From Phormidesmis sp. (lineage in GTDB: Bacteria; Cyanobacteriota; Cyanobacteriia; Leptolyngbyales; Leptolyngbyaceae): a stretch of DNA of 64,000 nucleotides. The notes below the pieces were generated by a model. It was not told where the DNA came from. It did no database searches and saw nothing but the letters and a program-made list of their open reading frames with translations. The translations under genes and the position numbers were made by a program. This document shows, piece after piece, positions 1 to 64,000 of this stretch. Every line of letters starts with the position of its first letter. Position 1 is the stretch's first letter. Where the stretch lies: positions 1,728,001-1,792,000 of the forward strand of contig CBDFJR010000002.1 in the NCBI GenBank assembly GCA_965248535.1, given 5' to 3'.

Positions 1-239
1 AGTGCATTGATGGCATGAACGGTTTTTTGGAGTGTATCGATTACGTGCTCATTAGCAGGCTTGTTGAATCCAATGTGCGTATCACTGATCTGCACGAAGG
101 ATAAGGGTGTCGCATTCTGGGATTTCTGGTTTGTCGAGTCTCCGACTTGGCAGGAAGTTAGTAAGCCATTTTCCCCAACGGCCCACAGAATTCCTAACCC
201 TGTCCAACTGACGTGTTCAATAAACTTTCTGCGTTTCAT
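1..239 (-). CDS. Calcineurin-like metallophosphoesterase with Tat-like leader (partial; runs off window start)
   Basis: Not in ORF track. Manual translation MKRRKFIEHVSWTGLG...LSFVQISDTHIGFNKPAN shows an RRxF leader and DxH metallophosphoesterase motif I. The ATG overlaps the cupredoxin stop (ATGA). Confidence 0.85.
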   Translation of the reverse strand, partial: MKRRKFIEHVSWTGLGILWAVGENGLLTSCQVGDSTNQKSQNATPLSFVQISDTHIGFNKPANEHVIDTLQKTVHAINA

Positions 240-670
240 GGTGTGTTCCTCTTAGGAGTGACGGTGATTGTTCCATGCATGAAGGGATGAATCGAGCAAA
301 TGTAGGGAAAGGTTCCGGGGGTTGTGAACGTTGATGCCCAAGTTTGGTCTGTATCCAAGGCTTTAGAATCGAAGGAACCATTCTTTGCTGTGACTGTGTG
401 AGGTTCTTCATCTTTGTTGACAAACTGAACCGTCTCACCAACATTAAGTTTTAGGTCAGCAGGCTGATATTTGAAGTTGGCAATTTTGAGGGTTACATTG
501 GGGTTTGCCGTATTTACATTGGGCTGCTTTAGCGGTTGATTGACTGTTGTCTTGGGTGTGTCTGTAGCGGTTGTAGCTTGTGGAGTTGAATGACTACAAG
601 ATGACAATGATAGCAAGATCACTAGCATTGTCGATGTGATTGCCATCCAGAGATAGGTAATGTATTTCAT
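236..670 (-). CDS. Cupredoxin (plastocyanin/amicyanin-like), probable lipoprotein
   Basis: Type-1 Cu ligands PHTV and C-x2-HPFM; lipobox-like LSSC after a hydrophobic leader. Confidence 0.9.
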   Translation of the reverse strand: MKYITYLWMAITSTMLVILLSLSSCSHSTPQATTATDTPKTTVNQPLKQPNVNTANPNVTLKIANFKYQPADLKLNVGETVQFVNKDEEPHTVTAKNGSFDSKALDTDQTWASTFTTPGTFPYICSIHPFMHGTITVTPKRNTP

Positions 671-963
671 GATCTTCCTCCGATGTGTTTGGTCGGATGT
701 CGCTTAGAAAATAGCCCGGTCATACTCAGACCTGTTGCGAGTAAGCCGAGCAATCCCAGCCCATTCAGAACAGGTAAAGTTGCTGCTAGTCCAAAGATTT
801 CAAAGGTATGAACTTTCAGCAAGAATCCAACAAACTCGTCTTGGTGGAGCCATTGATCGGCGATCGCGAGGCTAATTCCGCTAGTTGCTGTCACGAGTAG
901 CGGCAGGCAGAGGACGATCGCTAAAAACCGATGATATTTCCGCAATGTTAGCTTCATGGGCAA
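667..963 (-). CDS. PepSY-associated TM-helix small membrane protein
   Basis: LRKYHR...ATSG and LLKVH motifs, hydrophobic helices; ATGA overlap with the cupredoxin gene. Confidence 0.7.
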   Translation of the reverse strand: MPMKLTLRKYHRFLAIVLCLPLLVTATSGISLAIADQWLHQDEFVGFLLKVHTFEIFGLAATLPVLNGLGLLGLLATGLSMTGLFSKRHPTKHIGGRS

Positions 964-1080
964 TCTCCAAAAATGGGGTGATATCTCAAAAAACTGTTGA
1001 AAGAAGTGGTTCAGCCAGCGCGCTCTGAGCGTGTTCTAGAGACATCACTGGCTGAGGAATTCGTCTATCTTCATTCCTGA

Positions 1081-1106
1081 AGACGATTGGACTGCGACTT
1101 TGGATT
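1081..1106 (-). promoter_or_regulatory. Candidate ECF-sigma promoter (AATCC-N16-CGTCT)
   Basis: Minus strand AATCCAAAGTCGCAGTCCAATCGTCT upstream of the PepSY operon; same spacing as the copies at 1731 and 1848. Confidence 0.65.
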
Positions 1107-1139
1107 TAAAGCTGCTAAATGCCTCAATAGACACGAAGG

Positions 1140-1502
1140 TTAGTCTTCTGAAAATGATTTCAGTTGACTCTCAAGAGCCTGTGAGTAACTCTGGTCAGTT
1201 AACATCTGTTCTGGGAGCCGATGCGCTTTAATTGCAGCTTGAACAACATCTTTGGCGCTCACAGTGCCAGCCTCTAGCTCTGAGACTAGCAACTGTCCAC
1301 CCGGAATGCCTTGATCTTGCAGATAGCCTCGATAGGCAAGAAATGATAAATCGAAGGGGGTTAGCTGGCTGACAGCAGGGTTGGCTGTCACAACCGGGTT
1401 CAATGCCGACGAGTCAACTGGCATAGACTGAGCTTTGACAACAGATGGGCTAGCAACCGCAATGACTAGCATGGACAAAACAGTAGGAACGAACCGTTGC
1501 AT
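1140..1502 (-). CDS. Secreted hypothetical protein
   Basis: Signal peptide (…VKA|Q); TPFDL…AYRGYL…GIPG motif. Confidence 0.75.
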   Translation of the reverse strand: MQRFVPTVLSMLVIAVASPSVVKAQSMPVDSSALNPVVTANPAVSQLTPFDLSFLAYRGYLQDQGIPGGQLLVSELEAGTVSAKDVVQAAIKAHRLPEQMLTDQSYSQALESQLKSFSED

Positions 1503-1730
1503 AGGAAGACCTCATTAACAAATGGTTTTCTGGACTACAGCAAATTGATCAATTTGGCTCCAACGATCGCTGTCTAGACAGGTAAAACTGCCCCGATAGC
1601 TTGCGCGGAGTCTAGGAGAATTTGACTGAGAAAAGCTGTAGGAGGGAGGCTGTTTAGTGGGTGAGCGGAGATCTTTAAGAAGTGAGTTTCTGAAGATTGC
1701 GCTGGCTAACTGTCTCCTTTCTATTTATCC

Positions 1731-1756
1731 AGACGACCGAACTAAACGGTTGGATT
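1731..1756 (-). promoter_or_regulatory. Candidate ECF-sigma promoter (AATCC-N16-CGTCT)
   Basis: Minus strand AATCCAACCGTTTAGTTCGGTCGTCT upstream of the 1140-1502 gene. Confidence 0.65.
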
Positions 1757-1847
1757 TAAACGATTCAGAAAGATATGCAACTAAAACCCAAACGTAAGAA
1801 GGCAGAATGGATTCGGGGTTTTGAGTTCTGATTTTCCCCTTTAGAGT

Positions 1848-1873
1848 CATCCAGTTGGCTTTACCAATCGTTT
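1848..1873 (+). promoter_or_regulatory. Candidate autoregulatory ECF-sigma promoter (CATCC-N16-CGTTT)
   Basis: CATCCAGTTGGCTTTACCAATCGTTT just upstream of the sigma gene. Confidence 0.65.
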
Positions 1874-1906
1874 TAGAAATGAAAGAAACGCTGTTTTATT
1901 CTTAAG

Positions 1907-2563
1907 GTGGAGGGTGTGAAACGAGCATTGAAACCCACGCAGCAACGATCGATCCAGAGCGATTTATGGAAAGATATGGAGCCAAGTTCTCACCGTGGCT
2001 CAAATAATGAGCCTGCCGTAACCGATACAGAGATTCTTCATGCGCTGAAGAACAAACATCCAATGGCGCTAGAGAGGCTCTACGATCGCTTTGGCGGAGT
2101 GGTGTATGGCGTGGCACTCAAGGTGTTGAAAAACCATTCAGAAGCTGAAGATCTCACCCAGGAGATTTTTCTAGCACTGTGGCATCGTGCCGCTTTTGAC
2201 CCGGATCACGGTTGTTTCGTCCGCTATCTGATCACAATGACGCGATCGCGAGCGATCGACAAACTGCGCTCCCGTGGGAGAACCTTGAATCTGCTCCAGC
2301 GTTGGGGGCAAACCGCCCATGCAGAGACGACTTCGCCTACACCTTTTGAGCAAGCAGCTTTAACCGAGCGCTCTCAATTTGTGCGCGAGGCATTGACGCA
2401 TCTATCCGATCAACAGCGTCGGGTGATTGAGATGGCTTACGACAAAGGACTTAGCCAATCAGAAATTGCTCAACACTTGAATATGCCATTGGGAACCGTT
2501 AAAAGCTGGACTCGCCAAGCCCTGCTGAAACTCAAGCCTCTCTTACAAGACTCTATTGATTAG
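1907..2563 (+). CDS. ECF sigma-70 factor, SigK-like (start may be ATG 1976)
   Basis: Region 2 AEDLTQEIFLALW…RSRAIDKLR; region 4 GLSQSEIAQHLNMPLGTVKS. Confidence 0.92.
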   Translation: MEGVKRALKPTQQRSIQSDLWKDMEPSSHRGSNNEPAVTDTEILHALKNKHPMALERLYDRFGGVVYGVALKVLKNHSEAEDLTQEIFLALWHRAAFDPDHGCFVRYLITMTRSRAIDKLRSRGRTLNLLQRWGQTAHAETTSPTPFEQAALTERSQFVREALTHLSDQQRRVIEMAYDKGLSQSEIAQHLNMPLGTVKSWTRQALLKLKPLLQDSID

Positions 2564-3320
2564 CCCTATGAGCGAACCTCTATTTTCCGAATTTATCGAC
2601 CCACTAGCAGCGGGGTATGTGCTGGGTGATCTCGATCGCGAAGAAACGGAACTCTTTGAGCAACGGTTGGCAACCGATCCAGAGTTAGCCCAAGAAGTTA
2701 GCCGTCTTCGAGTTGTTCTAGAAGAAGTACTTTATGGACTCAATGAAGTTAAACCACCTCAGCAGCTTCGAGCCGCTATTCTTCAGTCTGTTCATTCTTC
2801 AAAGCAGCCTTGGTTAGAGCAAAGCGCAACTGCAAAGCAGCCGACCTCAAGACGGCGACCCCTACCGTGGAACAAAGTCATGGGTAGTATTGCGGCTTTG
2901 TTTATGCTGGCATTGGGATTAGATAACTATCAATTACGACAGGAGTTGACTCATACCCAAGAGGTCAGTACTTTGCTGCAACAGGCTGAAACTCGTCTTT
3001 TCTCCCTCCAAGGAATGCAAGCGGCAAAGCAAGCGCAAGGGAGCTTTGTCCTAAATCTAGGGCAACAAAAAGGAGTTCTCGCAGTTCAAAATCTTCCGGC
3101 TCCGCCTGCTGGAAAGGTCTATCGGCTTTGGGCAGTGGTGGATGGAGAAAAGATTCCGTGCGGGCGATTAAGCGTCAATCCCCAAGGCACCGTGCTAGAG
3201 AAATTTTCTATGCCTGCTGACTTTTATGAAGCAGGGATATCAGCGCTAGTGGTTACTTTAGAGCCTTCTGAGGCGGCTCGGCAACCCGTCGGCCCGATCG
3301 TGATGACGAGTCGCGTGTAG
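2556..3320 (+). CDS. Anti-sigma factor, RskA-like
   Basis: AAGYVLGDL N-terminus, single TM, C-terminal YRLWA…VTLEP…PVGP; overlaps the sigma gene. Confidence 0.88.
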   Translation: MISPMSEPLFSEFIDPLAAGYVLGDLDREETELFEQRLATDPELAQEVSRLRVVLEEVLYGLNEVKPPQQLRAAILQSVHSSKQPWLEQSATAKQPTSRRRPLPWNKVMGSIAALFMLALGLDNYQLRQELTHTQEVSTLLQQAETRLFSLQGMQAAKQAQGSFVLNLGQQKGVLAVQNLPAPPAGKVYRLWAVVDGEKIPCGRLSVNPQGTVLEKFSMPADFYEAGISALVVTLEPSEAARQPVGPIVMTSRV

Positions 3321-3352
3321 TCTATCTAACCTCTTGCACCATTGTCAACAAG

Positions 3353-3546
3353 CTAGTAGTTCACCCATTCAACTTTGACTAGTACAGAGCTTTGGTGATA
3401 ATGGGATAGTCTTGGGCTGCCAACCCTTGGGGGCGTGCCCCCAAACCCCCATTGGGGGACGGTTGCCTCCCCCAAACCCCCTGCAAACGAAATCTTGGTT
3501 AAGGAGTTCGATATGACTCCTCAGAGTTAGTTTGGCGGACTACTAG
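3353..3546. mobile_element. MITE-like element with imperfect 26-bp terminal inverted repeats
   Basis: Left CTAGTAGTTCACCCATTCAACTTTGA vs right (reverse complement) CTAGTAGTCCGCCAAACTAACTCTGA; internal GGGGG/CCCCC stems; no ORF. Confidence 0.65.
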
Positions 3547-3563
3547 GTTTTGTGCCCCAATTT

Positions 3564-6251
3564 CTATAGCCAATTGCCTACAAGCGTTAGGGCAGCCCAA
3601 TAGCCCGGATGATGTCTGGCTCCTGAATGGTGTTGCAGCCAAATTTTTTGGGCGACTTGCAACGCCTTTGCCCGACCCATGCCTTGATTGAGATTTTGGT
3701 AAAACTGGGCAATCAGGTCGGCGGTTGCTTGATCGTCTACCTGCCAGAGAGATGCGATCGCGCTTTTTGCCCCCGCCTGAAGCGAAATTCCAGCAATGCC
3801 AAGTGCATCACGATCGCTTCCGACCGCCGTTTCGCAAGCGGTCAGGGTCAACAGTTCTAGCGGTTTTCCGACCGTTTGCAGAATTTGGTAAAGCTGATTC
3901 ATGGTCAGCTTTTCATTGTAGTTTTGAGGGTTAGATTTTGAGGCTGCTGGCTCTGGAATTTGTTTGCCTGTCACCAGAAATGTGTCTCGCGAATCGATGC
4001 CAAATTTGCCGTGGGTGGCAAGGTGAACGATCGGAAAAGAATTTTGCGTAAGTTCTTGTTTGAGGCGATCGATGGTGAAGGCTTCATCGATAAATTCTTT
4101 GCTGCCCGGAAGGGTTTTAGTAATGCGATCGAGTTCGGTTTTGACATAGCTTAGAGACTCAAAAAAGGTCGAACTGTTTACTGTAGAAGCTTTTGTCAAG
4201 CCGAATCCTAACACGCGCAGAGACCGTTGTTCAAGCTGAGTTGGCTCAATTAAGGTCAGACTGAGGGTACTCGCGATCGCATATTGTTCAACTAAAAACT
4301 GCTTGCCATCATATAGGGCAGTCATGGGAACACTGCGGAGAATTCCATCTTGAATGAATACTAGCGTTTCAATCTCTGCTGTCTGCAAATCTTGAGCAAA
4401 GGGACGAATTAGCCAGTCATAGACTTGCTGTGAGGGTTGTTGATAGGTGTTAGCTAAATCGGATCGATTCTCTAATTTGAGGCGCAGATCATTCACTGTT
4501 GCAACTACAGTTTGACTTTGAGCAGGTATCCAGCGCACGATTGACTGTGATTTAGGCAAAGCGAGAATGACCGCAATTCGATTCTTAAGAATGATGGTGC
4601 TAAAAACCGCAGTTCTATCATTTACTAGAGCCACAGGTTTTGCAAGTGCGGTAATTGTGCAATCTTCTCCTAGATAGTTTTGCAATTCTGCAAGCCTTAA
4701 ACTATCGATGGTCTCTAATGCAGATTCAATATTCTCTTTCTGCTTCTCTAGCGTTTTATTTGGCGTTATAGATTGTAGTTGCAGTTCAGTTAATTCTCGA
4801 TAGACAGGTTCAACTAAGTCGCGAAAATCAAACTGAAAATCACGACTTGCGATCGCTAAATTCCCCCGAATTTCTTGCAAGGCTTTGACCGAGCTTTCGT
4901 AAGCCGCGATTGCTTTCGGCAACAGCGAAGCTCTTGCTGCTGTTGTTCTTCCTTGTGCTTGTAAAATTCGTCCCGTTTGCCAGTCCCACAAATAACGGTT
5001 TGCTTGATTTTGCGCGGCGAACTGGGCCTGTTGCGTCAGGGTTAGTGCCTGAGTAAAACTTTGCTGGCATTCGTAGAAATGCCCCAAACGTCCTAATGCA
5101 AAAGATTCAGCTTGCTGATCGCGAATGCGTTGTGAAACCGCGATCGCCTGATTGAGCAATGTCACGGTCTCAGCAGGAATTTGGGGCAAACACTGGACAT
5201 TAGGATTAAACTTGGAACTATCGCGGGTTAACTGTTGCAGCAAGTTGGCGAGTCGAATCAACCCATAGGCTTTGTCGCGAGAATCGGGTAAGCGATTAGC
5301 GCAAGGCGCAACTCCGCAGGAACCGTAAAGATCAAGCGCTTGTTTGAGCGTGTTTTCGGCAATTTGTGACTCGCTAAAACTGCGTTGGTAAGAGGTTGCT
5401 AAATTTAGCAGTGCGTGACTTTCGTCGGTGGCATTGTTCTGCTGACGAGCCGCCATGACAACGGCTTCAAAGAATTGGACAGCCTTGAGATCGTGGTCTA
5501 TTGCCTGCTGAGTAAACCTATCTATTGCCGCGCGATCGTCTGACTCTGACGCATATTCAGCATAACGATAATCTCGTTTTGCAAGATTTGCATAAGTGTT
5601 TCCTAGTCCATTCTTAGCTGCAATTATGTAAGCTGAATTTTTGATCGTTTCAGCGATCGCTAAACTCTTTTCTAGCAGTCGCAACGATATTTCATAGTCA
5701 CCTTGCAATCGATAAATATTTCCTAAGCTTCCCAATCCGGCGGCTTCTCCAAGCTGATCTGACTGCTGATGTGCGATCGCTAATGCACTGTCTTCTTTAC
5801 AATCTGATTCTGGTTGCTGACCACAGAGAAGCGCGATCGCTTTGCGCTGTTGCCCTAAGTTACTATAAGCCTGTGCTTGTTCAGTGAGGATTCTTCCGAG
5901 TTGGACACGATCGCCGATCTTCTGATAATAGGCAATGAGTGAATTGAGAGATGCGATCGCATCATTAACCTGTCCCATTTGTGAATAAACCCGTGCTAAA
6001 TATTTGAGAAGCACGATTTGATCTTCAGCACTTGGATGATTGCTTAATGCAGTGTTCCAAAGCGTGATCGCACCTTGAAAATCTCCAGCCTGATAGCGCT
6101 CTAACCCCTGCTGAATGGATGAGTTAACAGTTTGGGCTATGACAACGTGATCTACTGCAATGGATTTGAATGTTAGGGAAATGTGACCCCAGCCTAAGCA
6201 AAGCGTAAAGCTAATCAAGAATAAGACACTGAGCCAGCGTCGTTTCAACAT
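3564..6251 (-). CDS. TPR + CHAT (caspase HetF-associated) domain protein
   Basis: Signal peptide, TPR-like helices, CHAT motifs VHLATHG and LTACETAVG, HPGYWA…LVGNWL end. Confidence 0.93.
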   Translation of the reverse strand: MLKRRWLSVLFLISFTLCLGWGHISLTFKSIAVDHVVIAQTVNSSIQQGLERYQAGDFQGAITLWNTALSNHPSAEDQIVLLKYLARVYSQMGQVNDAIASLNSLIAYYQKIGDRVQLGRILTEQAQAYSNLGQQRKAIALLCGQQPESDCKEDSALAIAHQQSDQLGEAAGLGSLGNIYRLQGDYEISLRLLEKSLAIAETIKNSAYIIAAKNGLGNTYANLAKRDYRYAEYASESDDRAAIDRFTQQAIDHDLKAVQFFEAVVMAARQQNNATDESHALLNLATSYQRSFSESQIAENTLKQALDLYGSCGVAPCANRLPDSRDKAYGLIRLANLLQQLTRDSSKFNPNVQCLPQIPAETVTLLNQAIAVSQRIRDQQAESFALGRLGHFYECQQSFTQALTLTQQAQFAAQNQANRYLWDWQTGRILQAQGRTTAARASLLPKAIAAYESSVKALQEIRGNLAIASRDFQFDFRDLVEPVYRELTELQLQSITPNKTLEKQKENIESALETIDSLRLAELQNYLGEDCTITALAKPVALVNDRTAVFSTIILKNRIAVILALPKSQSIVRWIPAQSQTVVATVNDLRLKLENRSDLANTYQQPSQQVYDWLIRPFAQDLQTAEIETLVFIQDGILRSVPMTALYDGKQFLVEQYAIASTLSLTLIEPTQLEQRSLRVLGFGLTKASTVNSSTFFESLSYVKTELDRITKTLPGSKEFIDEAFTIDRLKQELTQNSFPIVHLATHGKFGIDSRDTFLVTGKQIPEPAASKSNPQNYNEKLTMNQLYQILQTVGKPLELLTLTACETAVGSDRDALGIAGISLQAGAKSAIASLWQVDDQATADLIAQFYQNLNQGMGRAKALQVAQKIWLQHHSGARHHPGYWAALTLVGNWL

Positions 6252-6356
6252 AACCTAATCTCGCGATCGTAGGAAATAATGATAGGGTTTTACCATGCTT
6301 TCCTGGTGATCTGGACGATCGTTGAACAAACTTTATTGCATTCTAGGAGTGAGATT

Positions 6357-9137
6357 GTGAGGACTCAAGTTTGGATGCAGATATTATGTCAGATGACTGC
6401 GATTGCACTGAGTAGCCGTTGCATGGCTCAAGTGGTGCCTGATCAGACCTTACCACTGGGGGAACGATCGCAGGTTTCTGGCAATCCTAATACTCAAATT
6501 AATGGGGGTGCAATTCGAGGAAGCAACTTATTTCACAGCTTTCAACAGTTTTCAATTCCTACAGGTGGCAGTGTTGTTTTTAACAATGGCTCAACGATTA
6601 CTAACATCATTAACCGAGTAACTGGAAGCAGTCGCTCTGACATTGACGGATTGATTCGCGCTAACGGCACTGCAAACGTCTTCTTAATCAATCCCAATGG
6701 GATTTTGTTTGGTGCAAATGCACGGCTGGAAATTGGCGGCTCATTTTTAGCTAGTACTGCAAACAGTCTTATATTCGATGATGGTTATTCCTTTAGTTCA
6801 ATAAACCCACAAGTGCCGCCGTTACTGACTATCAGCACCCCGATCGGATTGCGGTTTGGCAACAAGACTGAACCAATTCGAGTGCAGGGAAATGGGCAAG
6901 AATTAAGAGATTTTGTTGCCAACTCTCCACTCATCGACACAACAAAGGGCTTACAGGTTCCATTTAATCAAACGTTAGCGTTAGTGGGAGGTGAAATCTC
7001 TTTAGAAGGAGCACTGCTGAAAACGGCTGGAGGAAGGATAGAACTAGGCAGTGTTTTAGACAACAGCCTAGTTAGCCTCACTCCCACAGGTAAAGGCTTT
7101 GCTTTAGGTTATGATGCAGTGCAAAACTTTGGAGCTATTCAACTTTTTCAAAGAGCTTATGTCGATGCGAGTGGGGAAGGTGGCGGTGATATTTCCATTC
7201 AAGGTGGGCGCATTGTTCTGGCAGGTGCTTCTACGATCGAAGCAAGCACTTTACGAGCAAAACCAGGAGGAAGCTTTACTATCAATGCGCGATCGTCGCT
7301 TGAGATCACTGGAGGAGATACCCTCGCCGAAGAAAGTGGATTATTTGCAGTCACCTATCCAAAAACTACTGGCTCTGGGGGCAACTTGACGATCAATACA
7401 CCGACTTTGCTGGTGCGGAACGGTGGAGAAATCAGTGTCAGTACGTTTGCCGAAGGAACTAGTGGCAATATAGCCATCAATGCTCCTCAGAGCCTGCAAC
7501 TGATAGGAACTTCTAAGGATGGCATGGTGCGCGGTGGTCTATTTGCCAGAGCAAATGGAACCATTGGTGCAGCAGGCAACCTAACGCTTGACACGGGAAC
7601 TTTGATCATCAGAGATGGGGCACAACTCAGCGTTGGTACACGCAGTGCGGGCAATAGCGGAAACATAATCATTAACGCTACTCAAGGCGTAGAATTGAGC
7701 GGCACTTCTGCAAAAAGAGAGTTTTCTAGCGGCTTATTTGCCCAAGCTAATGCAGGTGCAAGTGGAGCAGGCGGAAACATAACAGTCAACACACCGACGT
7801 TGCTAATGCAGAATGGAGCCATAATTGCGGGTGGAACTCTTGGTGAAGGCTCCGCAGGAAGCATAACAATCAATGCTCCCCAAGGAATACACCTGATTGG
7901 AACCTCGCCGAGTGGTGAGCAATCTAGCGGCTTATTTTTGTTTGCTGCGCTAGGCTCAACCGGAGCAGGTGGAGATCTAACAATCAACACGTCTGATTTG
8001 TTGGTAGAGAAGGGAGCCGCAGTGACTGTCGGGACTGATGGTGCGGGCAATGCAGGAACTTTAACGGTAAATGCGACAGATGCGGTGAAAGTCATCGGTA
8101 GCTCTTTTGATGGTCGATATCCCAGCGCTCTGGCTGCTTCAGCAGAGTTGCACTCAACAGGAGCCGCAGGAAAGTTATTCATCAACACTCCTTCGTTGCT
8201 CGTGCAAAATGGAGCAGCGATCAGTGCAGCTACATCAGGCACGGGGGATGGGGGCGAATTGAGCGTGAATGCACCAAATTCAGTTCTAATCAGTGGGAGC
8301 GATTTCACAGGTCGCGTCAGCGCCTTACGGACTTTGACTGAAGGCAGCGGCAACGGCGGGTCACTTTCAATTTTCACCACGAGGTTGCAAGTTCAGAACA
8401 AGGCAGAAATCACGGTTGGCAGTACTGGAATAGGACGATCGGGCAACCTACAAATTCAGGCAAACTCAATTAATCTAGACAATCAAGCTTCTCTGAGTGC
8501 CAGCACGACCAGTGATCGATCGGGAAACCAGGCGAATATTACTTTAACCTCAAATAATTTAGTGTTGCGTCACGGTAGCCGTATTACCACTAATGCTACT
8601 GGAAGTGCTAATGGTGGCAACATTAATCTCAAAAGTGACTTTATCATTGCAGTTCCCAAAGAAAATAGCGATATTAGCGCTAATGCAAAAGAAAGCTTGG
8701 GGGGACGAGTCATCATCACGGCTGAAGGTATCTTTGGGATTCAGCTTCGCGATCGCCTCACTCCCCTCAGCGACATCACAGCAACTTCCGATTTGGGATC
8801 TCAGTTTAATGGAGTCGTGACGATCAACAAACCCGATGTTGACCTAAACCGGGGACTCGTCGCGCTGCCTACAGAACTTATTGACCCTAATGTTCTCATT
8901 GCGAATAGTTGTGTGGCACGTCGCCGTCGTCAAGGTCGCTTTGTGATTACGGGAACCGGAGGATTGGCAACTCAGCCTGATGACTTGGCAAACGCTGCTT
9001 TTCCAACCTATGAGCTAGTTCCTGATCCTGCAAAAGCAGAGAATGTTCGTCCGTCGCCATCTACTTCAGTCACAGAACCCGATCGTATCTATCACCTCGC
9101 GAATGGAGCAGTGGTTTTAGGTCGATCGTGCGAGTAA
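6357..9137 (+). CDS. Filamentous haemagglutinin N-terminal domain exoprotein (TpsA-like)
   Basis: NLFHSFQQF, IINRVTG, LINPNGI secretion-domain motifs; GxGGNIxI beta-helix repeats; GTG start chosen after AGGAG. Confidence 0.92.
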   Translation: MRTQVWMQILCQMTAIALSSRCMAQVVPDQTLPLGERSQVSGNPNTQINGGAIRGSNLFHSFQQFSIPTGGSVVFNNGSTITNIINRVTGSSRSDIDGLIRANGTANVFLINPNGILFGANARLEIGGSFLASTANSLIFDDGYSFSSINPQVPPLLTISTPIGLRFGNKTEPIRVQGNGQELRDFVANSPLIDTTKGLQVPFNQTLALVGGEISLEGALLKTAGGRIELGSVLDNSLVSLTPTGKGFALGYDAVQNFGAIQLFQRAYVDASGEGGGDISIQGGRIVLAGASTIEASTLRAKPGGSFTINARSSLEITGGDTLAEESGLFAVTYPKTTGSGGNLTINTPTLLVRNGGEISVSTFAEGTSGNIAINAPQSLQLIGTSKDGMVRGGLFARANGTIGAAGNLTLDTGTLIIRDGAQLSVGTRSAGNSGNIIINATQGVELSGTSAKREFSSGLFAQANAGASGAGGNITVNTPTLLMQNGAIIAGGTLGEGSAGSITINAPQGIHLIGTSPSGEQSSGLFLFAALGSTGAGGDLTINTSDLLVEKGAAVTVGTDGAGNAGTLTVNATDAVKVIGSSFDGRYPSALAASAELHSTGAAGKLFINTPSLLVQNGAAISAATSGTGDGGELSVNAPNSVLISGSDFTGRVSALRTLTEGSGNGGSLSIFTTRLQVQNKAEITVGSTGIGRSGNLQIQANSINLDNQASLSASTTSDRSGNQANITLTSNNLVLRHGSRITTNATGSANGGNINLKSDFIIAVPKENSDISANAKESLGGRVIITAEGIFGIQLRDRLTPLSDITATSDLGSQFNGVVTINKPDVDLNRGLVALPTELIDPNVLIANSCVARRRRQGRFVITGTGGLATQPDDLANAAFPTYELVPDPAKAENVRPSPSTSVTEPDRIYHLANGAVVLGRSCE

Positions 9138-9196
9138 GACACTTTCAATAGATGCGATACAAATGAGCCATCCTGTTCAAGGATGGATAACACGGT

Positions 9197-9640
9197 CTAA
9201 ATCCACGAGTCGAGCGCGAAGGACTGAATCTGCCGAATGCGAGTAAAATCCGAATCTGTGGAGAGCAACGTCAAACCATAGTGAATGGCTGTAGCAGCAA
9301 TCCAAAGATCGTTCTCACCAAAGCCAAGGTTTTGAACTGTGAAGTTGCGCCGTTGAACTTTGTCTCTGGGCCCAAGCTGTTTGATCAAGTCGCCTTTGAG
9401 TCTACCGTAAACATCAGGAACTCCTCGATTCACCGGATAGATCGCAATAGTTTGTAGAAAAGCATTGACTGTTCGGAGATTTTCGACAACGCGATCGGAT
9501 TTGTAGACCATATAGAGCATTTCACCCCGCACGATTACACTCGTTGCAACACCGTTTTCTAAATGTTGGTGAAGCACTTGAAGCAGAGCCGCATCGCCAG
9601 CGATGATGCGACTGCAATGGTTGGTGTCAAGAAGATACAT
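9197..9640 (-). CDS. vapC: VapC-family PIN toxin
   Basis: YLLDTN, GE, NDLWIAATA, STDSDF PIN acidic motifs. Confidence 0.9.
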   Translation of the reverse strand: MYLLDTNHCSRIIAGDAALLQVLHQHLENGVATSVIVRGEMLYMVYKSDRVVENLRTVNAFLQTIAIYPVNRGVPDVYGRLKGDLIKQLGPRDKVQRRNFTVQNLGFGENDLWIAATAIHYGLTLLSTDSDFTRIRQIQSFALDSWI

Positions 9641-9642
9641 CG

Positions 9643-9915
9643 TTAAAATTCAGCAGGCAATCGAGAATCATATACAGATTGAAGACATTCCTCAAAATCG
9701 TCGCCTTGCCAAGTTCCAGCAAATTGCAAGAGATCAGCAGCCGTCGAGCCTGTCACGATCGGTTGGTCATTGAGTGGAGAAATTGCCTGAGTTGAAAGAG
9801 TTCCTGAGTGTCTAAATTGGAGGAACTCTATAAAATTGGCGACCAGTGCGAGCTGCTCAGATGGCAGTTGAGCCACTTCTTGCAGCACTTTTTGACGTGT
9901 ATCAGAATCTGTCAT
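9643..9915 (-). CDS. Putative antitoxin upstream of VapC (DUF2281-like)
   Basis: Small acidic protein (QLPSEQL…FIEFL; FAGTWQGDDFEECL) ending 2 bp before the vapC start; start at MTDSD. Confidence 0.75.
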   Translation of the reverse strand: MTDSDTRQKVLQEVAQLPSEQLALVANFIEFLQFRHSGTLSTQAISPLNDQPIVTGSTAADLLQFAGTWQGDDFEECLQSVYDSRLPAEF

Positions 9916-10058
9916 GACAAATGTGCCCTGTTGACTACTCCTACAATTGCGGCTTTTTTCCAGTCGCTTCATTTTACACGAAGTGATCGTGGCTGAATTT
10001 AGTCCATCATAAATTTTCTTAAGGAAGCAAGAAAACGCGATAGATCTCTATTGTAGCT

Positions 10059-10188
10059 GGTGACATTACTGCGAGTTCTAATCAACTTGATGATCGTGCA
10101 AACTCTACGATCTGTTTCGCTCACAGAACCCGATCGCATTTATCGCCTCACGACTGGAGAAGTTGTTTTAGGTCGATCGTGCCATTAA
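10059..10188 (+). pseudogene. Orphan C-terminal fragment of a haemagglutinin-like gene
   Basis: Encodes DITASS and TEPDRIYRLTTGEVVLGRSCH*, matching the ends of 6357-9137 and 15160-17358. Confidence 0.8.
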
Positions 10189-10409
10189 ACTTTCGGCTTC
10201 CAAGATTGGAAAGTCACCTTCCAAAGATGTCGCTGTATTGCAAGAGCGATCGCTCTAATCTAGCGGTATGGAGGAAAAGCAGACAATCTAAATCTTCTAG
10301 GATTCGAGGTTTCCAGAACAGCGTCATTGAGAATTAAACCCCGATTTCATCAAATTGGGTTGCTCACGAGTCAACTTTCTAAACACACAACTTCTTCAAA
10401 GAGAAAATC

Positions 10410-10766
10410 ATGTCTACAGTTTCTAAGCAATCCTTTGGAATGAAATTTGTTCCATTGGTCATCCTGTCACTGACTATCTTTTGCCCCAGTGTTCTAGCAG
10501 AGACGTTTTCTAAGTGTGAACGGGTGACTGGCGATGCAGGCCGATGGGAAGACAGCCAGTCTCCCTCTGGGAGGTTAGATGAAATGTGCCGAACCAACCA
10601 ACACATTTATCAGGGCCAAAAAGGAACAATGGTGTTATCGAATATCAATTCTTCCGACTGTGGTGCTGCCATTTCGTATGCGAAGGAACAGGAGAGTTGG
10701 CATGGTGATTGGTTCCTTTGGAGCCATATCACATGTACCAACGGAATGGAGATCCTCATCAAGTAA
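10410..10766 (+). CDS. Small secreted Cys-containing hypothetical protein
   Basis: Signal peptide …VLA|E, purine-rich RBS AAAGAGAAAATC. Confidence 0.65.
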   Translation: MSTVSKQSFGMKFVPLVILSLTIFCPSVLAETFSKCERVTGDAGRWEDSQSPSGRLDEMCRTNQHIYQGQKGTMVLSNINSSDCGAAISYAKEQESWHGDWFLWSHITCTNGMEILIK

Positions 10767-10982
10767 AAGTTGCGAGTATCGCGCATAGCATATCCCAATT
10801 GCAGAAACCTTTTTGCTGGCGATTCCTTCGGCATTGAAAACCCGATACAGAGGTCGCCAAAGCCGATGGATGTTGGAAGCTATGCTTCAGACTAACCGAT
10901 AAAATTCGCGATCGTGCTGGGTTGGCAAATTCATCTAGCCAGTAACCGATATCCAAATCTCAAACAAACAGCAAGGAGAACG

Positions 10983-11282
10983 ATGATGAATGTAAAACGT
11001 GCCCTAAGAGTGGTGCCTGTTACGATCGGGTTGTCCCTAGCAGCCCTCTCCCCCTGTTACGCTGCTCGGATTTACAATGATACGAACGCCGGGATCTATG
11101 TGGGGGGCAATACTGGAGGGTTTGGTACTTAGTACTCGGCTATAGTGAGACCGAGACAAAAGAGCGGCAGCCTGGATTGGACTACCGTTGCTGAAATCTA
11201 TGTCTATGGGAACAATAAGACTTTGTGTCATCTTGAATTTGGCCCTCATGCCCAAATTCAAGAAGAATTGAGCACTCAATGA
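10983..11282 (+). pseudogene. Small secreted protein interrupted by in-frame TAG (11130-11132)
   Basis: AAGGAG RBS and signal peptide; the frame stays open after the TAG (YSAIVRPRQKSGSLDWTTV…) to TGA at 11282. Confidence 0.55.
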
Positions 11283-11621
11283 AAATCGGCTTAAGCATCG
11301 CTAGTGGCAATTGCATCAGTTTCCAACTCTGGCATCGATTAACTGAGTGTAGCGAGGCAAGCTTGATGAGCACTGGGGTTTGAGTACGATCGCTCATAGC
11401 TGTAGGTTGGCTAAGTCTCCGAAACCCAACAATACTGAGGATTCTGCTACATCACAGCTCTCTTTTCACTGTCGAAACTTTAAGGATTGAAACCCCGATG
11501 TCTAGCTTATGGGCGTTGGATTTCATGCTTCAACTTAACCTACAAGATCCGCGATTCACTGAAACTTATCTAATCAGTCAACTGACAGCCAAAGTTCGAT
11601 TTCTACATTAAAGAGAAAACG

Positions 11622-11999
11622 ATGAAAACACTACTGACGCGATCGACGCTACTACTTAGCTTGATGACCTGTGCTTCCGCCTCTCTCGCCTTTCCTGCCT
11701 TGTCCCAGACTGCTGTCCATCCACTGTTTGACTTAACGTGCGAGCAGGGGTATCACGCTGGTGTGCTACAGGACTCCCATTCCGGCGAATTTCTTTACCG
11801 TTCTAAAGGACCCAAGGGTGGATTGGGCTTGCGTGGAGGAACTAGAGTGAGTATAAAAGGAGCGGAAGTGTATAAATTTCAGAATGGTGCTTATGAATAC
11901 CAGGTAGTTTATGGTATGGGCAATAACAGTAAGCAGGGAATTTTAGGGGTGTATAAAGACGGTCGCTCTATCATGAATCTCCATTGTACACATCCTTAA
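11622..11999 (+). CDS. Small secreted hypothetical protein
   Basis: Signal peptide …PALS|Q; RBS AAAGAGAAAACG; YKFQNGAYEYQV motif. Confidence 0.75.
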   Translation: MKTLLTRSTLLLSLMTCASASLAFPALSQTAVHPLFDLTCEQGYHAGVLQDSHSGEFLYRSKGPKGGLGLRGGTRVSIKGAEVYKFQNGAYEYQVVYGMGNNSKQGILGVYKDGRSIMNLHCTHP

Positions 12000-12216
12000 G
12001 CGATCTCTGCATTGCTGATAGGACTGTTGGCGTTGAGGAAGCCGAAAATTATCTCTGATACTTCTACACGCAATTTGCTTGCACGACTTTGTTCCAAACT
12101 ACTAAGGCTGAATTCTGGAGACACCCGCCCGAAAGTAAAGCTTTTACCTTTGTCCGCTTTTCTCCTGTGTGTCCCTACTTTGCTTGCCATTGCAATCCAT
12201 ACTTTAGTTAAAACTC

Positions 12217-12588
12217 ATGAAGATTTCTGTTAAACCTTTTGTTTGGGCGATCGCATCTTTGTCCTTCCTCGGTTTTGCGACTCAGAGTTTAGCGGACAAG
12301 CCAATTTATGTCGGCAAAGCTTCGACTGGTGAACCCGTCTACTTTAATGGGGCGCGTTTCCAATGCGGCGACCTTCCACGGACAGACGAATGCTGGTCGC
12401 GCACTCCAATGATCAGCTACAAAATTGGAAAAGATAACGTGACGGCGATCGGCGACTGCAAAAAGCGGGTGTTCAAGACAGTCACACTGGGCGACAAGAC
12501 TGTAGCTCAGAATATGCGACCCCAATCTGCTGCACTATGGCAGGTACTAAATAGAAGCTGCCACAGTGCTAAGTACAGCCAGCATTGA
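12217..12588 (+). CDS. Small secreted hypothetical protein with 4 Cys
   Basis: Signal peptide …SLA|D; YVGKASTGEPVY. Confidence 0.7.
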   Translation: MKISVKPFVWAIASLSFLGFATQSLADKPIYVGKASTGEPVYFNGARFQCGDLPRTDECWSRTPMISYKIGKDNVTAIGDCKKRVFKTVTLGDKTVAQNMRPQSAALWQVLNRSCHSAKYSQH

Positions 12589-12689
12589 GATCTATTTCCG
12601 CAGGTTTCAATACAAAACGTTCCATCATGAGACAAAAAAGGCGCATCAGCAAACAATCTGAGAATATTTAGAACTCCAAATTGATAGAC

Positions 12690-12812
12690 TAGACCTCCTG
12701 CACGAATCCGGGAAAGCCCCCTAAATTCCCCATTTATGGGAGACTTTGAACTCAGAAACTTGGCTTAAAGTCCCCCAGCATAAGGGATTTATGAGGCGTT
12801 TCAGAAAGGTCG
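12690..12812. repeat. Cyanobacterial stem-loop/MITE-like repeat
   Basis: AGACCTCCTGCA…CCCCTAAATTCCCC…GACTTT…AAAGTCCCCC…GGGATTTA…AGGTC nested inverted segments. Confidence 0.55.
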
Positions 12813-13002
12813 CTACCTACCGATTCATCCTTGGATTCAGCAACGCCCAAAACTCTTCTAATCTTTGAGTAGTTCCTTCAGAGTTGTGTTTTGCCAATTG
12901 CTTTCCAAACGTGGAAGGTGATTTTCCGCAGATGTCGATGTATGGCTGGAAGAACAATTCTAATCTATAGATAAAACTCATAGAATTCCAAAGGGGGCTT
13001 AA

Positions 13003-13230
13003 ATGCAAGGCAACTCAACCCATTTTATTGGCTTTACTCAGCCTAACTCAATTCACCCAGCGGCTGCAAACCCAACCGCTAATGTAACGACACTACTTGT
13101 AATTATTTTTCCTGCCGTTGTGATCTTGAGTGTCGTGAGTTATCGATACTATTGTGTAGCTAGACTGCGCCAACAAATTGCTACTTTAGAAAAGCTCTGG
13201 CAGCTTACCTCCAGTCAAAAATTATTCTAA
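13003..13230 (+). CDS. Small single-TM hypothetical protein
   Basis: One TM helix followed by RLRQQIATLEKLWQL. Confidence 0.6.
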   Translation: MQGNSTHFIGFTQPNSIHPAAANPTANVTTLLVIIFPAVVILSVVSYRYYCVARLRQQIATLEKLWQLTSSQKLF

Positions 13231-13429
13231 GACTATAGAGATACCTACTAATTGCTTTACTCCAGTCTCACGCTGGGAGTCGGGCAATGGTTGATCTCGC
13301 TAGTTCCAATCTGCTTTCCTTGCGACGCGGGGCGATGTCCTTGTTAGCCTCCTTTCTTAGGATAAAAGAAGGGAAGCCAGATTAGAAGTCTCTCATGATT
13401 GCTAGGTTAATGAAATTTTTCTCTCAAAA

Positions 13430-13690
13430 CTCACGATCGCGATCGCCAACATAGAGATTCTTTCCACAAATGCGAAGAACAAACCCTCATTCATTAAAAC
13501 TGCGATCGCGTTGATCAAAAATGAAGATCGGAAATACGGAAAATACAATCTCAACCTCATACACATAGACTTAAATACGAAAAATGCAGCTTCGTTGACC
13601 AAAATAAGGTCGTCTGCATAGGAAATGCGATCGCGTTTATTGAAGCGGCGATCGCATTCTCTATAAATAAGTCCTGATTTCCATAGTTTC
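13430..13690. repeat. Degenerate ~21-bp-period tandem repeat tract
   Basis: Units such as AAAACTGCGATCGCGTTGATC / AAAAATGCAGCTTCGTTGACC / GAAATGCGATCGCGTTTATTG fall in about 21-nt register. Confidence 0.5.
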
Positions 13691-13887
13691 CCCATTCATT
13701 TTTAAACTGAACGTAAATGCTTCAGGTAAATTGTGTATAAACACCCTGCTTTTTTTGCTCTTTTCCGTATTACAGACAAACTTTAATCAATCTTTATCTA
13801 AGCTTTTGCAAACAACCGTCAAAAATACGACTCTCCTGGCAAGGATGATTTAGCTATGGTAGAAAAAATCAATCAGGAGACCCTATC

Positions 13888-14337
13888 ATGACCCTTCAAA
13901 CTCGCGGATCTGCTGCGATTAACAAAGCTCAACGCCGTCTTGCCAGTCTCAAATCCATCGACGAAAACCTGGATTTAGGCCATGGACTAACAACTGGTGC
14001 TTATACTCAAATGATCGAAGCGGTTCGCAGCGCTGTCGAAGCTCACAACACCTTTGTCTCCCAGATCGACGAGTCTCGCCGCAATGTAGCTGCCCTAGAA
14101 AAAGAACTGGCTGATCTCACTGCCCGGATGTTGAGCGGAGTTTCCACTAAATACGGCAGAAACAGCAATGAGTATCGCAAAGCAGGAGGTAGCCTTCGCA
14201 AAAGCAAGTCCGCGGCTTCTCAGTCCACTTTTCCGTTAACTTCAGAGCCTCTTCAACCTGCTCCTCTAGAGGTGGCACTTTCAACTAACGGGAAGAGCAA
14301 AAGCAAAACTCAAGCAGATAAAACTAACGGACTATAA
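13888..14337 (+). CDS. Cyanobacterial-type hypothetical protein (helical)
   Basis: AGGAG RBS; KAQRRLASLKSIDENLDLG…KYGRNSNEYRKAGG motif. Confidence 0.8.
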   Translation: MTLQTRGSAAINKAQRRLASLKSIDENLDLGHGLTTGAYTQMIEAVRSAVEAHNTFVSQIDESRRNVAALEKELADLTARMLSGVSTKYGRNSNEYRKAGGSLRKSKSAASQSTFPLTSEPLQPAPLEVALSTNGKSKSKTQADKTNGL

Positions 14338-14583
14338 AGAGCGATCGCTCCTATTTCACAACACTTGAGTCTTAAATTATAACCAGGCTTTCAACTCTAC
14401 GATCGCTAAAAAATTCAACAGATTTTGACTTCTCACAGTTGCAACATAACTTATCTTACGATCGCGGAAAATAGATGATATGGTTCCTGTCAGAACTTCG
14501 TATTGCAATCTGAAATCAGCCCCATAAAAACAGATGCAAAGACAGTTTCATCATTAGATGCATCTAACCTTTAGGAGAAGAGT

Positions 14584-15018
14584 ATGGATAGTGACACAGC
14601 CGACCAGTTGAGCAATAAGTTCGAGTCTGCACTCTCCGAAATTCTGCCTGACCTAACTCAATTACTCCAGCAATATCAAGTGTCAGAAGTTTTAACAATT
14701 GAGCTAAAAATCCTGATGGGTTGCCACCCAACTCCTAATGGTGGTCATGTATGTAACTGGCAGCCTGTTATTGAACCCACGCCTGAAGTACCTGGTTTCG
14801 GTGAAATAGGTGAGCCAGATCCTGAAACTGCACAACAGTTTTGGATAGATATTGCATCAAAAATGTTTGCAACGATGACTCTTTTAAGTCAATCTATCCA
14901 GCAAGCAAAAGAAAAATTTAAAGCTCATATCATTATTGATCCAGCCGCAATGGACAATATCCGCCTGTCTTGTAAGTTTGTTGACGGTGTTCTTCTGTGC
15001 ACTGTTCAGCCACACTGA
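14584..15018 (+). CDS. Hypothetical protein with two internal repeats, each ending in a Cys pair
   Basis: AGGAG RBS; DSDTADQ…C-x9-C and DPETAQQ…C-x8-C. Confidence 0.65.
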   Translation: MDSDTADQLSNKFESALSEILPDLTQLLQQYQVSEVLTIELKILMGCHPTPNGGHVCNWQPVIEPTPEVPGFGEIGEPDPETAQQFWIDIASKMFATMTLLSQSIQQAKEKFKAHIIIDPAAMDNIRLSCKFVDGVLLCTVQPH

Positions 15019-15159
15019 TGAACCGTTAAGCGACTGATATCTAGATGATGACTTGCAAAAGAATCAGAGGTCTGATGTAAGCTAATATAATGCCAACATG
15101 GTGTTTGCGCGATATTGGCAACATCTGTGTCGCAGTGACGCTTTGAGTGAGTCGATTTT

Positions 15160-17358
15160 GTGATTCAAAAAAAGATCAGCAAACACTGGAAACTAAAACT
15201 ACTGAGTCCTTTAGCGATCGCGGGTGCTATTGCTATTGCTAAACACCCCGCCTATGCTCAAGTAACACCTGATCATACGTTAGGGGTTGAGCGGTCGATC
15301 GTGAATTCAAGCATAAATAATGGTTCTTTCCGTCAGCAAATCGAAGGGGGAGCAATTCGCGGGATTAATCTGTTTCATAGCTTTCGCGACTTCAACATTG
15401 CGGCAGGACAAAGCCTCTATTTTCAAAACCCGATCGGCATCAAGAACATTATCAGTCGAGTAACTGGCAGCAGTCCGTCCGATATTGCAGGAACACTAGG
15501 GGTATCAGGCGGCAGTGCCAACCTGTTTCTGCTTAATTCAAATGGCATTATCTTTGGAGCCAATGCGCGTCTGGATGTTAGCGGCTCATTTGTGGCAACA
15601 ACAGCGTCTGCACTTCAGTTTGGCACTCAGGGCTTTTTTAGTAGTTCTGCACCTGATTCCCCTCCTTTGCTAACCGTGAATCCGTCTGCTTTTTTGTTCA
15701 ACCAAGTGGCTCGTGCAGCGGTGGTCAATCGTTCAACAACCCCATTAGAATCGGGTAGACAAGGGCTGCAAGTGCCGGATGGTCATAGTGTGCTGCTGTT
15801 AGGGGGCGATGTCAATTTGGCAGGAGGAGGTGTGAATGCGGCTGGGGGGCGGGTAGAACTGGGAGCAGTTGCAGGCACAGGCACAGTAGGGCTGAGTCTG
15901 GATAACAACGATTTGCGCTTGAGTTTTCCTGCTGCGCTCGATCGAGCCGATATTTTTCTCACCAATGGCGCTACGGTCAATACCAGCGGGGAAGGGGGCG
16001 GGTCGATCCAGATTTGGGGCAGGCGCATCTCCATAAATAGCGGTTCTCAAGTTGCGGCTTTTACCCAAGGAGCGAAACCCGGAGGCAGCTTAACTGTGAA
16101 TGCCTCTGAGTCTTTAGAAGTAATTGGATTCGCTCCATTTGGGAATTTATCGACCGTGAGCTTCGGGAATGGTAATGCAGGCGATCTCACGATCGAGACT
16201 CGAAGACTGAGTATTCAAGATGGAGCGTCAGTCTCTTCCGAGACACGCGGCAATGGTTCAGGTGGGAAGTTGAGCGTGAATGCCTCCGAGTCTGTTGAGG
16301 TTGCAGGTCGAGATAGCACTGGTAGCTCTAGCTTCTTGGGTAGTTCTACAAGCAGTGCAGGACAAGCAGGAAATCTCACTATCAACACAAAAAGGCTAAT
16401 CATCCGGGATGGAGGAGCACTATCTACTGAGGCGTTTCCCGTATTTGAAAATGGACAACAGGTTTTTCCGGCATCCGGAGAAGGGGGTAATCTGACGATC
16501 AATGCTTCTGACTCTGTAGAGTTGATTAGAGAAGGATTCATCTTTACAGACACTCAAAGCACTGGAAATGCAGGCAACCTAACGATCAATACGGGTAGCC
16601 TACTGGCTCAAGATGGTAGTGCGATCGGCGCACAAAGCCGAGGTTCAGGAAATGCAGGCAATATCACAGTGCGGGCACGCTCGATTGAGTTGAAGAATCA
16701 ATCGCTAATCTATGCTCAAACCACAGCAAGTCAGGGTGGCAACATCACACTGCAAGTCCAGGATCTGCTGCTGATGCGACAGGGTAGCTTTATTTCCACC
16801 ACCGCTGGAACGGATCAAGCAGGCGGGGATGGCGGCAACATTACCTTTGATGGCAAGTTCATTGTGGCTGTTCCTCAAGAGAACAGTGATATCACAGCCA
16901 ATGCCTTCTCAGGTCGCGGGGGCAACATTCGCATTACCGCTCAAGGCATTTTCGGAATTGAGCCTCGTTTTAAAGAGACTTCCTTCAGTGACATTACCGC
17001 CAGTTCTGCGTTTGGTGTCAGTGGCACGATTACGCTGAATACGCCGGATGTCGATCCGAGTCGAGGCACTGCGGCACTGCCCAGCGGGTTAGTCGATACC
17101 AATGCAATCATTGCGAATAGTTGTGTGGCCCGTCGCCGTCATCAAGGTCGCTTTGTGATTACGGGAACAGGTGGTTTAGCACCTCAGCCTGACGATCTGG
17201 CAAATGCTTCGTTTCCAACCTATGAGTTAGTTCCTGATCCTGCAAAAGCAGAGACGACAGAGAAGGGTCGTCCGTCGCCATCTACTTCAGTCATAGAACC
17301 CGATCGTATCTATCACCTCGCAAATGGAGCGATGATTCTAGGTCGATCGTGTCATTAA
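15160..17358 (+). CDS. Second filamentous haemagglutinin N-terminal domain exoprotein
   Basis: NLFHSFRDF, IISRVTG, LLNSNGI; beta-helix repeats; same C-terminal tail as paralog. Confidence 0.92.
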   Translation: MIQKKISKHWKLKLLSPLAIAGAIAIAKHPAYAQVTPDHTLGVERSIVNSSINNGSFRQQIEGGAIRGINLFHSFRDFNIAAGQSLYFQNPIGIKNIISRVTGSSPSDIAGTLGVSGGSANLFLLNSNGIIFGANARLDVSGSFVATTASALQFGTQGFFSSSAPDSPPLLTVNPSAFLFNQVARAAVVNRSTTPLESGRQGLQVPDGHSVLLLGGDVNLAGGGVNAAGGRVELGAVAGTGTVGLSLDNNDLRLSFPAALDRADIFLTNGATVNTSGEGGGSIQIWGRRISINSGSQVAAFTQGAKPGGSLTVNASESLEVIGFAPFGNLSTVSFGNGNAGDLTIETRRLSIQDGASVSSETRGNGSGGKLSVNASESVEVAGRDSTGSSSFLGSSTSSAGQAGNLTINTKRLIIRDGGALSTEAFPVFENGQQVFPASGEGGNLTINASDSVELIREGFIFTDTQSTGNAGNLTINTGSLLAQDGSAIGAQSRGSGNAGNITVRARSIELKNQSLIYAQTTASQGGNITLQVQDLLLMRQGSFISTTAGTDQAGGDGGNITFDGKFIVAVPQENSDITANAFSGRGGNIRITAQGIFGIEPRFKETSFSDITASSAFGVSGTITLNTPDVDPSRGTAALPSGLVDTNAIIANSCVARRRHQGRFVITGTGGLAPQPDDLANASFPTYELVPDPAKAETTEKGRPSPSTSVIEPDRIYHLANGAMILGRSCH

Positions 17359-17593
17359 ACTAAAAGACTTCCAACCTTTGCAAGAGCGCCTTCCAAACGT
17401 GGAAGGTGATTTTCCGCGTATGTCGCTGTATCCCAAGAGAAATCGCTCTAATCTAGCAGTGTAGAAGAACAGCAAGCACGCTAAACCTTTTAGCCAAAAA
17501 GAAATGACATCAGTTAATTGATTGAACTATGACCTTAGGGCAACGATCGTTGCCCTAAGCTTACCTCAACTCTAAACCGGAGAAGCCTGCACC

Positions 17594-17785
17594 ATGAAAC
17601 TTATTTACCGTGCGCTCATTCTAGAATCTGTTCCCCGTCCAGTTGCGCCCTATCGCAAACCGCAAGCTTTGCATTGGCGCTTTCATGCTCCTGGTGAAAC
17701 CTATGGTGAAGTTCAGAAATCATCAACTTCTTATCGTTACCCACGGGCGCTAAACTGGCGCTTTCGGATGGCTTCGGAGGTGTAG
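17594..17785 (+). CDS. Small basic protein, DUF4278-like
   Basis: MKLIYR start and duplicated YRxPxALxWRF motif. Confidence 0.55.
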   Translation: MKLIYRALILESVPRPVAPYRKPQALHWRFHAPGETYGEVQKSSTSYRYPRALNWRFRMASEV

Positions 17786-18423
17786 ATGGAACCGTTTCAA
17801 GAATCACAGCAAAGTCACTTGCTAGGATTACAACTTAGCACCACCCGATCGTTACAAATATCTACTCCCAGTCGCTATCAAAATTATCCCTTTTCTATCA
17901 ACGGAGATTCTGTTTTATATGCGTGTTTAGCTTTTACTTATCCATTTGTAGTTCTGTCGCTAATACTCTGTTATTAACAAATCAACGGCATCTAGAACGA
18001 GTTTGATCAGCGCGACTCTTATCCCAAGCTGCCACTCTCGAACAATTGCTCAAGCTTGATCACCCCAAGGCATATTCAGAGCCTTTAGAGGATGCTTTGA
18101 GCATGTTTTTCTGACTCTAGATTTTTTCTCTCGCCAACAAACTCGTTCTGCGTTTGAAAAAGGGACTTTAGATCGCTTGCCCTTTTTTTGATGATGGCTA
18201 GGGGCATCTCCTGACGATTTGATCTGTTGCAAACATCCTCTAAGACGTGTTGGATAGCTGCTTTACCTGAGTGCTGCCCACCTTGAAATCTACGATCGCT
18301 GCCCAGATATTCCCTAAGCAATTAGCCAGCTTAAGCTGAGATTTGAGAGAGAAGACTATATAATTAGCACGTCTTTTGTCAAAATGAATTTCAACCTGAA
18401 CTGTGTGAGTTGCTGAAAGCCCA

Positions 18424-21400
18424 ATGTTTGAAAAAAAAGACAATTCCATCCTCAATCTGGCGCTCTTGACCGCGATCGTAGCGGCATCTCAACCGTTAGC
18501 AGTCCCTTTGGTGACCTCTCCAGGGTTAGCACAAATTGCCGCTGCTGGGGTTCCGACGGCTTTTCCACTACCCACCGCCCTCCCCACCGGGACAACCGTT
18601 CGGATTGATGGCTCAAGCAGCATGGCAACCGCTAACCAGGCGCTAAAACAGCGATTTGAGACACAGTTTCCAGGCACCCGCGTCACCCTCGGCTATGACG
18701 GCACCCCTGCCGCCCTCAAAGCCGTTTTAGATGGAAAAACTGACATTGCAGCGATCGGGCGCTCTCTCACCCCCCAAGAAAAAGCCCAAGGCTTGACCGC
18801 AGTTCCGGTATCACGAGACAAAATCGCGATCGTGATCGGGGCTAACAATCCCTTTAATGGCAGCCTCACCAGTGAGCAGTTTGCCAAAATCTTTCGCGGC
18901 GAGATCACTGACTGGTCAGAAGTAGGCGGCGCTCCGGGCAAGATTCGCGTTCTTGATCGCCCTGAACTCAGTGACACTCGGCAAGCCTTTCGCGGCTACC
19001 CGGTGTTTAAAGCGGCTCCCTTCACCTCAGGCTCAACCACCACCAGACTTTCAGAAGACAGCACTGCGACCGTGATCTCGCAACTGCAAACCGATGGCAT
19101 TGGCTATGCGATCGCCAGTCAAGCACGAGAAGCCGCCGGATTGAAGGTGTTGCCCATGCACAACACCCTCCCGACTGATCCAAGATATCCCTTTTCGCAG
19201 CCGTTGGTGTATGTCTATAAAGGGTCTACTCCTAGCCCGGCGATCGCGGCCTTTTTGAGCTATGCGTCTGCGCCCGATGCGCCCCAGACTCTTCAATCTG
19301 CTCAATTTGACCCTGCCGCCCTGGCTGCCGGAAGCGCGGCTGGTGCTGGTGCGGCGGCTGCGGCGCTCAATGTCGCCCCGACTGCAACGATCGCGCCCAC
19401 CCCAAGCACACCGCCTGACAGTGGCACCACTCCACCGTTAGCGGCCACCCCCACGACACCGGCCACTGCCCCGACAAATGCTCCGACGGCTGTCGCCGAT
19501 GCTCGATCGGCTCAAGTCGATGGTGGCATTCCGCCGTGGCTTTTGTGGCTGCTGCCTCTCGGTTTGCTAGGACTATTTTTGTGGTGGTTTAAAAGTCGTC
19601 GCAGCCCGATTGCAGAGCCTGCCGAAAGCCCGATTGAGCCAGTCGTAGCTCCTAGACCCCCGATCGCGCCAGACCCGACTGTCGTTCCCCCCGCGACTGA
19701 TCTTATCGAGCCTGCTGCTGAGAATCCTAATCTGGCTGCCAGAGCCGGGTCGGTGATCAACTCAGACCGGGCCGCGATCGCCGATCAACCTGCCTCTGAA
19801 ATCAGCGATCCTCGTCTGGAAATCACTTCACCCACCGCGCCAGACTCCAGCCTGATGGGAGCCGCCCTAGCAGCCGGGGCAGGAGCCGCAGCTTGGGCTG
19901 ATCAGTCTGAGCCTTCAGACCTCACTGAGCCTCCTTTAATTTCGTCGCCCCCTGCGCCCGATGTGATCGCGTCACCATCGGCTGAATCAGCATCGGCATC
20001 CCCTATAGAAACTTCTGTCTCAGGTGAGCCGTCAACGCCCGACTCGACGCTGGTTGCGGGAGCCGCCCTAGCAGGTGGAGCAGCTTTAGGGGCAGGAGCC
20101 GCAGCTTGGACAGCCCGATCGCAAGACACCGCGCCCGACGTTTTAGCAGCGCTACCAGATGTGGCTACGAGCGAAGATTTAGAGATCGAAGCCGTGCTTT
20201 CGACCTTTGACACGATCGACCAACTAGATGCTGACCTGCCGATCGCGACCACTGACACCCCAACCGAACTTAACCTAGACGAGGCAACCTCTGCGTCAGA
20301 ATTGCCTGAAACGGGTGCTCCGATCGCTGCTGCCGGGCTAGTTGGCGGGGCTGCCCTAGCTGCGGGGGCTGCGGCTTGGATGTTGAACGATGGCGATCGG
20401 ACTCAGTTGGAGGTCGAAGCCGCCAAATTTGATGTCGGACAAACTGACCTCAGCCGCGAAACCTTAGCCACCGTTGACGAAGGATTGCCCGATTTGCCAG
20501 CAGGCTATGGAGACAGTCGAATTGTTCTGCTGCCTCGTGACCCGCAGTGGGGTTACACCTACTGGGATGTCTCCAACGAGCACAAATCTGAAGTGCGACA
20601 GCAAGGAGGACAAAGCCTAGTGCTGCGGCTCTATGATGTCACTGATATTGAGGTCAATCACCAAACCCCCCACAGCATGCAGCAGTTTGACTGCGATGAA
20701 ATGGCCCGCGATTGGTATCTTGCGATCCCGGTTAGCGATCGTGACTACCTCGTCGAAATCGGCTATCTCACCCAAGATGGGCGCTGGCTGATGTTGGCGC
20801 GATCCCTCCCGGCTCGCATTCCCCCCACTTACCCCTCCGATTGGTTTGAAGAGCAATTTGTGACGATCGACTGGCAAGAAGACCTGCGGAGTAAAACCTT
20901 TTTAGAACTCGTGCCCCCCAGCCAGCGCACCGAGGTCGTTGCTAATCCCATCTATGATCAGCTTTTTGGCATGGCCCAGTCAGCCGAGGCGCAGCGAGTC
21001 GTCGGTTCTCTATTCGGCTCTATGCAGCAGGTAGTGACCCAGCAATCGATTAGCTCGTTTGGCTTGCAGCCCGGAGTTGGCTTTGCCCTAGGAGAATTAC
21101 CCACTCTGTCAGGGATTGGTATGTCAGGTATTGGGATGTCAGGGATCGGCATGTCGGGCATCGGACTGTCGGCATCGGCTGCCCCCATCCGCCCCCGTAA
21201 CTTTTGGCTGGTCGCCGATGCAGAACTGATCGTTTATGGCGCAACCGAACCGGATGCTGAGGTGACGATCGACGGCACCCCCATCACCCTTAACCCTGAC
21301 GGCACGTTCCGGTTTCAAGTGTCGTTTCAAGATGGAGTCATCCACTACCCCATCATTGCGGTGGCCGCCGACGGTGAACAGCTACGCTCCATTCACATGA

Positions 21401-21471
21401 AATTCACTCGCGAAACGCCCCATCGCCACACAAACACTAAAAACGAAGCTCAAGACGAATGGCTTTTTTAG
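18424..21471 (+). CDS. PstS-like substrate-binding domain + TM + low-complexity linker + DUF4912 domain protein
   Basis: IDGSSS…RPELSDT PBP motifs; TM WLLWLLPLGLLGLFLWWF; LPAGYGDSRIVLLPRDPQWGYTYWD and FWLVADAELIVYGATEP. Confidence 0.85.
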   Translation: MFEKKDNSILNLALLTAIVAASQPLAVPLVTSPGLAQIAAAGVPTAFPLPTALPTGTTVRIDGSSSMATANQALKQRFETQFPGTRVTLGYDGTPAALKAVLDGKTDIAAIGRSLTPQEKAQGLTAVPVSRDKIAIVIGANNPFNGSLTSEQFAKIFRGEITDWSEVGGAPGKIRVLDRPELSDTRQAFRGYPVFKAAPFTSGSTTTRLSEDSTATVISQLQTDGIGYAIASQAREAAGLKVLPMHNTLPTDPRYPFSQPLVYVYKGSTPSPAIAAFLSYASAPDAPQTLQSAQFDPAALAAGSAAGAGAAAAALNVAPTATIAPTPSTPPDSGTTPPLAATPTTPATAPTNAPTAVADARSAQVDGGIPPWLLWLLPLGLLGLFLWWFKSRRSPIAEPAESPIEPVVAPRPPIAPDPTVVPPATDLIEPAAENPNLAARAGSVINSDRAAIADQPASEISDPRLEITSPTAPDSSLMGAALAAGAGAAAWADQSEPSDLTEPPLISSPPAPDVIASPSAESASASPIETSVSGEPSTPDSTLVAGAALAGGAALGAGAAAWTARSQDTAPDVLAALPDVATSEDLEIEAVLSTFDTIDQLDADLPIATTDTPTELNLDEATSASELPETGAPIAAAGLVGGAALAAGAAAWMLNDGDRTQLEVEAAKFDVGQTDLSRETLATVDEGLPDLPAGYGDSRIVLLPRDPQWGYTYWDVSNEHKSEVRQQGGQSLVLRLYDVTDIEVNHQTPHSMQQFDCDEMARDWYLAIPVSDRDYLVEIGYLTQDGRWLMLARSLPARIPPTYPSDWFEEQFVTIDWQEDLRSKTFLELVPPSQRTEVVANPIYDQLFGMAQSAEAQRVVGSLFGSMQQVVTQQSISSFGLQPGVGFALGELPTLSGIGMSGIGMSGIGMSGIGLSASAAPIRPRNFWLVADAELIVYGATEPDAEVTIDGTPITLNPDGTFRFQVSFQDGVIHYPIIAVAADGEQLRSIHMKFTRETPHRHTNTKNEAQDEWLF

Positions 21472-21479
21472 ACAGCAGT

Positions 21480-22418
21480 CTAAGACCAATACTTTTCTAA
21501 AAACGGCAGCATTCCCTCAGCTAACTGCTCAGGATATTCTTCATGCAACCCTAAAGAACCAGGCATCCGATGAACCTGAACTCCCGAAAAATGGGCTAAC
21601 ACCTCCACCTCAGCACGAGACTTGAGCGGCATCTGTTCCCCAATCACCATCATTACGGGCACGGGCAGTGGCTGAAACCAGTTAAACCAGTCCTGCCGCT
21701 TTTTCACAGCATCTAAAGCACCCGTCACAAAAGCAGCCGAAGCAAACCTAGCTCCTCGCTGTTGGGTTGTTTTCCATTTTTGCCGAATCAACTCTCGTGT
21801 GATGTGTTGAGACTCAGCAAATACATGGCGGCTAATCATGAACTTTAAAAATCCACGAGTTGTATTCAAGAAATAGAGTCCCTGCCCAATCACGGGTAAA
21901 TTAATCAGCGTTTGCAAGACTTTATAGAGGCGGCGATGCTCTCCCATTGCCGTCGGCAACGGCCCGCGCCAGGTCGGAGAGACCAACACGATCCACCGCC
22001 AAGGAGCCGATGTGCTGCCTCTGGCTCGACTTGCCAACTCCATCACATATCCGGCTGAGTGCCCTGCGGCAACCACCACCACAGGTTCAGAAAAGACGTT
22101 CTGAACGAAGTTTCGCAAAAAGGCTTCATAGAGGGCAGGCGTGTAGGCGATGTGAGGTCGTGACGACTCTCCAAACCCCACCCAGTCGAGCGCGATCACC
22201 TGATATTTTTGAGACAGCAGTTCTGCCAATCCGCGCATTTCGGTGCGACTAGAGACGCTGCTGAGAGCGGGCAGCAGCAAAATTGGCTTTCCCTCTCCCA
22301 AGACTTCATAAACCCCTGTGATGGGCTGGTTTTTCCAAGTCCAGTGATGTTGTCGGATGCTGCCGCCAATGCCGATCGCTGAAGAAATTGTAGTGGTCGC
22401 GGCAGAATTGTTGCTCAT
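21480..22418 (-). CDS. Alpha/beta fold hydrolase
   Basis: LLLPALSSVS, DWVGFGES, AAGH, GLHEE motifs. Confidence 0.85.
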   Translation of the reverse strand: MSNNSAATTTISSAIGIGGSIRQHHWTWKNQPITGVYEVLGEGKPILLLPALSSVSSRTEMRGLAELLSQKYQVIALDWVGFGESSRPHIAYTPALYEAFLRNFVQNVFSEPVVVVAAGHSAGYVMELASRARGSTSAPWRWIVLVSPTWRGPLPTAMGEHRRLYKVLQTLINLPVIGQGLYFLNTTRGFLKFMISRHVFAESQHITRELIRQKWKTTQQRGARFASAAFVTGALDAVKKRQDWFNWFQPLPVPVMMVIGEQMPLKSRAEVEVLAHFSGVQVHRMPGSLGLHEEYPEQLAEGMLPFLEKYWS

Positions 22419-22454
22419 TCCGGTTTCCCTCAGTCCTCAAATTTCTCAGATTAT

Positions 22455-22643
22455 CAGAAAAATGGGTCTAAAATCCTGTCCTTCTAGGACGGCTTTGCTG
22501 ATACTTTTGCTACAATAGAATCAAGTCGCCATAGGGCATTGGGAGACTATAAACGGACGTGGAGGGACGGTAAGACTACTTCGGTAGCACATCTCAGTGA
22601 AGCGTCAAGAATCATCGCTCCTTTAGGACGGTGAGTATGTCAA
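22455..22643 (+). mobile_element. Non-autonomous IS200/IS605-family miniature element (left end fused to right end; no tnpA/tnpB)
   Basis: Left hairpin CTGTCCTTCTAGGACGG; right end GAAGCGTCAAGAATCATCGCTCCTTTAGGACGGTGAGTATGTCAA with terminal TCAA; left boundary approximate. Confidence 0.75.
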
Positions 22644-22728
22644 TAGCTTACACCGTGCGATACGCGGTTCTCTAACCGTGACCAATGCAGACGGCTTATC
22701 AATGTGACCAGAGAAACCTTGAAAAACA

Positions 22729-22761
22729 AAAAGAGTCCGCAGCAACCCGCTACGGACTCTT
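22729..22761 (-). terminator. Intrinsic terminator of the PEP-CTERM gene
   Basis: AAGAGTCCG…CGGACTCTT stem with a T-rich run on the minus strand. Confidence 0.65.
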
Positions 22762-22797
22762 GACACACGACTGACTGTGACCCGTGAATGACCGACC

Positions 22798-23607
22798 TTA
22801 TCGATCGGTCTTGCGTTGACGACGCAGGAGCAGACCCGCAGCGCCCAATCCGACTAGCGACAGCGTAACCGAGGGTTCAGGAACAGGCTTGACCAGAGCC
22901 TCCAAATTCTTTTCGCCGATGTCAACCACAAAGACAGCATCGTTGAAGTCGCGATCGGAGTTCTCATTTTTGCCGCCCGTTGCACCTCTAGCCCCGTAGA
23001 GATCTTCAAACCCCAGCAACAGATACTTCTTGCCAACGCCATAGGCGACTACGTGCTGAAGCCCATCTGCATTTAAAGCCGTTTGAGTGCCAAAAACAGT
23101 TGCGTTTGCGTTGCGGTTTAAACCATCAGCACGCAAGAAGAAATCGAGTTGCGACCCCCCCTTGATTTCGCCGACTTTTACGCTGTCACCCAGTTTGAGC
23201 GCATTTCCACCCCAACCTCCTACGCAGCCAGCCCCCTCGCAAGAGATATCTTTCAACAGCAGCCCTTCGGTCTGGGTTTGCCCGGTTGATGTGAACGCTA
23301 GCTGATTTCTGTAGGCTGCCCCTTCATTGATAAAGAAAGCAGAAACGTTGTAGTCATATTTCAACCCTAGCTTGCTGGGGTCGAGTTGAAACTGCCCACT
23401 GTTAGGGATGGCAACTCGTTCTTTCTGCACAAACTGCTGATAGGGTGCATCGCTGAAGCCAGTTTGACTTTTGCCATAAATAGTGGGCTGGGGCTTATCC
23501 CAAACCGCGCTAGACGATGATAGAGCGGTGGCTGGGGCAATTTGAGAAAAGGCTCCCGTGACAGCGGCGGCTGTGATAAACAGACTAGTTGCGAGTTTGG
23601 TATTCAT
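22798..23607 (-). CDS. DUF4114 + PEP-CTERM sorting domain protein
   Basis: GFEDL…SDRDFNDAVF motif; VPEP + TM + basic tail. Confidence 0.9.
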   Translation of the reverse strand: MNTKLATSLFITAAAVTGAFSQIAPATALSSSSAVWDKPQPTIYGKSQTGFSDAPYQQFVQKERVAIPNSGQFQLDPSKLGLKYDYNVSAFFINEGAAYRNQLAFTSTGQTQTEGLLLKDISCEGAGCVGGWGGNALKLGDSVKVGEIKGGSQLDFFLRADGLNRNANATVFGTQTALNADGLQHVVAYGVGKKYLLLGFEDLYGARGATGGKNENSDRDFNDAVFVVDIGEKNLEALVKPVPEPSVTLSLVGLGAAGLLLRRQRKTDR

Positions 23608-24003
23608 AAAATTTGTAGGTGAAGTGCAGACAACCCTCTAACCAGCGCACTCTCAACTTGCTTGTATACTGAATGTGCTGTGTAGCTTTTAATACTTCTA
23701 GCAGAGTTTGTCCGCTGTCGTCATCAGCTTTGGTGATTCTTAGCCGACTCTTCACTAAAAGCCATATCCTGTCGGGTTTATACGCATTTTCTCTAGCGTG
23801 TCCTACATTAGTGTATGTGTGTTTATACTTAAACTTAAATACTTAGATGCGAATAATACGCACCTCTTTAGGCTGATTTCAATCTGCTTTGGTAGCGTTG
23901 ACTGAGTTCCATCAGGAAGGGGCCAGTAAGTTGCAGGAACCCCTTCCGTATAATGTTCTGCACCCTAGAAAAAGAGGCGGCGATCGTGCCCGCAAATCTC
24001 TGC

Positions 24004-25071
24004 CTAAGAATCGCGACGAAACAGGCGAGAATTGGCATATCGTGGGCGGCGGATGACGTGTTTGCGAACAAACTGAGGAATATCTCCGCGATGTCCCATG
24101 ACGATCACCGTGTCTCCTTCACTCAAAACTAGTGTCTGATTGGGATGAGTAATGGTGGTGCCGTCAATTTTACGCAGTGCCACAATGATAAAGGTTCCTT
24201 TGCCGCGCACTTCAACGTCTTCGATCGTTGCCCCCACCATCGGAGAGTTGTGCGCGATCGCCAGTTCATCGACTTGAATATCGACTTGTGATAACAGTTC
24301 GTTTAGACGACTGCGGCCATCGTCATTGCTGAAAAACTCCATCGTGGCAGGATGAGTGATCATGTGAGACATTCTCAGAGCACTAATCGCAGCAGGCAAC
24401 ACAACTTGATTGGCTCCTGCTAACCTGAGCTTTTTTTCAGTCGAAGGCAACTCACCACGGGCCAAAATCATTAACTTAGGGTTAAGCTCACGAGCCGTTA
24501 AAGTAATGAAAACATTGGCGGCATCATCGGGTAACACAGTAGCTAAAACTTTAGCCCGATCGATACCAGCCGTGTGCAATATTGCTTCGTCAGTGGCATT
24601 TCCGACTCGAATTAAATAACCCGACGATTCAGCCATTGCTGTGCGTTCAGCATTATTATCAATGATCACGCAGGGAATGTTAGCGTCTATCATCTTGCGA
24701 GCTAAAATTTGACCCATCCGACCAAAGCCGCAAATAATCACATGGTGTTCTAACGTTTCGATGCTGCGGGTCATTCGTCTTGCTCCTAGCGCTTTATTAA
24801 TTTCTCCTTCTGTGATCATTTGAACGAAACCGCCCACAATGTAAACGGCCGATGAGGTTCCTGCAACAATTACGAAAATTGTGAAGATTCTCAGCGTTGT
24901 ACTAGTGATTGGATGAACTTCGCCGTAGCCAACCCCAAACGTTGTGATCACGACCATATAAATGGCATCCATCAGTGACCAACCAGCCAGCATATAACCC
25001 ACTACAGCCGTGATCATCGTAGTGATAAAAAAGATTGCTCCCGTGAGAATGCGTTTCAGTGATCCTTGCAT
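24004..25071 (-). CDS. Potassium channel with TrkA-N/TrkA-C (RCK) domains
   Basis: GVGYGE pore; ICGFGRMG Rossmann motif; start taken at MQGSL. Confidence 0.92.
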   Translation of the reverse strand: MQGSLKRILTGAIFFITTMITAVVGYMLAGWSLMDAIYMVVITTFGVGYGEVHPITSTTLRIFTIFVIVAGTSSAVYIVGGFVQMITEGEINKALGARRMTRSIETLEHHVIICGFGRMGQILARKMIDANIPCVIIDNNAERTAMAESSGYLIRVGNATDEAILHTAGIDRAKVLATVLPDDAANVFITLTARELNPKLMILARGELPSTEKKLRLAGANQVVLPAAISALRMSHMITHPATMEFFSNDDGRSRLNELLSQVDIQVDELAIAHNSPMVGATIEDVEVRGKGTFIIVALRKIDGTTITHPNQTLVLSEGDTVIVMGHRGDIPQFVRKHVIRRPRYANSRLFRRDS

Positions 25072-25519
25072 GGGCGGTTGCCTTGATAAATTGTAAATAA
25101 TTGATGATGTAGTGGCTGATAAAATTAGTGTGTTTAGACAACTCAAAAGCCCTCACTTTATTCATAAACTGTTTAAGAGAGCTTTGTCTGTCTTGTTAAT
25201 ATCTTTTGTTGGTTAATAGCTGTAAGATTTTGAGTTGCCCGATCGCCCACCGTGATAGCCCTTGTGCAGTATTCAGTGGTGTGAGTTCTGAGTGTTGCCC
25301 CAAGGATTTGACCTGCGTGAATACACAGGTAAATTTGACTATTTAGACCAGATTCACCTGCTACTCTAAAGAAATCACTGACTCAAAGCCTTTGCCGGAA
25401 AATCACGAGGGGATGATTTACATCGTGATGATTCGATTAATGCTGCGACGATTAGCTGAAAATCGACGAACTTGGAAGCCTAAGACTGCTTAACTAACAT
25501 TTACAAACACTTTCTTAGC

Positions 25520-26870
25520 GGGTAATGAGCTTAATACTCAGATTCAGTATCGTCTAATTGAGCAGCTTTCAGAATCAGAAAGACGCTATTGAGAGTTGGT
25601 TGAAAACCTGCGTGAAATTGTATTCAAGTGCGATAAACTCGGCAACTTTACGCTGTTGAATAAAGCTTGGACAGCAACTTTAGGCTACAGCGTTACAAAA
25701 TGTCTCAATTGCCCGATCGCCGATTCTTTGCACGCCGAAGAACAAGATTTGTGGTTTGAGGTCTTAGATCAACTGATCAACAAGCAGGAAATCATCTGTC
25801 AGGAATTACGGTTTCATCATCAAACCGCAGAGATCGTTTGGTTAGAGTTATCAGCGCGATCAGAAGAGCCAGGAGAAATCGGGGGTTCCTTAACCAACAT
25901 CACTGATCGAAAACGAGCGCAGGCTGCTTTAAAAGAGACAAATGAAGCACTCTATAGAGCTGAACAGCTTCGGGTTGAGAACGTTGAGCGCAAACAGAAA
26001 GAGGCGATCTTGCTGGAATCTGAAAAGCAGCTAAAGCAGCAAGCCGATCAGCTAGAAACTACTTTACAAGAACTTAGACGAACTCAAACTCAACTCATCC
26101 ACGCTGAGAAAATGTCTAGTTTGGGACAGCTAGTGGCAGGTATTGCTCATGAAATTAATAACCCCGTCAATTTCATTTACGGTAATCTCACCCACGCCGA
26201 GGGTTATATTCAAGACTTGCTTAACGTGCTGAGTCTTTATCAGAAGCTCTCCCAGCCCTCAAGACGCGATTCAAGCTGCGGTGGAGAATGTTGAGCTTGA
26301 GTTTTTGCTAGAAGATCTGCCAAAGCTGATGAACTCAATGAAAGTGGGAGCCACTCGCATTCGTGAAATTGTGGTTTCGCTTCGCAACTTTTCCCGACTG
26401 GATGAGGCAGCCGTGAAGCACGTTAACATTCACGAAGGCATCGACAGCACCTTGATGATTCTGCACAATCGTCTGAAAGGCACCCAAAATCGACCGACGA
26501 TCGAGGTGATCAAAGAATACGGTGACTTGCCCCTAGTAGAGTGCTACGCCGGACAGTTGAACCAGGTGTTTATGAACTTGGTCACTCAGCTACCAGATGA
26601 TTCACGAAGGCATCGACAGCACCTTGATGATTCTGCACAATCGTCTGAAAGGCACCCAAAATCGACCGACGATCGAGGTGATCAAAGAATACGGTGACTT
26701 GCCCCTAGTAGAGTGCTACGCCGGACAGTTGAACCAGGTGTTTATGAACTTGGTCACTCAGCTACCAGATGATCGTGGAACAACATACGAGGGGAACATT
26801 GGAGTGCTACTCAGAACTAGAGAAGGGAACGGAGTTTTTGGTGAAAATTCCGACTACTCTCCGCCAGTAG
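25520..26870 (+). pseudogene. Degraded PAS sensor histidine kinase
   Basis: Premature TGA 25590-25592; H-box AHEINNP; frameshift near 26250-26280; deletion after QVFMNL removes the N/G/F boxes; tail SYQMIVEQH…GTEFLVKIP ends at TAG 26870. Confidence 0.85.
26428..26771 (+). repeat. 172-bp direct tandem duplication
   Basis: 26428-26599 matches 26600-26771 (ATTCACGAAGG…CTACCAGATG). Confidence 0.92.
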
Positions 26871-27003
26871 ATGATGCAGAAGATTTTTGGAACCAACCTG
26901 AATGTTAATTTGTCGGCAGCTATTGATTAACGGGGCAGAGCCTCGGCGAAGCGTTGCGATCAACGCCTCGTCCTTGCAGCCATCAGCTTTCAGAATTTCT
27001 AAA

Positions 27004-27294
27004 TCATTCTCCTCCAGAGGGTCGTCTAGCGTTCCAGGCGGCTCCTACTCCTGCGCCAACTCCTGCAATCATGCCTGTGGCCATTCCTTCTAGAGTTTTG
27101 GCGATCGGGTCTTGAGTCAGGCACTGATTAGTCAGCACCTTTGCCTGCAAACATTGATTACCGTCTGCCCAGCTAGCGGTTCCTCCCACTACCACGCCCG
27201 CAGCACTGCAAAGCAAGATCAACAGCAGGAAGGAACGATGTTTTTTTCTACCCATAGGTCGATGACAAATTGCGACACCATAAAGTTGATTCAC
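27004..27294 (-). CDS. Small membrane hypothetical protein (start may be MGRKK)
   Basis: Two hydrophobic Gly-rich segments, C-x9-C. Confidence 0.6.
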   Translation of the reverse strand: MNQLYGVAICHRPMGRKKHRSFLLLILLCSAAGVVVGGTASWADGNQCLQAKVLTNQCLTQDPIAKTLEGMATGMIAGVGAGVGAAWNARRPSGGE

Positions 27295-27380
27295 TCTAAC
27301 TTACCCATTTACCGGATTGGTTTGAACTCCGATCGAGCATTTAGTGTCGCAATCTTGAATCAGGAATCTCGATTCCTGAC

Positions 27381-29177
27381 TTAATCAACTCGGATATTGA
27401 ACGGCAGACGCACATACACCCCTTTGGGATCGTTCATTGCACGAAGCGAAGCGAGATCTGCCTGAATTTTTTTCAACTCGCTGGTTATGGGGTCGCTCGG
27501 CGTTGCGTTGGTTTCGTTGCCCCCCAAAAACCGCCCCAAGAGTTTCTCTTCTAGGGTGCTGGTTTTAGGATATTCTTCTAGCTGCCAATCGTCACCGAGT
27601 TTTGCCCGGTTTGCCGCTTCTCTCACGGCATCTTCTAGCCCGCCCAACTCGTCTACTAAACCCAGAGATTTTGCCTTGCTGCCTGACCAAACTCGCCCTT
27701 GGGCAATCTCTGCAACCTTTGATTTTTGGAGTTTGCGAGAGTCAGAAACTTTGGTGAGAAACTGATCATAGATTTTGTTGACCGATCGCTGCACCAGTTC
27801 CAACTCTTCGGGGGTTTTAGGACGGCTGATCGTCTGACTGTCAGCAAAGCGCCCGGTTTTAACCACGTCCCACGTCAGTCCGTTTTGGTTGGCGATCTTT
27901 TGAAAGTTGGGCTGCAACCCAAAGACCCCGATCGAGCCAGTGATCGTGTTCGGTTCGGCAAAAATGCGATCGGCGTAGGTTGAAATCCAATAGCCTCCAG
28001 AGGCTGCCACATCGCCCATCGACACCACCACGGGCTTGACCTTGCGAGTCAACACGAGTTCTCGTTGAATGATTTCGGAGGCAGTCGCGCTGCCGCCGGG
28101 GCTATTGACTCTCAGCACGACTGCTTTTACGTCGTCGTCTAGGCGCAGATCTCGGAGTTGTCGGGCCAGGCGATCGCCGCCGACTTGCCCGGCTGTGCCC
28201 TGCCCGTTGACGATTTCACCATCGGCGTAGATCACCGCCACCTGCTGCTTGGCATTGCGCTTTTTAGGGCGATCGTCGGCAATTTTGGCATAGGTCTTGA
28301 GGCTGACCTGCCGGAAGGATTTATTTTCTTCGTCTTCACCTGTTAGGGTCTTTAGCTCGGCTGATATCTCGTCAGAGTAGGCAACTTTGTCAGCCAAACC
28401 TCTCTTTTGAGCCTCTTCTGGGTTGAGAATGCCCTGACTGTCGGCAATGGACTGAAACTGCTGAACGGTCATTTTGCGATCTTTGCTGGTGGCGGCGAGA
28501 AACTCACCCCACAGGTCACCTAAAAGTTTTTCGGTTTGCTCTCGGTTGGCGGGGCTGCGCTTGGTCAGCAAATATGGCTCGACGGCTGACTTATATTTGC
28601 CCACGCGGGTGACCTGCACGCCTACGCCAAACTTCTGCAATGCGCCTGCATAAAACATACTTTCAGAACTGAGACCGTTGATCTCTAATTGCCCGATCGG
28701 GTTAATAGCGATCGTGTCTGCCACAGAAGCCAGATAATATTCGCGCTCTCGCCAATCGACATCATAGGCATAGATTTTTTTGCCTGTCGTCTTGAATTTT
28801 GCCAAGGCTTTGCGGACTTCTTTGAGCGTGGCAAAGCCAGAAGCGCTATTGCTGCTGCTGCCGTGAAGATAGAGGGCAATGATTTTGGGATCGCGGGTGG
28901 CGTGGTCGATCGTGTCTAAAACCGTGCGAAGCGTGATCGTGTCGGGTTCGTCGCCAGAGAGGGCACCACTCACAAGCTCACGAGCCGACGACGATGGGCG
29001 AGAGTCGGTAATGTTTTGAGACAAATCGAAGACCAAGACTGATTTATCCTTCACCTGCGGCCCTGTGTCTCTAGAGGCGGTTGCAATCACCAAAAATAGT
29101 AATCCTCCGACGCTCAAACCTAGAAAGATGCAAATGCCTAATAGAGTCGCAAAGGTGTGTTTGAGAAAGTCACGCAT
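27381..29177 (-). CDS. sppA: Signal peptide peptidase SppA (protease IV, long form)
   Basis: GKYKSAVEP, RVNSPGGS, AASGGYW, TGSIGV, QGRVW. Confidence 0.96.
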   Translation of the reverse strand: MRDFLKHTFATLLGICIFLGLSVGGLLFLVIATASRDTGPQVKDKSVLVFDLSQNITDSRPSSSARELVSGALSGDEPDTITLRTVLDTIDHATRDPKIIALYLHGSSSNSASGFATLKEVRKALAKFKTTGKKIYAYDVDWREREYYLASVADTIAINPIGQLEINGLSSESMFYAGALQKFGVGVQVTRVGKYKSAVEPYLLTKRSPANREQTEKLLGDLWGEFLAATSKDRKMTVQQFQSIADSQGILNPEEAQKRGLADKVAYSDEISAELKTLTGEDEENKSFRQVSLKTYAKIADDRPKKRNAKQQVAVIYADGEIVNGQGTAGQVGGDRLARQLRDLRLDDDVKAVVLRVNSPGGSATASEIIQRELVLTRKVKPVVVSMGDVAASGGYWISTYADRIFAEPNTITGSIGVFGLQPNFQKIANQNGLTWDVVKTGRFADSQTISRPKTPEELELVQRSVNKIYDQFLTKVSDSRKLQKSKVAEIAQGRVWSGSKAKSLGLVDELGGLEDAVREAANRAKLGDDWQLEEYPKTSTLEEKLLGRFLGGNETNATPSDPITSELKKIQADLASLRAMNDPKGVYVRLPFNIRVD

Positions 29178-29436
29178 AGGAAAGGGGGAAGGGTGAAACG
29201 GTGTAAGTCTGCGATCGTGTCTGCAAGTCTCTCAAGAGCGAACTGCGATCGTCCTTCCATGCTAAACGCTCTGACGAATTCCCAGACACTGACCCTTGAT
29301 CGTTAGGGCGCTAGCCGCCAATTTCAGCAGAGTTTCAGGTCGCAGTTTAAGCCACTGACTTGAACCAACGAGTGGACGATCGCGATCGAGCTAGACGACT
29401 CAAAACCTTTTGTTCCATAAACCATTTCTCTGATCT

Positions 29437-30669
29437 GTGGTCATAATGGGGGCTGGTTTAAAAATGCCATTGAGCGCGAGGAATGGGTTGTCTAAAACGA
29501 CTGAGATTCTAACCAATCGACTGAGAGTGGGGGTGCAGGCGCTGATCGCAGTCGTGTGCTTCGTGAGTCTGATTTGGGTAGCTCACCCAGCCGTCTCTCA
29601 AGAAAAGGGTCTCGACGACCTCAAGCAGCAGCAGCAGCAAATTGAGCAGCAGCGATCGGCGGTGCAAAAAGAGCGCGATCGGGTGCAAAATCTAGAAAAA
29701 TCTGCTCAGACTAATCTCAAAGGTCTTCGCAAAACGATTCAAATCACCGCGGGGCAGGTGCAGACTAGTGAAACGAAGCTGAAACAGGCAGCCCAGCAGC
29801 TTAAAGCGCTGCAAATTGCGTTAGACTCCGCCGATCGCACCTATCGCCAAAAGCAGGCAGCAACGGGGTCTCGACTGCGCTTTTTGCAGCGCCAGCAGAG
29901 AAGTCACGGCTGGGCAGTGCTGCTGCAAAGTCAGAGCCTCAATGATTTTATTGATCGTCGTCAGCAGCTAAAGCGAGTCTATAAGACCGATCGTAAGATC
30001 CTGACAGATTTGAAATCAGCCGCCGTTCGGCTCGATCGGCAACAAAATCAGGTCGAGCAGCAAAAAAACCAGATTGCGCTCATTACCCAAGAGCTATTGG
30101 CGCAAAAGTCAGAATTTGAGGCGCAGGCAGACTATCAAACTAAAGTGGTCGATCGCTTAAAGACCGATCGCCGAGCGCTCGAAGCTGCCGAGGCTCAACT
30201 GGCTAAAGATTCTCAAGGCATCGGATCACTGATTCAAAAAAGAGTGGCCGAAGAACGCGCCAAAAACGGCATTGTTGTCTTGGGTACGGGGCAGATGAGC
30301 TACCCCAGTGATGGCGAGATCACGAGTGGGTTTGGCTGGCGAATGCACCCGATTTTGGGCTACCAGCGCTTTCACTCTGGCGTAGATTTTGGGGCTGACT
30401 ATGGCAGCACGATTCGATCGTCCGATCGGGGCTTGGTGATTTTTGCCGGATGGTATGGCGGCTATGGCAATGCGGTAATCATTGATCACGGCAACAACAT
30501 TACAACCCTTTACGGACATACAAGCGAACTCTATGTCTCAGAAGGGCAAGCGATCGAGCGAGGGCAACCGATCGCCGCAGTTGGCTCAACCGGACTCTCG
30601 ACCGGGCCTCACCTGCATTTTGAAGTTAGACAAAACGGCGAACCTGTTGACCCAATGAGCTACTTTTAG
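29437..30669 (+). CDS. Coiled-coil + M23 peptidase (EnvC-like)
   Basis: Long coiled coil; HSGVD, YGH, GPHLHFE. Confidence 0.92.
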   Translation: MVIMGAGLKMPLSARNGLSKTTEILTNRLRVGVQALIAVVCFVSLIWVAHPAVSQEKGLDDLKQQQQQIEQQRSAVQKERDRVQNLEKSAQTNLKGLRKTIQITAGQVQTSETKLKQAAQQLKALQIALDSADRTYRQKQAATGSRLRFLQRQQRSHGWAVLLQSQSLNDFIDRRQQLKRVYKTDRKILTDLKSAAVRLDRQQNQVEQQKNQIALITQELLAQKSEFEAQADYQTKVVDRLKTDRRALEAAEAQLAKDSQGIGSLIQKRVAEERAKNGIVVLGTGQMSYPSDGEITSGFGWRMHPILGYQRFHSGVDFGADYGSTIRSSDRGLVIFAGWYGGYGNAVIIDHGNNITTLYGHTSELYVSEGQAIERGQPIAAVGSTGLSTGPHLHFEVRQNGEPVDPMSYF

Positions 30670-30747
30670 CGATCGAGCGAAGGCAAGATTCAAATTTTAT
30701 GCCTCGTTGTCATCTCTATTTTCGGTGCTACAATATTGGCGTGACGA

Positions 30748-30820
30748 GGGCGTGTAGCTCAGTGGATAGAGCATCAGATTCCGGTTCTGAGGGTCGCAGG
30801 TTCGAGTCCCGCCATGCTCG
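30748..30820 (+). tRNA. tRNA-Arg (CCG)
   Basis: Cloverleaf GGGCGTG…; anticodon arm TCAGA-TTCCGGT-TCTGA; GGTTCGAGTCC T-arm; TGCTACAAT extended -10 just upstream. Confidence 0.96.
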
Positions 30821-30827
30821 TATAGAT

Positions 30828-30868
30828 AAAGCCTTTGAGAAGTGTTCATTTCTCAAAGGCTTTAATTT
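30828..30868 (+). terminator. Terminator hairpin after tRNA
   Basis: AAAGCCTTTGAGAA…TTCTCAAAGGCTTT followed by a T-rich tract. Confidence 0.75.
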
Positions 30869-30890
30869 TTAAAGATCGGGTTAACGCACC

Positions 30891-32399
30891 ATGACTGACT
30901 CGCCTAGCTCACCTGTGACGCGCAAATCTAGCCAAACCAAACACACGCTTTCGCTGTCTGATCGGCAGATCCATTACACTGCATCTGCTGAGTGGCAGAC
31001 ATTATTTGACCAAGAAAAGCCGATCGCTGAGATGTTTCACGTCGCTTATCTGGCAGAAACCGATGACGCATCAGCACGTCCGATCACGTTTGTGTTTAAC
31101 GGCGGCCCCGGAGCCGCGTCTGCTTACCTACACATGGGAGCGTTGGGGCCAAAGCGCATTCAATTTGGGGTTAACGGCAAGTTGCCCAAACCTCCTGTGC
31201 GGCTAGTAGACAATCTTGAAAGCTGGTTGAGCTTTAGTGATCTGGTGTTTATCGACCCGATCGGGACGGGGTTTAGTCGAAGTTTGCCCAAAGATAAAGA
31301 TGCTGCGGATAAGTCGGGCGACAAGTCTGACTCTAACGAAGCAACGCCGTCTAAAGAAACTGACTTTTGGGAGGTCGAGAGAGATCTAAAATCTCTGGGA
31401 GAGTTCATTCAGCGATTTTTGTCTCGTCAAAAACGCTGGCTGTCTCCGATTTTTATCGCAGGTGAAAGCTATGGCGGCTTTCGAGTGGCCAGGCTGGCCC
31501 GCAAGCTGCAACAAGATTTTGGCGTTGGGCTTTCGGGCGCAATTCTAATTTCTCCGGCTCTAGAATTCAGCTTGTTTGGTGGAAATGACTACACGCTCAC
31601 GTCTTGGGCGACGTTGTTGCCATCTTTAGCGGCGGCAGCGGCTCACCACGATCGCGCTCAGTGGGTGGGTCAACCAGGAGACTTGCAGGCTCAAATCACG
31701 GCAGCCGAGCACTTTGCCCGCCGAACTCTAATTCCGTTTTTGGCGATCGGGGGCAGCAGCACCGCCGAAGAACGCCAGACCGTTTATCAGCAGTTAGCCG
31801 ATCTGATTGGCTTGCCCTTGGCGCTGGTTGAGCGACACGCCGGAAGAATTGGCATTGATGTCTTTGCGAGAGAGTTGCTGCGTGACCAACAGCGCATTGT
31901 TGGACTCTATGACGCATCGATTACGGCGATCGACCCGTTTCCCGATCGGGTGACTTATCAGGGCATCGACCCCACCCTAGACGGACTCGATCGCTTGTTT
32001 ACGGGGGCGATCAACAGTCAGTTGCGCGACACCTTAGAGCTTGAAACAGACCTGTCTTATCACCTGCTCAACCTAGAAATCTTTAAAGCCTGGAAGTTTG
32101 ATCTCAAAGGTGAGTTAGACCTGGGTTCGATCGACGATCTGCGGGTAGGAATGACCCTTAACCCCTATATGCAGGTTTACATTACTCACGGACTTTTTGA
32201 TCTGGTCACGCCCTATTTTGCCTCTAACCATTTAGCTGATCTGATGAAACTCGATCCTGAGATTCGCCCCAATCTCACGCTGAGTCACTATCAGGGTGGT
32301 CATATGTTTTATGCGTGGGATCAGTCGCGGCAAGCTTGGTTTGCGGAGATGCAATCTTTCTATCGACAGGCGATCGCGCCAGAAAACTCTAACGGATGA
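30891..32399 (+). CDS. Serine carboxypeptidase, family S10
   Basis: FNGGPG, DPIGTGFS, GESYGG, GGHMFY. Confidence 0.93.
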   Translation: MTDSPSSPVTRKSSQTKHTLSLSDRQIHYTASAEWQTLFDQEKPIAEMFHVAYLAETDDASARPITFVFNGGPGAASAYLHMGALGPKRIQFGVNGKLPKPPVRLVDNLESWLSFSDLVFIDPIGTGFSRSLPKDKDAADKSGDKSDSNEATPSKETDFWEVERDLKSLGEFIQRFLSRQKRWLSPIFIAGESYGGFRVARLARKLQQDFGVGLSGAILISPALEFSLFGGNDYTLTSWATLLPSLAAAAAHHDRAQWVGQPGDLQAQITAAEHFARRTLIPFLAIGGSSTAEERQTVYQQLADLIGLPLALVERHAGRIGIDVFARELLRDQQRIVGLYDASITAIDPFPDRVTYQGIDPTLDGLDRLFTGAINSQLRDTLELETDLSYHLLNLEIFKAWKFDLKGELDLGSIDDLRVGMTLNPYMQVYITHGLFDLVTPYFASNHLADLMKLDPEIRPNLTLSHYQGGHMFYAWDQSRQAWFAEMQSFYRQAIAPENSNG

Positions 32400-32467
32400 C
32401 AGACTTCTAGTTGTGACAAATGCGTTACATTACGTGATGTAAGTTCACATTAGAAAGACGTTTAGCC

Positions 32468-32731
32468 ATGATTCCTGATTTGATGGCGGCAACCCGCGAC
32501 TATTGGCACCAGCTAGACCAGCTAGAAGCCGCCTATCAGCGAGGCGAAGTCTCAACGGCTGAGGTCAACGCCAAAGTTAAAGCATTAATGGCTGGTTTGA
32601 GCCGATCGCGCCGCGAGTCTTTCACCGCTTTATGGAGTGGAATGGGTCGATTTTGGGAGGATCAGCGAGACGCGATCGTAGGTGTTGCCGGGCTAGGCGT
32701 TTTGACCTATGGTTGGCTTCTCGCTCGCTGA
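32468..32731 (+). CDS. Small hypothetical protein with C-terminal TM
   Basis: ORF with a helical N-part and hydrophobic tail. Confidence 0.6.
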   Translation: MIPDLMAATRDYWHQLDQLEAAYQRGEVSTAEVNAKVKALMAGLSRSRRESFTALWSGMGRFWEDQRDAIVGVAGLGVLTYGWLLAR

Positions 32732-32739
32732 CCAGGGTC

Positions 32740-35346
32740 TTATCGAACCGCCGCAGGCATTCCCAAAATGTCTTCAATGCGAGGCATTTCCTCAAGCGGA
32801 ATCACGCGACCCTCATCGGCAAACCCCGCCATCTGATCGAAGTTGAGATAACGATAGAGATTATCCGCAAACGGGTTGATCTTGTTCGCCATCATCTCCA
32901 AATATTCCGGCACCGTGGGAATGCGACCCAAGAGCGCACAAGCCGCCGCCAGTTCCGCAGAGCCGAGATAGACTTGAGCGCCTTTGCCCATGCGGTTGTT
33001 GAAGTTGCGGGTTGAGGTCGAAAACACAGTCGTGTTATCCCCGACTCGCGCCTGGTTGCCCATGCAGAGAGAACACCCTGGCATCTCAGTGCGAGCACCC
33101 GACGCGCCAAAAATGCCGTAGATGCCTTCTTCTTTAAGCTGGTGCTCATCCATGCGGGTTGGTGGACAGATCCACAGCCGACTGGTCACGGGCGGAACAC
33201 CTTCTAAAACCTTCGCAGCAGCGCGATAGTGACCGATATTGGTCATGCACGAGCCGATAAAGATTTCGTCGATTTTGTCGCCCGCCACTTCTGACAGCAG
33301 TTTGATGTTGTCGGGGTCATTGGGAGCGGCCACGATCGGTTCTTTAATCTCGTTCAGGTCAATCTCAATAATCTCCGTATATTCTGCATCGGCATCGGCT
33401 TCGAGCAAAATCGGGTTTGCTAGCCATTGCTCCATTTTGGCGACGCGACGCATAATCGTCCGGGCATCTTCATAGCCGCGAGACACCATGTTAGTCAGCA
33501 GCGCCACATTCGATCTTAGATACTCCGACACCGTTTCGATGCTGAGTTTAATCGTGCATCCTGCACACGATCGTTCGGCGGAGGCATCGGTTAGCTCAAA
33601 GGCTTGCTCAACTTTGAGATCTGGCAACCCTTCGATTTCTAGAATCCGCCCCGCAAAAACGTTCTGTTTGTTTTCTGTGCTAGCGGTCAGCAACCCTTTT
33701 TGAATCGCCACATAGGGAATGGCATTCACCAAATCTCGCAGCGTGATGCCGGGCTGCATCTCGCCCTTAAAGCGGACGAGAACCGATTCGGGCATATCGA
33801 GGGGCATGACCCCGATCGCCGCCGCAAAGGCCACCAGTCCCGACCCTGCCGGAAAAGAAATTCCCAACGGGAAGCGGGTGTGAGAATCGCCCCCAGTGCC
33901 CACGGTGTCAGGCATCAACATCCGGTTAAGCCAAGAGTGAATGATGCCATCTCCCGGACGCAGCGCTACACCGCCCCGCGACGAGATAAAGTCGGGCAAG
34001 TCGTGATGAGTTTTGATGTCAACGGGTTTGGGATAGGCGGCAGTGTGACAAAAACTCTGCATGACTAAATCAGCGCTGAAGCCCAGACAGGCAAGCTCTT
34101 TGAGTTCGTCGCGGGTCATGGGCCCCGTTGTATCTTGAGATCCGACAGTGGTCATTGCAGGTTCACAAGACATTCCCGGACGCACACCCGGCAGACCGCA
34201 GGCTTTGCCAACCATCTTTTGCGCTAGGGTAAAGCCCTTACCCGTATCCACAGGCAATGTGGAACGAATGAACAGATCACTAGGTTCTAGCCCTATTGCA
34301 GCGCGGGTCTTGTCGGTCAAACTCCGCCCAATGATTAACGGAATTCGTCCCCCAGCCTGCACTTCATCGGTGATCACTTCTGGCTGCAAATTAAAGGTTG
34401 CAATGACTTCTCCCGCTTCGTTCGTCACTTCACCTTTAAACGGGTGAATCGTGATCACCATGCCCGTCTCCATCTTTGAGACATCACACTGGATCGGCAG
34501 CGCGCCAGAATCTTCGGCTGTGTTGAAAAAGATCGGCGCGATCGTGCCGCCCAAAACATAGCCGCCCGTGCGCTTGTTGGGCACAAAAGGAATATCTTGT
34601 CCAATGTGCCAGAGCACCGAGTTAATCGCAGACTTGCGTGACGATCCCGTCCCGACAACATCGCCCACATAAGCCACGGGATGTCCTGTTTGCTTAATCT
34701 CCGCCAGAGTTTGCAATCCGCCGGGCATCCGCGTCTCTAGCATTGCCAGGGCGTGAAGGGGAATATCGGGGCGAGTCGTGGCGTGAGTGGCCGGAGACAA
34801 ATCATCGGTGTTGGTTTCGCCGGGCACTTTAAAGACCACCACCGTGATCGCGTCTGCCAACGAGGGACGATCGGTAAACCACTTTGCCTCAGCCCAAGCC
34901 TCTATCACCTGTTTAGCATAGGCATTGGTTTCTGCTAGCACCTGCACATCGTGAAAGGCATCAAAAATCAGCAGCGTTTTGCTGAGGGCGGCTACCGCTT
35001 CGGCCGCTAACTCTGCATCGTCAGATTGCAGCAGCGCGATCAGCGAGTGGACGTTATAGCCGCCCATCATCGTGCCCAGCAGCGTCACCGCATACTTAGG
35101 AGAGATCAAAGGACTCGTGATAGTTTTTTGGGCGATCGCCGTCAAAAACCCCGCTTTGACATAAGCCGCTTGATCAACGCCGGGAGGAACCCGATCGCGC
35201 AGCAGTTCTAGTAGCGTCTCTGCTTCGCCTGCGGGGGGAGTTTTGAGCAATTCACACAGCTCAGAGGTTTGTTGAGCACTAAGCGGCAGTGGCGGAATGC
35301 CCAGAGTGGCGCGCTCGGCAGCGTGTTGGCGGTAGGATTCAAGCAT
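32740..35346 (-). CDS. acnB: Aconitate hydratase B
   Basis: [40 protein letters not shown]. Confidence 0.98.
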
Positions 35347-35544
35347 GGTTTGATAATCTCATACGATCGGCATTCAACGATTTTGCGGGGTCAGTCGCCC
35401 AGTTTCAACCTTTAGAGAAATTCTGTCAGGTTTCCGCTCTTCTTTTAGTATGAAAAATTTCTTTATGGGTTGGGGTTAAATGCGCGATCGGGCGATCAAT
35501 CGATCGTTTGTGGGGGTTTCTAGACAAAGCTCGAAAAGGGTGAG

Positions 35545-37305
35545 TCAGCGGTCAAAGAATGCCGCGATCGATTGCTTTAAATATTCCAACTGAAAATATT
35601 CAAATAAGCGATCGCCAGAATCGGCTCTTACTAGCCCTAAAATCACCTCTGGCAGCGCCGCTCGACCCGGAAACACGAGATAGCGTGGCTCCCACTGTGG
35701 CTGAAATTTTTCCTTAAATTGATGCAGCCCTTTGAAGTTATAGAACTGGTTAAGGTGGTTAAACAGATAATTTAGAGCTTTCTCAACCCTGCGAGCAGTC
35801 GGCTTTGCGCCAACGCCTGCCAGGGGTGAAAGACTGAGATTAAAACTGTCGTATTTTGCCTCTTTAAAGTGTTGAAACATTGAGACAAACAAAAAATCCA
35901 TGGTGCCTTTTTCGGCATCTAATCGGTGACGCATTAGATCGATCGTCACTTCTCTGCGGTTATAGCCAGACAGCAAGTTTGCAAAAGCGACCACCTGATT
36001 GTCAGCATCATAGACGACGGCGATCAAGCAATCGCCCAAATAGTCTTCATCAAACCAGCCGATCGAAAACTGTTTTTCTGACCCTTGCTTGTCTTTTAGC
36101 CATTCGTCGCTGACGGGTTTTAGCTGCTGAAATAATTCTGGTGGAATCGGCGATTCATACAGGCTAAAACGGTAGCCTGCTTTGGCCGATCGATTCAGCG
36201 CTGTGCGGAGATTTTGCGCTGCTTTTCCTTTGAGGGTAAAGGTGGTTAAGTCTACGATCGCTTCTTCGCCGATTTGAATCTGCTGAAACCCTAGCTTAGA
36301 GTAGCGCTCTAGCTGATCGGTTGCGGTTTCATAAAAAGCGGGAAACCAGTCGTTGCGATCGCAAAATTGACTAAAGGTAAGAATTGCTTCGACCCGATCT
36401 TGCACCGGACCGATGGGATCGCCCAACGCGATCGCGGCTCGGCCTTTAGACACATAGGCGATCACACTTTGCCCAGACGGACTGAAATAGTAGCTCTTAT
36501 CTTTGAGCAACGCCAGCCGCGCTAGCGAGGTCTGCCCAGATTGGTCGATGATCTCTCTAGCGCGTCTACGATCGCTCACAGTTGCCGGAGCACCCCGCAG
36601 CAACACCGGCCGCAACAGCATGAACAATGCATAAATTAATGTGGTTGCACCGACAATATAAATAGAATTAATGAAAAACGCGCCATAGCGAGTGGTGGGT
36701 TCTAGCCCAGCGTTATCTTCAGTAAAAAAGATCGCTAACGTTTGCTCGATCGAGGCAAACAACCCAAAATTAATGGGTTCGCCATTGACTTTAAAGCGTC
36801 CATCCAGCACATAAAAGCCAGCCGTTCCATAGGCGATCGTAAACAGCAGTGCCCCAATCAAAACGCGAACGCCTTGAAAAATAGACGGGCGATCGGAGCG
36901 CGCCGTAAACGTTTTCCGCATCACGATGAGTTGGATGAGAGGCACGATCGCAAACAAGCCTTCTTCATAGTCCAGCCCTTTGATCAGATGGCTGGCGATC
37001 GAGAGTCCCAGCAGAGCCACCGTCAGCACCCAGGCCACATGCTTACGTCGTAAAAGATTGGCAGACAGCGTGAGCAGCAAAAAGCCCGTCAGTGCCGCAA
37101 AGACGTGCCCCCCCGCTCGAATCGGAAAGGGGAAAACAGGCATGAGCCATCTGACCCGTTCGGGGAGGCTGGGTGACACCGCCGACAATACATTCACTAA
37201 GCCGACTAAGCCCGTCCAGATCGAGACAGTCCATAGCGCGATGCGAGTTCGATGTTTTAGCCCGATCGACATGGGCTTAGGTTTGGGCCGCTCCTGTGCG
37301 CTCAT
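35545..37305 (-). CDS. MprF/DUF2156-type aminoacyl-phosphatidylglycerol synthase-like protein (short form, no full flippase domain)
   Basis: ~6 TM, then ALGDPIG, IGEEA, DLMRH, FYNFKGLHQFKEKFQPQWEPRYL. Confidence 0.88.
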   Translation of the reverse strand: MSAQERPKPKPMSIGLKHRTRIALWTVSIWTGLVGLVNVLSAVSPSLPERVRWLMPVFPFPIRAGGHVFAALTGFLLLTLSANLLRRKHVAWVLTVALLGLSIASHLIKGLDYEEGLFAIVPLIQLIVMRKTFTARSDRPSIFQGVRVLIGALLFTIAYGTAGFYVLDGRFKVNGEPINFGLFASIEQTLAIFFTEDNAGLEPTTRYGAFFINSIYIVGATTLIYALFMLLRPVLLRGAPATVSDRRRAREIIDQSGQTSLARLALLKDKSYYFSPSGQSVIAYVSKGRAAIALGDPIGPVQDRVEAILTFSQFCDRNDWFPAFYETATDQLERYSKLGFQQIQIGEEAIVDLTTFTLKGKAAQNLRTALNRSAKAGYRFSLYESPIPPELFQQLKPVSDEWLKDKQGSEKQFSIGWFDEDYLGDCLIAVVYDADNQVVAFANLLSGYNRREVTIDLMRHRLDAEKGTMDFLFVSMFQHFKEAKYDSFNLSLSPLAGVGAKPTARRVEKALNYLFNHLNQFYNFKGLHQFKEKFQPQWEPRYLVFPGRAALPEVILGLVRADSGDRLFEYFQLEYLKQSIAAFFDR

Positions 37306-38351
37306 TGGTTGGGTTCTCCCTGGGGTTGAGCGGTGGGTGCTGCTAAAGTCTTAGGCATCTCTGGCTGACGAGTTCCCTGGGTTACTGGCGGTTGCATGTC
37401 TGTTTTGGTTGCGGGAGGGGCATCAGCGGGCGATTTGGGAAGAGAAGCTCTAAATTGTTTGCCGACAAAGGTCAACGAGTCAGCTAAATGAGTGTGCCAA
37501 TAATTCCAGCCTACGTTTTTTCCGACGATCCCGTGTCCTCCAGGAAACACGTTGAATTGATTGGGAATGTTCAACTGATCAAGGGCTTGGTGAAACTGCT
37601 GAGTTGCCTGCAAATATTTAGCATCTTCTTTTCCTGCATCTAAGTACACCCGCAATTGAGGACGAATTTCTAGGGGAATTTGCTGAATAAACAGTTGAGG
37701 GCTGTTGTCTTCGCCACTATTATCTTTAAAGTAGCCCGTGTGGCTGAAGAGGATATGAAATTCATTGAGGTAGCGCAATCCAATATTCAACGCTCCCCAA
37801 CCGCCAGACGATAGCCCCCCGATCGCCCAAAATTGGGGTTCTCTAAGCGATCGATAGCGAGTTTTTACATCGTTGACCAGATCTGAGCCAATGAGGGTGG
37901 CCACTTTGCCGTTATCTCCGTCGTAGTATTGAGGATCCCATAATGGGCTACTGCCTCGATGGTCGTTGCCATCGGGTGTGATGATGATTGAGGGCGGAAG
38001 CTTACGATCGCGGTAAAGGTCATGCAGCACTGAGGTGAGGGCAGCTTTATCTTCAAAGTCTCGCTCGGTGCCGTGCCCTCCGTGCAGCAACACAATCACG
38101 GGATAGCGTCGATGGGGCTTTTTGCCATAACCAGGCGGCAGCACCACTCCATATCGCCGTTCACCACCCATTGCCTCGCTGTTAAACGTTTGGACTTTGA
38201 AGATCAGTCCTGTTTCTGGCTCGGCTTGCGGCGCGTCGATTTGAGGCGCACCTTCTATAAAAATATACCAATAGCCTGCGGCAGCTAAAGCCGTTAGACC
38301 GAGAGCACCGCCGATGATCAGGTTGCGATAGAGGTTTTTAGAACGCTTCAT
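37302..38351 (-). CDS. Membrane-anchored putative esterase (alpha/beta hydrolase)
   Basis: LPPGY, LLHG, GLSSGG nucleophile elbow, GGH; ATGA overlap with the MprF-like gene; start at MKRSK. Confidence 0.85.
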   Translation of the reverse strand: MKRSKNLYRNLIIGGALGLTALAAAGYWYIFIEGAPQIDAPQAEPETGLIFKVQTFNSEAMGGERRYGVVLPPGYGKKPHRRYPVIVLLHGGHGTERDFEDKAALTSVLHDLYRDRKLPPSIIITPDGNDHRGSSPLWDPQYYDGDNGKVATLIGSDLVNDVKTRYRSLREPQFWAIGGLSSGGWGALNIGLRYLNEFHILFSHTGYFKDNSGEDNSPQLFIQQIPLEIRPQLRVYLDAGKEDAKYLQATQQFHQALDQLNIPNQFNVFPGGHGIVGKNVGWNYWHTHLADSLTFVGKQFRASLPKSPADAPPATKTDMQPPVTQGTRQPEMPKTLAAPTAQPQGEPNQ

Positions 38352-38884
38352 GCAGAAAGAGACATAGCAAGACAGTTTGACCCATTTAGGATAGACGCAG
38401 TTTGCAGAAAATCTCAATCTGGCCTTGTCAGTTCATTTTTTGGGTACAGACTCAGGGTTTTTGGGCTTGGAGCGAGTTTTCTCAGACTCCTCAGCCTTCT
38501 ACGACGTGATGGTCTCGATTTGGGCACCCTAGTGCTAGACAGTCAGAGGCAAGTTTGGGGCAACTCTAACTGACTAACGAGATGAGTTTAGCGACTTATT
38601 CTGATGAGTGTCACCGTTGCTCTAGGGCTTTTTGCCTGCTTTATAAAGTGACAGAATTCATGAATAGAGCGGACGGGAAATCGGAATATTTGCTTCAGAG
38701 TAAACCCGTAGAACTACCGTGGCATGATCCCAGAGAGGATGTTAATTCTCTATAAAGACTAGAGACGCTTCCAAAACAAACCTTGACGACGCTGATGAGT
38801 TAACGACTTGAATCTTATCTGGATTTTTGAGTTAACTGATTGATCGAACGTCTCTTAAACAGTTAGTTCCTAAAGCATTGAGGC

Positions 38885-39520
38885 ATGACGATGAGCGAGA
38901 TTACTAAAGAAGAAGTCCGTGAAAAGCTCGGTAATATTGACCAAATTCGTGACATTATTTTTGGGTCACAAATTCGGGAATACGACAACCGCATCAGCAA
39001 GGTTGAGTCTGATCTCTTGATGGTGCAGCAAGACCTGCGCGATCGCCTTGAGCAGGTCAAAAACGGGGTTTCTATTGAGCTTAAAGCTGCCGTCGAAGCG
39101 ATAGAGAAAAAGCTGAAGCTGTTCAATTCTTCTTCTCAAGAAGAGTGTGCAGATTTACGGCAGCAGATCGATCGCGCCAATCGCAGATTTTCTAGCAGCA
39201 TCCAAGCGCTAGATGAAGCGTTAGATTCTCAAACTGCCTCGATTCGCAGCGACTTGGGTGACACCAAGAACAAGCTTCAAGACGATGCAGGAGCGCTAAG
39301 AGATTTGGTGTTAGGAGAACTCGATCGGCGGTTTTCTCAGTTAAGAGAGACAAAAGTCTCTAAAGATGACATCGCAGAAAGCTTGTTTGAGCTTGGAATG
39401 CGGCTAAAGGGAACAGAGTTTGTGCCTAAACTGCGAGAAGTTGCCAACAGCAGCCATCATACCTCTGTGCCTTTGTTAGAAACACGCAAATTTTCGGAAG
39501 AGTTGACTCATTCAACTTGA
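38885..39520 (+). CDS. Coiled-coil hypothetical protein
   Basis: IDQIRDIIFG…EY motif followed by heptads. Confidence 0.8.
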   Translation: MTMSEITKEEVREKLGNIDQIRDIIFGSQIREYDNRISKVESDLLMVQQDLRDRLEQVKNGVSIELKAAVEAIEKKLKLFNSSSQEECADLRQQIDRANRRFSSSIQALDEALDSQTASIRSDLGDTKNKLQDDAGALRDLVLGELDRRFSQLRETKVSKDDIAESLFELGMRLKGTEFVPKLREVANSSHHTSVPLLETRKFSEELTHST

Positions 39521-39559
39521 GGTTTCTTCCTCAAAATGGATTGCTATCAACCTTCTAAA

Positions 39560-39698
39560 TCTGCCATTTGTCACTGGTCGATAGCCTCCTACGCAAATCT
39601 GCCTCCTAAATCTCCTGATTCTGGAGGGCTTTGATTCCGGTTCCCTCAGAATTGGGGCTAGGTGGGCTTCCGACGATTCGCATTTGGTGAATGGCAGA
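39560..39698. repeat. MITE-like stem-loop repeat
   Basis: Ends TCTGCCATT…AATGGCAGA are inverted; internal CCTAAATCTCC…TTCTGGAGGG…CCCTCAGAATTGGGGCTAGG resembles the 12690 element. Confidence 0.5.
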
Positions 39699-39719
39699 CT
39701 GCGAATGCCGAACCCGTGA

Positions 39720-41948
39720 ATGAGCCTTGCCCCAACTATGGCTGAGACAAACGATCTTACCGTTGAGTCATCTCAATTTAGCCCGGCTGAAGTCGATCAG
39801 CTTGGGCGTTTTTTTGATCTGCTGGTTGACTTAGAAATCATTGATCTACCTGCAAAGTCTCTTGGCTCTGTTTTGGTTGATGCGATCGCGGCTGATGATT
39901 CTCTAGCTGCACCAGAGCCGGATCTGCCCGTTCAATTAGCTGACGCTCCTTTAGTTGCACCAGAACCAGATTTGCCCGTTCAACTTGAGTTCGGGGCGGC
40001 TCTCTGGGCTGACTCAACCGAGGCTGACTCAACCGAGATAGTGGCGATCGCACCGCCTGCTTTAGAGCCACCCGAAGATGCGGTGATGGCCCTAGATCTG
40101 CTGCGAGGGCTGGTGTTGGGGGCTGAAATGTCTGAGGTTCCTCAAAAACTGAGTCAACTAGAGCAACAGATCTATCAGCCCAATGAGTTAAAAAATCTGT
40201 TGCTGCCCTTGGTTGCAGAGCTTTTGCGTCAGACCGTGATCGACTCTCAAGAAGACGTTGTGCAAGCGATCGCGCCCATTATCGATCAAGTGATTCAAAG
40301 TCGAATGGATCACGATCGAGCCTTGATGGGTTTGGCCCTGGCTCCAGCAATTCCTGGGGCAATCACTGAGCAGATTCGCATTTCTCCTGAAGAGTTATCG
40401 ACGGCAATTTCGCCTGTGATAGGAAAAGCAATTCAAAAGCAGATCGTCATTGAGCAAAATACGATCGTCGATGCGCTATACCCCATCATTGGCGGCACGA
40501 TTTCTAAGTACATGGTGGAGACGATCCGAGCGATTAACCAGCAGGTTGAAGAAGCTCTCAGCCCCGCCGGAATTAAACGTAAAATTCGGGCAAAACTTCA
40601 GGGGGTTTCAGAGGCAGAACTCATTCTCAGAGAAGCGGCCCCTTTTACAGTGCAGGCCGTTTTTTTGATTCACAAAGGGTCGGGTTTGGTGATTTCAGAG
40701 ATCCAACGAACCGACAGCCAGCGACTAGAGTCCGACATGATTGCAGGAATGCTGACGGCAATTTGCAGCTTTGCCAATGACTGTATTTCTCAGGCTGGGG
40801 CTGTCTCAGAGCTAGACTCGATCGACTATGGCATGTCTAAAATCATTTTAGAAGTCGCTGGGCATTGCTATCTAGCGATCGTGATTCAAGGAGAGCCAAC
40901 GAAGCAATTTATTGAAGAAATTCGTCAAACACTCCGCAGTTTAGTGACTAACCATAGCACCGTGTTTGAGACATTTAATGGTGATCCTGACTCGGTGCCT
41001 AGTGCAGTCAACACGATTCTAGAATCGCTCAGAAACTCTAGTGCCCCAGACGAGAAATCGTCAGAAAATCGACCGTCTCCACTGGTGCTGATTGGCTTGG
41101 GCGTGTGCAGCTTAATTGCCATTCCATGGGGTTTTTTGCAGTATCGCGGTCATGTGAATCATCAGGCTGAAGTGACCACCACTGCTGCACTGTTATCGGC
41201 TCCAGAATTGGCGGTTTATCGGTTGATGGTGGAGGCTCACTCTGGCAAGCTCAAGTTAACTGGGCAGGTACCCAATCTTGAGTTGCGGCAGAAAGCAGAA
41301 CATCTTGCCACAATCGCCGCGCCCAAAAATTGGTCGATCGAGAACGATATTTTAGCGGTTGAGATTCCTCCAGATCCGGTTTTGACAGCGGCTGAGGTGC
41401 AGCGAGTCACGACTCTGTTTAATCGGATGGAGGGCGCTGCGATCGTAACTCGATACACAGAGGCTCAGATTTCAGTTGAGGGAAGCGTTCTTCGTCTGGC
41501 AGATGCCAAAACCATCACCCAAGGATTTCAGCGCATTCCGGGCGTGAAAGCTGTGTTTAGCACCGTGCAGGTGCAGCCATTAAAAATAGACTCTCGACTC
41601 TATTTTCCAACGGGTTCAGCCCTGTTAAACGCTGAGGATCTAAACAGCAAACTTCAGTCAGTCAAGTCTTTTCTTGATCTGCATTCTCAGACACCGTTGA
41701 AAATTATTGGCTATGGCAGTGCTAGCAATCGCCCGATCGCCGATCAAAAGCTGGCGCTTGAGCGTGCGATCGCGGTACGGACAGCCCTAATTGAACTGGG
41801 AGTTGCGCCCGATCGCTTGCAGGTCAGTGGGGCAGGGGGGTTGCCTCCGGGCATTGAGCCAACTCAACCTGATTGGCTGAGTCGATGCGTTGTGTTTGAA
41901 GTGATCCCTCCCAAACCAGGATCAAACCCATCAAATAAAGAAAGATAA
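39720..41948 (+). CDS. Membrane protein: helical repeats + alpha/beta domain + TM + BON-like + OmpA-like domain
   Basis: TM LVLIGLGVCSLIAIPWGF; KLTGQVP…IENDI (BON-like); YFPTGS…IIGY…LALERAIAV…L…GV…RL (OmpA-like). Confidence 0.85.
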   Translation: MSLAPTMAETNDLTVESSQFSPAEVDQLGRFFDLLVDLEIIDLPAKSLGSVLVDAIAADDSLAAPEPDLPVQLADAPLVAPEPDLPVQLEFGAALWADSTEADSTEIVAIAPPALEPPEDAVMALDLLRGLVLGAEMSEVPQKLSQLEQQIYQPNELKNLLLPLVAELLRQTVIDSQEDVVQAIAPIIDQVIQSRMDHDRALMGLALAPAIPGAITEQIRISPEELSTAISPVIGKAIQKQIVIEQNTIVDALYPIIGGTISKYMVETIRAINQQVEEALSPAGIKRKIRAKLQGVSEAELILREAAPFTVQAVFLIHKGSGLVISEIQRTDSQRLESDMIAGMLTAICSFANDCISQAGAVSELDSIDYGMSKIILEVAGHCYLAIVIQGEPTKQFIEEIRQTLRSLVTNHSTVFETFNGDPDSVPSAVNTILESLRNSSAPDEKSSENRPSPLVLIGLGVCSLIAIPWGFLQYRGHVNHQAEVTTTAALLSAPELAVYRLMVEAHSGKLKLTGQVPNLELRQKAEHLATIAAPKNWSIENDILAVEIPPDPVLTAAEVQRVTTLFNRMEGAAIVTRYTEAQISVEGSVLRLADAKTITQGFQRIPGVKAVFSTVQVQPLKIDSRLYFPTGSALLNAEDLNSKLQSVKSFLDLHSQTPLKIIGYGSASNRPIADQKLALERAIAVRTALIELGVAPDRLQVSGAGGLPPGIEPTQPDWLSRCVVFEVIPPKPGSNPSNKER

Positions 41949-42031
41949 ATTTCTGTTTATTTTAGCGACTTAATTGAGCATTCTTGTAGTGTGTTCTTTA
42001 GAGAGCGCACTTATCGAATTTGAAGTGGATA

Positions 42032-42562
42032 ATGTCTATAATTTCCAAAAAAGTGTGTTTAGTGGGTGACTTTGGGGTTGGTAAAACAAGTTTAATTCGT
42101 CAGTTTGTCGATCGCCAGTTCAGCGATCAATATCTTTCCACAGTGGGCGTTAAAATCTCTCGAAAGGCCATCGACGTTTTGAAGCCTAAATCACAGTTAA
42201 CTCAGAGTTTGCAGCTTTTAATTTGGGATCTTGAGGGCAACACTAAGTTTAAAGCGATTACTCCCAGTCATCTGCAAGGAGCGGCGGGGGTAATTATCGT
42301 GGGAGACGTGACTCGATCGGAAACTCTAGATCACCTATCTGGGCATATCCAGAGTTTTTTAGCCATAAATTCTCAGGGGGCGATCGTGCTGGCCCTAAAC
42401 AAGTCAGATTTGATTCAAGAAGAAGATCTAGACGTTTTGCTAAAACGACACTATGGAGATCAACCAAACCTCTTGGGCATTTATCCTACCTCGGCAAAAA
42501 CGGGAAATAATGTTAACCAAATTTTTGAAATCTTATCTCAAAAGCTAGTCGAATCACTATGA
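42032..42562 (+). CDS. Rab-like small GTPase
   Basis: G1 GDFGVGKTS, G2 YLSTVG, G3 WDLEG, G4 NKSD, G5 TSAK. Confidence 0.93.
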   Translation: MSIISKKVCLVGDFGVGKTSLIRQFVDRQFSDQYLSTVGVKISRKAIDVLKPKSQLTQSLQLLIWDLEGNTKFKAITPSHLQGAAGVIIVGDVTRSETLDHLSGHIQSFLAINSQGAIVLALNKSDLIQEEDLDVLLKRHYGDQPNLLGIYPTSAKTGNNVNQIFEILSQKLVESL

Positions 42563-42732
42563 AAACGCGCCTAAAACAGCCCCTATTGATCCAAAAACTT
42601 GAATAAAAAATCTTTAAAATCAGGGATTCAATTTTCTTAGTTAGGCGTTTACAGTCTTTTGCTTATCAGCCATTGGTCGCTCTAACTTTAACTGCACTTG
42701 CTCCGATAAATCTTGAATAGCTCTACACTGCT

Positions 42733-45123
42733 ATGACTCTTTCTTCTGACCTTAATCGTCTGTGTCTCTTTAGTAAACTTTTAACGTCTCGATCTATCGA
42801 ATATCTGATCGTAGATCAAGAGTTAAAGATTAATGAAACCTCTGCTGGGGCACATCGATATGTCCAATCACCGAGTGATGTAGCACCCGGAAGAGATGTT
42901 CGTGATAGTTTTCCTGAGCTATATGGCTATGAAGAGACTCTCAATGATGTCTTGCAAAAACGGCAAGAGAGACTTGACATTACAGAAATTGCCCGATCGC
43001 TGACGCGCAGCGCTGAAGGGTCATTAGACTTGCCGACCCTTGTTTATATCGATCTCCATATTCTCGAAAATCAGTCTCTTGAAAATAGCTTTGTGATCTT
43101 GATAGAAGAGATTACAGAAGCGATGGTTTTGAGACAATCCCTCGTTCAAGCTGCCAATGAAGCGAATCTTTTATTGAGACAATTAGGGGCTTCTAAGAAA
43201 TATACCGATCAGATTATTACCGCTATCCCTGATGCCTTGATCGTGACAACGCGATCGGGAAAAATTAAAACAATTAATCCGGCTGCAAAAATTCTGTTTG
43301 AATACACAGAAGACGAGCTGCTGGGGCAACCGATTTCAAGTCTTCTTTCAGAGTTGCAGTTTCCCTATCCTACGATCGCTCAAAGTCCTCAAGCTTCAGA
43401 GTCTAGTGAACTTCCTAAAGAAATTGAAACCGTCTGTCAAACAAAGTCAGGTAAAAAAGTCTCGATCGCTGTTTCTTGCTCGACTCCACAGGTAGATATC
43501 GAAGACTTTCAAAGTGTGGTTTATATCGTTCGAGATATGACCGATCGCAAGCAAGCAGAACTGGCAAAACGTGAGTTTTTAGCCATGATTAGTCATGAAA
43601 TTCGCACCCCGATGAATGCTGTCATTGGCATTGCTGGCTTATTGCTAAACACTGAGCTAACGCCTCAACAGCGCGACTTGATAGAAATCATTGGAACCAG
43701 TGGCGATGCACTGCTCACGATCATCAATGACATTCTCGACTTTTCTAAAATGGAGTCTAACAAACTGGAGTTAGAAGAACACCCGTTTAATCTTAGAACT
43801 TGTGTTCAAGAAGCGCTGAATCTACTCACGCCCAAAGCGGTAGAAAAAGGACTCAAGCTTGCCTTTATTGCTGACGCGACTCTGCCGACGCTCGTCGTCG
43901 GAGACAGCACTCGACTTCGCCAAATTTTGATTAACTTACTCGGCAATGCCATCAAGTTTACGCCAACCGGAGAAGTGACAATATCCGCAACGGCCGTGTC
44001 AATCACGCCTACTCCCCAATCGACGCTCCTTTGCGGCATTGAGTTTGCAGTTAAAGATACAGGCATCGGAATCTCCCACGATCGCCGCAATTGTCTATTT
44101 CAAGCCTTTAGTCAGGTAGATGCCTCGATTACCCGGCAATATGGTGGCACGGGGTTGGGGCTGGCGATTTGTAAACAACTCAGCAACCAAATGGGCGGGA
44201 AAATCTGGGTTGAAAGTGAGCCAGGGCAAGGCAGCACGTTTTACTTTACGATCGTGGTCGAAGCGCCTTCTGAACCCGCCATCCCAGAGAGCACACGTCC
44301 TCGACTGTCAGTAGATACTCAGTTTGCTCAACAACATCCTCTGCACATTTTGTTGGCTGAAGATCATCTAGTTAATCAAAAGCTGATGGTGATGGTCTTG
44401 CAGCAGTTAGGCTATCAAATTGATGTGGTCAACAACGGCTTAGAAGTTTTAGACGCTCAACGCAAACAGCCCTATGATGTGATTTTGATGGATGTGCAGA
44501 TGCCCGAAATGGATGGCATCACGGCTACGCAACAAATTTGCCAAACTTGGGCACCGGACGATCGTCCCTACATCATTGCCATGACGGCTAATGCCCTGCG
44601 AGACGATCGTCAACGTTGCCTAGAATCGGGCATGGACGACTATATTACCAAACCCGTCTGCCTAGAAGCGTTAATGCAAGTGTTAAGCAAATGCAAGCCT
44701 CATAGACGTGCTCAGACCCAAGCCCAGCCAGAAAACACCTCCGATTTACATCTCGAATTAGCGCCTCAGACAGTGCGAATTGATTTAGATGCGCTGCAAG
44801 AAATCTATCAAATTGGCGGAAACTCGACAGAATTTTTGGTAGAGATGATTGACTGCTATCTCGAAGAAGCTCCTAAGCTTTTGAAAGCCGCAAGAGATAG
44901 TCTGCTCCAACAAGACCTTATAAAGTTGAAACGAACTGCTCACACGCTGCAATCGAGTAGTGCAACGCTGGGTGCAACAAAACTAGCAATGCTGTGTATA
45001 GAGCTTGAGTCAATGGTCATGACCGATTCACTAACGGCAGCCGCCCATCACGTTGCAGCGCTAGAACTAGAGTATCAGGAAGTAGAAACTGTTTTGCAGC
45101 AAGAACGCCAAAAGCTTCTATAA
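42733..45123 (+). CDS. Hybrid histidine kinase PAS-HisKA-HATPase-REC-Hpt
   Basis: [36 protein letters not shown]. Confidence 0.95.
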
Positions 45124-45249
45124 ATGAGACTTTTGAGACAACAAACCTCTCCTCAAGTTTTGCCAAATTTGGGGGAGCATTTTTTGGCGTTAGCTTTTAA
45201 CTGATTTGGTCATACTAACTGAGTAGTATCTACCCAATATGCTTGATGT

Positions 45250-46410
45250 ATGACAACCTTTTTTAGGGATCAGGTTTTTTTTGAGACCCGATCGCGTCAG
45301 ACGTTAAACCTGCGATCGTCTCAACGGGCTTGGGCCGTTCTCTGGCGTTTGGCAAAGCCCCTTATTGGCAGTGTGAGCCTGTGTCTCAGCGCTGTCTACC
45401 CAGTTCAATCCGTCCCTAAAATTCCTGTCTCAAATTCGGCTAAGTTTTTGATTGCTGGGGCAGATAACTTTAACCCTGGCTTAGAGTTGTTGCCCGTCAA
45501 ACCAGAGCAGCCTAGTTCAGCTAGGGATCTGATAGAAGCGCCATCTCCTAAAGTGGGACTAGAAAGCCTGAAAACTGACTTTCGCAACGATCGAGACAGT
45601 TCAGGTCAGCGGAATCGATTTCTGGGCGAAACGGCTCAGTTTCGCTTAAAAAATGGCAACATGGTTCAGTTTAAAACAGGGTTGAATTCCTTTAAGCAAA
45701 CGGGAGCAGAATCTGTCATTAATAGTCCGCTTCAAGTGGGCTGGGAGGGCAAACTTGGTCATTTTAAGGTGCGCGCAGAGGGCGGCGTTGACCTATTTGA
45801 TCGGTTGCCTGTCGCCCCTAACTTTAGCATTGAAGCCAGTGTTCCTATTTTGCCTAACGCTACGTTATCAGCAGTGTTAGAGAAATCGCCTTATAAGTTT
45901 AATGCTAAAACGCTCAATCATCAAATCTCAGCATTGCGGTTTGGGCCAACGTTGTATGTGCAAATCGATCGCAACACGAGTTTATTTTCTTTTTATCGTC
46001 GAGGCAACTACAGCGACGGCAATCACGAACATCAGTCTTTTACGAGACTAGAACATAAATTTGGACAGTTTTCTGTGTCAGCTAATCTATTCACTTGGAA
46101 CTACGAACACAACGCGCTGGATCGAAAGGGATATTTTTCTCCTCAAGATTTCTTGGTCTATAACGGCGAAATTGGTTGGGAGGGAGATGTGTTTAAGTTT
46201 CTGCGATGCGGACTCACTGCCTCCTTGGGGCGGCAACGGCTAAAGGGTGATTTCTCGAATGCAAACACCTATCAAGCTCACTGCATGGCTCAGGTATCCC
46301 CTCATGTGGAAGCAGGCTTGGGTTACACCTTTAGCAATGTCAAAACTCAAGGCACAGGAGATAGTTCCAATAGTCAGGCGCTGACAGGTCAACTACGCAT
46401 TACGTTTTAG
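45250..46410 (+). CDS. Outer-membrane beta-barrel protein (BcsC C-terminal-like export pore candidate)
   Basis: Alternating beta pattern, YSDGN and GYFSP motifs, terminal F. Confidence 0.7.
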   Translation: MTTFFRDQVFFETRSRQTLNLRSSQRAWAVLWRLAKPLIGSVSLCLSAVYPVQSVPKIPVSNSAKFLIAGADNFNPGLELLPVKPEQPSSARDLIEAPSPKVGLESLKTDFRNDRDSSGQRNRFLGETAQFRLKNGNMVQFKTGLNSFKQTGAESVINSPLQVGWEGKLGHFKVRAEGGVDLFDRLPVAPNFSIEASVPILPNATLSAVLEKSPYKFNAKTLNHQISALRFGPTLYVQIDRNTSLFSFYRRGNYSDGNHEHQSFTRLEHKFGQFSVSANLFTWNYEHNALDRKGYFSPQDFLVYNGEIGWEGDVFKFLRCGLTASLGRQRLKGDFSNANTYQAHCMAQVSPHVEAGLGYTFSNVKTQGTGDSSNSQALTGQLRITF

Positions 46411-46557
46411 CATCGGGATGTGAATCTTAGGATTAATATCACGTTGATTTCAGTGTTTGTATGAAAACGATTGAGTTAAATCGCATCTAACAGCGTTTTC
46501 AGACCATTGGCGGGAACACTAGACATAATCGTTAACAACAAAATCAAGAGCTAGCTC

Positions 46558-48882
46558 ATGAATTCTGATTTTGAGCCACCACCAAAGGGATGGTCAATTC
46601 TAGCTTCTGTCGGCGGAGTAATCACTGCGATCGCAGTTGTGACCAGTCTAGAATCGCTGTCAAGTTACTTTCATAGAACAGATTCTGCATCCGTGTCGAA
46701 AGCGGCAATGATCACGCAGCGCGAATCAGAGCGATTGCTAGATCACACAGTCGAGCAGCAAGCGGCTGCCTGCAAATTTAACCAAAGTATGGCCCCCGAT
46801 CGGGGGATCAAGTTTGAGACTAAAACGTTTCTTAGCCAAGCGATGGGGCAAGTGCGTAGCTATGGTGTGGTGCTGCCTCCCGGCTATGATCAAACGTCTC
46901 AAAAGCGTTACCCGGTGATTTTCTTACTGCACGGCGGGCACGGAGATGCAGGTGGATGGCAAACCTGCGCAGCGATTACCGAAGTGCTGCATAAACTCTA
47001 TAGCAACGGCAAGCTTCCACCTGCAATTATCATCACACCCGATGGCAACGATCGCCGAGGATCAAGTGCCCGCTGGGACCCTGAATATTTTGACGGGGTG
47101 AATGGACGAGTCGCTACCCTAATTGGCTCTGACCTAGTGCAAGAGGTGAAATCGCAGTATCAAGTGCTGAATGATCCCGAATTTTGGGCGATCGGAGGGT
47201 TGTCTTCGGGCGGCTGGGGCGCTTTGAATATTGGGCTGCGCTATGGGGATCAGTTCCACCTTTTGTTTAGCCATAGCGGTTACTTTACTGATGTTAGTGG
47301 GCCCGAAAATAGCCCCGCTGAGTTAGTGCAAAAAATTCCGGCTGAACAACAACAGCAGCTAAAAATTTATTTGGATGCAGGCGCTTCTGACAAACGATTT
47401 TTAGACTCTACTGAGCAATTCCACAAAGTTCTTCAGCGCTTGTCGATCGAGCATGAGTTTCATATGTTCACAGGAGGACATGGCACGACGGGTCAAGACA
47501 GTGGCTGGCGTTATTGGCATGAACATCTAGCTGACTCATTGAGCTATGTCGGCTCTAAATGGCTTGGCAATAGCATAGCTATGTCGCCCGTGGAGAGGGC
47601 TAGTTTAGATGCTCAATTTGCAAAGGTGCTTGACAAAGGGATGGGCGCAAAACCGTCTGAGGTGAAGGTGCAAAATGGGGGTGAGGCTAAAATGTTGACC
47701 GCACAAGAGCTTCAAACAGCACGTCTAGCTTGGAAATATTTTCAGCGCAACTGGAATGAGAAGACGGGCTTGATTAATTCGGCTGATGACTTTGCATCGG
47801 TAACGTTGTGGGATCAGGCTGCCGCGATCGCCGCGATCGTCAGCGCTAGAGAACTCGATTTGATTTCAGACGTAGAGTTCAACGCCAAAATGAATGGGAT
47901 GTTAACCACATTGGCAACGCTGCCCCTCTACAAAAATGAGTTGCCCAACAAAGTTTATAACACCGAAACGCTGCTACCCGTGGATTATGGAGAGTTAACT
48001 AAACGCAAGGAGATTGGTTGGTCAGCGATCGACCTAGGACGTATGGCGCTCTGGCTTAAAATTGTGGGTTCAAAATATCCTCAGTTGCGGACTCAAACAG
48101 AGGCGGTTTGGCAACACTGGAAGGTCGAGCGATTGGTTAAAAATGGGCAACTGTATGGAACAACAGTCAGCGCCCGCGGCGATGGAACAGTCCAGACTAA
48201 AGAACAATATAACCAAGAAGGACGCTTGGGCTATGAAAACTATGCGGCTTATGGGTTAAAGCTGTGGGGCTTAGATGTCAAACAAGCGCTTGATACTCAG
48301 TCAAATGTGGCATTTGTCAATCTCTATGGGCAGGATGTTCCTTATGACCAGCGAGACTATCAGACCTCAGGAGCCAACAATTATGTTCTTAGTGAGCCTT
48401 ATATCTTAGACGGCATTGAGACAGGGTTTCAGGCATTGCCTAAAGCCTATGCCGATCGCGTGTTAGCGGCTCAAGAAGCTCGCTATCAGGCAACCAAACA
48501 GTTGACGGCGATTACTGAAGATAACCTCGATCGTGCGCCTTATTTTGTCTATAACACGCTGTTTGTCAATGGTGAATCTTGGGCAACCATCACCGACACG
48601 CGCCAAAATCGCAACAATCTGCGGTTTCTCAGTGCAAAAGCGGCGATCGGTTGGCACGTTCTCTATAACACGGCTTATACTCAACAACTATTTGAGTTTG
48701 TTCAAGCCAAGCTAAAAAGCGAAACAGGCTGGTACAACGGTTTCTATGAATCTCTGAATCAGCCTAACCGATCGCTGACCGCAAACAACAATGGCGTGAT
48801 TTTAGAAAGTCTGCTCTACAAAAAAGTTGGGCAGCCTCTCACCGTTTGGGCAGGCATTCCATCCTCTGAGCAACCTCATTAA
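46558..48882 (+). CDS. Esterase + DUF3131 fusion protein
   Basis: N-terminal TM; GLSSGG esterase domain; AWKYF, LPNKVYN, GWSAIDLGR, QEGRLGYE, NNNGVILE. Confidence 0.85.
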   Translation: MNSDFEPPPKGWSILASVGGVITAIAVVTSLESLSSYFHRTDSASVSKAAMITQRESERLLDHTVEQQAAACKFNQSMAPDRGIKFETKTFLSQAMGQVRSYGVVLPPGYDQTSQKRYPVIFLLHGGHGDAGGWQTCAAITEVLHKLYSNGKLPPAIIITPDGNDRRGSSARWDPEYFDGVNGRVATLIGSDLVQEVKSQYQVLNDPEFWAIGGLSSGGWGALNIGLRYGDQFHLLFSHSGYFTDVSGPENSPAELVQKIPAEQQQQLKIYLDAGASDKRFLDSTEQFHKVLQRLSIEHEFHMFTGGHGTTGQDSGWRYWHEHLADSLSYVGSKWLGNSIAMSPVERASLDAQFAKVLDKGMGAKPSEVKVQNGGEAKMLTAQELQTARLAWKYFQRNWNEKTGLINSADDFASVTLWDQAAAIAAIVSARELDLISDVEFNAKMNGMLTTLATLPLYKNELPNKVYNTETLLPVDYGELTKRKEIGWSAIDLGRMALWLKIVGSKYPQLRTQTEAVWQHWKVERLVKNGQLYGTTVSARGDGTVQTKEQYNQEGRLGYENYAAYGLKLWGLDVKQALDTQSNVAFVNLYGQDVPYDQRDYQTSGANNYVLSEPYILDGIETGFQALPKAYADRVLAAQEARYQATKQLTAITEDNLDRAPYFVYNTLFVNGESWATITDTRQNRNNLRFLSAKAAIGWHVLYNTAYTQQLFEFVQAKLKSETGWYNGFYESLNQPNRSLTANNNGVILESLLYKKVGQPLTVWAGIPSSEQPH

Positions 48883-48884
48883 TC

Positions 48885-51563
48885 ATGCAGCACTACCATC
48901 AGCCAAATTGGGTTAGGTCGATTGCCCTGTTTCTAGTCGGGGTCAGTCTTCAGTTTTTGTTCCATGCGTCTACACCCGCCTCAACCGTTGCTCAACCGCC
49001 GGGTATGATCCCTAGCAATCAGTGCGCTGAGTTGCTTGCACCGCTGACTTCTGAAGAAGAAGGCTATGCTCGAACGGCCTGGCAATACTTCCTCAACAAT
49101 TATCAGACCACAACTGGGTTTACTAACTCTGTTGGAAATTATCCTTCTGGCTCAATGTGGGATATGGGAAACTATTTGATGGCATTGAATGCTGCGCGCT
49201 GGCTGAATCTGATTAACCAGGCAGACTTTGACAATCGCCTCAACAAGTTTTTGACCACCCTCAGCGGACTGAAACTGTTTGATAATGCTCTGCCCAACAA
49301 AACCTATAATGCGGCAACTGGAGAATTGGTGGACTATGGCAACAAAGCTGTAGAACGAGGCATCGGTTGGTCGGCGCTAGATATGGGACGAATGCTGTCA
49401 GCGTTTCACGTCATCCGCACTTGTCATCCTCAATATAACGATTGGCTCAAAGGCATTGTGGCGAAGTGGAAGCTGGCAGACTCGATTCGAGATGGGCAAC
49501 TCTATGGGGCGATCGTGACTCCAGAGGGCAAAACTCAACTAGTTCAAGAGGGGCGGCTGGGCTATGAAGAGTATGCGGTGAGAGGCTATGAGCTTTGGGG
49601 CTTTAAGGCAGACAAAGCACGATCGCTTCAGCCCTATAAATTTGTTGATCTCTACGGAATTCAAATTCCTGTTGACAGTCGCGATTTTCAAAACTCAGGT
49701 GCCAACAATTATGTAGTCAGTGAGTCCTATATCCTAGACGGAATTGAGTTTGGTTTGCAGGGCGACATGGCAGATTATGCTTCTAGAGTCCTAGAGGTTC
49801 AAAAGCGGCGCTATGAAACCACTCAACAGTTAACGGCCGTCTCAGAAGATAACCTCGACGGCCCGCCCTACTTCATTTACAACACAGTCTATGCCAATGG
49901 GGTGCCTTGGGCAGCCATCACAGATGCAAACCAGCCTTATCCACAGTTTCGCAACATTAGCACTAAGGCGGCCTTTGGCTGGCGCTATTTGTTCCCGACT
50001 AACGACTATGCTCAAAAGGTCTTTGATGCCGTCAAAACTTTGCGGAGTGACGATGGCGGCGGCTTCTTGGCGGGACTCTATGAAGAATCGAAGCAGCCCA
50101 ACAAAACTTTAACAGGCAATACTAATGGCTTGATTTTGGAGATTTTGTACTACAAAGCTAGAGGGAACCGATCGCTGATAGGCGGTACTCCTTCGACGTT
50201 GACCCAGATTGCTCCGATCGTGGCTGTTGGCACTCCACAGCCTTCGCCCAATTCTGCGCTCAGTCAGCCTTTGTCAGAAACAGAACGCCGCTCTGCTCAG
50301 GCTGCGTGGCAATACTTTAAAACCAACACTCAAGCCACTGGGTTAGTCAACGATCGTAGTGATTTCAAAGGTGCATCGCTCTGGGGCATCGGAGATTATC
50401 TTGCAGCCCTGCACGCAGCGCGATCGCTCGATATCATTTCGGGTCAAGAATTTGAGCAGCGAGTTCGGCAGAGTTTGAGCACGATCGAGCACTTGCCTCT
50501 CTTCGCCGGAGAGTTGCCCAATCGCGGCTATGATCCCTGGTCGCTGCAACCTGTTGATTATGGCGACAACCCAACACTGGATGGAACAGGCTGGTCAGCT
50601 TTAGATGTGGGTCGATTGTTGTCAGCTTTATATAATCTCAAAACAGGTCATCCTGAATATGCTGCCGCCGTTGATCGCATTCCCCTTGATTGGTCTTATC
50701 TGCGAGTTGTGCGCGATCAGAGATTGTTTAGCGCCAAAGTGAGTCGAGATAGCCGCGGGCGATCGCTGACCCGGTTAGTTCCAGAAACTCGCCTGGGCTA
50801 TGAAGAATATGCCGCCCGCGCTTTACAGCTTTGGGGATTTGACGTTGATCGGGCCACGATCGGAGGACATTATCAAACCCTATCGATCGCAGGCATAGAG
50901 GTGCCGACTCAGCGCCAGCGATCGGGCCGCAACCCAGACCCCAATCTCCACACTGTCAGCAATCCTTTTTTACTCTATGGTTTAGAGTTTGGCTTTGATC
51001 CACAGATGCGATCGCTGGTTCAGCCCCTTCTCAAGGCGCAGGCAGAGCGCTATCGCACCACCCATACTCTCACGGCTGCGGCAACCACCGTAATTGACCG
51101 CCCTCCCTACGTGATTCACAGCACGATCGTGGGTCAAGGCGAACCTTGGGCAACGCTAGCAGATGATGGTCGATCAGTTCCCGATCTGCGAATGGTCAGC
51201 ACCTCTGCTGCCTTTGCTTACCATGCCTTGTTTCCGACTGAGCCATATACTCAGGCATTGCGGGCAGCGATCATAGACCTAGCTAATCCCTCCCAGGGCT
51301 ACCCAGAGGGTCGTGATGAAAAAACTGGCAAGGCGGCTACGGTGTTCACGGCTGAGACAAACAGCCTGATTTTGCAATCTATTTTGTATCAAGCCACGCG
51401 GCAGCAGCCGTTGACCCAATCTACCCCAGCGCTCAATTCTCCTTGGTGGGAAGCATTAACCAAAGGAGACTTCGATCGAGGGTTGCCCAAAGTCACTCAA
51501 CAAACGGCCCAACGGGTCACGGATGACACCGGAACCTATTGGACTTCGACCCGGCACAAATAA
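48885..51563 (+). CDS. Tandem DUF3131 domain protein
   Basis: Two copies of AWQYF…LPN…GWSALD.GR…RLGYEEY; signal/TM at N-terminus. Confidence 0.87.
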   Translation: MQHYHQPNWVRSIALFLVGVSLQFLFHASTPASTVAQPPGMIPSNQCAELLAPLTSEEEGYARTAWQYFLNNYQTTTGFTNSVGNYPSGSMWDMGNYLMALNAARWLNLINQADFDNRLNKFLTTLSGLKLFDNALPNKTYNAATGELVDYGNKAVERGIGWSALDMGRMLSAFHVIRTCHPQYNDWLKGIVAKWKLADSIRDGQLYGAIVTPEGKTQLVQEGRLGYEEYAVRGYELWGFKADKARSLQPYKFVDLYGIQIPVDSRDFQNSGANNYVVSESYILDGIEFGLQGDMADYASRVLEVQKRRYETTQQLTAVSEDNLDGPPYFIYNTVYANGVPWAAITDANQPYPQFRNISTKAAFGWRYLFPTNDYAQKVFDAVKTLRSDDGGGFLAGLYEESKQPNKTLTGNTNGLILEILYYKARGNRSLIGGTPSTLTQIAPIVAVGTPQPSPNSALSQPLSETERRSAQAAWQYFKTNTQATGLVNDRSDFKGASLWGIGDYLAALHAARSLDIISGQEFEQRVRQSLSTIEHLPLFAGELPNRGYDPWSLQPVDYGDNPTLDGTGWSALDVGRLLSALYNLKTGHPEYAAAVDRIPLDWSYLRVVRDQRLFSAKVSRDSRGRSLTRLVPETRLGYEEYAARALQLWGFDVDRATIGGHYQTLSIAGIEVPTQRQRSGRNPDPNLHTVSNPFLLYGLEFGFDPQMRSLVQPLLKAQAERYRTTHTLTAAATTVIDRPPYVIHSTIVGQGEPWATLADDGRSVPDLRMVSTSAAFAYHALFPTEPYTQALRAAIIDLANPSQGYPEGRDEKTGKAATVFTAETNSLILQSILYQATRQQPLTQSTPALNSPWWEALTKGDFDRGLPKVTQQTAQRVTDDTGTYWTSTRHK

Positions 51564-51626
51564 GGGCAGGACTGGCTCCTACTGTTGCCCTCACTCCCAT
51601 CTGTCACGTTCACCTACCAAACTGGT

Positions 51627-53624
51627 ATGACTACACCCACCGCTATTGTCGAAAATTTTCCGGCGTTCTCTGGCAACCTGCGATCGCGACTCAAAGAACG
51701 AACCCTGCTTTTTCGCTACCTGGCTGAGATCAACCTGATTCTCGGAGCGTGGTATTTGCAATGGCGGATCGGTCATTCAATTAACTTCAGTGCGTTGTGG
51801 TTAGCAATCCCCCTTCTGTTGACAGAAATTTATAGCTATGTTGGCGGAGTCATGTTCACGATCGGACTCTGGCGACCCCTAGTGCGTCAGGTCAAATCGC
51901 TAGATCAGTTAACCCCGCCGTTACGTCGCGCCGATTGGTCAACGGTTGATGTTTTTGTCACCTGCTGCGGTGAGTCGCCCCAACTCGTTGAGCAAACCAC
52001 GCGAGCAGCGTTAGCGATCGACTATCCCGCGACTAAACTGCGCGTTTATGTCTTAGATGATGGAAACTCGCCTGAAATTCGGGCGGTCGCTCAAAAGCTA
52101 GGAATGGAGGATCTCCAGTCGCCGTTGCTGCAAACTGAGATCCAGCGAATTAAAACGGAGCGATCGCACCTGATTGAGCAATTGGAACAACTCAAACATT
52201 TAGCGTCTGATATTGAAGCGGCCGAACAATTATTGCAAACCTCACCCGGTGACAATGGCGCTCTAGAGGCGTTGCAGTCGCTTGAAAAATTGGTGCTGCT
52301 GTTAAGCCCCAATCATTTGAGTATGCACGATCGCCTCAACTCTGAACAACTCAAGATTGAAGCCGCGATCCATCAAAAAGAACTAGAGCTAACTGAACTT
52401 GTGCGCTGTCACTATATTGCTCGACCCAAGTCTGCGGGCAAGCCCCATCATGCTAAAGCAGGCAACATTAACTACGCTATCTTTTCAGGAGAAACCACTG
52501 GAGACTTCATTCTGACGCTGGATGCTGATCATATTTGCAAGCCGCAGTTTCTCAAGCGAGTGTTGCCCTACTTTTACACCTGCAACCCCCAGACAGGGCG
52601 CTACGAGAACAACCGCATTGGCTTTGTGCAAACGCCCCAAGACTTCTATAATCTCCCGTCGGGTGATCCCTTTGGGCATCAAGCACACTTGTTCTACGGC
52701 CCGATTCAACAAGGCAAAGACGGACTCAACTCAGCATTTTATACAGGCACCAATGCGGTTTTGAGACGAGAAGCGCTCGTCAGTGTCGGGCTGAAATATT
52801 TTTCAGAAGCGTTTGCAAAAGACGAAACTCGCCTAGACGAATTTGAGTTGATTGGCGGAATGTCTAGCAGCAGCATCACCGAAGATATGAACACGGCGAT
52901 GCGACTGCATGGGGCAGGGTGGCGATCGGTCTATCACAGTGAACTGTTGGCAGTCGGGCTAGCGCCTGATGATCTTAGCTCTACGCTCAAACAGCGACTG
53001 CGCTGGGCCCAGGGCACTATTCAGGTGTTGCTCCAAGAAAATCCTTGGAAGAAACCAGGGCTGAGTTTTTGGCAGCGACTCCAATATTTTCAGACAATGT
53101 ATAGCTATTTTTCTGGGTTTGCTACCCTGATTTTTATTGCTTGCCCAATCCTCTACTTTTTTTCAGGGGTGATTCCGGTCAGCGCCTATGGCAATGACTT
53201 TGCGCTGCACTTTTTTCCGGCGTTTGTGGTGAATCGATTGACGTTTATGGCTGCCACTTGGGGCATTCCGGCTAGTGAGGTCTGGCGCTCTGAGCAGTAT
53301 GCGATCGCGCTATTTCCCCTGTTTATTCAAGCGGTCTGGAGTGTTTTCACGAACCGCCCCATCAAATTTCAGGTTACGCCAAAGCAGAGACAATCAGGGG
53401 TTTATCTAAAACTGGTTTTGCCCCAAGTGTTGATCTTTGGTCTAACGATTTTAGGACTGGGGTGGAGTTTATTGTTATTGACAATGGGCAAATTGCAAGA
53501 TCCCTGGATTCACCTGCTTAACAGCGCTTGGGCAATTTATAATCTGACCCTTTTGTGGGCAGTGATTCGGGCGGCTGTGTGGCAGCCTAAATTAAGTGTC
53601 GGCGCGATCGAGCAATTCGATTAG
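51627..53624 (+). CDS. Cellulose synthase-like processive GT2
   Basis: DDG, HAKAGN, DAD, QTPQ, TED, QRLRW, FQVTPK; flanking TM helices; no PilZ domain. Confidence 0.93.
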   Translation: MTTPTAIVENFPAFSGNLRSRLKERTLLFRYLAEINLILGAWYLQWRIGHSINFSALWLAIPLLLTEIYSYVGGVMFTIGLWRPLVRQVKSLDQLTPPLRRADWSTVDVFVTCCGESPQLVEQTTRAALAIDYPATKLRVYVLDDGNSPEIRAVAQKLGMEDLQSPLLQTEIQRIKTERSHLIEQLEQLKHLASDIEAAEQLLQTSPGDNGALEALQSLEKLVLLLSPNHLSMHDRLNSEQLKIEAAIHQKELELTELVRCHYIARPKSAGKPHHAKAGNINYAIFSGETTGDFILTLDADHICKPQFLKRVLPYFYTCNPQTGRYENNRIGFVQTPQDFYNLPSGDPFGHQAHLFYGPIQQGKDGLNSAFYTGTNAVLRREALVSVGLKYFSEAFAKDETRLDEFELIGGMSSSSITEDMNTAMRLHGAGWRSVYHSELLAVGLAPDDLSSTLKQRLRWAQGTIQVLLQENPWKKPGLSFWQRLQYFQTMYSYFSGFATLIFIACPILYFFSGVIPVSAYGNDFALHFFPAFVVNRLTFMAATWGIPASEVWRSEQYAIALFPLFIQAVWSVFTNRPIKFQVTPKQRQSGVYLKLVLPQVLIFGLTILGLGWSLLLLTMGKLQDPWIHLLNSAWAIYNLTLLWAVIRAAVWQPKLSVGAIEQFD

Positions 53625-53689
53625 TCTCGCCTATCTGCTGGGTACACTAATCGAAGTCTAAAGTTATTCAAATTACTGGGTTTATTCTC

Positions 53690-54013
53690 ATGAGCTTAAT
53701 GGTCAAGGTCATCCAACCCTCTGGAATTTTGGACAGCATCAATGGAAACCGTCTCCGTCGGGAAATCAGCGATATGGTCGAAGATGGGGCTAAAGCGGTG
53801 CTGATTGACTGCCGCGAGGTCGAGTTTATGGACAGTTCTGGTTTAGGTGCTTTAGTGATGTCGCTCAAGACTGTTCGAGAAGCAGGGAGTAAGCTTTCAA
53901 TTTGTTCTATTAATGATCAGTTGAGAATCTTGCTTGAGCTGACGAGCATGGATGATATTTTTGAGATTTTTGCTACTCAGGAAGACTTCAATCAGACTGT
54001 GTTGGCAGCGTAA
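53690..54013 (+). CDS. STAS anti-sigma-factor antagonist (RsbV-like)
   Basis: FMDSSGLGAL phosphorylation motif. Confidence 0.93.
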   Translation: MSLMVKVIQPSGILDSINGNRLRREISDMVEDGAKAVLIDCREVEFMDSSGLGALVMSLKTVREAGSKLSICSINDQLRILLELTSMDDIFEIFATQEDFNQTVLAA

Positions 54014-54217
54014 CGCTATTTGAAGAGTACAAAAGGTCAGATTACCCATTTGTCTGATGAAACAGCAGATCCACCGGAGGGCACGGGCTATCGTGCCCTT
54101 TTACGATCGCTTGTCCCATAATTCTGTCAGTTTAACGAGAGTTTGATGGAATTTCCCGCGGGGGTTTCTCCTCTAAAAATGCTTCTAGAATGCGGGGAAA
54201 GACTGACTGAACTGACG

Positions 54218-55357
54218 TTAATTTAGCTGAATCTTGAGCAGTGAGCAGTCATCTTCAAACGGGATGCCACTGTTCAGCGCTAACACTTTCTGAACGATCT
54301 GATGAGGACTATTGAACGTTTCAGCAAAATCATGATTTGAAAGCAAATTGACAAAGCTATCTAGACTCCAAAATGTGTCATCGTCTTGCTTAATTTCATA
54401 AATTCCGTCACTAAAAAGATAGAGGGTGCTCGAAGCCTCAATGGTGCAAAAGCCGTTGACATAGCTGCTGTCCTTTAACATCCCGATCGGGGTGCCTCGT
54501 GTCTTTAACCGTTTGATTTGTGGGTCTGCATTTGGCTCTTGAGACAACAAAATTGCGGGTGGGTGTCCGGCGCTGGCATAGGTTAAAAGCCGCTTTTGCC
54601 GATTGTAAACGCCATACCAGATCGTAAAGTAGCGATCGTTTTGTCCATCCATTTGAAAGATTTCATTGAGCGCTTTCAACACATGGCTAGGCTGATAAAA
54701 GTTAACCCTATCTAGAGACTGCGATCGCAGCACATTTTGCATACTCACTGATGGCAGAGCCGAGCCTAAGCCATGCCCAGAAACGTCAAGCAGGTAGATC
54801 ATTAAATAATCGGGATCTAACCAGTAATAATCAAAACAGTCACCGCCCAGTTGTCGCGACGGAACAAATTGAAAGTCGATCGAAACCTCGCCGACTAGAG
54901 GCTTAGGAAGCAGCGATCGCACATATTCAGCCGCTTCGGTTAGTTCTGCTTCTAAGGTTTGTTTTTGAGCTTGCAGATCTTGGGCTAACTGATAGAGACG
55001 CAAGCCCGATCGCACCCGTGCTTTTAGCTCACTGACTTCGATCGGCTTTGAAAGAAAGTCGTCTGCTCCCGTATCTAGCCCCATAATCCGATCTTCGACG
55101 GTCGATCGAGACGTGAGCAAAATGAAGAATGTTTTAGACAATGACGCATCTGCTTTGACGTGGCGACAGACAGCTAACCCGTTCATTCCAGGCATTTGCC
55201 AGTCACAAATAATTAACGCTGGAAGATGATTTTTAGCTTGAATGATCCCTTCTTCACCCGTGCGCGCTAACAGCACTTCATAGCCCTGCTCTTGCAGCGT
55301 TCGTCTCAACACCATTTGAATAATCGGATCATCGTCAATAATTAAAATTTGTACCAT
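54218..55357 (-). CDS. REC + PP2C/SpoIIE phosphatase (RsbU-like)
   Basis: REC CDWQMP; GGD, DVSGHG, SAGHPP, SDG, DD. Confidence 0.94.
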   Translation of the reverse strand: MVQILIIDDDPIIQMVLRRTLQEQGYEVLLARTGEEGIIQAKNHLPALIICDWQMPGMNGLAVCRHVKADASLSKTFFILLTSRSTVEDRIMGLDTGADDFLSKPIEVSELKARVRSGLRLYQLAQDLQAQKQTLEAELTEAAEYVRSLLPKPLVGEVSIDFQFVPSRQLGGDCFDYYWLDPDYLMIYLLDVSGHGLGSALPSVSMQNVLRSQSLDRVNFYQPSHVLKALNEIFQMDGQNDRYFTIWYGVYNRQKRLLTYASAGHPPAILLSQEPNADPQIKRLKTRGTPIGMLKDSSYVNGFCTIEASSTLYLFSDGIYEIKQDDDTFWSLDSFVNLLSNHDFAETFNSPHQIVQKVLALNSGIPFEDDCSLLKIQLN

Positions 55358-55564
55358 ATTAATCAAAAATCCCTGAATAAAATTCGTTATCTAAGAAGTA
55401 ACAATTAGGCAATGTATGTATCAAAGTCAATTAATTGAGTGTAGCCTAGGGAGAGCATTAGAAACTCATAAAAACCAGTCTTGTAGCGCTGAAATCTGAG
55501 CACTTGAAGATGAACTAATTGACAATAGGTTTCCCATTATCTACTAAAAAATCACTCGCTGAAA

Positions 55565-55990
55565 ATGGTTAGCAAACATCAAATTCGAGTTAAATCTGCC
55601 CTGACTGAGCTAGGTCAGCTTTTGTCGTGGTTCAATCAATTAAATCAATCTATGATTCCCTCAACGGTGTGGGTGCAGTGTCAAACAGCGCTAGCTGAAG
55701 GGTTTACTAACGCGGTGCGTCATGCACACAAAAATAAGTCTGTTGAAACTCCCATTGATGTTGAAGTAACGATTCAAGAGGGGTTTCTAGAAATTAGAGT
55801 GTGGGATTATGGTGCCATTTTTGATTTAGCTCAAAAGCTTGAAGCAACCTCTAAAATCGTTGATCAGATCTCCATAGGCGGACGGGGCTTAGTGTTGCTT
55901 AATCGTATTTCTGACCGCCTTAGCTATGATCGAACAGCAGACCAACGCAACTGTTTGCTAATTGTGAAAAAATACTCGCTTACTGTTTAG
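55565..55990 (+). CDS. RsbW-like anti-sigma factor/serine kinase
   Basis: [19 protein letters not shown]. Confidence 0.92.
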
Positions 55991-58900
55991 TTCTCGCTAG
56001 CTTTTGAATCTGGTCAAACTTCTCTATCAGTTCTATAAATAAGCTCGAAGCTCCTTTGAGGTCACCTATTCTGGCTTTGCTTTCTAGCTGTGCGGCTGGA
56101 GCTTGAATGGCGATCGCGCCCATGTTTGCGCTAGAGCCTTTGATGTAGTGAGCTTCAAGCTCAACCGTGCGACAATCGTGTTCACAGATAGCCAACTCTA
56201 AGGCTTTTAAGTGATTGGGCAAAGTTTCAGATAGTGTTTTTAAAAGCTCTAACTCAAATGCCTCATTGCCATTAGAGAGATTGTGAAGATAGTTCCAGTC
56301 AATTAACTGATTGTGCTCTGATTGACTAGCATTTTTTTGACTAGAAGGCTGAACTGCGGCGGCTTGAATGACTTGACTCCAGTGGATCAGTTTAGCTGCT
56401 AGCTCTTCTTTGCGAACAGGTTTGCTAATGTAGTCGTCCATTCCAACATCTAAGCAGCGTGCTCGATCTTCTTTCATAGCATTTGCTGTCATAGCAATCA
56501 CGATCGTGCTGTTGACTTGACTTTCTAAACGACGAATTTCTTGAGTGGCTTCATACCCATCCAGTTCGGGCATTTGACAGTCCATTAAAATCAGATCGTA
56601 GTGAATTTTTGTGAGCAGATCTAAGACTTCTTGGCCATTGGCAGCCACATCTGCTTCATATCCTAAGTTTCTTAACTGGTTTAGGGCCACTTTCTGATTT
56701 ACCAAGCTGTCTTCTGCCAATAAAATCTTAAGTTTTATCTGACTCTTTGGGTTGATCGAAGCGGTTAGATTTGATGAATCAGGAACCACTTCTAAAACCG
56801 ATTGATTTGAGAGATGATCCGATTGATTGATGACTTCCATTAAGCAATCAAACAGACGAGACTGTTTAACTGGCTTGACCAAATAGGCAGCAAACCCAAG
56901 CTCTGCTGCATGATCAGTTCCTCTTTGATTGCAGAGGGAAGTCATCATCACTAACCGCGTCTCTGAGAGCGTTGAGTTAGCTTTAATTTGCTGGGCTAAC
57001 ATCTCTCCGTCTATCTCTGGCATCTGCATATCAAGAATGGCGATCGGGTAGGGGCTTTTTTGCTCGACTGCATTCTGCATAGCTATTATTGCGGCTCTGG
57101 CCCCTTCGGCTTCATCGACCTGCATTCCCCACGCAGAGACTTGGTGACGAATAATTTTGCGATTAGTGGCATTGTCATCTACCACTAAGAGTCTGAGTCC
57201 TTTTAAGCTGGCAGTCATTAGCTGCGTCGGCTGACTTATTATAGGATGAATTTGCTTCTTAAAGGAAATGACAAACCAGAACCTAGACCCTTGCTCTATC
57301 TGGCTTTCGACTCCAAGAGTGCCTCCCATTAAATCTATGAGTTGTTTGCAAATGGCTAATCCTAACCCGGTTCCTCCATACTTCCGGGTGGTCGAAGCAT
57401 CGACTTGAGAAAAGGGTCGGAATAGCTTTCTTTGCGCGTCTGGTGCGATGCCAATTCCTGTATCATTGACCGAAAATGAAATGGTGGCAGTGGTTGAAGT
57501 TTCTGATAGCAGAAAAGCCTGAATTAGGACTTCTCCAACGTTGGTAAACTTGACGGCATTTCCCGCTAAATTCATCAGCACTTGACGTAAGCGGCTTACA
57601 TCTCCGCGCAAATAATTTGGAACTTTTTTGTCAATTAATATCCCGATCTCAATGCCTTTTCGATAGACTGGCAATGCCAATAAATCAACGATTTCTTCGA
57701 TGCAGTTTTTTAGATCAAAATCCAAAACTTCTAGCTGCATTTCACCTGCTTCTAGCTTAGAAAAGTCTAAGATCTCATTGATTAACGTCAGCAGCCCATC
57801 GCCGCTCACCCGGATGGTTTCAGCAAAATCTCGCTGCTGTGAGTCGAGGTTAGAGTCTAAAAGTAAGCCCGTCATGCCGATAACAGCATTCATCGGCGTG
57901 CGAATCTCGTGACTCATGGTGGCTAAAAACGAGCTTTTCATCTGAGTGGCTTGCTCGGCTTCTCTGCGGGCGTGTTCTAACGCTAGGTTTTGTTGGGCGA
58001 GTTGTTCTCGCTGTTGAGTTTCTTGGGTTAGGAGACGAGATTGTTCTAGAGCAATGCTCACCTGATTGGCGAGTTGGCTGAGAAAATCGATTTCAAACGA
58101 TCGCCAGTGGCGAGGGGCAGAACATTGATGAGCAATCAGCAACCCCCACAACCCGTTGATTTCTAAAATGGGAACAATTAGGGTTGCCTGCACCTGAAAC
58201 TGGGCTAGCATCTCTTTGAGATCAGGCGAGAGATCTGCTTCTTTAACGTGGTCGATCGCCCAAGTCTGACCTTGCCGATCGGTCTGTTGATAACCACACT
58301 CAAAGCAGGTTCCTGGAATGGTGGAGTCAAGGGCAGAAGTCCAACTTGTGCCAACTGATTCTACAGCGATCGTGCCCTTCCGGTCTGGGCCAAATTGATA
58401 AATCACGACGCGATCGGCTTGAAGAAACTGGCGAACTTCTTGAACTGTTGTGGTGAGAATCTCTTGCAGATCGAGAGACTGACGAATGCGAAGGGTCGAA
58501 GCTGAGAGCAACTGCGCCCGATCGCTTTGCCGTTGCACCGATTCTTCGGCTTGTTTTTTCTCAACAAACTGACCAATTTGTTGCCCGATCGCGGTCATCA
58601 TCTCCAGCAGATCGCGATCGGGCTGATGAATTTTGTGGCTAAAGAAGGCAATCACCCCAAACACTTGATGGTTGCCTGAGATGGGGAACCCGATCGCCTG
58701 GTTCAACCCGGCGTGGCGGGCGGGAATCGATCGTAAAAACGTTTCATCCTGCACTAGGTCAGTCAGCCAGAGGGGTTTGCTGCCCTCCCAAACTCGCCCC
58801 GGCAGCCCCACCCCAGGGGCAAAGGTAAACGACTGGGTGACGGTTTGAAACTCGGCTAAGGGAGTCAGAGGCGCAGACCAAGCTTCGGTGAGCCGAAGGA

Positions 58901-60971
58901 CATTGGCTTGGGCATCGACTCGCCAAAATTCGCTCAAATCCCACCCTAAACGGTCACAAATTGTTTGAAGAACTCTAGAGATTGCCTGACACAGGGTGGA
59001 AGACTCGGCCAAAACACGAGCGATCGCATACTGAATGCTGCGGCGCTGGTCGGCCAATTTTAGGTCGGTGATATCTCGTGCGACCAACACAACTGACTGT
59101 GAAGACAGGGGAGAAATGCTAGCTGTAAAGTAAACGTCTCGCTCCTCGATCGTTAGACTATATTCACAGTTGAGGGTTTGTTGAGTGCTCAACGCGGTTT
59201 GAATCACCCCTAAGATCAGGTCAGCTTGGGAGGTGGGCAACGCTTCATGCAGGGTTTTACCAAGCATTTTGTCAGAAGGCTTGTAGAGATTGATGGGGTT
59301 AGTCGGAGCAATCTTGATGCACTGCCCCTCTGAGTCTCTGACCAATACCACATCGGTCATGGCAGCAAAAAGCGCTCCTAGCTCTGCTGCTGAGGCTTGT
59401 AGGGCGGTCTCGGCGTGCCGCCGATCGGTGATATCAATGCCCGTGCCAATCACATATTCGACTTGGCCTTGTGAGTCGGTTAGCGCGGTGTTAGACCAGG
59501 CAATGAGACGACGATCGCCCGATCGGGTGAGACAGTAGTTTTCATAATGACTAGGAAACTGTCCGATTTGTAGATCGGCAAAGAGGGCTTTGACTGGCTC
59601 AATTTGTTCATCGATTAAGAACAAATTCCAAAATAATTTGTTCCTGACTTCTTCAAACGAGTATTCGGTGACTTGCTCCGAGGTGCGATTAAACCGAACA
59701 ATCTTTCCTTGAGCGTCGAGAACAATCACGAGCGCATTGACCGTATCCAAAGTCGCCGCAATAAAGTCGCGCTCTTGCTCTAAGACAGTCTGGGTGCGCC
59801 GATGATTAAGAATTTCACGATGAATAAACGAATAAATCCAGACTAGAACCAGAAAGCTGAGTCCAATCCCCACTGAAGAAGTCAAGGTAGCTTTGCGAGC
59901 ACTGGCGATCGTGTCGGTTGATCGCTGTCTCAACAGGACATTTTCTTGGGTTTGCAGTTCATTGATCGCGTCGCGAATGCTGTCCATGACTTTGTTGCCA
60001 TAACCCGTTTCGACGATCGAGGTGGCGGCTTTCAATCCCTGCGTTCGGCGTATCTCGACGGTCTTTTTGAGTTCATCAAGCTTGTTGTTAATCAGTGATT
60101 CAAGAGCGTCTAGCTGTTGCTGCTGATGAGGGTTAGTTAGGGTCTGCGCTCGCAGATCTTGCAGTTCCTGCGCGATCCCTCTAAGCCCGGTGTAGTAAGA
60201 GTTTAAGTAGTGTTCTTTGCCTGTGATTAAATAGCCTCTCTGTCCGCTTTCGGCATCTTTGAGATCAGAGAGAATTTCGGTCAGGTCTAGAAGTATAGTG
60301 CGGGACTGGGCTTCTAAATTTTTGTCTTGAACAAATTCAGCATAACTTTGGTAAGAGACCATGCCCACGATCGCCAAAATCGTAGACGCTAGCCCAAACC
60401 CGATCGCAACTTTTGTAAAAAAATGCCGATTTGTCTTGATTTTCTGTTTACGGATTGTCTGAATTAGCTGTAGCTCTGCGAGATTTTGACGTAGCTCGAT
60501 TTGCCGAACAACCTGATGCGCCAGCGTTTTCAGCGCTTCAATCTGCTCGTGAGTCAGCGATCGTGGAACGTGGTCAAGCACGCAAAGTGTCCCCAAAGCA
60601 AAGCCTTCGGCGGTGATCAGAGGCACCCCGGCATAAAAGCGGATGTGAGGCTCACCTGTCACCAAGGGGTTGTCTGCAAACCGCTCGTCTGCCAGAGCGT
60701 CAGGCACAATAAAGGGTGTTGACTGCAAAATGGCATAGCTGCAAAATGCCAGTCTACGCGGGGTTTCTGTGGCTGCTAGCCCCACTTTTGACTTAAACCA
60801 TTGCCGCTTTGAGTCGAGCAAACTCACGAGGGCGATCGGAGTTTGACAAAGGTAGGCAGCCAGATGAGTGATATCGTCAAACGCCTCCTCAGAAGGGCTA
60901 TCTAAAATCTTGCACTCAAGCAGTGCTTGAAGTCTGGGCGCTTCTTCAGAAGGCGGCTGGGCAGGAATCAT
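55980..60971 (-). CDS. Multi-sensor hybrid kinase GAF-CHASE3-PAS-PAS-GAF-GAF-HisKA-HATPase-REC-REC-Hpt
   Basis: RFYAGVPL (GAF); [12 protein letters not shown] (CHASE3); PAC DITDR; ADRV…[18 protein letters not shown]; two REC domains; AHYIKGSS. Confidence 0.95.
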
Positions 60972-61456
60972 AGGTTCTGTCTAACAAGAAAGAGGTCGAG
61001 AAAAGGGCTGTCCCTGAATCGTTAAGCTCAGAGTTTTTTTAACCAACCCTGCCTGATTTGCTTGATCAGGACAGAATCGGCCGTGAGAATTGGTTATTCG
61101 TTATCGCGAGTTCTCTCATCTCAGCGATCGCTGCTAGAATGCCCCATTGATGAATTGAACTGAACTGTTTTGATAGAGAAACTTAGCTACTTTTTTCTAT
61201 CTAAAAAGATTGAATAACTTTTGAGAATACGAAGAAAAATTCTCTCGATTTGTTAACCGCTAGAACAAGGCAATTTAACCTCAAGCAATAGGCGCAAGAT
61301 AACATAACTCCAAGCTAGACATCCAGAGAGCTATGGCTTAGTTTGGTCAGCAGGTTTAGAACACCTAAATTTTGGGCCTTTCTCATTTTCCGGTAATCTA
61401 CGATCGGGCGCAGAAGTTACTCACCATCTCTCTTTGATCAAACCTTAGACACCCTC

Positions 61457-62512
61457 ATGGCACACCAGCAGATTCTCAAGTGGCTTCGGCAACGGCCCTG
61501 GTTGTTATTACCCCTGTTGGGGCTAATTCCCCTCGCAGGGTTGGCGTTAAATCAGCCCGCAGACCACCCTGCACCCCCGGTGAAACCAGCCCCTCAACCA
61601 AGGGCATCAGCTTCAGTGCCCTCTGTGGCTAACTCTCCACAGCCCAAGGCTCCAACCCCTAAACCGACGACCAAACCGATCGCGGCGAGTCCAACTCCGG
61701 TGAATCCGGCGATGTTTACCAAAGAGCAAGCGGCGATTAATCAACAAGCAAAGGCAGCATTTGCGGCCTCGACCGCGACCGTTGACTCGTTTATTGAGAT
61801 GCAGGTAGGGATCGCGATCGGGGTCAGCAGTGCCGCGATCGGGTCTTCGGCAGGGGCTGATTTGAGCGATCAGCAAGGGCATTCTCTGCATCAACTGTCA
61901 TCGGGGACGGCTTACACAGCCCAAGCAAGCGGCAGCGGACTAGATCTCGGTGCGTGGCAACTGCCTGCCTTGGTTTGGGTCGAGCCTGCGGCAGGAGGAG
62001 TGCTGTATTTAGGCAACAAGCCCTATCGCGGTAAGTTTTTGCTGGCGGCTCAAAAAGGGCGAGTCTGGGTCGTCAACTATGTCAATTTGCGGCACTATTT
62101 GTTTAGCGTTGTGGGCAGTGAGGTGTCTCCCAGTTGGCACATGAATGCGCTCAAGGCTCAGTCGGTGGCGGCCCGATCGTATGCCTTAACCTATTATTTC
62201 AAACCTGTTAACTCGCTCTATCAGATGGGAGCCGATGAATATTATCAGGTCTATAGCGGCACTGCCAGAGAAGCCGATCGGACTCAGCAAGCCGTAGATG
62301 CAACGGCAGGAGAGTTTGTCAGCTATCGCGGTGGCATTGTCGAGTCACTCTATGCTGCGTCTGATGACATCGTGGCAGAGGCGTTTCAGGGCAAGGGCAT
62401 GAGCCAGTTGGGGGCGCTAAATCTAGCAGAGCATGGCTATTCTTATCACCAAATTTTAGCTAACTATTACCCTAAAACTGGCGTTGCCCGCATTGAGCAA
62501 GATCATGAATGA
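61457..62512 (+). CDS. SpoIID/LytB domain protein
   Basis: YLFSVVGSE, ALKAQSVAARSY, GMSQLGA, ILANYYP. Confidence 0.9.
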   Translation: MAHQQILKWLRQRPWLLLPLLGLIPLAGLALNQPADHPAPPVKPAPQPRASASVPSVANSPQPKAPTPKPTTKPIAASPTPVNPAMFTKEQAAINQQAKAAFAASTATVDSFIEMQVGIAIGVSSAAIGSSAGADLSDQQGHSLHQLSSGTAYTAQASGSGLDLGAWQLPALVWVEPAAGGVLYLGNKPYRGKFLLAAQKGRVWVVNYVNLRHYLFSVVGSEVSPSWHMNALKAQSVAARSYALTYYFKPVNSLYQMGADEYYQVYSGTAREADRTQQAVDATAGEFVSYRGGIVESLYAASDDIVAEAFQGKGMSQLGALNLAEHGYSYHQILANYYPKTGVARIEQDHE

Positions 62513-62703
62513 ATCCGCAAGTTCGACCCGTTGCTTGTGCTAATTCCGTCCATTTTTAGTAACAAAGGCTTAAATTCAGGAGACTCAGAGAATTGAGCTA
62601 CGTTGTTCATCTGACGATCGCACCCTCAACCGTCTGGGAAAAGTTTTACGATCTGCCCTTTGATATCGGTAAGATAGGCTGAGTCTTTGAGAATCAATCA
62701 CCT

Positions 62704-64000
62704 GTGTTAGAGCTACCCGCGTCTCGATCGAGTCTGTCTTCTCGCACTACCATTCCTGACCAGCGGTGGCATATTTTTCCGAGTCAGGCAGAGCGGGCAG
62801 AGCAGCTTGCTCAAACCACGAGCCTGTCTCCTTTGTTAACTCAGGTGTTGCTTAATCGCAACATTGAGACACCAGAACAGGTCAAGGTCTATCTCGATCC
62901 TGACTCTCAAGATTTACCGTCACCCCTAGAAGACTTTCCCGATCTGCCCCTCAGCTTAGAGTTGCTGATCAACGCCATTAACCAGCGCCAGCGCATTGCC
63001 ATCTGTGGAGACTATGACGCAGATGGGATGACCAGCACAGCGCTGCTGCTGAGAGCGTTGCGGTGTCTGGGCGCACAGGTCGATTATGCGATTCCCAGCC
63101 GGATGAGTGAAGGCTATGGCATCAACGAGCGGATTGTTGAAGACTTTCATGAAGAAGGGGTTTCGCTGATTCTCACGGTCGATAACGGCATTATGGCCCA
63201 CCAGCCGATCGCTAGAGCACGAGAGCTAGGGCTAGCCGTGATCATCACCGATCACCACGATTTGCCCCCTGTGTTGCCCGATGCCAACGCGATTCTCAAC
63301 CCCAAGCTGATTGCCGAAACGTCGCCCTATCGCACCATGGCGGGGGTGGGGGTGGCCTATGTTTTGGCGCTATCGCTGGCCCAGAGTTTTGACCAAACGC
63401 GAGAGCTTCGCGACAGTTTATTGGAACTGTTTACGCTGGGCACGATCGCCGATCTAGCTCCGCTGTTGGGTGTCAACCGTCGATGGGTCAAACGGGGACT
63501 GCAATTATTGCCAAAGTCTAGACTTGCAGGCGTTCAGGCGTTGATTCAAGTCGCGGGGTTGAGCGGTGAAAAAAATCTCAAGCCCGAAGCGATCGGCTTT
63601 CGGTTAGGGCCGCGCATCAATGCCGTCGGTCGATTGGCCGATCCTCAAATCGTGATCGAACTGCTGATCACTGACGATGAAGGGGTCGCCTTAGAGCAGG
63701 CAATGAAGTGTGAGCAAATTAATAAACAGCGTCAGCAGCTTTGCGAACAGATTGAGCAATCGGCGATCGCGGCTTATGAACAAGGCTCGCTAGATGCTCA
63801 AGACGATCGGGTGCTGCTGCTCGTGCAACCGGGCTGGCATCATGGCGTAATCGGCATTGTGGCCTCTCGGCTGGTCGAGCGCTATGGGGTGCCTGTGTTT
63901 ATCGCCACCTATGAAGACGAAGCCCAGCAGCACATTCGCGGTTCGGCCCGCAGCATTCCTGAGTTTCACGTTTTTGAGGCCCTAGAGTTTTGTAAAGATC
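62704..64000 (+). CDS. recJ: ssDNA exonuclease RecJ (partial, runs off window end)
   Basis: Not in ORF track. Manual translation gives ICGDYDADG, TVDNG, TDHH, GTIADL, GPRINA, HHGVIGIVASRL, RGSARS. Confidence 0.94.
   Translation, partial: MLELPASRSSLSSRTTIPDQRWHIFPSQAERAEQLAQTTSLSPLLTQVLLNRNIETPEQVKVYLDPDSQDLPSPLEDFPDLPLSLELLINAINQRQRIAICGDYDADGMTSTALLLRALRCLGAQVDYAIPSRMSEGYGINERIVEDFHEEGVSLILTVDNGIMAHQPIARARELGLAVIITDHHDLPPVLPDANAILNPKLIAETSPYRTMAGVGVAYVLALSLAQSFDQTRELRDSLLELFTLGTIADLAPLLGVNRRWVKRGLQLLPKSRLAGVQALIQVAGLSGEKNLKPEAIGFRLGPRINAVGRLADPQIVIELLITDDEGVALEQAMKCEQINKQRQQLCEQIEQSAIAAYEQGSLDAQDDRVLLLVQPGWHHGVIGIVASRLVERYGVPVFIATYEDEAQQHIRGSARSIPEFHVFEALEFCKD

Follow-up and report, generated by a model that had tools for sequence, protein, structure and literature searches.

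A 64,000-nucleotide stretch of Phormidesmis sp. DNA (the window) carries, at 45250-60971, genes of a widely conserved, little-studied sugar-polymer system of cyanobacteria, which we read, with a probability of roughly 0.58, as one conserved envelope-glycan system whose synthase is controlled directly by a partner switch in place of c-di-GMP. We infer the steps of this mechanism from gene content, motifs, co-occurrence, the SGL-clan fold of the periplasmic domains and the insertion of an RsbW domain into the synthase of relatives. The 14 genes form three layers and not a single unit: a core (barrel, DUF3131 proteins, PilZ-less GT2, STAS, REC-PP2C, RsbW and hybrid kinase), an optional GTPase block, identified as a Group 1 Rup module, that is likely an input to the glycan system, and an MprF-esterase pair that is likely a passenger beside the cluster.

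35545..37305 (-): MprF-like synthase of aminoacyl-lipids whose membrane domain is short (MprF C-terminal domain, PF09924, E 6e-93); likely passenger
37302..38417 (-): serine esterase (PF00756) that overlaps the MprF gene, its usual partner, by 4 nt; likely passenger
38885..39520 (+): coiled-coil component of Group 1 Rup
39720..41948 (+): Rup membrane partner; cytoplasmic domain and a single TM helix near residue 452, with BON and OmpA domains (PMC4316618)
42020..42562 (+): Group 1 Rup Rab-like GTPase (Ras/Roc match); G3 WDLEGN lacks the catalytic Gln
42733..45123 (+): hybrid kinase HK1, the output of the Rup module; invariant Gln139 in its N-terminal domain, then PAS, HisKA, HATPase, REC, Hpt
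45150..45175 (+): hairpin and T-run between Rup block and barrel gene; possible transcription break, weak
45250..46410 (+): likely outer-membrane beta-barrel, BcsC/PgaA/YaiO type, no TPR match
46558..48882 (+): hydrophobic anchor at the N-terminus, serine esterase insertion and DUF3131 domain a (D492, E560, candidate nucleophile E654)
48885..51563 (+): signal/anchor, DUF3131 domain b (D166, E228, candidate nucleophile E321) and domain c, likely inactive, with Thr734 in place of the nucleophile
51585..53624 (+): PilZ-less processive GT2, 'PCR-domain' cyanobacterial CesA type, with a helical insert of about 105 residues (about 165-275)
53690..54013 (+): STAS anti-sigma-antagonist, Ser49; HcyA-like
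54218..55366 (-): REC-SpoIIE (PP2C) phosphatase; HcyB-like
55565..55990 (+): RsbW-type Ser kinase (HATPase), HcyC-like; orthologue inside GT2 in 10/80 loci
55980..60971 (-): multi-sensor hybrid kinase HK2; GAF, CHASE3, PAS, GAF, HisKA, HATPase, two REC, Hpt; HcyD-like

Gene content and conservation of the core

Pfam and NCBIfam searches confirmed all 14 open reading frames in place, strand and domains, bearing out the inventory of the sequence-only reading; its co-orientation of genes also stood, although the count rises from eight to nine because STAS lies on the plus strand, 65 nt past GT2. As that reading had claimed for bcsB, bcsZ, PilZ and GGDEF, none of the 14 proteins matched the BcsB, GH8, PilZ or GGDEF families. 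Motifs are intact in GT2 (DDG158, DAD313, TED432, QRLRW470), the GTPase (G1/G3/G4/G5), the switch proteins (STAS Ser49; RsbW N, G1 and G2 boxes; PP2C metal aspartates) and the esterase (GxSxG).

Among the 80 closest GT2 loci, STAS lay within 10 kb in 76 (at most 1.5 kb downstream of GT2 in 74), DUF3131 in 74 and REC-PP2C in 61, with RsbW as a separate gene in 52 and fused in 10. Where at least 9 kb of downstream sequence was available (63 loci), STAS was present in 63 and REC-PP2C and RsbW in 54 each; the absence of RsbW within 10 kb in 9 of these well-covered loci counts against our reading. A GT2 with three DUF3131 domains and a SpoIIE phosphatase also occurs in Pantoea, Vibrio, Paracoccus and L202, mostly along with STAS, RsbW-like, OpgC or hybrid-kinase genes, and a Klebsiella block of the same content appears in PMC12974863. 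The synteny and profiling proposed earlier as a check thus show co-occurrence of the core set, whereas the Rup block and the MprF pair assort apart from it; the claim of an integrated system is upheld for a non-canonical glycan system that depends on a synthase and has periplasmic domains of the SGL clan, but not for 14 genes acting as one.

Synthase, periplasmic domains and the likely polymer

The solved structures nearest GT2 are BcsA and plant CesA, and the match to MdoH/OpgH is weak (E 4e-6). The protein shares the D,D,D,QxxRW core, the lack of PilZ, the U1-U2 insert and the lack of bcsB with the 'PCR-domain' synthases Alr3757 of Nostoc PCC 7120 and SYNPCC7002_A2118 (review, PMC12430437; study, PMC4851311). 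A null mutant of this synthase type loses a cellulase-sensitive periplasmic layer that is bound by a cellulose-binding domain (PMC4851311). The review calls the function and partners of the synthase unresolved, and the accessible parts of the two papers do not name DUF3131, barrel or switch as partners. The PilZ-less GT2 would probably make a cellulose-like, beta-1,4-linked polymer, which the three periplasmic DUF3131 domains would probably cut and re-join, or bind, and of which the barrel would probably export part. The window barrel matches BCSC_C weakly (E 6e-4, below cut-off) and has no TPR match; of 30 orthologues, 20 also match BCSC_C at E<=0.05, the best at 2.4e-5. For the window barrel, similarity of 0.95-0.98 to BcsC-C-, YaiO- and PgaA-named clusters in the Atlas has low recognition value. 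The core has a processive GT2, a periplasmic glycosidase-fold protein and a likely outer-membrane barrel in common with proteobacterial Bcs systems (BcsA-B-C-Z), but an SGL-clan triplet and a phosphoswitch instead of BcsB, PilZ, a TPR array and GH8.

The DUF3131 model (pLDDT 94) gave 15 top structural matches, all from the SGL clan (Z 35.0-24.2), the best being GH189 (8WY1; Z 35.0, rmsd 3.0 Å over 347) and the next match beyond these having Z 22.5. The structural placement called for earlier is thus answered, and the link drawn there to (alpha/alpha)6 enzymes active on beta-1,2-glucan holds at the level of fold, through the beta-1,2-glucanase clan. Identity to SGL-clan enzymes is 10-15%; features in common are the (alpha/alpha)6 fold (Z 24-35), the alignment of the SALD motif with SSVD and, likely, a Glu at the GH189 nucleophile position. 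Judged by sequence, this nucleophile is likely kept in domains a and b and absent from c; two of three MAFFT modes aligned the position, hhalign left the C-terminal half unaligned, and the acid Glu aligned inconsistently. The RLGYE signature had no occurrence in the clan paper's sequence files, in which line breaks could hide some. Domains a and b may be retaining, GH189-like transglycosylases, and domain c a pseudo-enzyme for binding or scaffolding. Unlike their SGL-clan relatives, DUF3131 domains are stand-alone, secreted or anchored, and come in triplets with one degenerate copy; they are coupled to a CesA-like GT2 and do not form part of Cgs.

The strict beta-1,2 specificity of the clan whose fold DUF3131 adopts raises the alternative that the GT2 product is a glucan with beta-1,2 linkages, similar to osmoregulated periplasmic glucans, and that DUF3131 would trim, cyclise or graft it. 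The OpgC acyltransferase found in 3 of the 80 cyanobacterial loci and in L202, L208, Pantoea and Paracoccus, together with a synthase mutant phenotype seen only at low salinity (PMC4851311), fits such a product. However, the GT2's relatedness to BcsA and CesA rather than MdoH/OpgH, the cellulase sensitivity and cellulose-binding-domain labelling of the dependent layer, and a barrel that suggests long-chain export make us regard it as a tentative and somewhat unlikely alternative to a cellulose-like chain.

The partner switch and its proposed target

By sequence, STAS, REC-PP2C, RsbW and HK2 match hcyA-D of Nostoc as putative counterparts: in Nostoc punctiforme, too, STAS, phosphatase, anti-sigma-type kinase and GAF/PAS hybrid kinase share one block, and window Ser49 agrees with the published S49A construct (PMC9127174). 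At the start of the cluster RsbW gene, 15 loci match the published hcy cloning primer, L086 and L098 among them without mismatch. With the GTPase block already catalogued in 2014 (PMC4316618), more of this region had been described than the earlier view of its mechanism allowed for. HcyC binds HcyA but not SigC, SigF or SigJ, and its target is left open in PMC9127174, which confines the cluster to Nostoc, Calothrix and Tolypothrix; the range seen here takes in further cyanobacterial families and, in part, Proteobacteria. The word 'cellulose' does not occur in that paper. Because the hcyA-D kinase lacks an assigned target, we propose the synthase as a candidate.

In 10 of the 80 loci an RsbW domain, 46-53% identical to that of the window, sits inside the GT2 coiled-coil insert, at its turn (after helix 180-219 in the synthase model), and a further fused RsbW (34% identity) in L204 brings the total to 11 loci; no locus with a fused RsbW has a separate one nearby. 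As fused forms here have 788-814 aa, the unexplained insertion of A2118 (788 aa against 693) is, judged by length, likely an RsbW domain. The G1 Asp is kept in 10/10 fused domains and replaced by Ser in 47 of the 52 separate proteins, so that kinase activity is doubtful in the latter; window RsbW retains it, unlike most separate orthologues. The fusion maps as two changes on the FastTree tree, and there may be only one or two such events, which weighs against our reading. Together, synteny, cross-phylum conservation and this fusion sustain the earlier tie between glycan system and partner switch.

The switch would probably act on the synthase directly, replacing c-di-GMP: HK2 (with HK1 where Rup is present) would pass phosphate via Hpt to REC-PP2C, PP2C and RsbW would set STAS Ser49 phosphorylation, and RsbW would dock at the tip of the synthase insert, its docking toggled by STAS binding. 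Proteobacterial GT2 orthologues are missing the insert, and therefore the switch there must act through another contact. Sigma-independent partner-switch control of polysaccharide synthesis, as proposed here, has precedents in HenR/All4160/Alr3423 of Anabaena (bioRxiv 10.64898/2026.04.08.717354), where control is of a polysaccharide enzyme, and reportedly in Vibrio SypA/SypE. In the former, STAS and a priming sugar transferase form a single fusion protein, whereas here a processive synthase contains the kinase as an inserted domain or likely serves as its docking site.

Partner switches canonically regulate sigma factors, and the switch might instead act on transcription or development, through a sigma factor or hormogonia regulator, and adjoin the synthase for co-regulation only. 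Deletion of hcyA blocks UV-A-induced hormogonia and gvpA/pilM induction, and deletion of hcyC gives an early burst (PMC9127174); these hormogonium gene-expression changes suggest a transcriptional output and argue against direct synthase control. Nevertheless, 11 loci have RsbW built into the synthase, the 14 genes include no identified sigma factor gene, the three sigma factors named above are not bound by HcyC, and the switch trio stays with the synthase in Proteobacteria, and we consider this explanation unlikely.

Accessory enzymes, the MprF pair and the GTPase block

The decorating enzyme appears to be a swappable accessory, a serine esterase here and OpgC or PIG-L elsewhere. The esterases of the cluster (window, L024, L048, L063) group as a separate clade (100/99) inside the family of MprF-partner esterases, and are therefore not a local copy of the neighbouring esterase. 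The MprF-like protein scores below the bifunctional MprF cut-off, has about five hydrophobic segments, and with its esterase probably forms a separate membrane-lipid system next door; a PF00756-type esterase lies within 1.5 kb of MprF in 21 of 30 MprF loci. The pair had been counted as part of the system, but it adjoins the cluster in only one of the eight genomes with both (this one; 301-genome sample) and in G306 (L205), from a separate 50-genome set.

That adjacency and the descent of the DUF3131-fused esterase could mean that the glycan is aminoacylated, the MprF-like enzyme making an aminoacyl-lipid from which the fused esterase transfers the amino acid to the chain, much as PesT, an esterase that partners a lipid aminoacylase, has been suggested to act as a transferase (PMC6103681). 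We think this improbable: PesT's own role is unsettled (PMC6103681) and other MprF partners are hydrolases. The cluster esterase occurs in 3 of 80 loci, and MprF lies elsewhere in seven of the eight genomes, also in a close relative with the esterase-DUF3131 fusion, whose 88% identical orthologue is on a contig other than the cluster's.

A mannose-containing, beta-1,4-glucomannan-like polymer seems more improbable still. In its favour, 12 of 80 loci encode secreted GH26-like proteins (the three of this type scanned fell below the Pfam cut-off, with E from 7e-4 to 4e-3), the Pantoea cluster has a GH2 that carries a mannosidase Ig domain, and the Vibrio cluster has a nucleotidyltransferase that carries hexapeptide repeats; however, none of these genes is in the window cluster, GH26 also includes lichenases and xylanases, and GT2 sequence cannot reveal donor specificity.

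The Rup block is probably an optional upstream input. A hairpin at 45150..45175 is a possible, weak candidate for a transcription break before the barrel gene: its 11-pair stem is the longest found, and such sites number 17 in the region against 20.4 in shuffles. Of 301 genomes, 37 had a strong Rup coiled-coil match, 31 of them without DUF3131, and 16 had full DUF3131 domains, 10 of them without such a match. That all 14 genes form one machine, with the Rab-like GTPase setting where in the cell synthesis takes place, is very improbable. In its favour, nine genes are co-oriented, Rup lies within 10 kb of GT2 in 15 of 80 loci (13 Nostocaceae, 2 Leptolyngbyaceae; two families, exceeding chance adjacency), always on the switch side, and the published synthase mutant has division defects (PMC4851311). 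Against it, most Rup modules lack the cluster and most clusters lack Rup, linked Rup directly adjoins the switch genes, which points to signalling and not localisation, and the MprF pair assorts separately. The spatial placement claimed earlier finds no support: the Rup output gene encodes a histidine kinase, and a published YFP fusion to this type of synthase gave a uniform, non-punctate signal (PMC4851311). The block shares with catalogued Group 1 Rup (PMC4316618) the coiled-coil protein, the DUF-TM-OmpA protein, the Gln-less GTPase and a kinase with an invariant N-terminal Gln; as against the modules described there, its output is a hybrid kinase with Hpt and it is recurrently linked to a partner switch and a glycan synthase.

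Gene content of the core and its synthase

The 14 ORFs of 35545–60971 carry the domains that the sequence-only reading had assigned to them, with intact catalytic motifs, and its remark that bcsB, PilZ and GGDEF genes are missing was borne out by family searches, in which none of the 14 proteins matched BcsB, GH8, PilZ or GGDEF. The cluster thus departs from the operon definitions of the Bcs type I–III secretion systems, whose BcsB, PilZ, TPR-bearing BcsC/BcsK and GH8 BcsZ have no family match among these proteins. The STAS gene lies on the same strand as the eight genes upstream of it and starts 65 nt 3' of the GT2 gene; a promoter and terminator scan of the region gave no excess over shuffled sequence, and a profile search of the outer-membrane barrel against solved structures gave no match. 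The synthase is as follows:

51585–53624, GT2 synthase; closest solved structures BcsA (E 3e-42) and plant CesA (E 2e-32)

It is most closely related to GT2s of Leptolyngbyaceae and of one Oscillatoriaceae genome. It has the D,D,D,QxxRW motifs and no PilZ match, and an insert of ~105 residues separates its first Asp motif from the second (U1/U2), the DDG-to-KAGN spacing being 133 compared with 28 in four distant orthologues. In the structural model the insert is predicted to form a helical hairpin (helices 180–219, 224–240 and 247–270, pLDDT ~67–90), the whole-protein model being poor (mean pLDDT 58, rmsd ~9 Å) and serving only for these helices and for family-level placement. When the insert alone was used as a sequence query for homology to the plant P-CR, no plant CesA was among the matches. 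The window GT2 matches the 'PCR-domain' cyanobacterial CesA type as described in the available text of a 2025 review (PMC12430437), which treats the function and partners of this PilZ-less synthase as an open question. Published evidence for beta-1,4-glucan as its product is indirect and comes from one member, A2118: according to the available text of PMC4851311, the null mutant loses a layer, located between peptidoglycan and outer membrane, that is sensitive to cellulase and binds a CBD, and shows slow growth and minicells at low salt, and an A2118–YFP fusion is uniformly distributed.

Conservation was assessed in the best 80 of 276 GT2 relatives with flanks of up to 10 kb, loci that are not independent because they are 66–80% identical and Nostocales-biased. 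A STAS gene was found in 76 of the 80 (in 74 of these no more than 1.5 kb downstream), DUF3131 in 74, REC-PP2C in 61, a separate RsbW in 52, the barrel in 36 and an HK2-like kinase in 34. Where at least 9 kb of downstream sequence was available within this set, STAS was present in 63/63, and REC-PP2C and RsbW (separate or fused) in 54/63 each; with at least 9 kb available upstream, DUF3131 was present in 56/58. Four of 27 matches outside this set were examined. Plasmid records from Pantoea, Vibrio and Paracoccus combine a GT2 of 29–31% identity with a SpoIIE phosphatase and three DUF3131 genes. Vibrio and Paracoccus also have STAS, Pantoea and Paracoccus have OpgC and a gene that is RsbW-like or named 'ATP-binding', and Pantoea has a hybrid kinase; the fourth, a distant Mesorhizobium match, lacks the set. 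The same gene set also occurs in Proteobacteria, and L202, a locus from another class of the cyanobacterial phylum, has the content of these distant clusters.

The sequence-only reading had joined all 14 genes in one integrated system. The comparison half refutes this view: the glycan genes and the partner switch stay together, and the MprF pair and the GTPase (Rup) block assort largely independently. Among synthase-dependent exopolysaccharide systems the core is a variant whose components were already known one by one. Our literature searches returned no paper joining the glycan genes or PCR-type synthase with a partner switch, and older subscription literature may hold part of this; PMC13712970 contains no occurrence of alr3757–alr3760 or of 'cellulose'. 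Added here are the primer-level identification with hcyA–D, the pattern of probably active and inactive DUF3131 domains within the triplet, and a division of the 14 genes into core, optional and passenger components.

Several neighbouring features were recorded. Proteins of 300–335 aa that match no Pfam family are encoded close to the phosphatase or OpgC gene of three distant clusters (L211:6142-7077, L212:7569-8576 and L202:12465-13433). DUF3131 polyproteins of ~1300–1800 aa, probably with three or four domains, occur in L021, L043, L048, L066, L091 and L100. In a close relative (L024:10028-11997 and upstream) the GT2 and esterase-DUF3131 genes are each split into two ORFs, possibly by assembly error or decay.

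The partner switch and its proposed target

The STAS protein, phosphatase, RsbW-type kinase and hybrid kinase lie in one block, as do hcyA–D of Nostoc punctiforme, and the Npun tags F1682, F1684 and R1685 agree with strands +, + and −. A cloning primer from PMC9127174, ambiguously labelled in its table, corresponds to the 5' end of the cluster RsbW gene in 15 loci, without mismatch in L086 and L098, in a search confined to the loci. The window RsbW is 40–72% identical to the cluster RsbW proteins, and STAS Ser49 corresponds to the S49A construct described in the available text of PMC9127174. The last GAF domain of the window HK2 has Cys at 889, 892 and 950, a spacing that differs, in an unaligned comparison, from the published C833/C841 twin-Cys. 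The available text of that 2022 study reports that HcyA binds HcyC, that HcyC did not bind SigC, F or J, that hcy genes affect UV-A-induced hormogonia, and that no target was found for the anti-sigma-like kinase HcyC; cellulose is never mentioned there. The N. punctiforme PCR-type synthase named in the available part of the review, Npun_F1469, is far from Npun_F1682–R1685 (PMC12430437).

A tie between switch and synthase is seen in gene fusions. In 10 of the best 80 of 276 loci the GT2 reaches 798–814 aa by accommodating, at the turn of its helical insert, an RsbW domain 46–53% identical to the window RsbW; the 788 aa GT2 of a further locus, L204, has the same insertion, and no separate RsbW was found near the ten fused loci or L204. 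In a FastTree GT2 tree, from which the insert columns, L202 and short rows were left out, the ten are grouped in a single clade, with L204 apart on a long branch, so that one or two fusion events are indicated. A2118, at 788 aa and with an insertion left unexplained in the available text of PMC4851311, is likely also of the fused type, judging by its length. In Anabaena 7120, alr3757 is the synthase according to the consulted part of the review (PMC12430437), Alr3760 is a candidate Ser kinase and alr3760–alr3761 form an operon with a kinase, locus tags that also fit a switch–synthase link.

Given the RsbW-in-synthase fusion, the hcyA–D match and the Anabaena 7120 tags, we propose that the synthase would be the target of RsbW/HcyC. 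Two observations speak against this: hcy phenotypes include transcript changes, and of the 52 separate RsbW proteins (loci L025–L099), 47 carry Ser in place of the G1-box Asp, a residue kept in 10/10 fused RsbW domains and in the window RsbW. With this substitution, proteins of the HcyC type may bind their partners while being impaired as kinases. Taken with synteny and the primer match, the fusion argues that the PCR-type synthase and the Hcy switch are parts of the same system, and two questions raised in the available texts of PMC12430437 and PMC9127174, the partners of the PCR-type synthase and the target of HcyC, would thereby become one claim.

DUF3131 domains as a proposed branch of the SGL clan

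The model of domain b, the first domain of the double DUF3131 protein, has a pLDDT of 94 and its top structural matches all belong to the SGL clan (GH-S): GH189 (8WY1, Z 35.0, rmsd 3.0 over 347 aligned residues), GH144 (Z 30–32), GH194 and GH192 (~28) and GH162 (~24), the next fold scoring 22.5. The predicted (alpha/alpha)6 barrel is thus closest to members of this clan. Sequence similarity to GH189 is confined to the N-terminal third (hhalign probability 95); hhalign returned no alignment of DUF3131 with the C-terminal halves of GH189 and GH144, and in profile searches of solved structures, among which GH193 has no member, matches were confined to the N-terminal portions of GH189 entries. For the clan-defining residues of XcSGL (E239, F286 and Y367) there are near-invariant Glu candidates in DUF3131, on whose placement sequence alignments disagree. 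The window domains form stand-alone proteins and not a Cgs domain, which sets them apart from GH189, and PF10091 was not found in this genome. A motif search of the available text of the clan paper gave no sign of the DUF3131 branch, and identity with its Group 4 was rejected, as the sequences given in that part lack DUF3131 motifs by eye. Judged by title and start of abstract, none of the papers found to use the term DUF3131 deals with its function.

We surveyed 357 DUF3131 domains, many from close kin. The Glu of a TAV[ST]E motif is present in 39/39 domains of type a (in the window, the esterase-linked domain), 63/63 of type b, 34/36 other cluster domains and 128/144 diverse representatives; the same position is Thr in 63/63 domains of type c, the second of the double protein. 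Two of three MAFFT modes align the AVSE Glu with the Glu of the GH189 motif WGISE, where GH144 has Ala, and a spacing of 15 between a conserved Gln and this Glu is found in 7/7 GH189 and 125/150 scored DUF3131 domains. We take WGISE to contain the GH189 nucleophile, TiCGS E1442 in the available text of PMC10834661, from its position 86 residues downstream of the ASEAR Glu, which equals the E1356–E1442 spacing. From the retention of Glu in a and b, the Thr in c, and the agreement of MAFFT and spacing with GH189, domains a and b are likely to be retaining enzymes, perhaps transglycosylases, and domain c is likely to be inactive. This nucleophile reading is a lead rather than a result, since hhalign failed on the C-terminal half and the acid Glu is uncertain. 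There is a tension between a clan specific for beta-1,2-linkages and a cellulase-sensitive product.

Optional modules, decoration and a joint reading

The GTPase block comprises four neighbouring genes, for a coiled coil, a DUF-TM-OmpA protein, a GTPase and, in the kinase-or-cyclase position, a kinase, and the G3 box has no catalytic Gln (WDLEGN at residue 69); by the definition in the available text of PMC4316618 it is a Group 1 Rup system, and the idea that it is a new system was rejected because it is published there. Q139, in the N-terminal region of the output protein, is present in 13/13 Rup-linked kinases and is, we infer, the invariant Gln described in that text. The cytoplasmic domain of the OmpA protein matched only unnamed Atlas clusters at 0.81–0.82, and the idea of a longin/roadblock domain was not confirmed. 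Among 301 genomes sampled across the phylum, DUF3131 matches occurred in 18 (full domains in 16, two fragments being dropped) and coiled-coil matches in 41 (37 at E<1e-20, four weak ones being dropped); both occurred in six and adjacent in four, this genome and three of one genus. Rup lies within 10 kb in 15 of the best 80 of 276 loci (13 Nostocaceae, two Leptolyngbyaceae), always beyond the switch genes and, in Nostoc, often between RsbW and HK2; compared with these loci, it is directly upstream of the barrel only in the window. Fifty of the 80 genomes were searched whole: the coiled-coil gene was present in 19 and lay on the synthase contig within ~35 kb in four, a ratio biased low, as 11 of the 15 Rup-linked loci were not among the genomes selected. 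Linkage of Rup to the core is therefore real and inherited, but optional. The sequence-only reading had the GTPase placing the synthase spatially; the position of Rup points instead to input from HK1 (the Rup output kinase) into REC-PP2C, to which we give slightly less than even odds. At L193:5273-7442 a Rup module is flanked by a lone STAS and a PIG-L gene, the glycan cluster being on another contig, which looks like a remnant of former linkage, and in the genome of L024 the cluster lies between two Rup blocks.

Pairing of MprF with an esterase has precedent in the available text of PMC6103681 and was seen within 1.5 kb in 21 of 30 MprF loci; in the window, an MprF C-terminal domain and an esterase share an operon, as in the AlaDAGS–PesT type. 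MprF and the cluster co-occur in eight sampled genomes and are adjacent only in this one; within the 50-genome set an esterase is present in 28, with the pair beside the switch genes in one (G306). A close relative has an 88%-identical MprF on another contig than its cluster. This genome also has a second MprF-like gene (G000:C5:1231733-1233415, locus L206; 66% identity), near which no esterase matched; the next gene is transposase-like by eye. Among the best 80 of 276 loci, three have an esterase inside the cluster: that of L024 is fused, those of L048 and L063 are stand-alone proteins, and all three group with the window esterase in a single clade (100/99) within the MprF-partner family. That the fused esterase is a recent copy of its neighbour was rejected (59% identity, separate clades). 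Other clusters of the same 80 instead carry PIG-L (39), GH26-like (12) or OpgC genes (three, including L053 of the unpublished genome G324, a fused-GT2 locus counted in the 50-genome tallies, on which alone no conclusion depends), and because the esterase alternates with these, decoration looks like a variable slot; the glycan might conceivably be aminoacylated. The PIG-L de-N-acetylase adjoins GT2, mostly between GT2 and STAS (e.g. L002:1120-1842), which is odd for a plain glucan, and is absent from this genome. Different cluster copies encode secreted proteins resembling GH26, a GH2 carrying a mannosidase Ig domain, and a nucleotidyltransferase (L007:12716-13855, L211:17901-20096 and L212:10308-11432), a hint at possible mannose in the polymer.

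Taken jointly, a synthase of the type proposed as the ancestor of plant CesA would be gated through the docking of an anti-sigma-type kinase on its PCR-like coiled coil, making this synthase the missing target of HcyC; the chain would be converted in the periplasm by a new retaining, GH189-like transglycosylase family to a branched or cyclic glucan containing beta-1,2-linkages, aminoacylated here from a tRNA-derived lipid, with the Rab-like GTPase feeding the switch. We put this whole at about one chance in twelve. If the single claim made above on the synthase and the Hcy switch is right, a cellulose-type synthase would be gated independently of c-di-GMP, the insert would gain a regulatory role, DUF3131 would be an unclassified branch of the SGL clan, possibly of transglycosylases, and 'cyanobacterial cellulose' from PCR-type synthases may be a remodelled polymer. 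The Rup link would provide a concrete candidate output for the GTPase system.

Elsewhere in the window, a TPR-CHAT protein is divergent from a TPS-domain protein, and a second TPS-domain protein is present (3564–9137 and 15160–17358), and a PIN-domain gene with a small upstream ORF (9197–9972) is likely to be a toxin–antitoxin pair. A 1015-aa protein with a periplasmic-binding-protein domain and DUF4912 lies at 18424–21471 in a stretch of ~55% GC, and an ECF sigma factor with an RskA-type anti-sigma factor lies at 1907–3320, ~50 kb from the partner switch.

Follow-up and report, generated by a model that had tools for sequence, protein, structure and literature searches.

Locus Organization and Gene Linkage

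The locus analysed here lies in a window of 64,000 nucleotides from Phormidesmis sp. and encodes a Rab-like GTPase beside a single-pass membrane protein, which raises the question of whether the second regulates the first and to what end. The locus is a new member of the already catalogued Rup system, and what is added here is the fold assignment of its DUFX domain; whatever goes beyond fold and gene linkage we infer.

The Rup cassette consists of four genes, all on the (+) strand. They encode a coiled-coil/helical cytoplasmic protein of 211 aa (DUFY; 38885..39520), with no hydrophobic segment and with sub-cutoff helical Pfam matches on which the coiled-coil label rests; a single-pass inner-membrane protein of 742 aa (DUFX:OmpA; 39720..41948), characterized by Pfam, hydropathy and AlphaFold2; the Rup GTPase, a Rab-like protein of 176 aa from the Ras superfamily (42032..42562); and a hybrid histidine kinase of 796 aa (42733..45123), the cassette output, with PAS-Gln, PAS, HisKA, HATPase, REC and Hpt domains. 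The genes of the unit proposed in the initial annotation are thus real and adjacent, but that unit ended one gene early and missed the kinase.

Linkage was counted in 80 GTDB loci retrieved with the longin-like domain of the membrane protein as query. A GTPase homolog was present in 80/80, so the pairing of domain and GTPase exceeds chance, and since a homolog of the PAS-Gln module was found in 77/80, the kinase belongs to the module. The coiled-coil protein had homologs in 74/80 GTDB loci and in 73/80 metagenome loci. A second clade, at about 27% identity, has the GTPase in 55/80 metagenome loci, or in 55 of the 57 with room for it. The GTPase is the next gene after the membrane protein in nearly all loci, and the same four genes are present in Mesorhizobium. 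A survey aimed outside the cyanobacteria and centred on G301 shared many loci with the first one and was again cyanobacterial (67/401); the non-cyanobacterial range rests on plasmid matches, metagenome loci and the table published in 2014 by Wuichet and Sogaard-Andersen (PMC4316618). A promoter and terminator scan of the locus gave signal at or below the shuffle level. Glucan-synthesis genes accompany the cassette in this window and in a few relatives; they were rejected as a core part, since among the loci taken with flanks of 5-8 kb one has them, as do 4/11 wider records.

The GTPase

Rup has been described as the prokaryotic group nearest to Rab/Ras/Rho/Ran (PMC4915359). The GTPase of this locus, which starts at ATG 42032 and is the sole match of its kind in the genome, is recognized by Pfam Ras (E 3e-28); its best matches in the PDB are Rabs, with Rab14 first (E 1e-24). 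All five G motifs reported initially could be located: G1 is GDFGVGKT (residues 12-19, with Phe14 within the P-loop), G2 is T37, G3 is WDLEGN (65-70), G4 is NKSD (123-126) and G5 is SAK (154-156). The lack of a catalytic Gln in G3 stands for this protein, in which Asn70 occupies the Ras/Rab Gln position; family-wide it is typical rather than absolute, given that 16/141 Rup homologs carry the Gln and 125/141 do not. Phe14 and the absence of a Gln from G3 would make GTP hydrolysis by Rup on its own slow. Positions 35-36 are L/H/Q and S/T in Rup homologs, and no Arg lies beside G2. The C-terminus (...KLVESL) has no Cys tail, as first noted, and the prenylated cysteines of the Rab type are absent; a Cys within the last five residues was found in 3/146 ORFs.

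The Membrane Protein

The membrane protein comprises an acidic N-terminus, 23-residue helical repeats, a predicted longin-fold domain, a transmembrane (TM) helix, a BON domain and an OmpA-like domain. Four A-x-x-P repeats of 23 residues were counted by motif at residues 183-265 (40266..40514, + strand), and homologs contain up to 12 motif matches, their spacing being mostly multiples of 23. The single hydrophobic segment begins at residue 455 (TM about residues 455-473; 41082..41138, + strand; hydropathy 2.29) and follows the longin-like domain in 253/256 homologs. Mean K+R was 3.5 before the TM versus 2.0 after it, which suggests an N-in/C-out orientation. On that orientation the BON domain would be periplasmic (residues 488-530; 41181..41309, + strand; PF04972, E 4.6e-6; its 27.3 bits barely exceed the cut-off, 27); it is followed by the OmpA-like peptidoglycan-binding domain (residues 628-707; 41601..41840, + strand; PF00691, E 4.2e-12). 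The latter keeps Arg682 and has Ser667 where 118/242 homologs carry Asp. The TM and BON/OmpA architecture read from the sequence at the outset was therefore borne out.

Not every member has the wall tether. Four similar homologs of 338-340 aa stop at the TM helix, Bacteroidetes and Chloroflexi members have been tabulated without OmpA (PMC4316618), and members without the periplasmic part retain the GTPase and the output; some members can do without the part that binds the wall. An apparent longin-Rup fusion in locus L114 was discarded, its linker reading as off-frame GC-rich sequence past the TM.

Fold of the Longin-Like Domain

The segment before the TM, for which a longin/roadblock-like fold had been proposed at about 40640-41040, was delimited at 40641..41033 (+ strand; residues 308-438) by AlphaFold2, Foldseek and VIA-align. 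The model is confident (pLDDT 88.1, pTM 0.84) and its order of elements is that of longins. In VIA-align, whose Z scores were computed on the Foldseek top 1000, the best match was TRAPP chain 2j3t_D (Z 13.3, 126 aligned, rmsd 2.7), followed among others by VAMP7 (Z 12.9, 125 aligned, rmsd 3.6), Sec22b (Z 12.5, 122 aligned, rmsd 2.6), a Fuzzy-Inturned-Rab23 entry (Z 12.3, 124 aligned, rmsd 2.8) and Ykt6 (Z 12.2, 121 aligned, rmsd 2.5). Longin matches over the whole domain ranged from Z 11.6 to 13.3 over 121-126 residues, versus Z 11.6 for the best roadblock (103 aligned, rmsd 2.1) and Z 11.3 for MglB (107 aligned, rmsd 2.2; Foldseek E 1e-4). Roadblock alignments end at model residue 114-118, whereas longins reach 141-143 and include the last helix. 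The domain is thus predicted to have longin rather than roadblock order, which narrows the original proposal. A Foldseek-independent search agreed, all 50 matches listed being of longin/roadblock type, by title or by the complexes they come from. The C-terminal helix was modelled with pLDDT ~93; no N-terminal helix appears in the model. Roadblocks carry such a helix instead of the last helix of longins. As the modelled construct starts at residue 301, within a conserved stretch that may itself be helical, the domain may have a roadblock-type N-terminal helix or, as in Mon1, an extra helix added to a longin.

At the sequence level, PDB profiles built from 49 and 57 sequences detected no longin or roadblock of solved structure at E<=10. 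Among 49 domain members, Pfam Fuz_longin_1 matched only one (E 0.18) and Robl_LC7 none at E<=1; Robl_LC7 had no match in the whole membrane protein, where longin/roadblock families gave only chance matches. Since no homology is detectable, common descent with described longins is not established. In the ESM Atlas, the first matches of the domain were archaeal clusters without names (0.81-0.82) and a cluster named Roadblock/LAMTOR2, with Fuz_longin_1 on 22% of its members (0.76); all were set aside as below the 0.9 lead level. The search for short stand-alone relatives returned 183 matches, and the 120 listed look, by name and coverage, like fragments of the same family. In the literature searched, which leaves aside De Franceschi 2014 (longin/GAF evolution), no prior longin assignment of DUFX was found.

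Helix Alpha1 and the Role of the Domain

Helix alpha1 (residues 338-359; 40731..40796, + strand) carries a near-invariant [GAS]-M-L-T-A-I-x-x-F-x-x-D motif across 173 rows. Conservation was 0.81 in the alpha1 core and 0.78 in beta1 versus 0.40-0.46 in beta2, beta3, alpha2 and alpha3; alpha1 has small residues at 343 and 347 (i/i+4), and Gly322 is invariant. According to PMC5216073, alpha1 is the GTPase-docking surface in Mon1-Ccz1 and has a role in TRAPP too, and mutation of Mon1 G250/T254 and G232 or Ccz1 G106/G110 abolished exchange. These residues parallel 343, 347 and Gly322 of the Rup cassette, matched by position and not by superposition; the Ypt7 lysine that the same paper describes for Mon1-Ccz1 is replaced at the matching Rup position 35 by Leu, His or Gln. 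Alpha1 is a putative dimer and GTPase-docking face. The predicted fold, the constant gene linkage and the conservation of alpha1 give good grounds to infer that the longin domain regulates the GTPase.

As to how, no invariant Arg, Gln or Asn was found anywhere in the domain in the homolog alignment, and the output gene carries a near-invariant Gln, so the domain is less likely to act as a catalytic GAP; a platform or a GEF would fit it better. Longin/roadblock domains have indeed been regarded as platforms and not catalysts (PMC3747258). Against a GEF, many of the closest structures are not GEFs themselves, VAMP7, Sec22b, Ykt6 and adaptor subunits among them, and MglB, the nearest bacterial precedent, is a GAP. 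Tree distances of the domain correlate with those of the GTPase (r = 0.54 for n = 25 and r = 0.30 for n = 42); this was discounted as evidence of binding because co-inheritance predicts it.

A role of the domain as a GAP of the MglB type and a wall-fixed spatial landmark, which would clear Rup-GTP at one site and thereby define a polarity axis, is quite unlikely. Foldseek gave MglB as one of its top matches, and MglB boosts hydrolysis without donating a catalytic residue (PMC3747258), so the missing invariant Arg and Gln would be compatible with such a role. However, MglB positions the Arg and Gln of MglA itself (PMC4316618), and most Rup proteins lack both. In addition, no motility or division gene was recognized by eye among the 14 most recurrent neighbour clusters (loci L001-L083), and what the fourth gene provides is a signalling output that can diffuse. 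Together with the dispensability of the wall-binding part, that output leaves the trans-envelope landmark of the initial annotation unsupported.

We also consider it unlikely that the longin domain is a structural scaffold for the coiled-coil protein or the PAS module, with the GTPase regulated by PAS-Gln only. Many longins in the top matches have partners other than GTPases (see also PMC10933270), the sole near-invariant polar residue fit for catalysis sits in the PAS helix, and dimerisation alone could explain a conserved alpha1. Nevertheless, the i/i+4 small residues of alpha1 suit a close partner surface, and the gene next to that of the membrane protein in nearly all loci encodes a GTPase with no membrane anchor of its own.

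Output Kinase and Coiled-Coil Protein

The kinase begins with a domain of predicted PAS fold plus a helix bearing Gln139 (42733..43200, + strand; Gln139 at 43147-43149; AlphaFold2 pLDDT 90.1), for which the top Foldseek matches were PAS/LOV domains (best E 5e-6). Gln139 is kept in 67/69, 20/20 and 19/22 members of three PAS subfamilies. The PAS-Gln module, a candidate Rup-binding module, stands N-terminal to interchangeable outputs, namely kinases, adenylate/guanylate cyclases, GGDEF, HD-type and sigma-54 proteins, and also alone (~133 aa). In the coiled-coil protein a conserved N-terminal motif surrounds R22-G27, R36 and E41; the ESM Atlas returned for it only cyanobacterial clusters without names.

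The reverse direction of signalling, with Rup under the control of the kinase or cyclase and in turn switching the grip of the membrane protein on the wall for envelope tethering or remodelling, is very improbable. As structural modules of the envelope, BON and OmpA-like domains would suit it, and so would the glucan-synthesis genes mentioned above; yet in five unrelated kinds of output chemistry PAS-Gln sits at the N-terminus, the place of an input domain, and the GTPase and output are kept in members that lack the periplasmic part.

Proposed Mechanism and Its Significance

We give roughly even chances to a Group 1 Rup cassette in which the longin domain docks the unlipidated GTPase and promotes its GTP loading, and the GTP switch acts on PAS-Gln. 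The input would be the state of the wall or envelope, sensed via BON/OmpA. The domain, assumed to be dimeric, would present two alpha1 helices as a platform, as in TRAPP and Mon1-Ccz1, and this platform at the inner membrane would substitute for the Rab lipid anchor; docking there is likely because the predicted longin fold activates Rab GTPases in eukaryotes. GTP-bound Rup would then act on the PAS-Gln module of the kinase, relaying cell-envelope signals to it. As the effector, PAS-Gln may also give its Gln in trans and so end the signal, as was already speculated in 2014 (PMC4316618); the G3 Gln present in 16/141 GTPases implies that this is not required in every member. The coiled-coil protein may bridge or space the parts.

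A stronger version, that DUFX is a true bacterial longin GEF homologous to TRAPP/Mon1-Ccz1, with Rup as its Rab-like substrate and the PAS Gln as a trans-GAP, is possible though doubtful. If it were true, a one-pass envelope receptor of this kind would operate in ordinary bacteria, and the longin-Rab pairing would predate eukaryotes and Asgard archaea, having first served two-component and second-messenger signalling.

To our knowledge, no regulator had previously been named for Rup GTPases. A longin-fold partner fixed by gene order offers a concrete GEF candidate, with PAS-Gln as the candidate effector/GAP, so that the whole cycle would be accessible with three proteins that are small and soluble. 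A 2013 review held that prokaryotes are without longin domains (PMC3747258), and Asgard longins were reported later (PMC10933270). A bacterial longin paired with a Rab-like GTPase bears on the origin of eukaryotic Rab regulation, tempered by the fact that bacterial longin/roadblock-like folds are already known in bulk and the cassette was already catalogued.

Comparison with Known Systems

The neighbourhood DUFY>DUFX:OmpA>Rup>output of Group 1 Rup was catalogued computationally by Wuichet and Sogaard-Andersen in 2014, who listed the order DUFY>DUFX:OmpA>Rup for cyanobacteria, Mesorhizobium and others, gave the function of DUFX as unknown and found 0/121 Rup-clade proteins coupled to MglB homologs (PMC4316618). 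Our cassette, assigned to Group 1 by gene neighbourhood and the description in that paper, shares with it a small GTPase without G3 Gln, a coiled-coil DUFY, a DUFX-TM-OmpA protein and, as output, a kinase or cyclase whose N-terminal part holds an invariant Gln, to which Gln139 probably corresponds. The GTPase is a single G domain of 176 aa (range 150-240 aa) with Ras-like G1-G5, and a DUFX-TM-OmpA homolog adjoins a Rab-family GTPase in Mesorhizobium, a genus of the 2014 table, which also has the all3030 region of Nostoc PCC 7120. Relative to that catalogue, adenylate cyclases, HD-type and sigma-54 proteins are further outputs found here, and DUFX and the output N-terminus now have predicted longin and PAS folds, respectively.

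The eukaryotic longin Rab GEFs (TRAPP Bet5/Trs23, Mon1-Ccz1, Fuzzy-Inturned) resemble the cassette in predicted fold and order (Z 10.8-13.3), in the conserved alpha1 face and in the Rab-like GTPase, here a cassette neighbour. They differ in sequence, with 8-14% identity and no HMM link. In contrast to them, the cassette domain is TM- and wall-anchored, its GTPase is not prenylated and has no switch I lysine, its output is two-component/second-messenger signalling and not vesicle traffic, and, with one longin gene per cassette, it can form a homodimer at best.

In MglA-MglB, too, a bacterial small GTPase is encoded with a longin/roadblock-superfamily partner, and the actinobacterial conservon is likewise linked to a histidine kinase. 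MglB, however, is a free small protein of roadblock order, and Group 1 MglA has TVPGQ and an intrinsic Arg, whereas Rup has DxxG without these. In Asgard archaea the longin fold is likewise found in prokaryotes (PDB 8yqg; against the domain model, Z 10.5 with 128 aligned and rmsd 3.3), and longin fusions to two-component domains have been reported there; in Asgard MK-D1, GTPase genes are generally not in longin operons (PMC10933270), whereas in the Rup cassette the pairing is fixed by gene order.

Organization and conservation of the cassette

By its closest named relatives, the window is of cyanobacterial origin. The cassette lies on the plus strand and comprises a helical/coiled-coil protein of 211 aa (38885-39520), a membrane protein of 742 aa (39720-41948), a GTPase of 176 aa (ATG start, 42032-42562) and a hybrid histidine kinase of 796 aa (42733-45123). 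The initial annotation had described the GTPase as carrying five G motifs without the catalytic G3 Gln or a Cys tail, and its neighbor as a membrane-anchored BON/OmpA protein, and both descriptions proved accurate. All five motifs are present, the G3 Gln is replaced by Asn and the Cys tail is absent; the membrane protein has a single TM helix, starting at residue 455, followed by BON and OmpA-like domains. The best-scoring solved relative of the GTPase was Rab14 (E 1e-24), and searching the genome with the GTPase gave no second match.

The TM helix lies C-terminal to the DUFX domain in 253/256 homologs, and the residues around it are more basic on the N-terminal than on the C-terminal side (3.5 vs. 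2.0), so the domain is probably cytoplasmic. The OmpA-like domain keeps an Arg also found in 239/242 homologs and has Ser where 118/242 have Asp, two positions that we take to have a role in peptidoglycan binding. Four 23-residue A-x-x-P helical repeats (40266-40514) precede the DUFX domain, and homologs (P0124, P0151) show as many as 12 matches to the motif; the repeats may be a spacer or a binding site of the coiled-coil protein. The acidic N-terminus contains a short direct repeat (39900-39990) encoding APEPDLPVQL twice.

The conserved unit is four genes. Searched with the domain, GTDB gave 122 matches; in the best 80 of them, the GTPase was found in 80/80 loci, the coiled-coil gene in 74/80 and a homolog of the kinase N-terminus in 77/80. 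A second clade, with a domain about 27% identical and an unchanged layout, occurs in other cyanobacteria, rhizobial plasmids and metagenomes. In the best 80 of 564 metagenome loci of this clade the coiled-coil gene was present in 73/80 and the GTPase in 55/80, or 55/57 once GTPase-less loci with <600 bases downstream were excluded. Since similarity was the basis of selection and the loci are related to one another, these counts measure constancy and not independent events. Of 251 genomes of the phylum, 38 carry the domain, the Phormidesmis genome counted, as do 0/2 other genomes of the host's own family; 3570 representatives at 50% identity match it (E<=0.001).

Both clades co-occur in some genomes, and three loci (L015, L016, L086) carry at least two Rup genes or tandem cassettes. 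In two rhizobial homologs (L081:6458-9523, L082:6458-9523) the stretch from TM to OmpA contains long periplasmic repeats in tandem, and their relatives of 749, 885 and 1021 aa differ by 136-aa steps. One record titled Rhizobium (L050) has a cyanobacterial-clade cassette, and genomes sampled around its own (G301) were cyanobacterial, so that this title is possibly mistaken.

Downstream of the cassette (45250-60971) there are a BcsC-like gene, an esterase-DUF3131, a tandem DUF3131, a cellulose-synthase-like GT2, STAS, REC-PP2C and RsbW-like kinase genes (an RsbU/RsbW/STAS-type set) and a GAF-CHASE3 hybrid kinase. All or most of this set surrounds the cassette in genomes G217, G189 and G243 and a Nostoc flagelliforme plasmid, four of 11 wider records; these four are close kin. 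In G217, G189, G243 and L083 the set, or most of it, stands in another gene order. The GC content is 46.6% in the cassette and 50.4% in the genome. Together, these data are suggestive of a shared island and, in this subclade only, of a possible link to glucan synthesis. Two genes lie on the minus strand at 35545-38417: one has a phosphatidylglycerol lysyltransferase C-terminal domain, and the other encodes an esterase similar to the N-terminal half of 46558-48882.

Predicted fold of the DUFX domain

With a lowest E of 6e-5, Foldseek matched the domain model best to Mon1-Ccz1, MglB, Ragulator and TRAPP, with TM-scores of 0.65-0.66 for longins vs. 0.47-0.58 for roadblocks. VIA-align, run on 48,161 chains independently of Foldseek, gave top scores that tie within 1 Z: the VAMP7 longin (Z 12.2, 122 aligned, rmsd 3.9), CPLANE (12.1, 126, 3.1), Sec22 (11.8, 121, 2.6), TRAPP 3cue_C (11.6, 126, 3.0) and an Asgard roadblock (11.6, 103, 2.0). 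In a second VIA-align run, on Foldseek's top 1000, TRAPP 2j3t_D came first (Z 13.3, 126 aligned, rmsd 2.7) and roadblocks reached at best Z 11.6. Longin alignments include the last helix (to residue 141-143) and roadblock alignments end at 108-118; this difference in coverage is the most informative one, and a longin fold is predicted. The proposed longin/roadblock-like fold is narrowed in this way to a probable longin order. Pfam and PDB profile searches found no sequence link to known longins or roadblocks. The domain may nevertheless carry a roadblock-type N-terminal helix, since the modelled construct begins within conserved, perhaps helical sequence; in Mon1 an extra helix precedes a true longin, according to the accessible text (PMC5216073).

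Conservation and possible function

In 173 aligned domains the best-conserved elements were the alpha1 core (0.81) and beta1 (0.78), with beta2, beta3, alpha2 and alpha3 at 0.40-0.46. M344, F351 and G322 occur in 173/173 domains, position 343 is G/A/S in 173/173, and A347 is kept in 172/173. Cys349 in alpha1 (40764-40766), shared with homolog P0005, is rare, 166/173 rows having Arg or Gln. In the GTPase, Tyr34 is found in 140/141 sequences, and Asn70 in G3 (42239-42241) in 1/141, the position being His in 54, Glu in 41, Ser in 21 and Gln in 16. Phe14 (132/141) aligns with Met of the Rab14 P-loop and presumably corresponds to Gly12 of Ras, a site at which bulky residues impede arginine-finger GAPs.

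The aligned homologs have no invariant Arg, Gln or Asn in the DUFX domain, and with alpha1 conserved, a platform or GEF would fit better than a catalytic GAP. An MglB-like GAP and landmark, in keeping with MglB among the structural matches, is a reading that we consider distinctly unlikely. In Mon1-Ccz1 and TRAPP, as far as the accessible text goes, paired alpha1 helices provide the surface for the GTPase, and exchange is abolished when small residues spaced i/i+4 on alpha1 are made bulky (PMC5216073); in the DUFX domain the alpha1 core is the best-kept element. Dimer packing alone could produce the same pattern, and a longin domain acting solely as scaffold is unlikely.

The model of kinase residues 1-156 has a predicted PAS fold plus a long helix (pLDDT 90.1), with PAS/LOV matches in Foldseek. 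Three module subfamilies follow Rup. Profile comparison linked subfamily A to that of the window (probability 94%, E 1.6e-7) and subfamily B weakly (10% and 59%). All align on one Gln (67/69, 20/20 and 19/22 rows), the A and B sets being hand-picked (42/55 downstream ORFs; of 13 omitted, 3 belonged to the subfamily of the window itself and 10 were unlike the module). A scan of 34 downstream proteins placed the module at the head of several output types, namely histidine kinases, adenylate/guanylate cyclases, GGDEF, HD-type and sigma-54 activator outputs; because it stays constant while outputs interchange, it looks like an effector-docking domain. It also occurs free-standing (~133 aa) directly after Rup (L087:8135-8536, L088:7945-8346, L089:4294-4692, L090:7952-8353, L092:7933-8331), and these proteins are good candidates for a minimal GAP/effector. 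The gene that comes next mostly encodes a kinase whose PAS-Gln module is of a second subfamily.

We give an even chance to the following scheme as a whole, which is the likeliest reading. A wall-anchored longin dimer would recruit the unlipidated Rup and, triggered by envelope state, load it with GTP; Rup-GTP would engage the PAS-Gln module and switch the kinase, and the module's Gln may terminate the cycle. The data support the fold and the gene linkage, and we infer each binding and catalytic step. The opposite direction, inside-out control of the tether, is very unlikely. The wall link is non-essential to the family, because four similar homologs of 338-340 aa (L129, L145, L154, L156) end at the TM helix without a periplasmic part and ten DUFX proteins among the 26 rows of the 2014 table, in its accessible form, lack OmpA (PMC4316618). 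Rup adjoins three of these four homologs.

Relation to known systems

Prokaryotes have been stated to have no longins (PMC3747258), and longins to derive from MglB-like domains in eukaryotes (accessible part of PMC3521125). Novelty is tempered, judging from the accessible parts of these sources, by Asgard longins already known (PMC10933270, PMC4917890, 10.1101/2020.10.19.343400) and by widespread longin/roadblock-type domains: in a 2026 preprint, 48% of the proteins annotated with longin/roadblock signatures fall in clusters that take in all four lineages, and another describes profilin-longin-like domains adjoining GTPases across life. A Thiomargarita preprint, in its accessible part, reports a Ras gene adjoining a peptidoglycan-binding gene and gives no fold. 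Our literature search, mostly of papers outside subscription, found neither a fold for DUFX nor a test of a Rup system.

The cassette is real, and the Rup system is known, with a candidate function. Wuichet and Sogaard-Andersen (2014), in the accessible text, describe Group 1 Rup GTPases, which lack the G3 Gln and have as gene partners a coiled-coil protein, an unknown-domain/TM/OmpA protein and a kinase or cyclase output whose invariant N-terminal Gln might be supplied in trans (PMC4316618). Five of the six defining features listed there, those of sequence and gene neighborhood, are present here, and the cassette is one further member of this catalogued system. With a longin assignment, regulation of Rup GTPases becomes directly testable. 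In the accessible 2014 text DUFX was left without assignment, and coupling to MglB homologs was counted for 0/121 Rup-clade proteins (PMC4316618). Here DUFX is predicted to have a longin fold.
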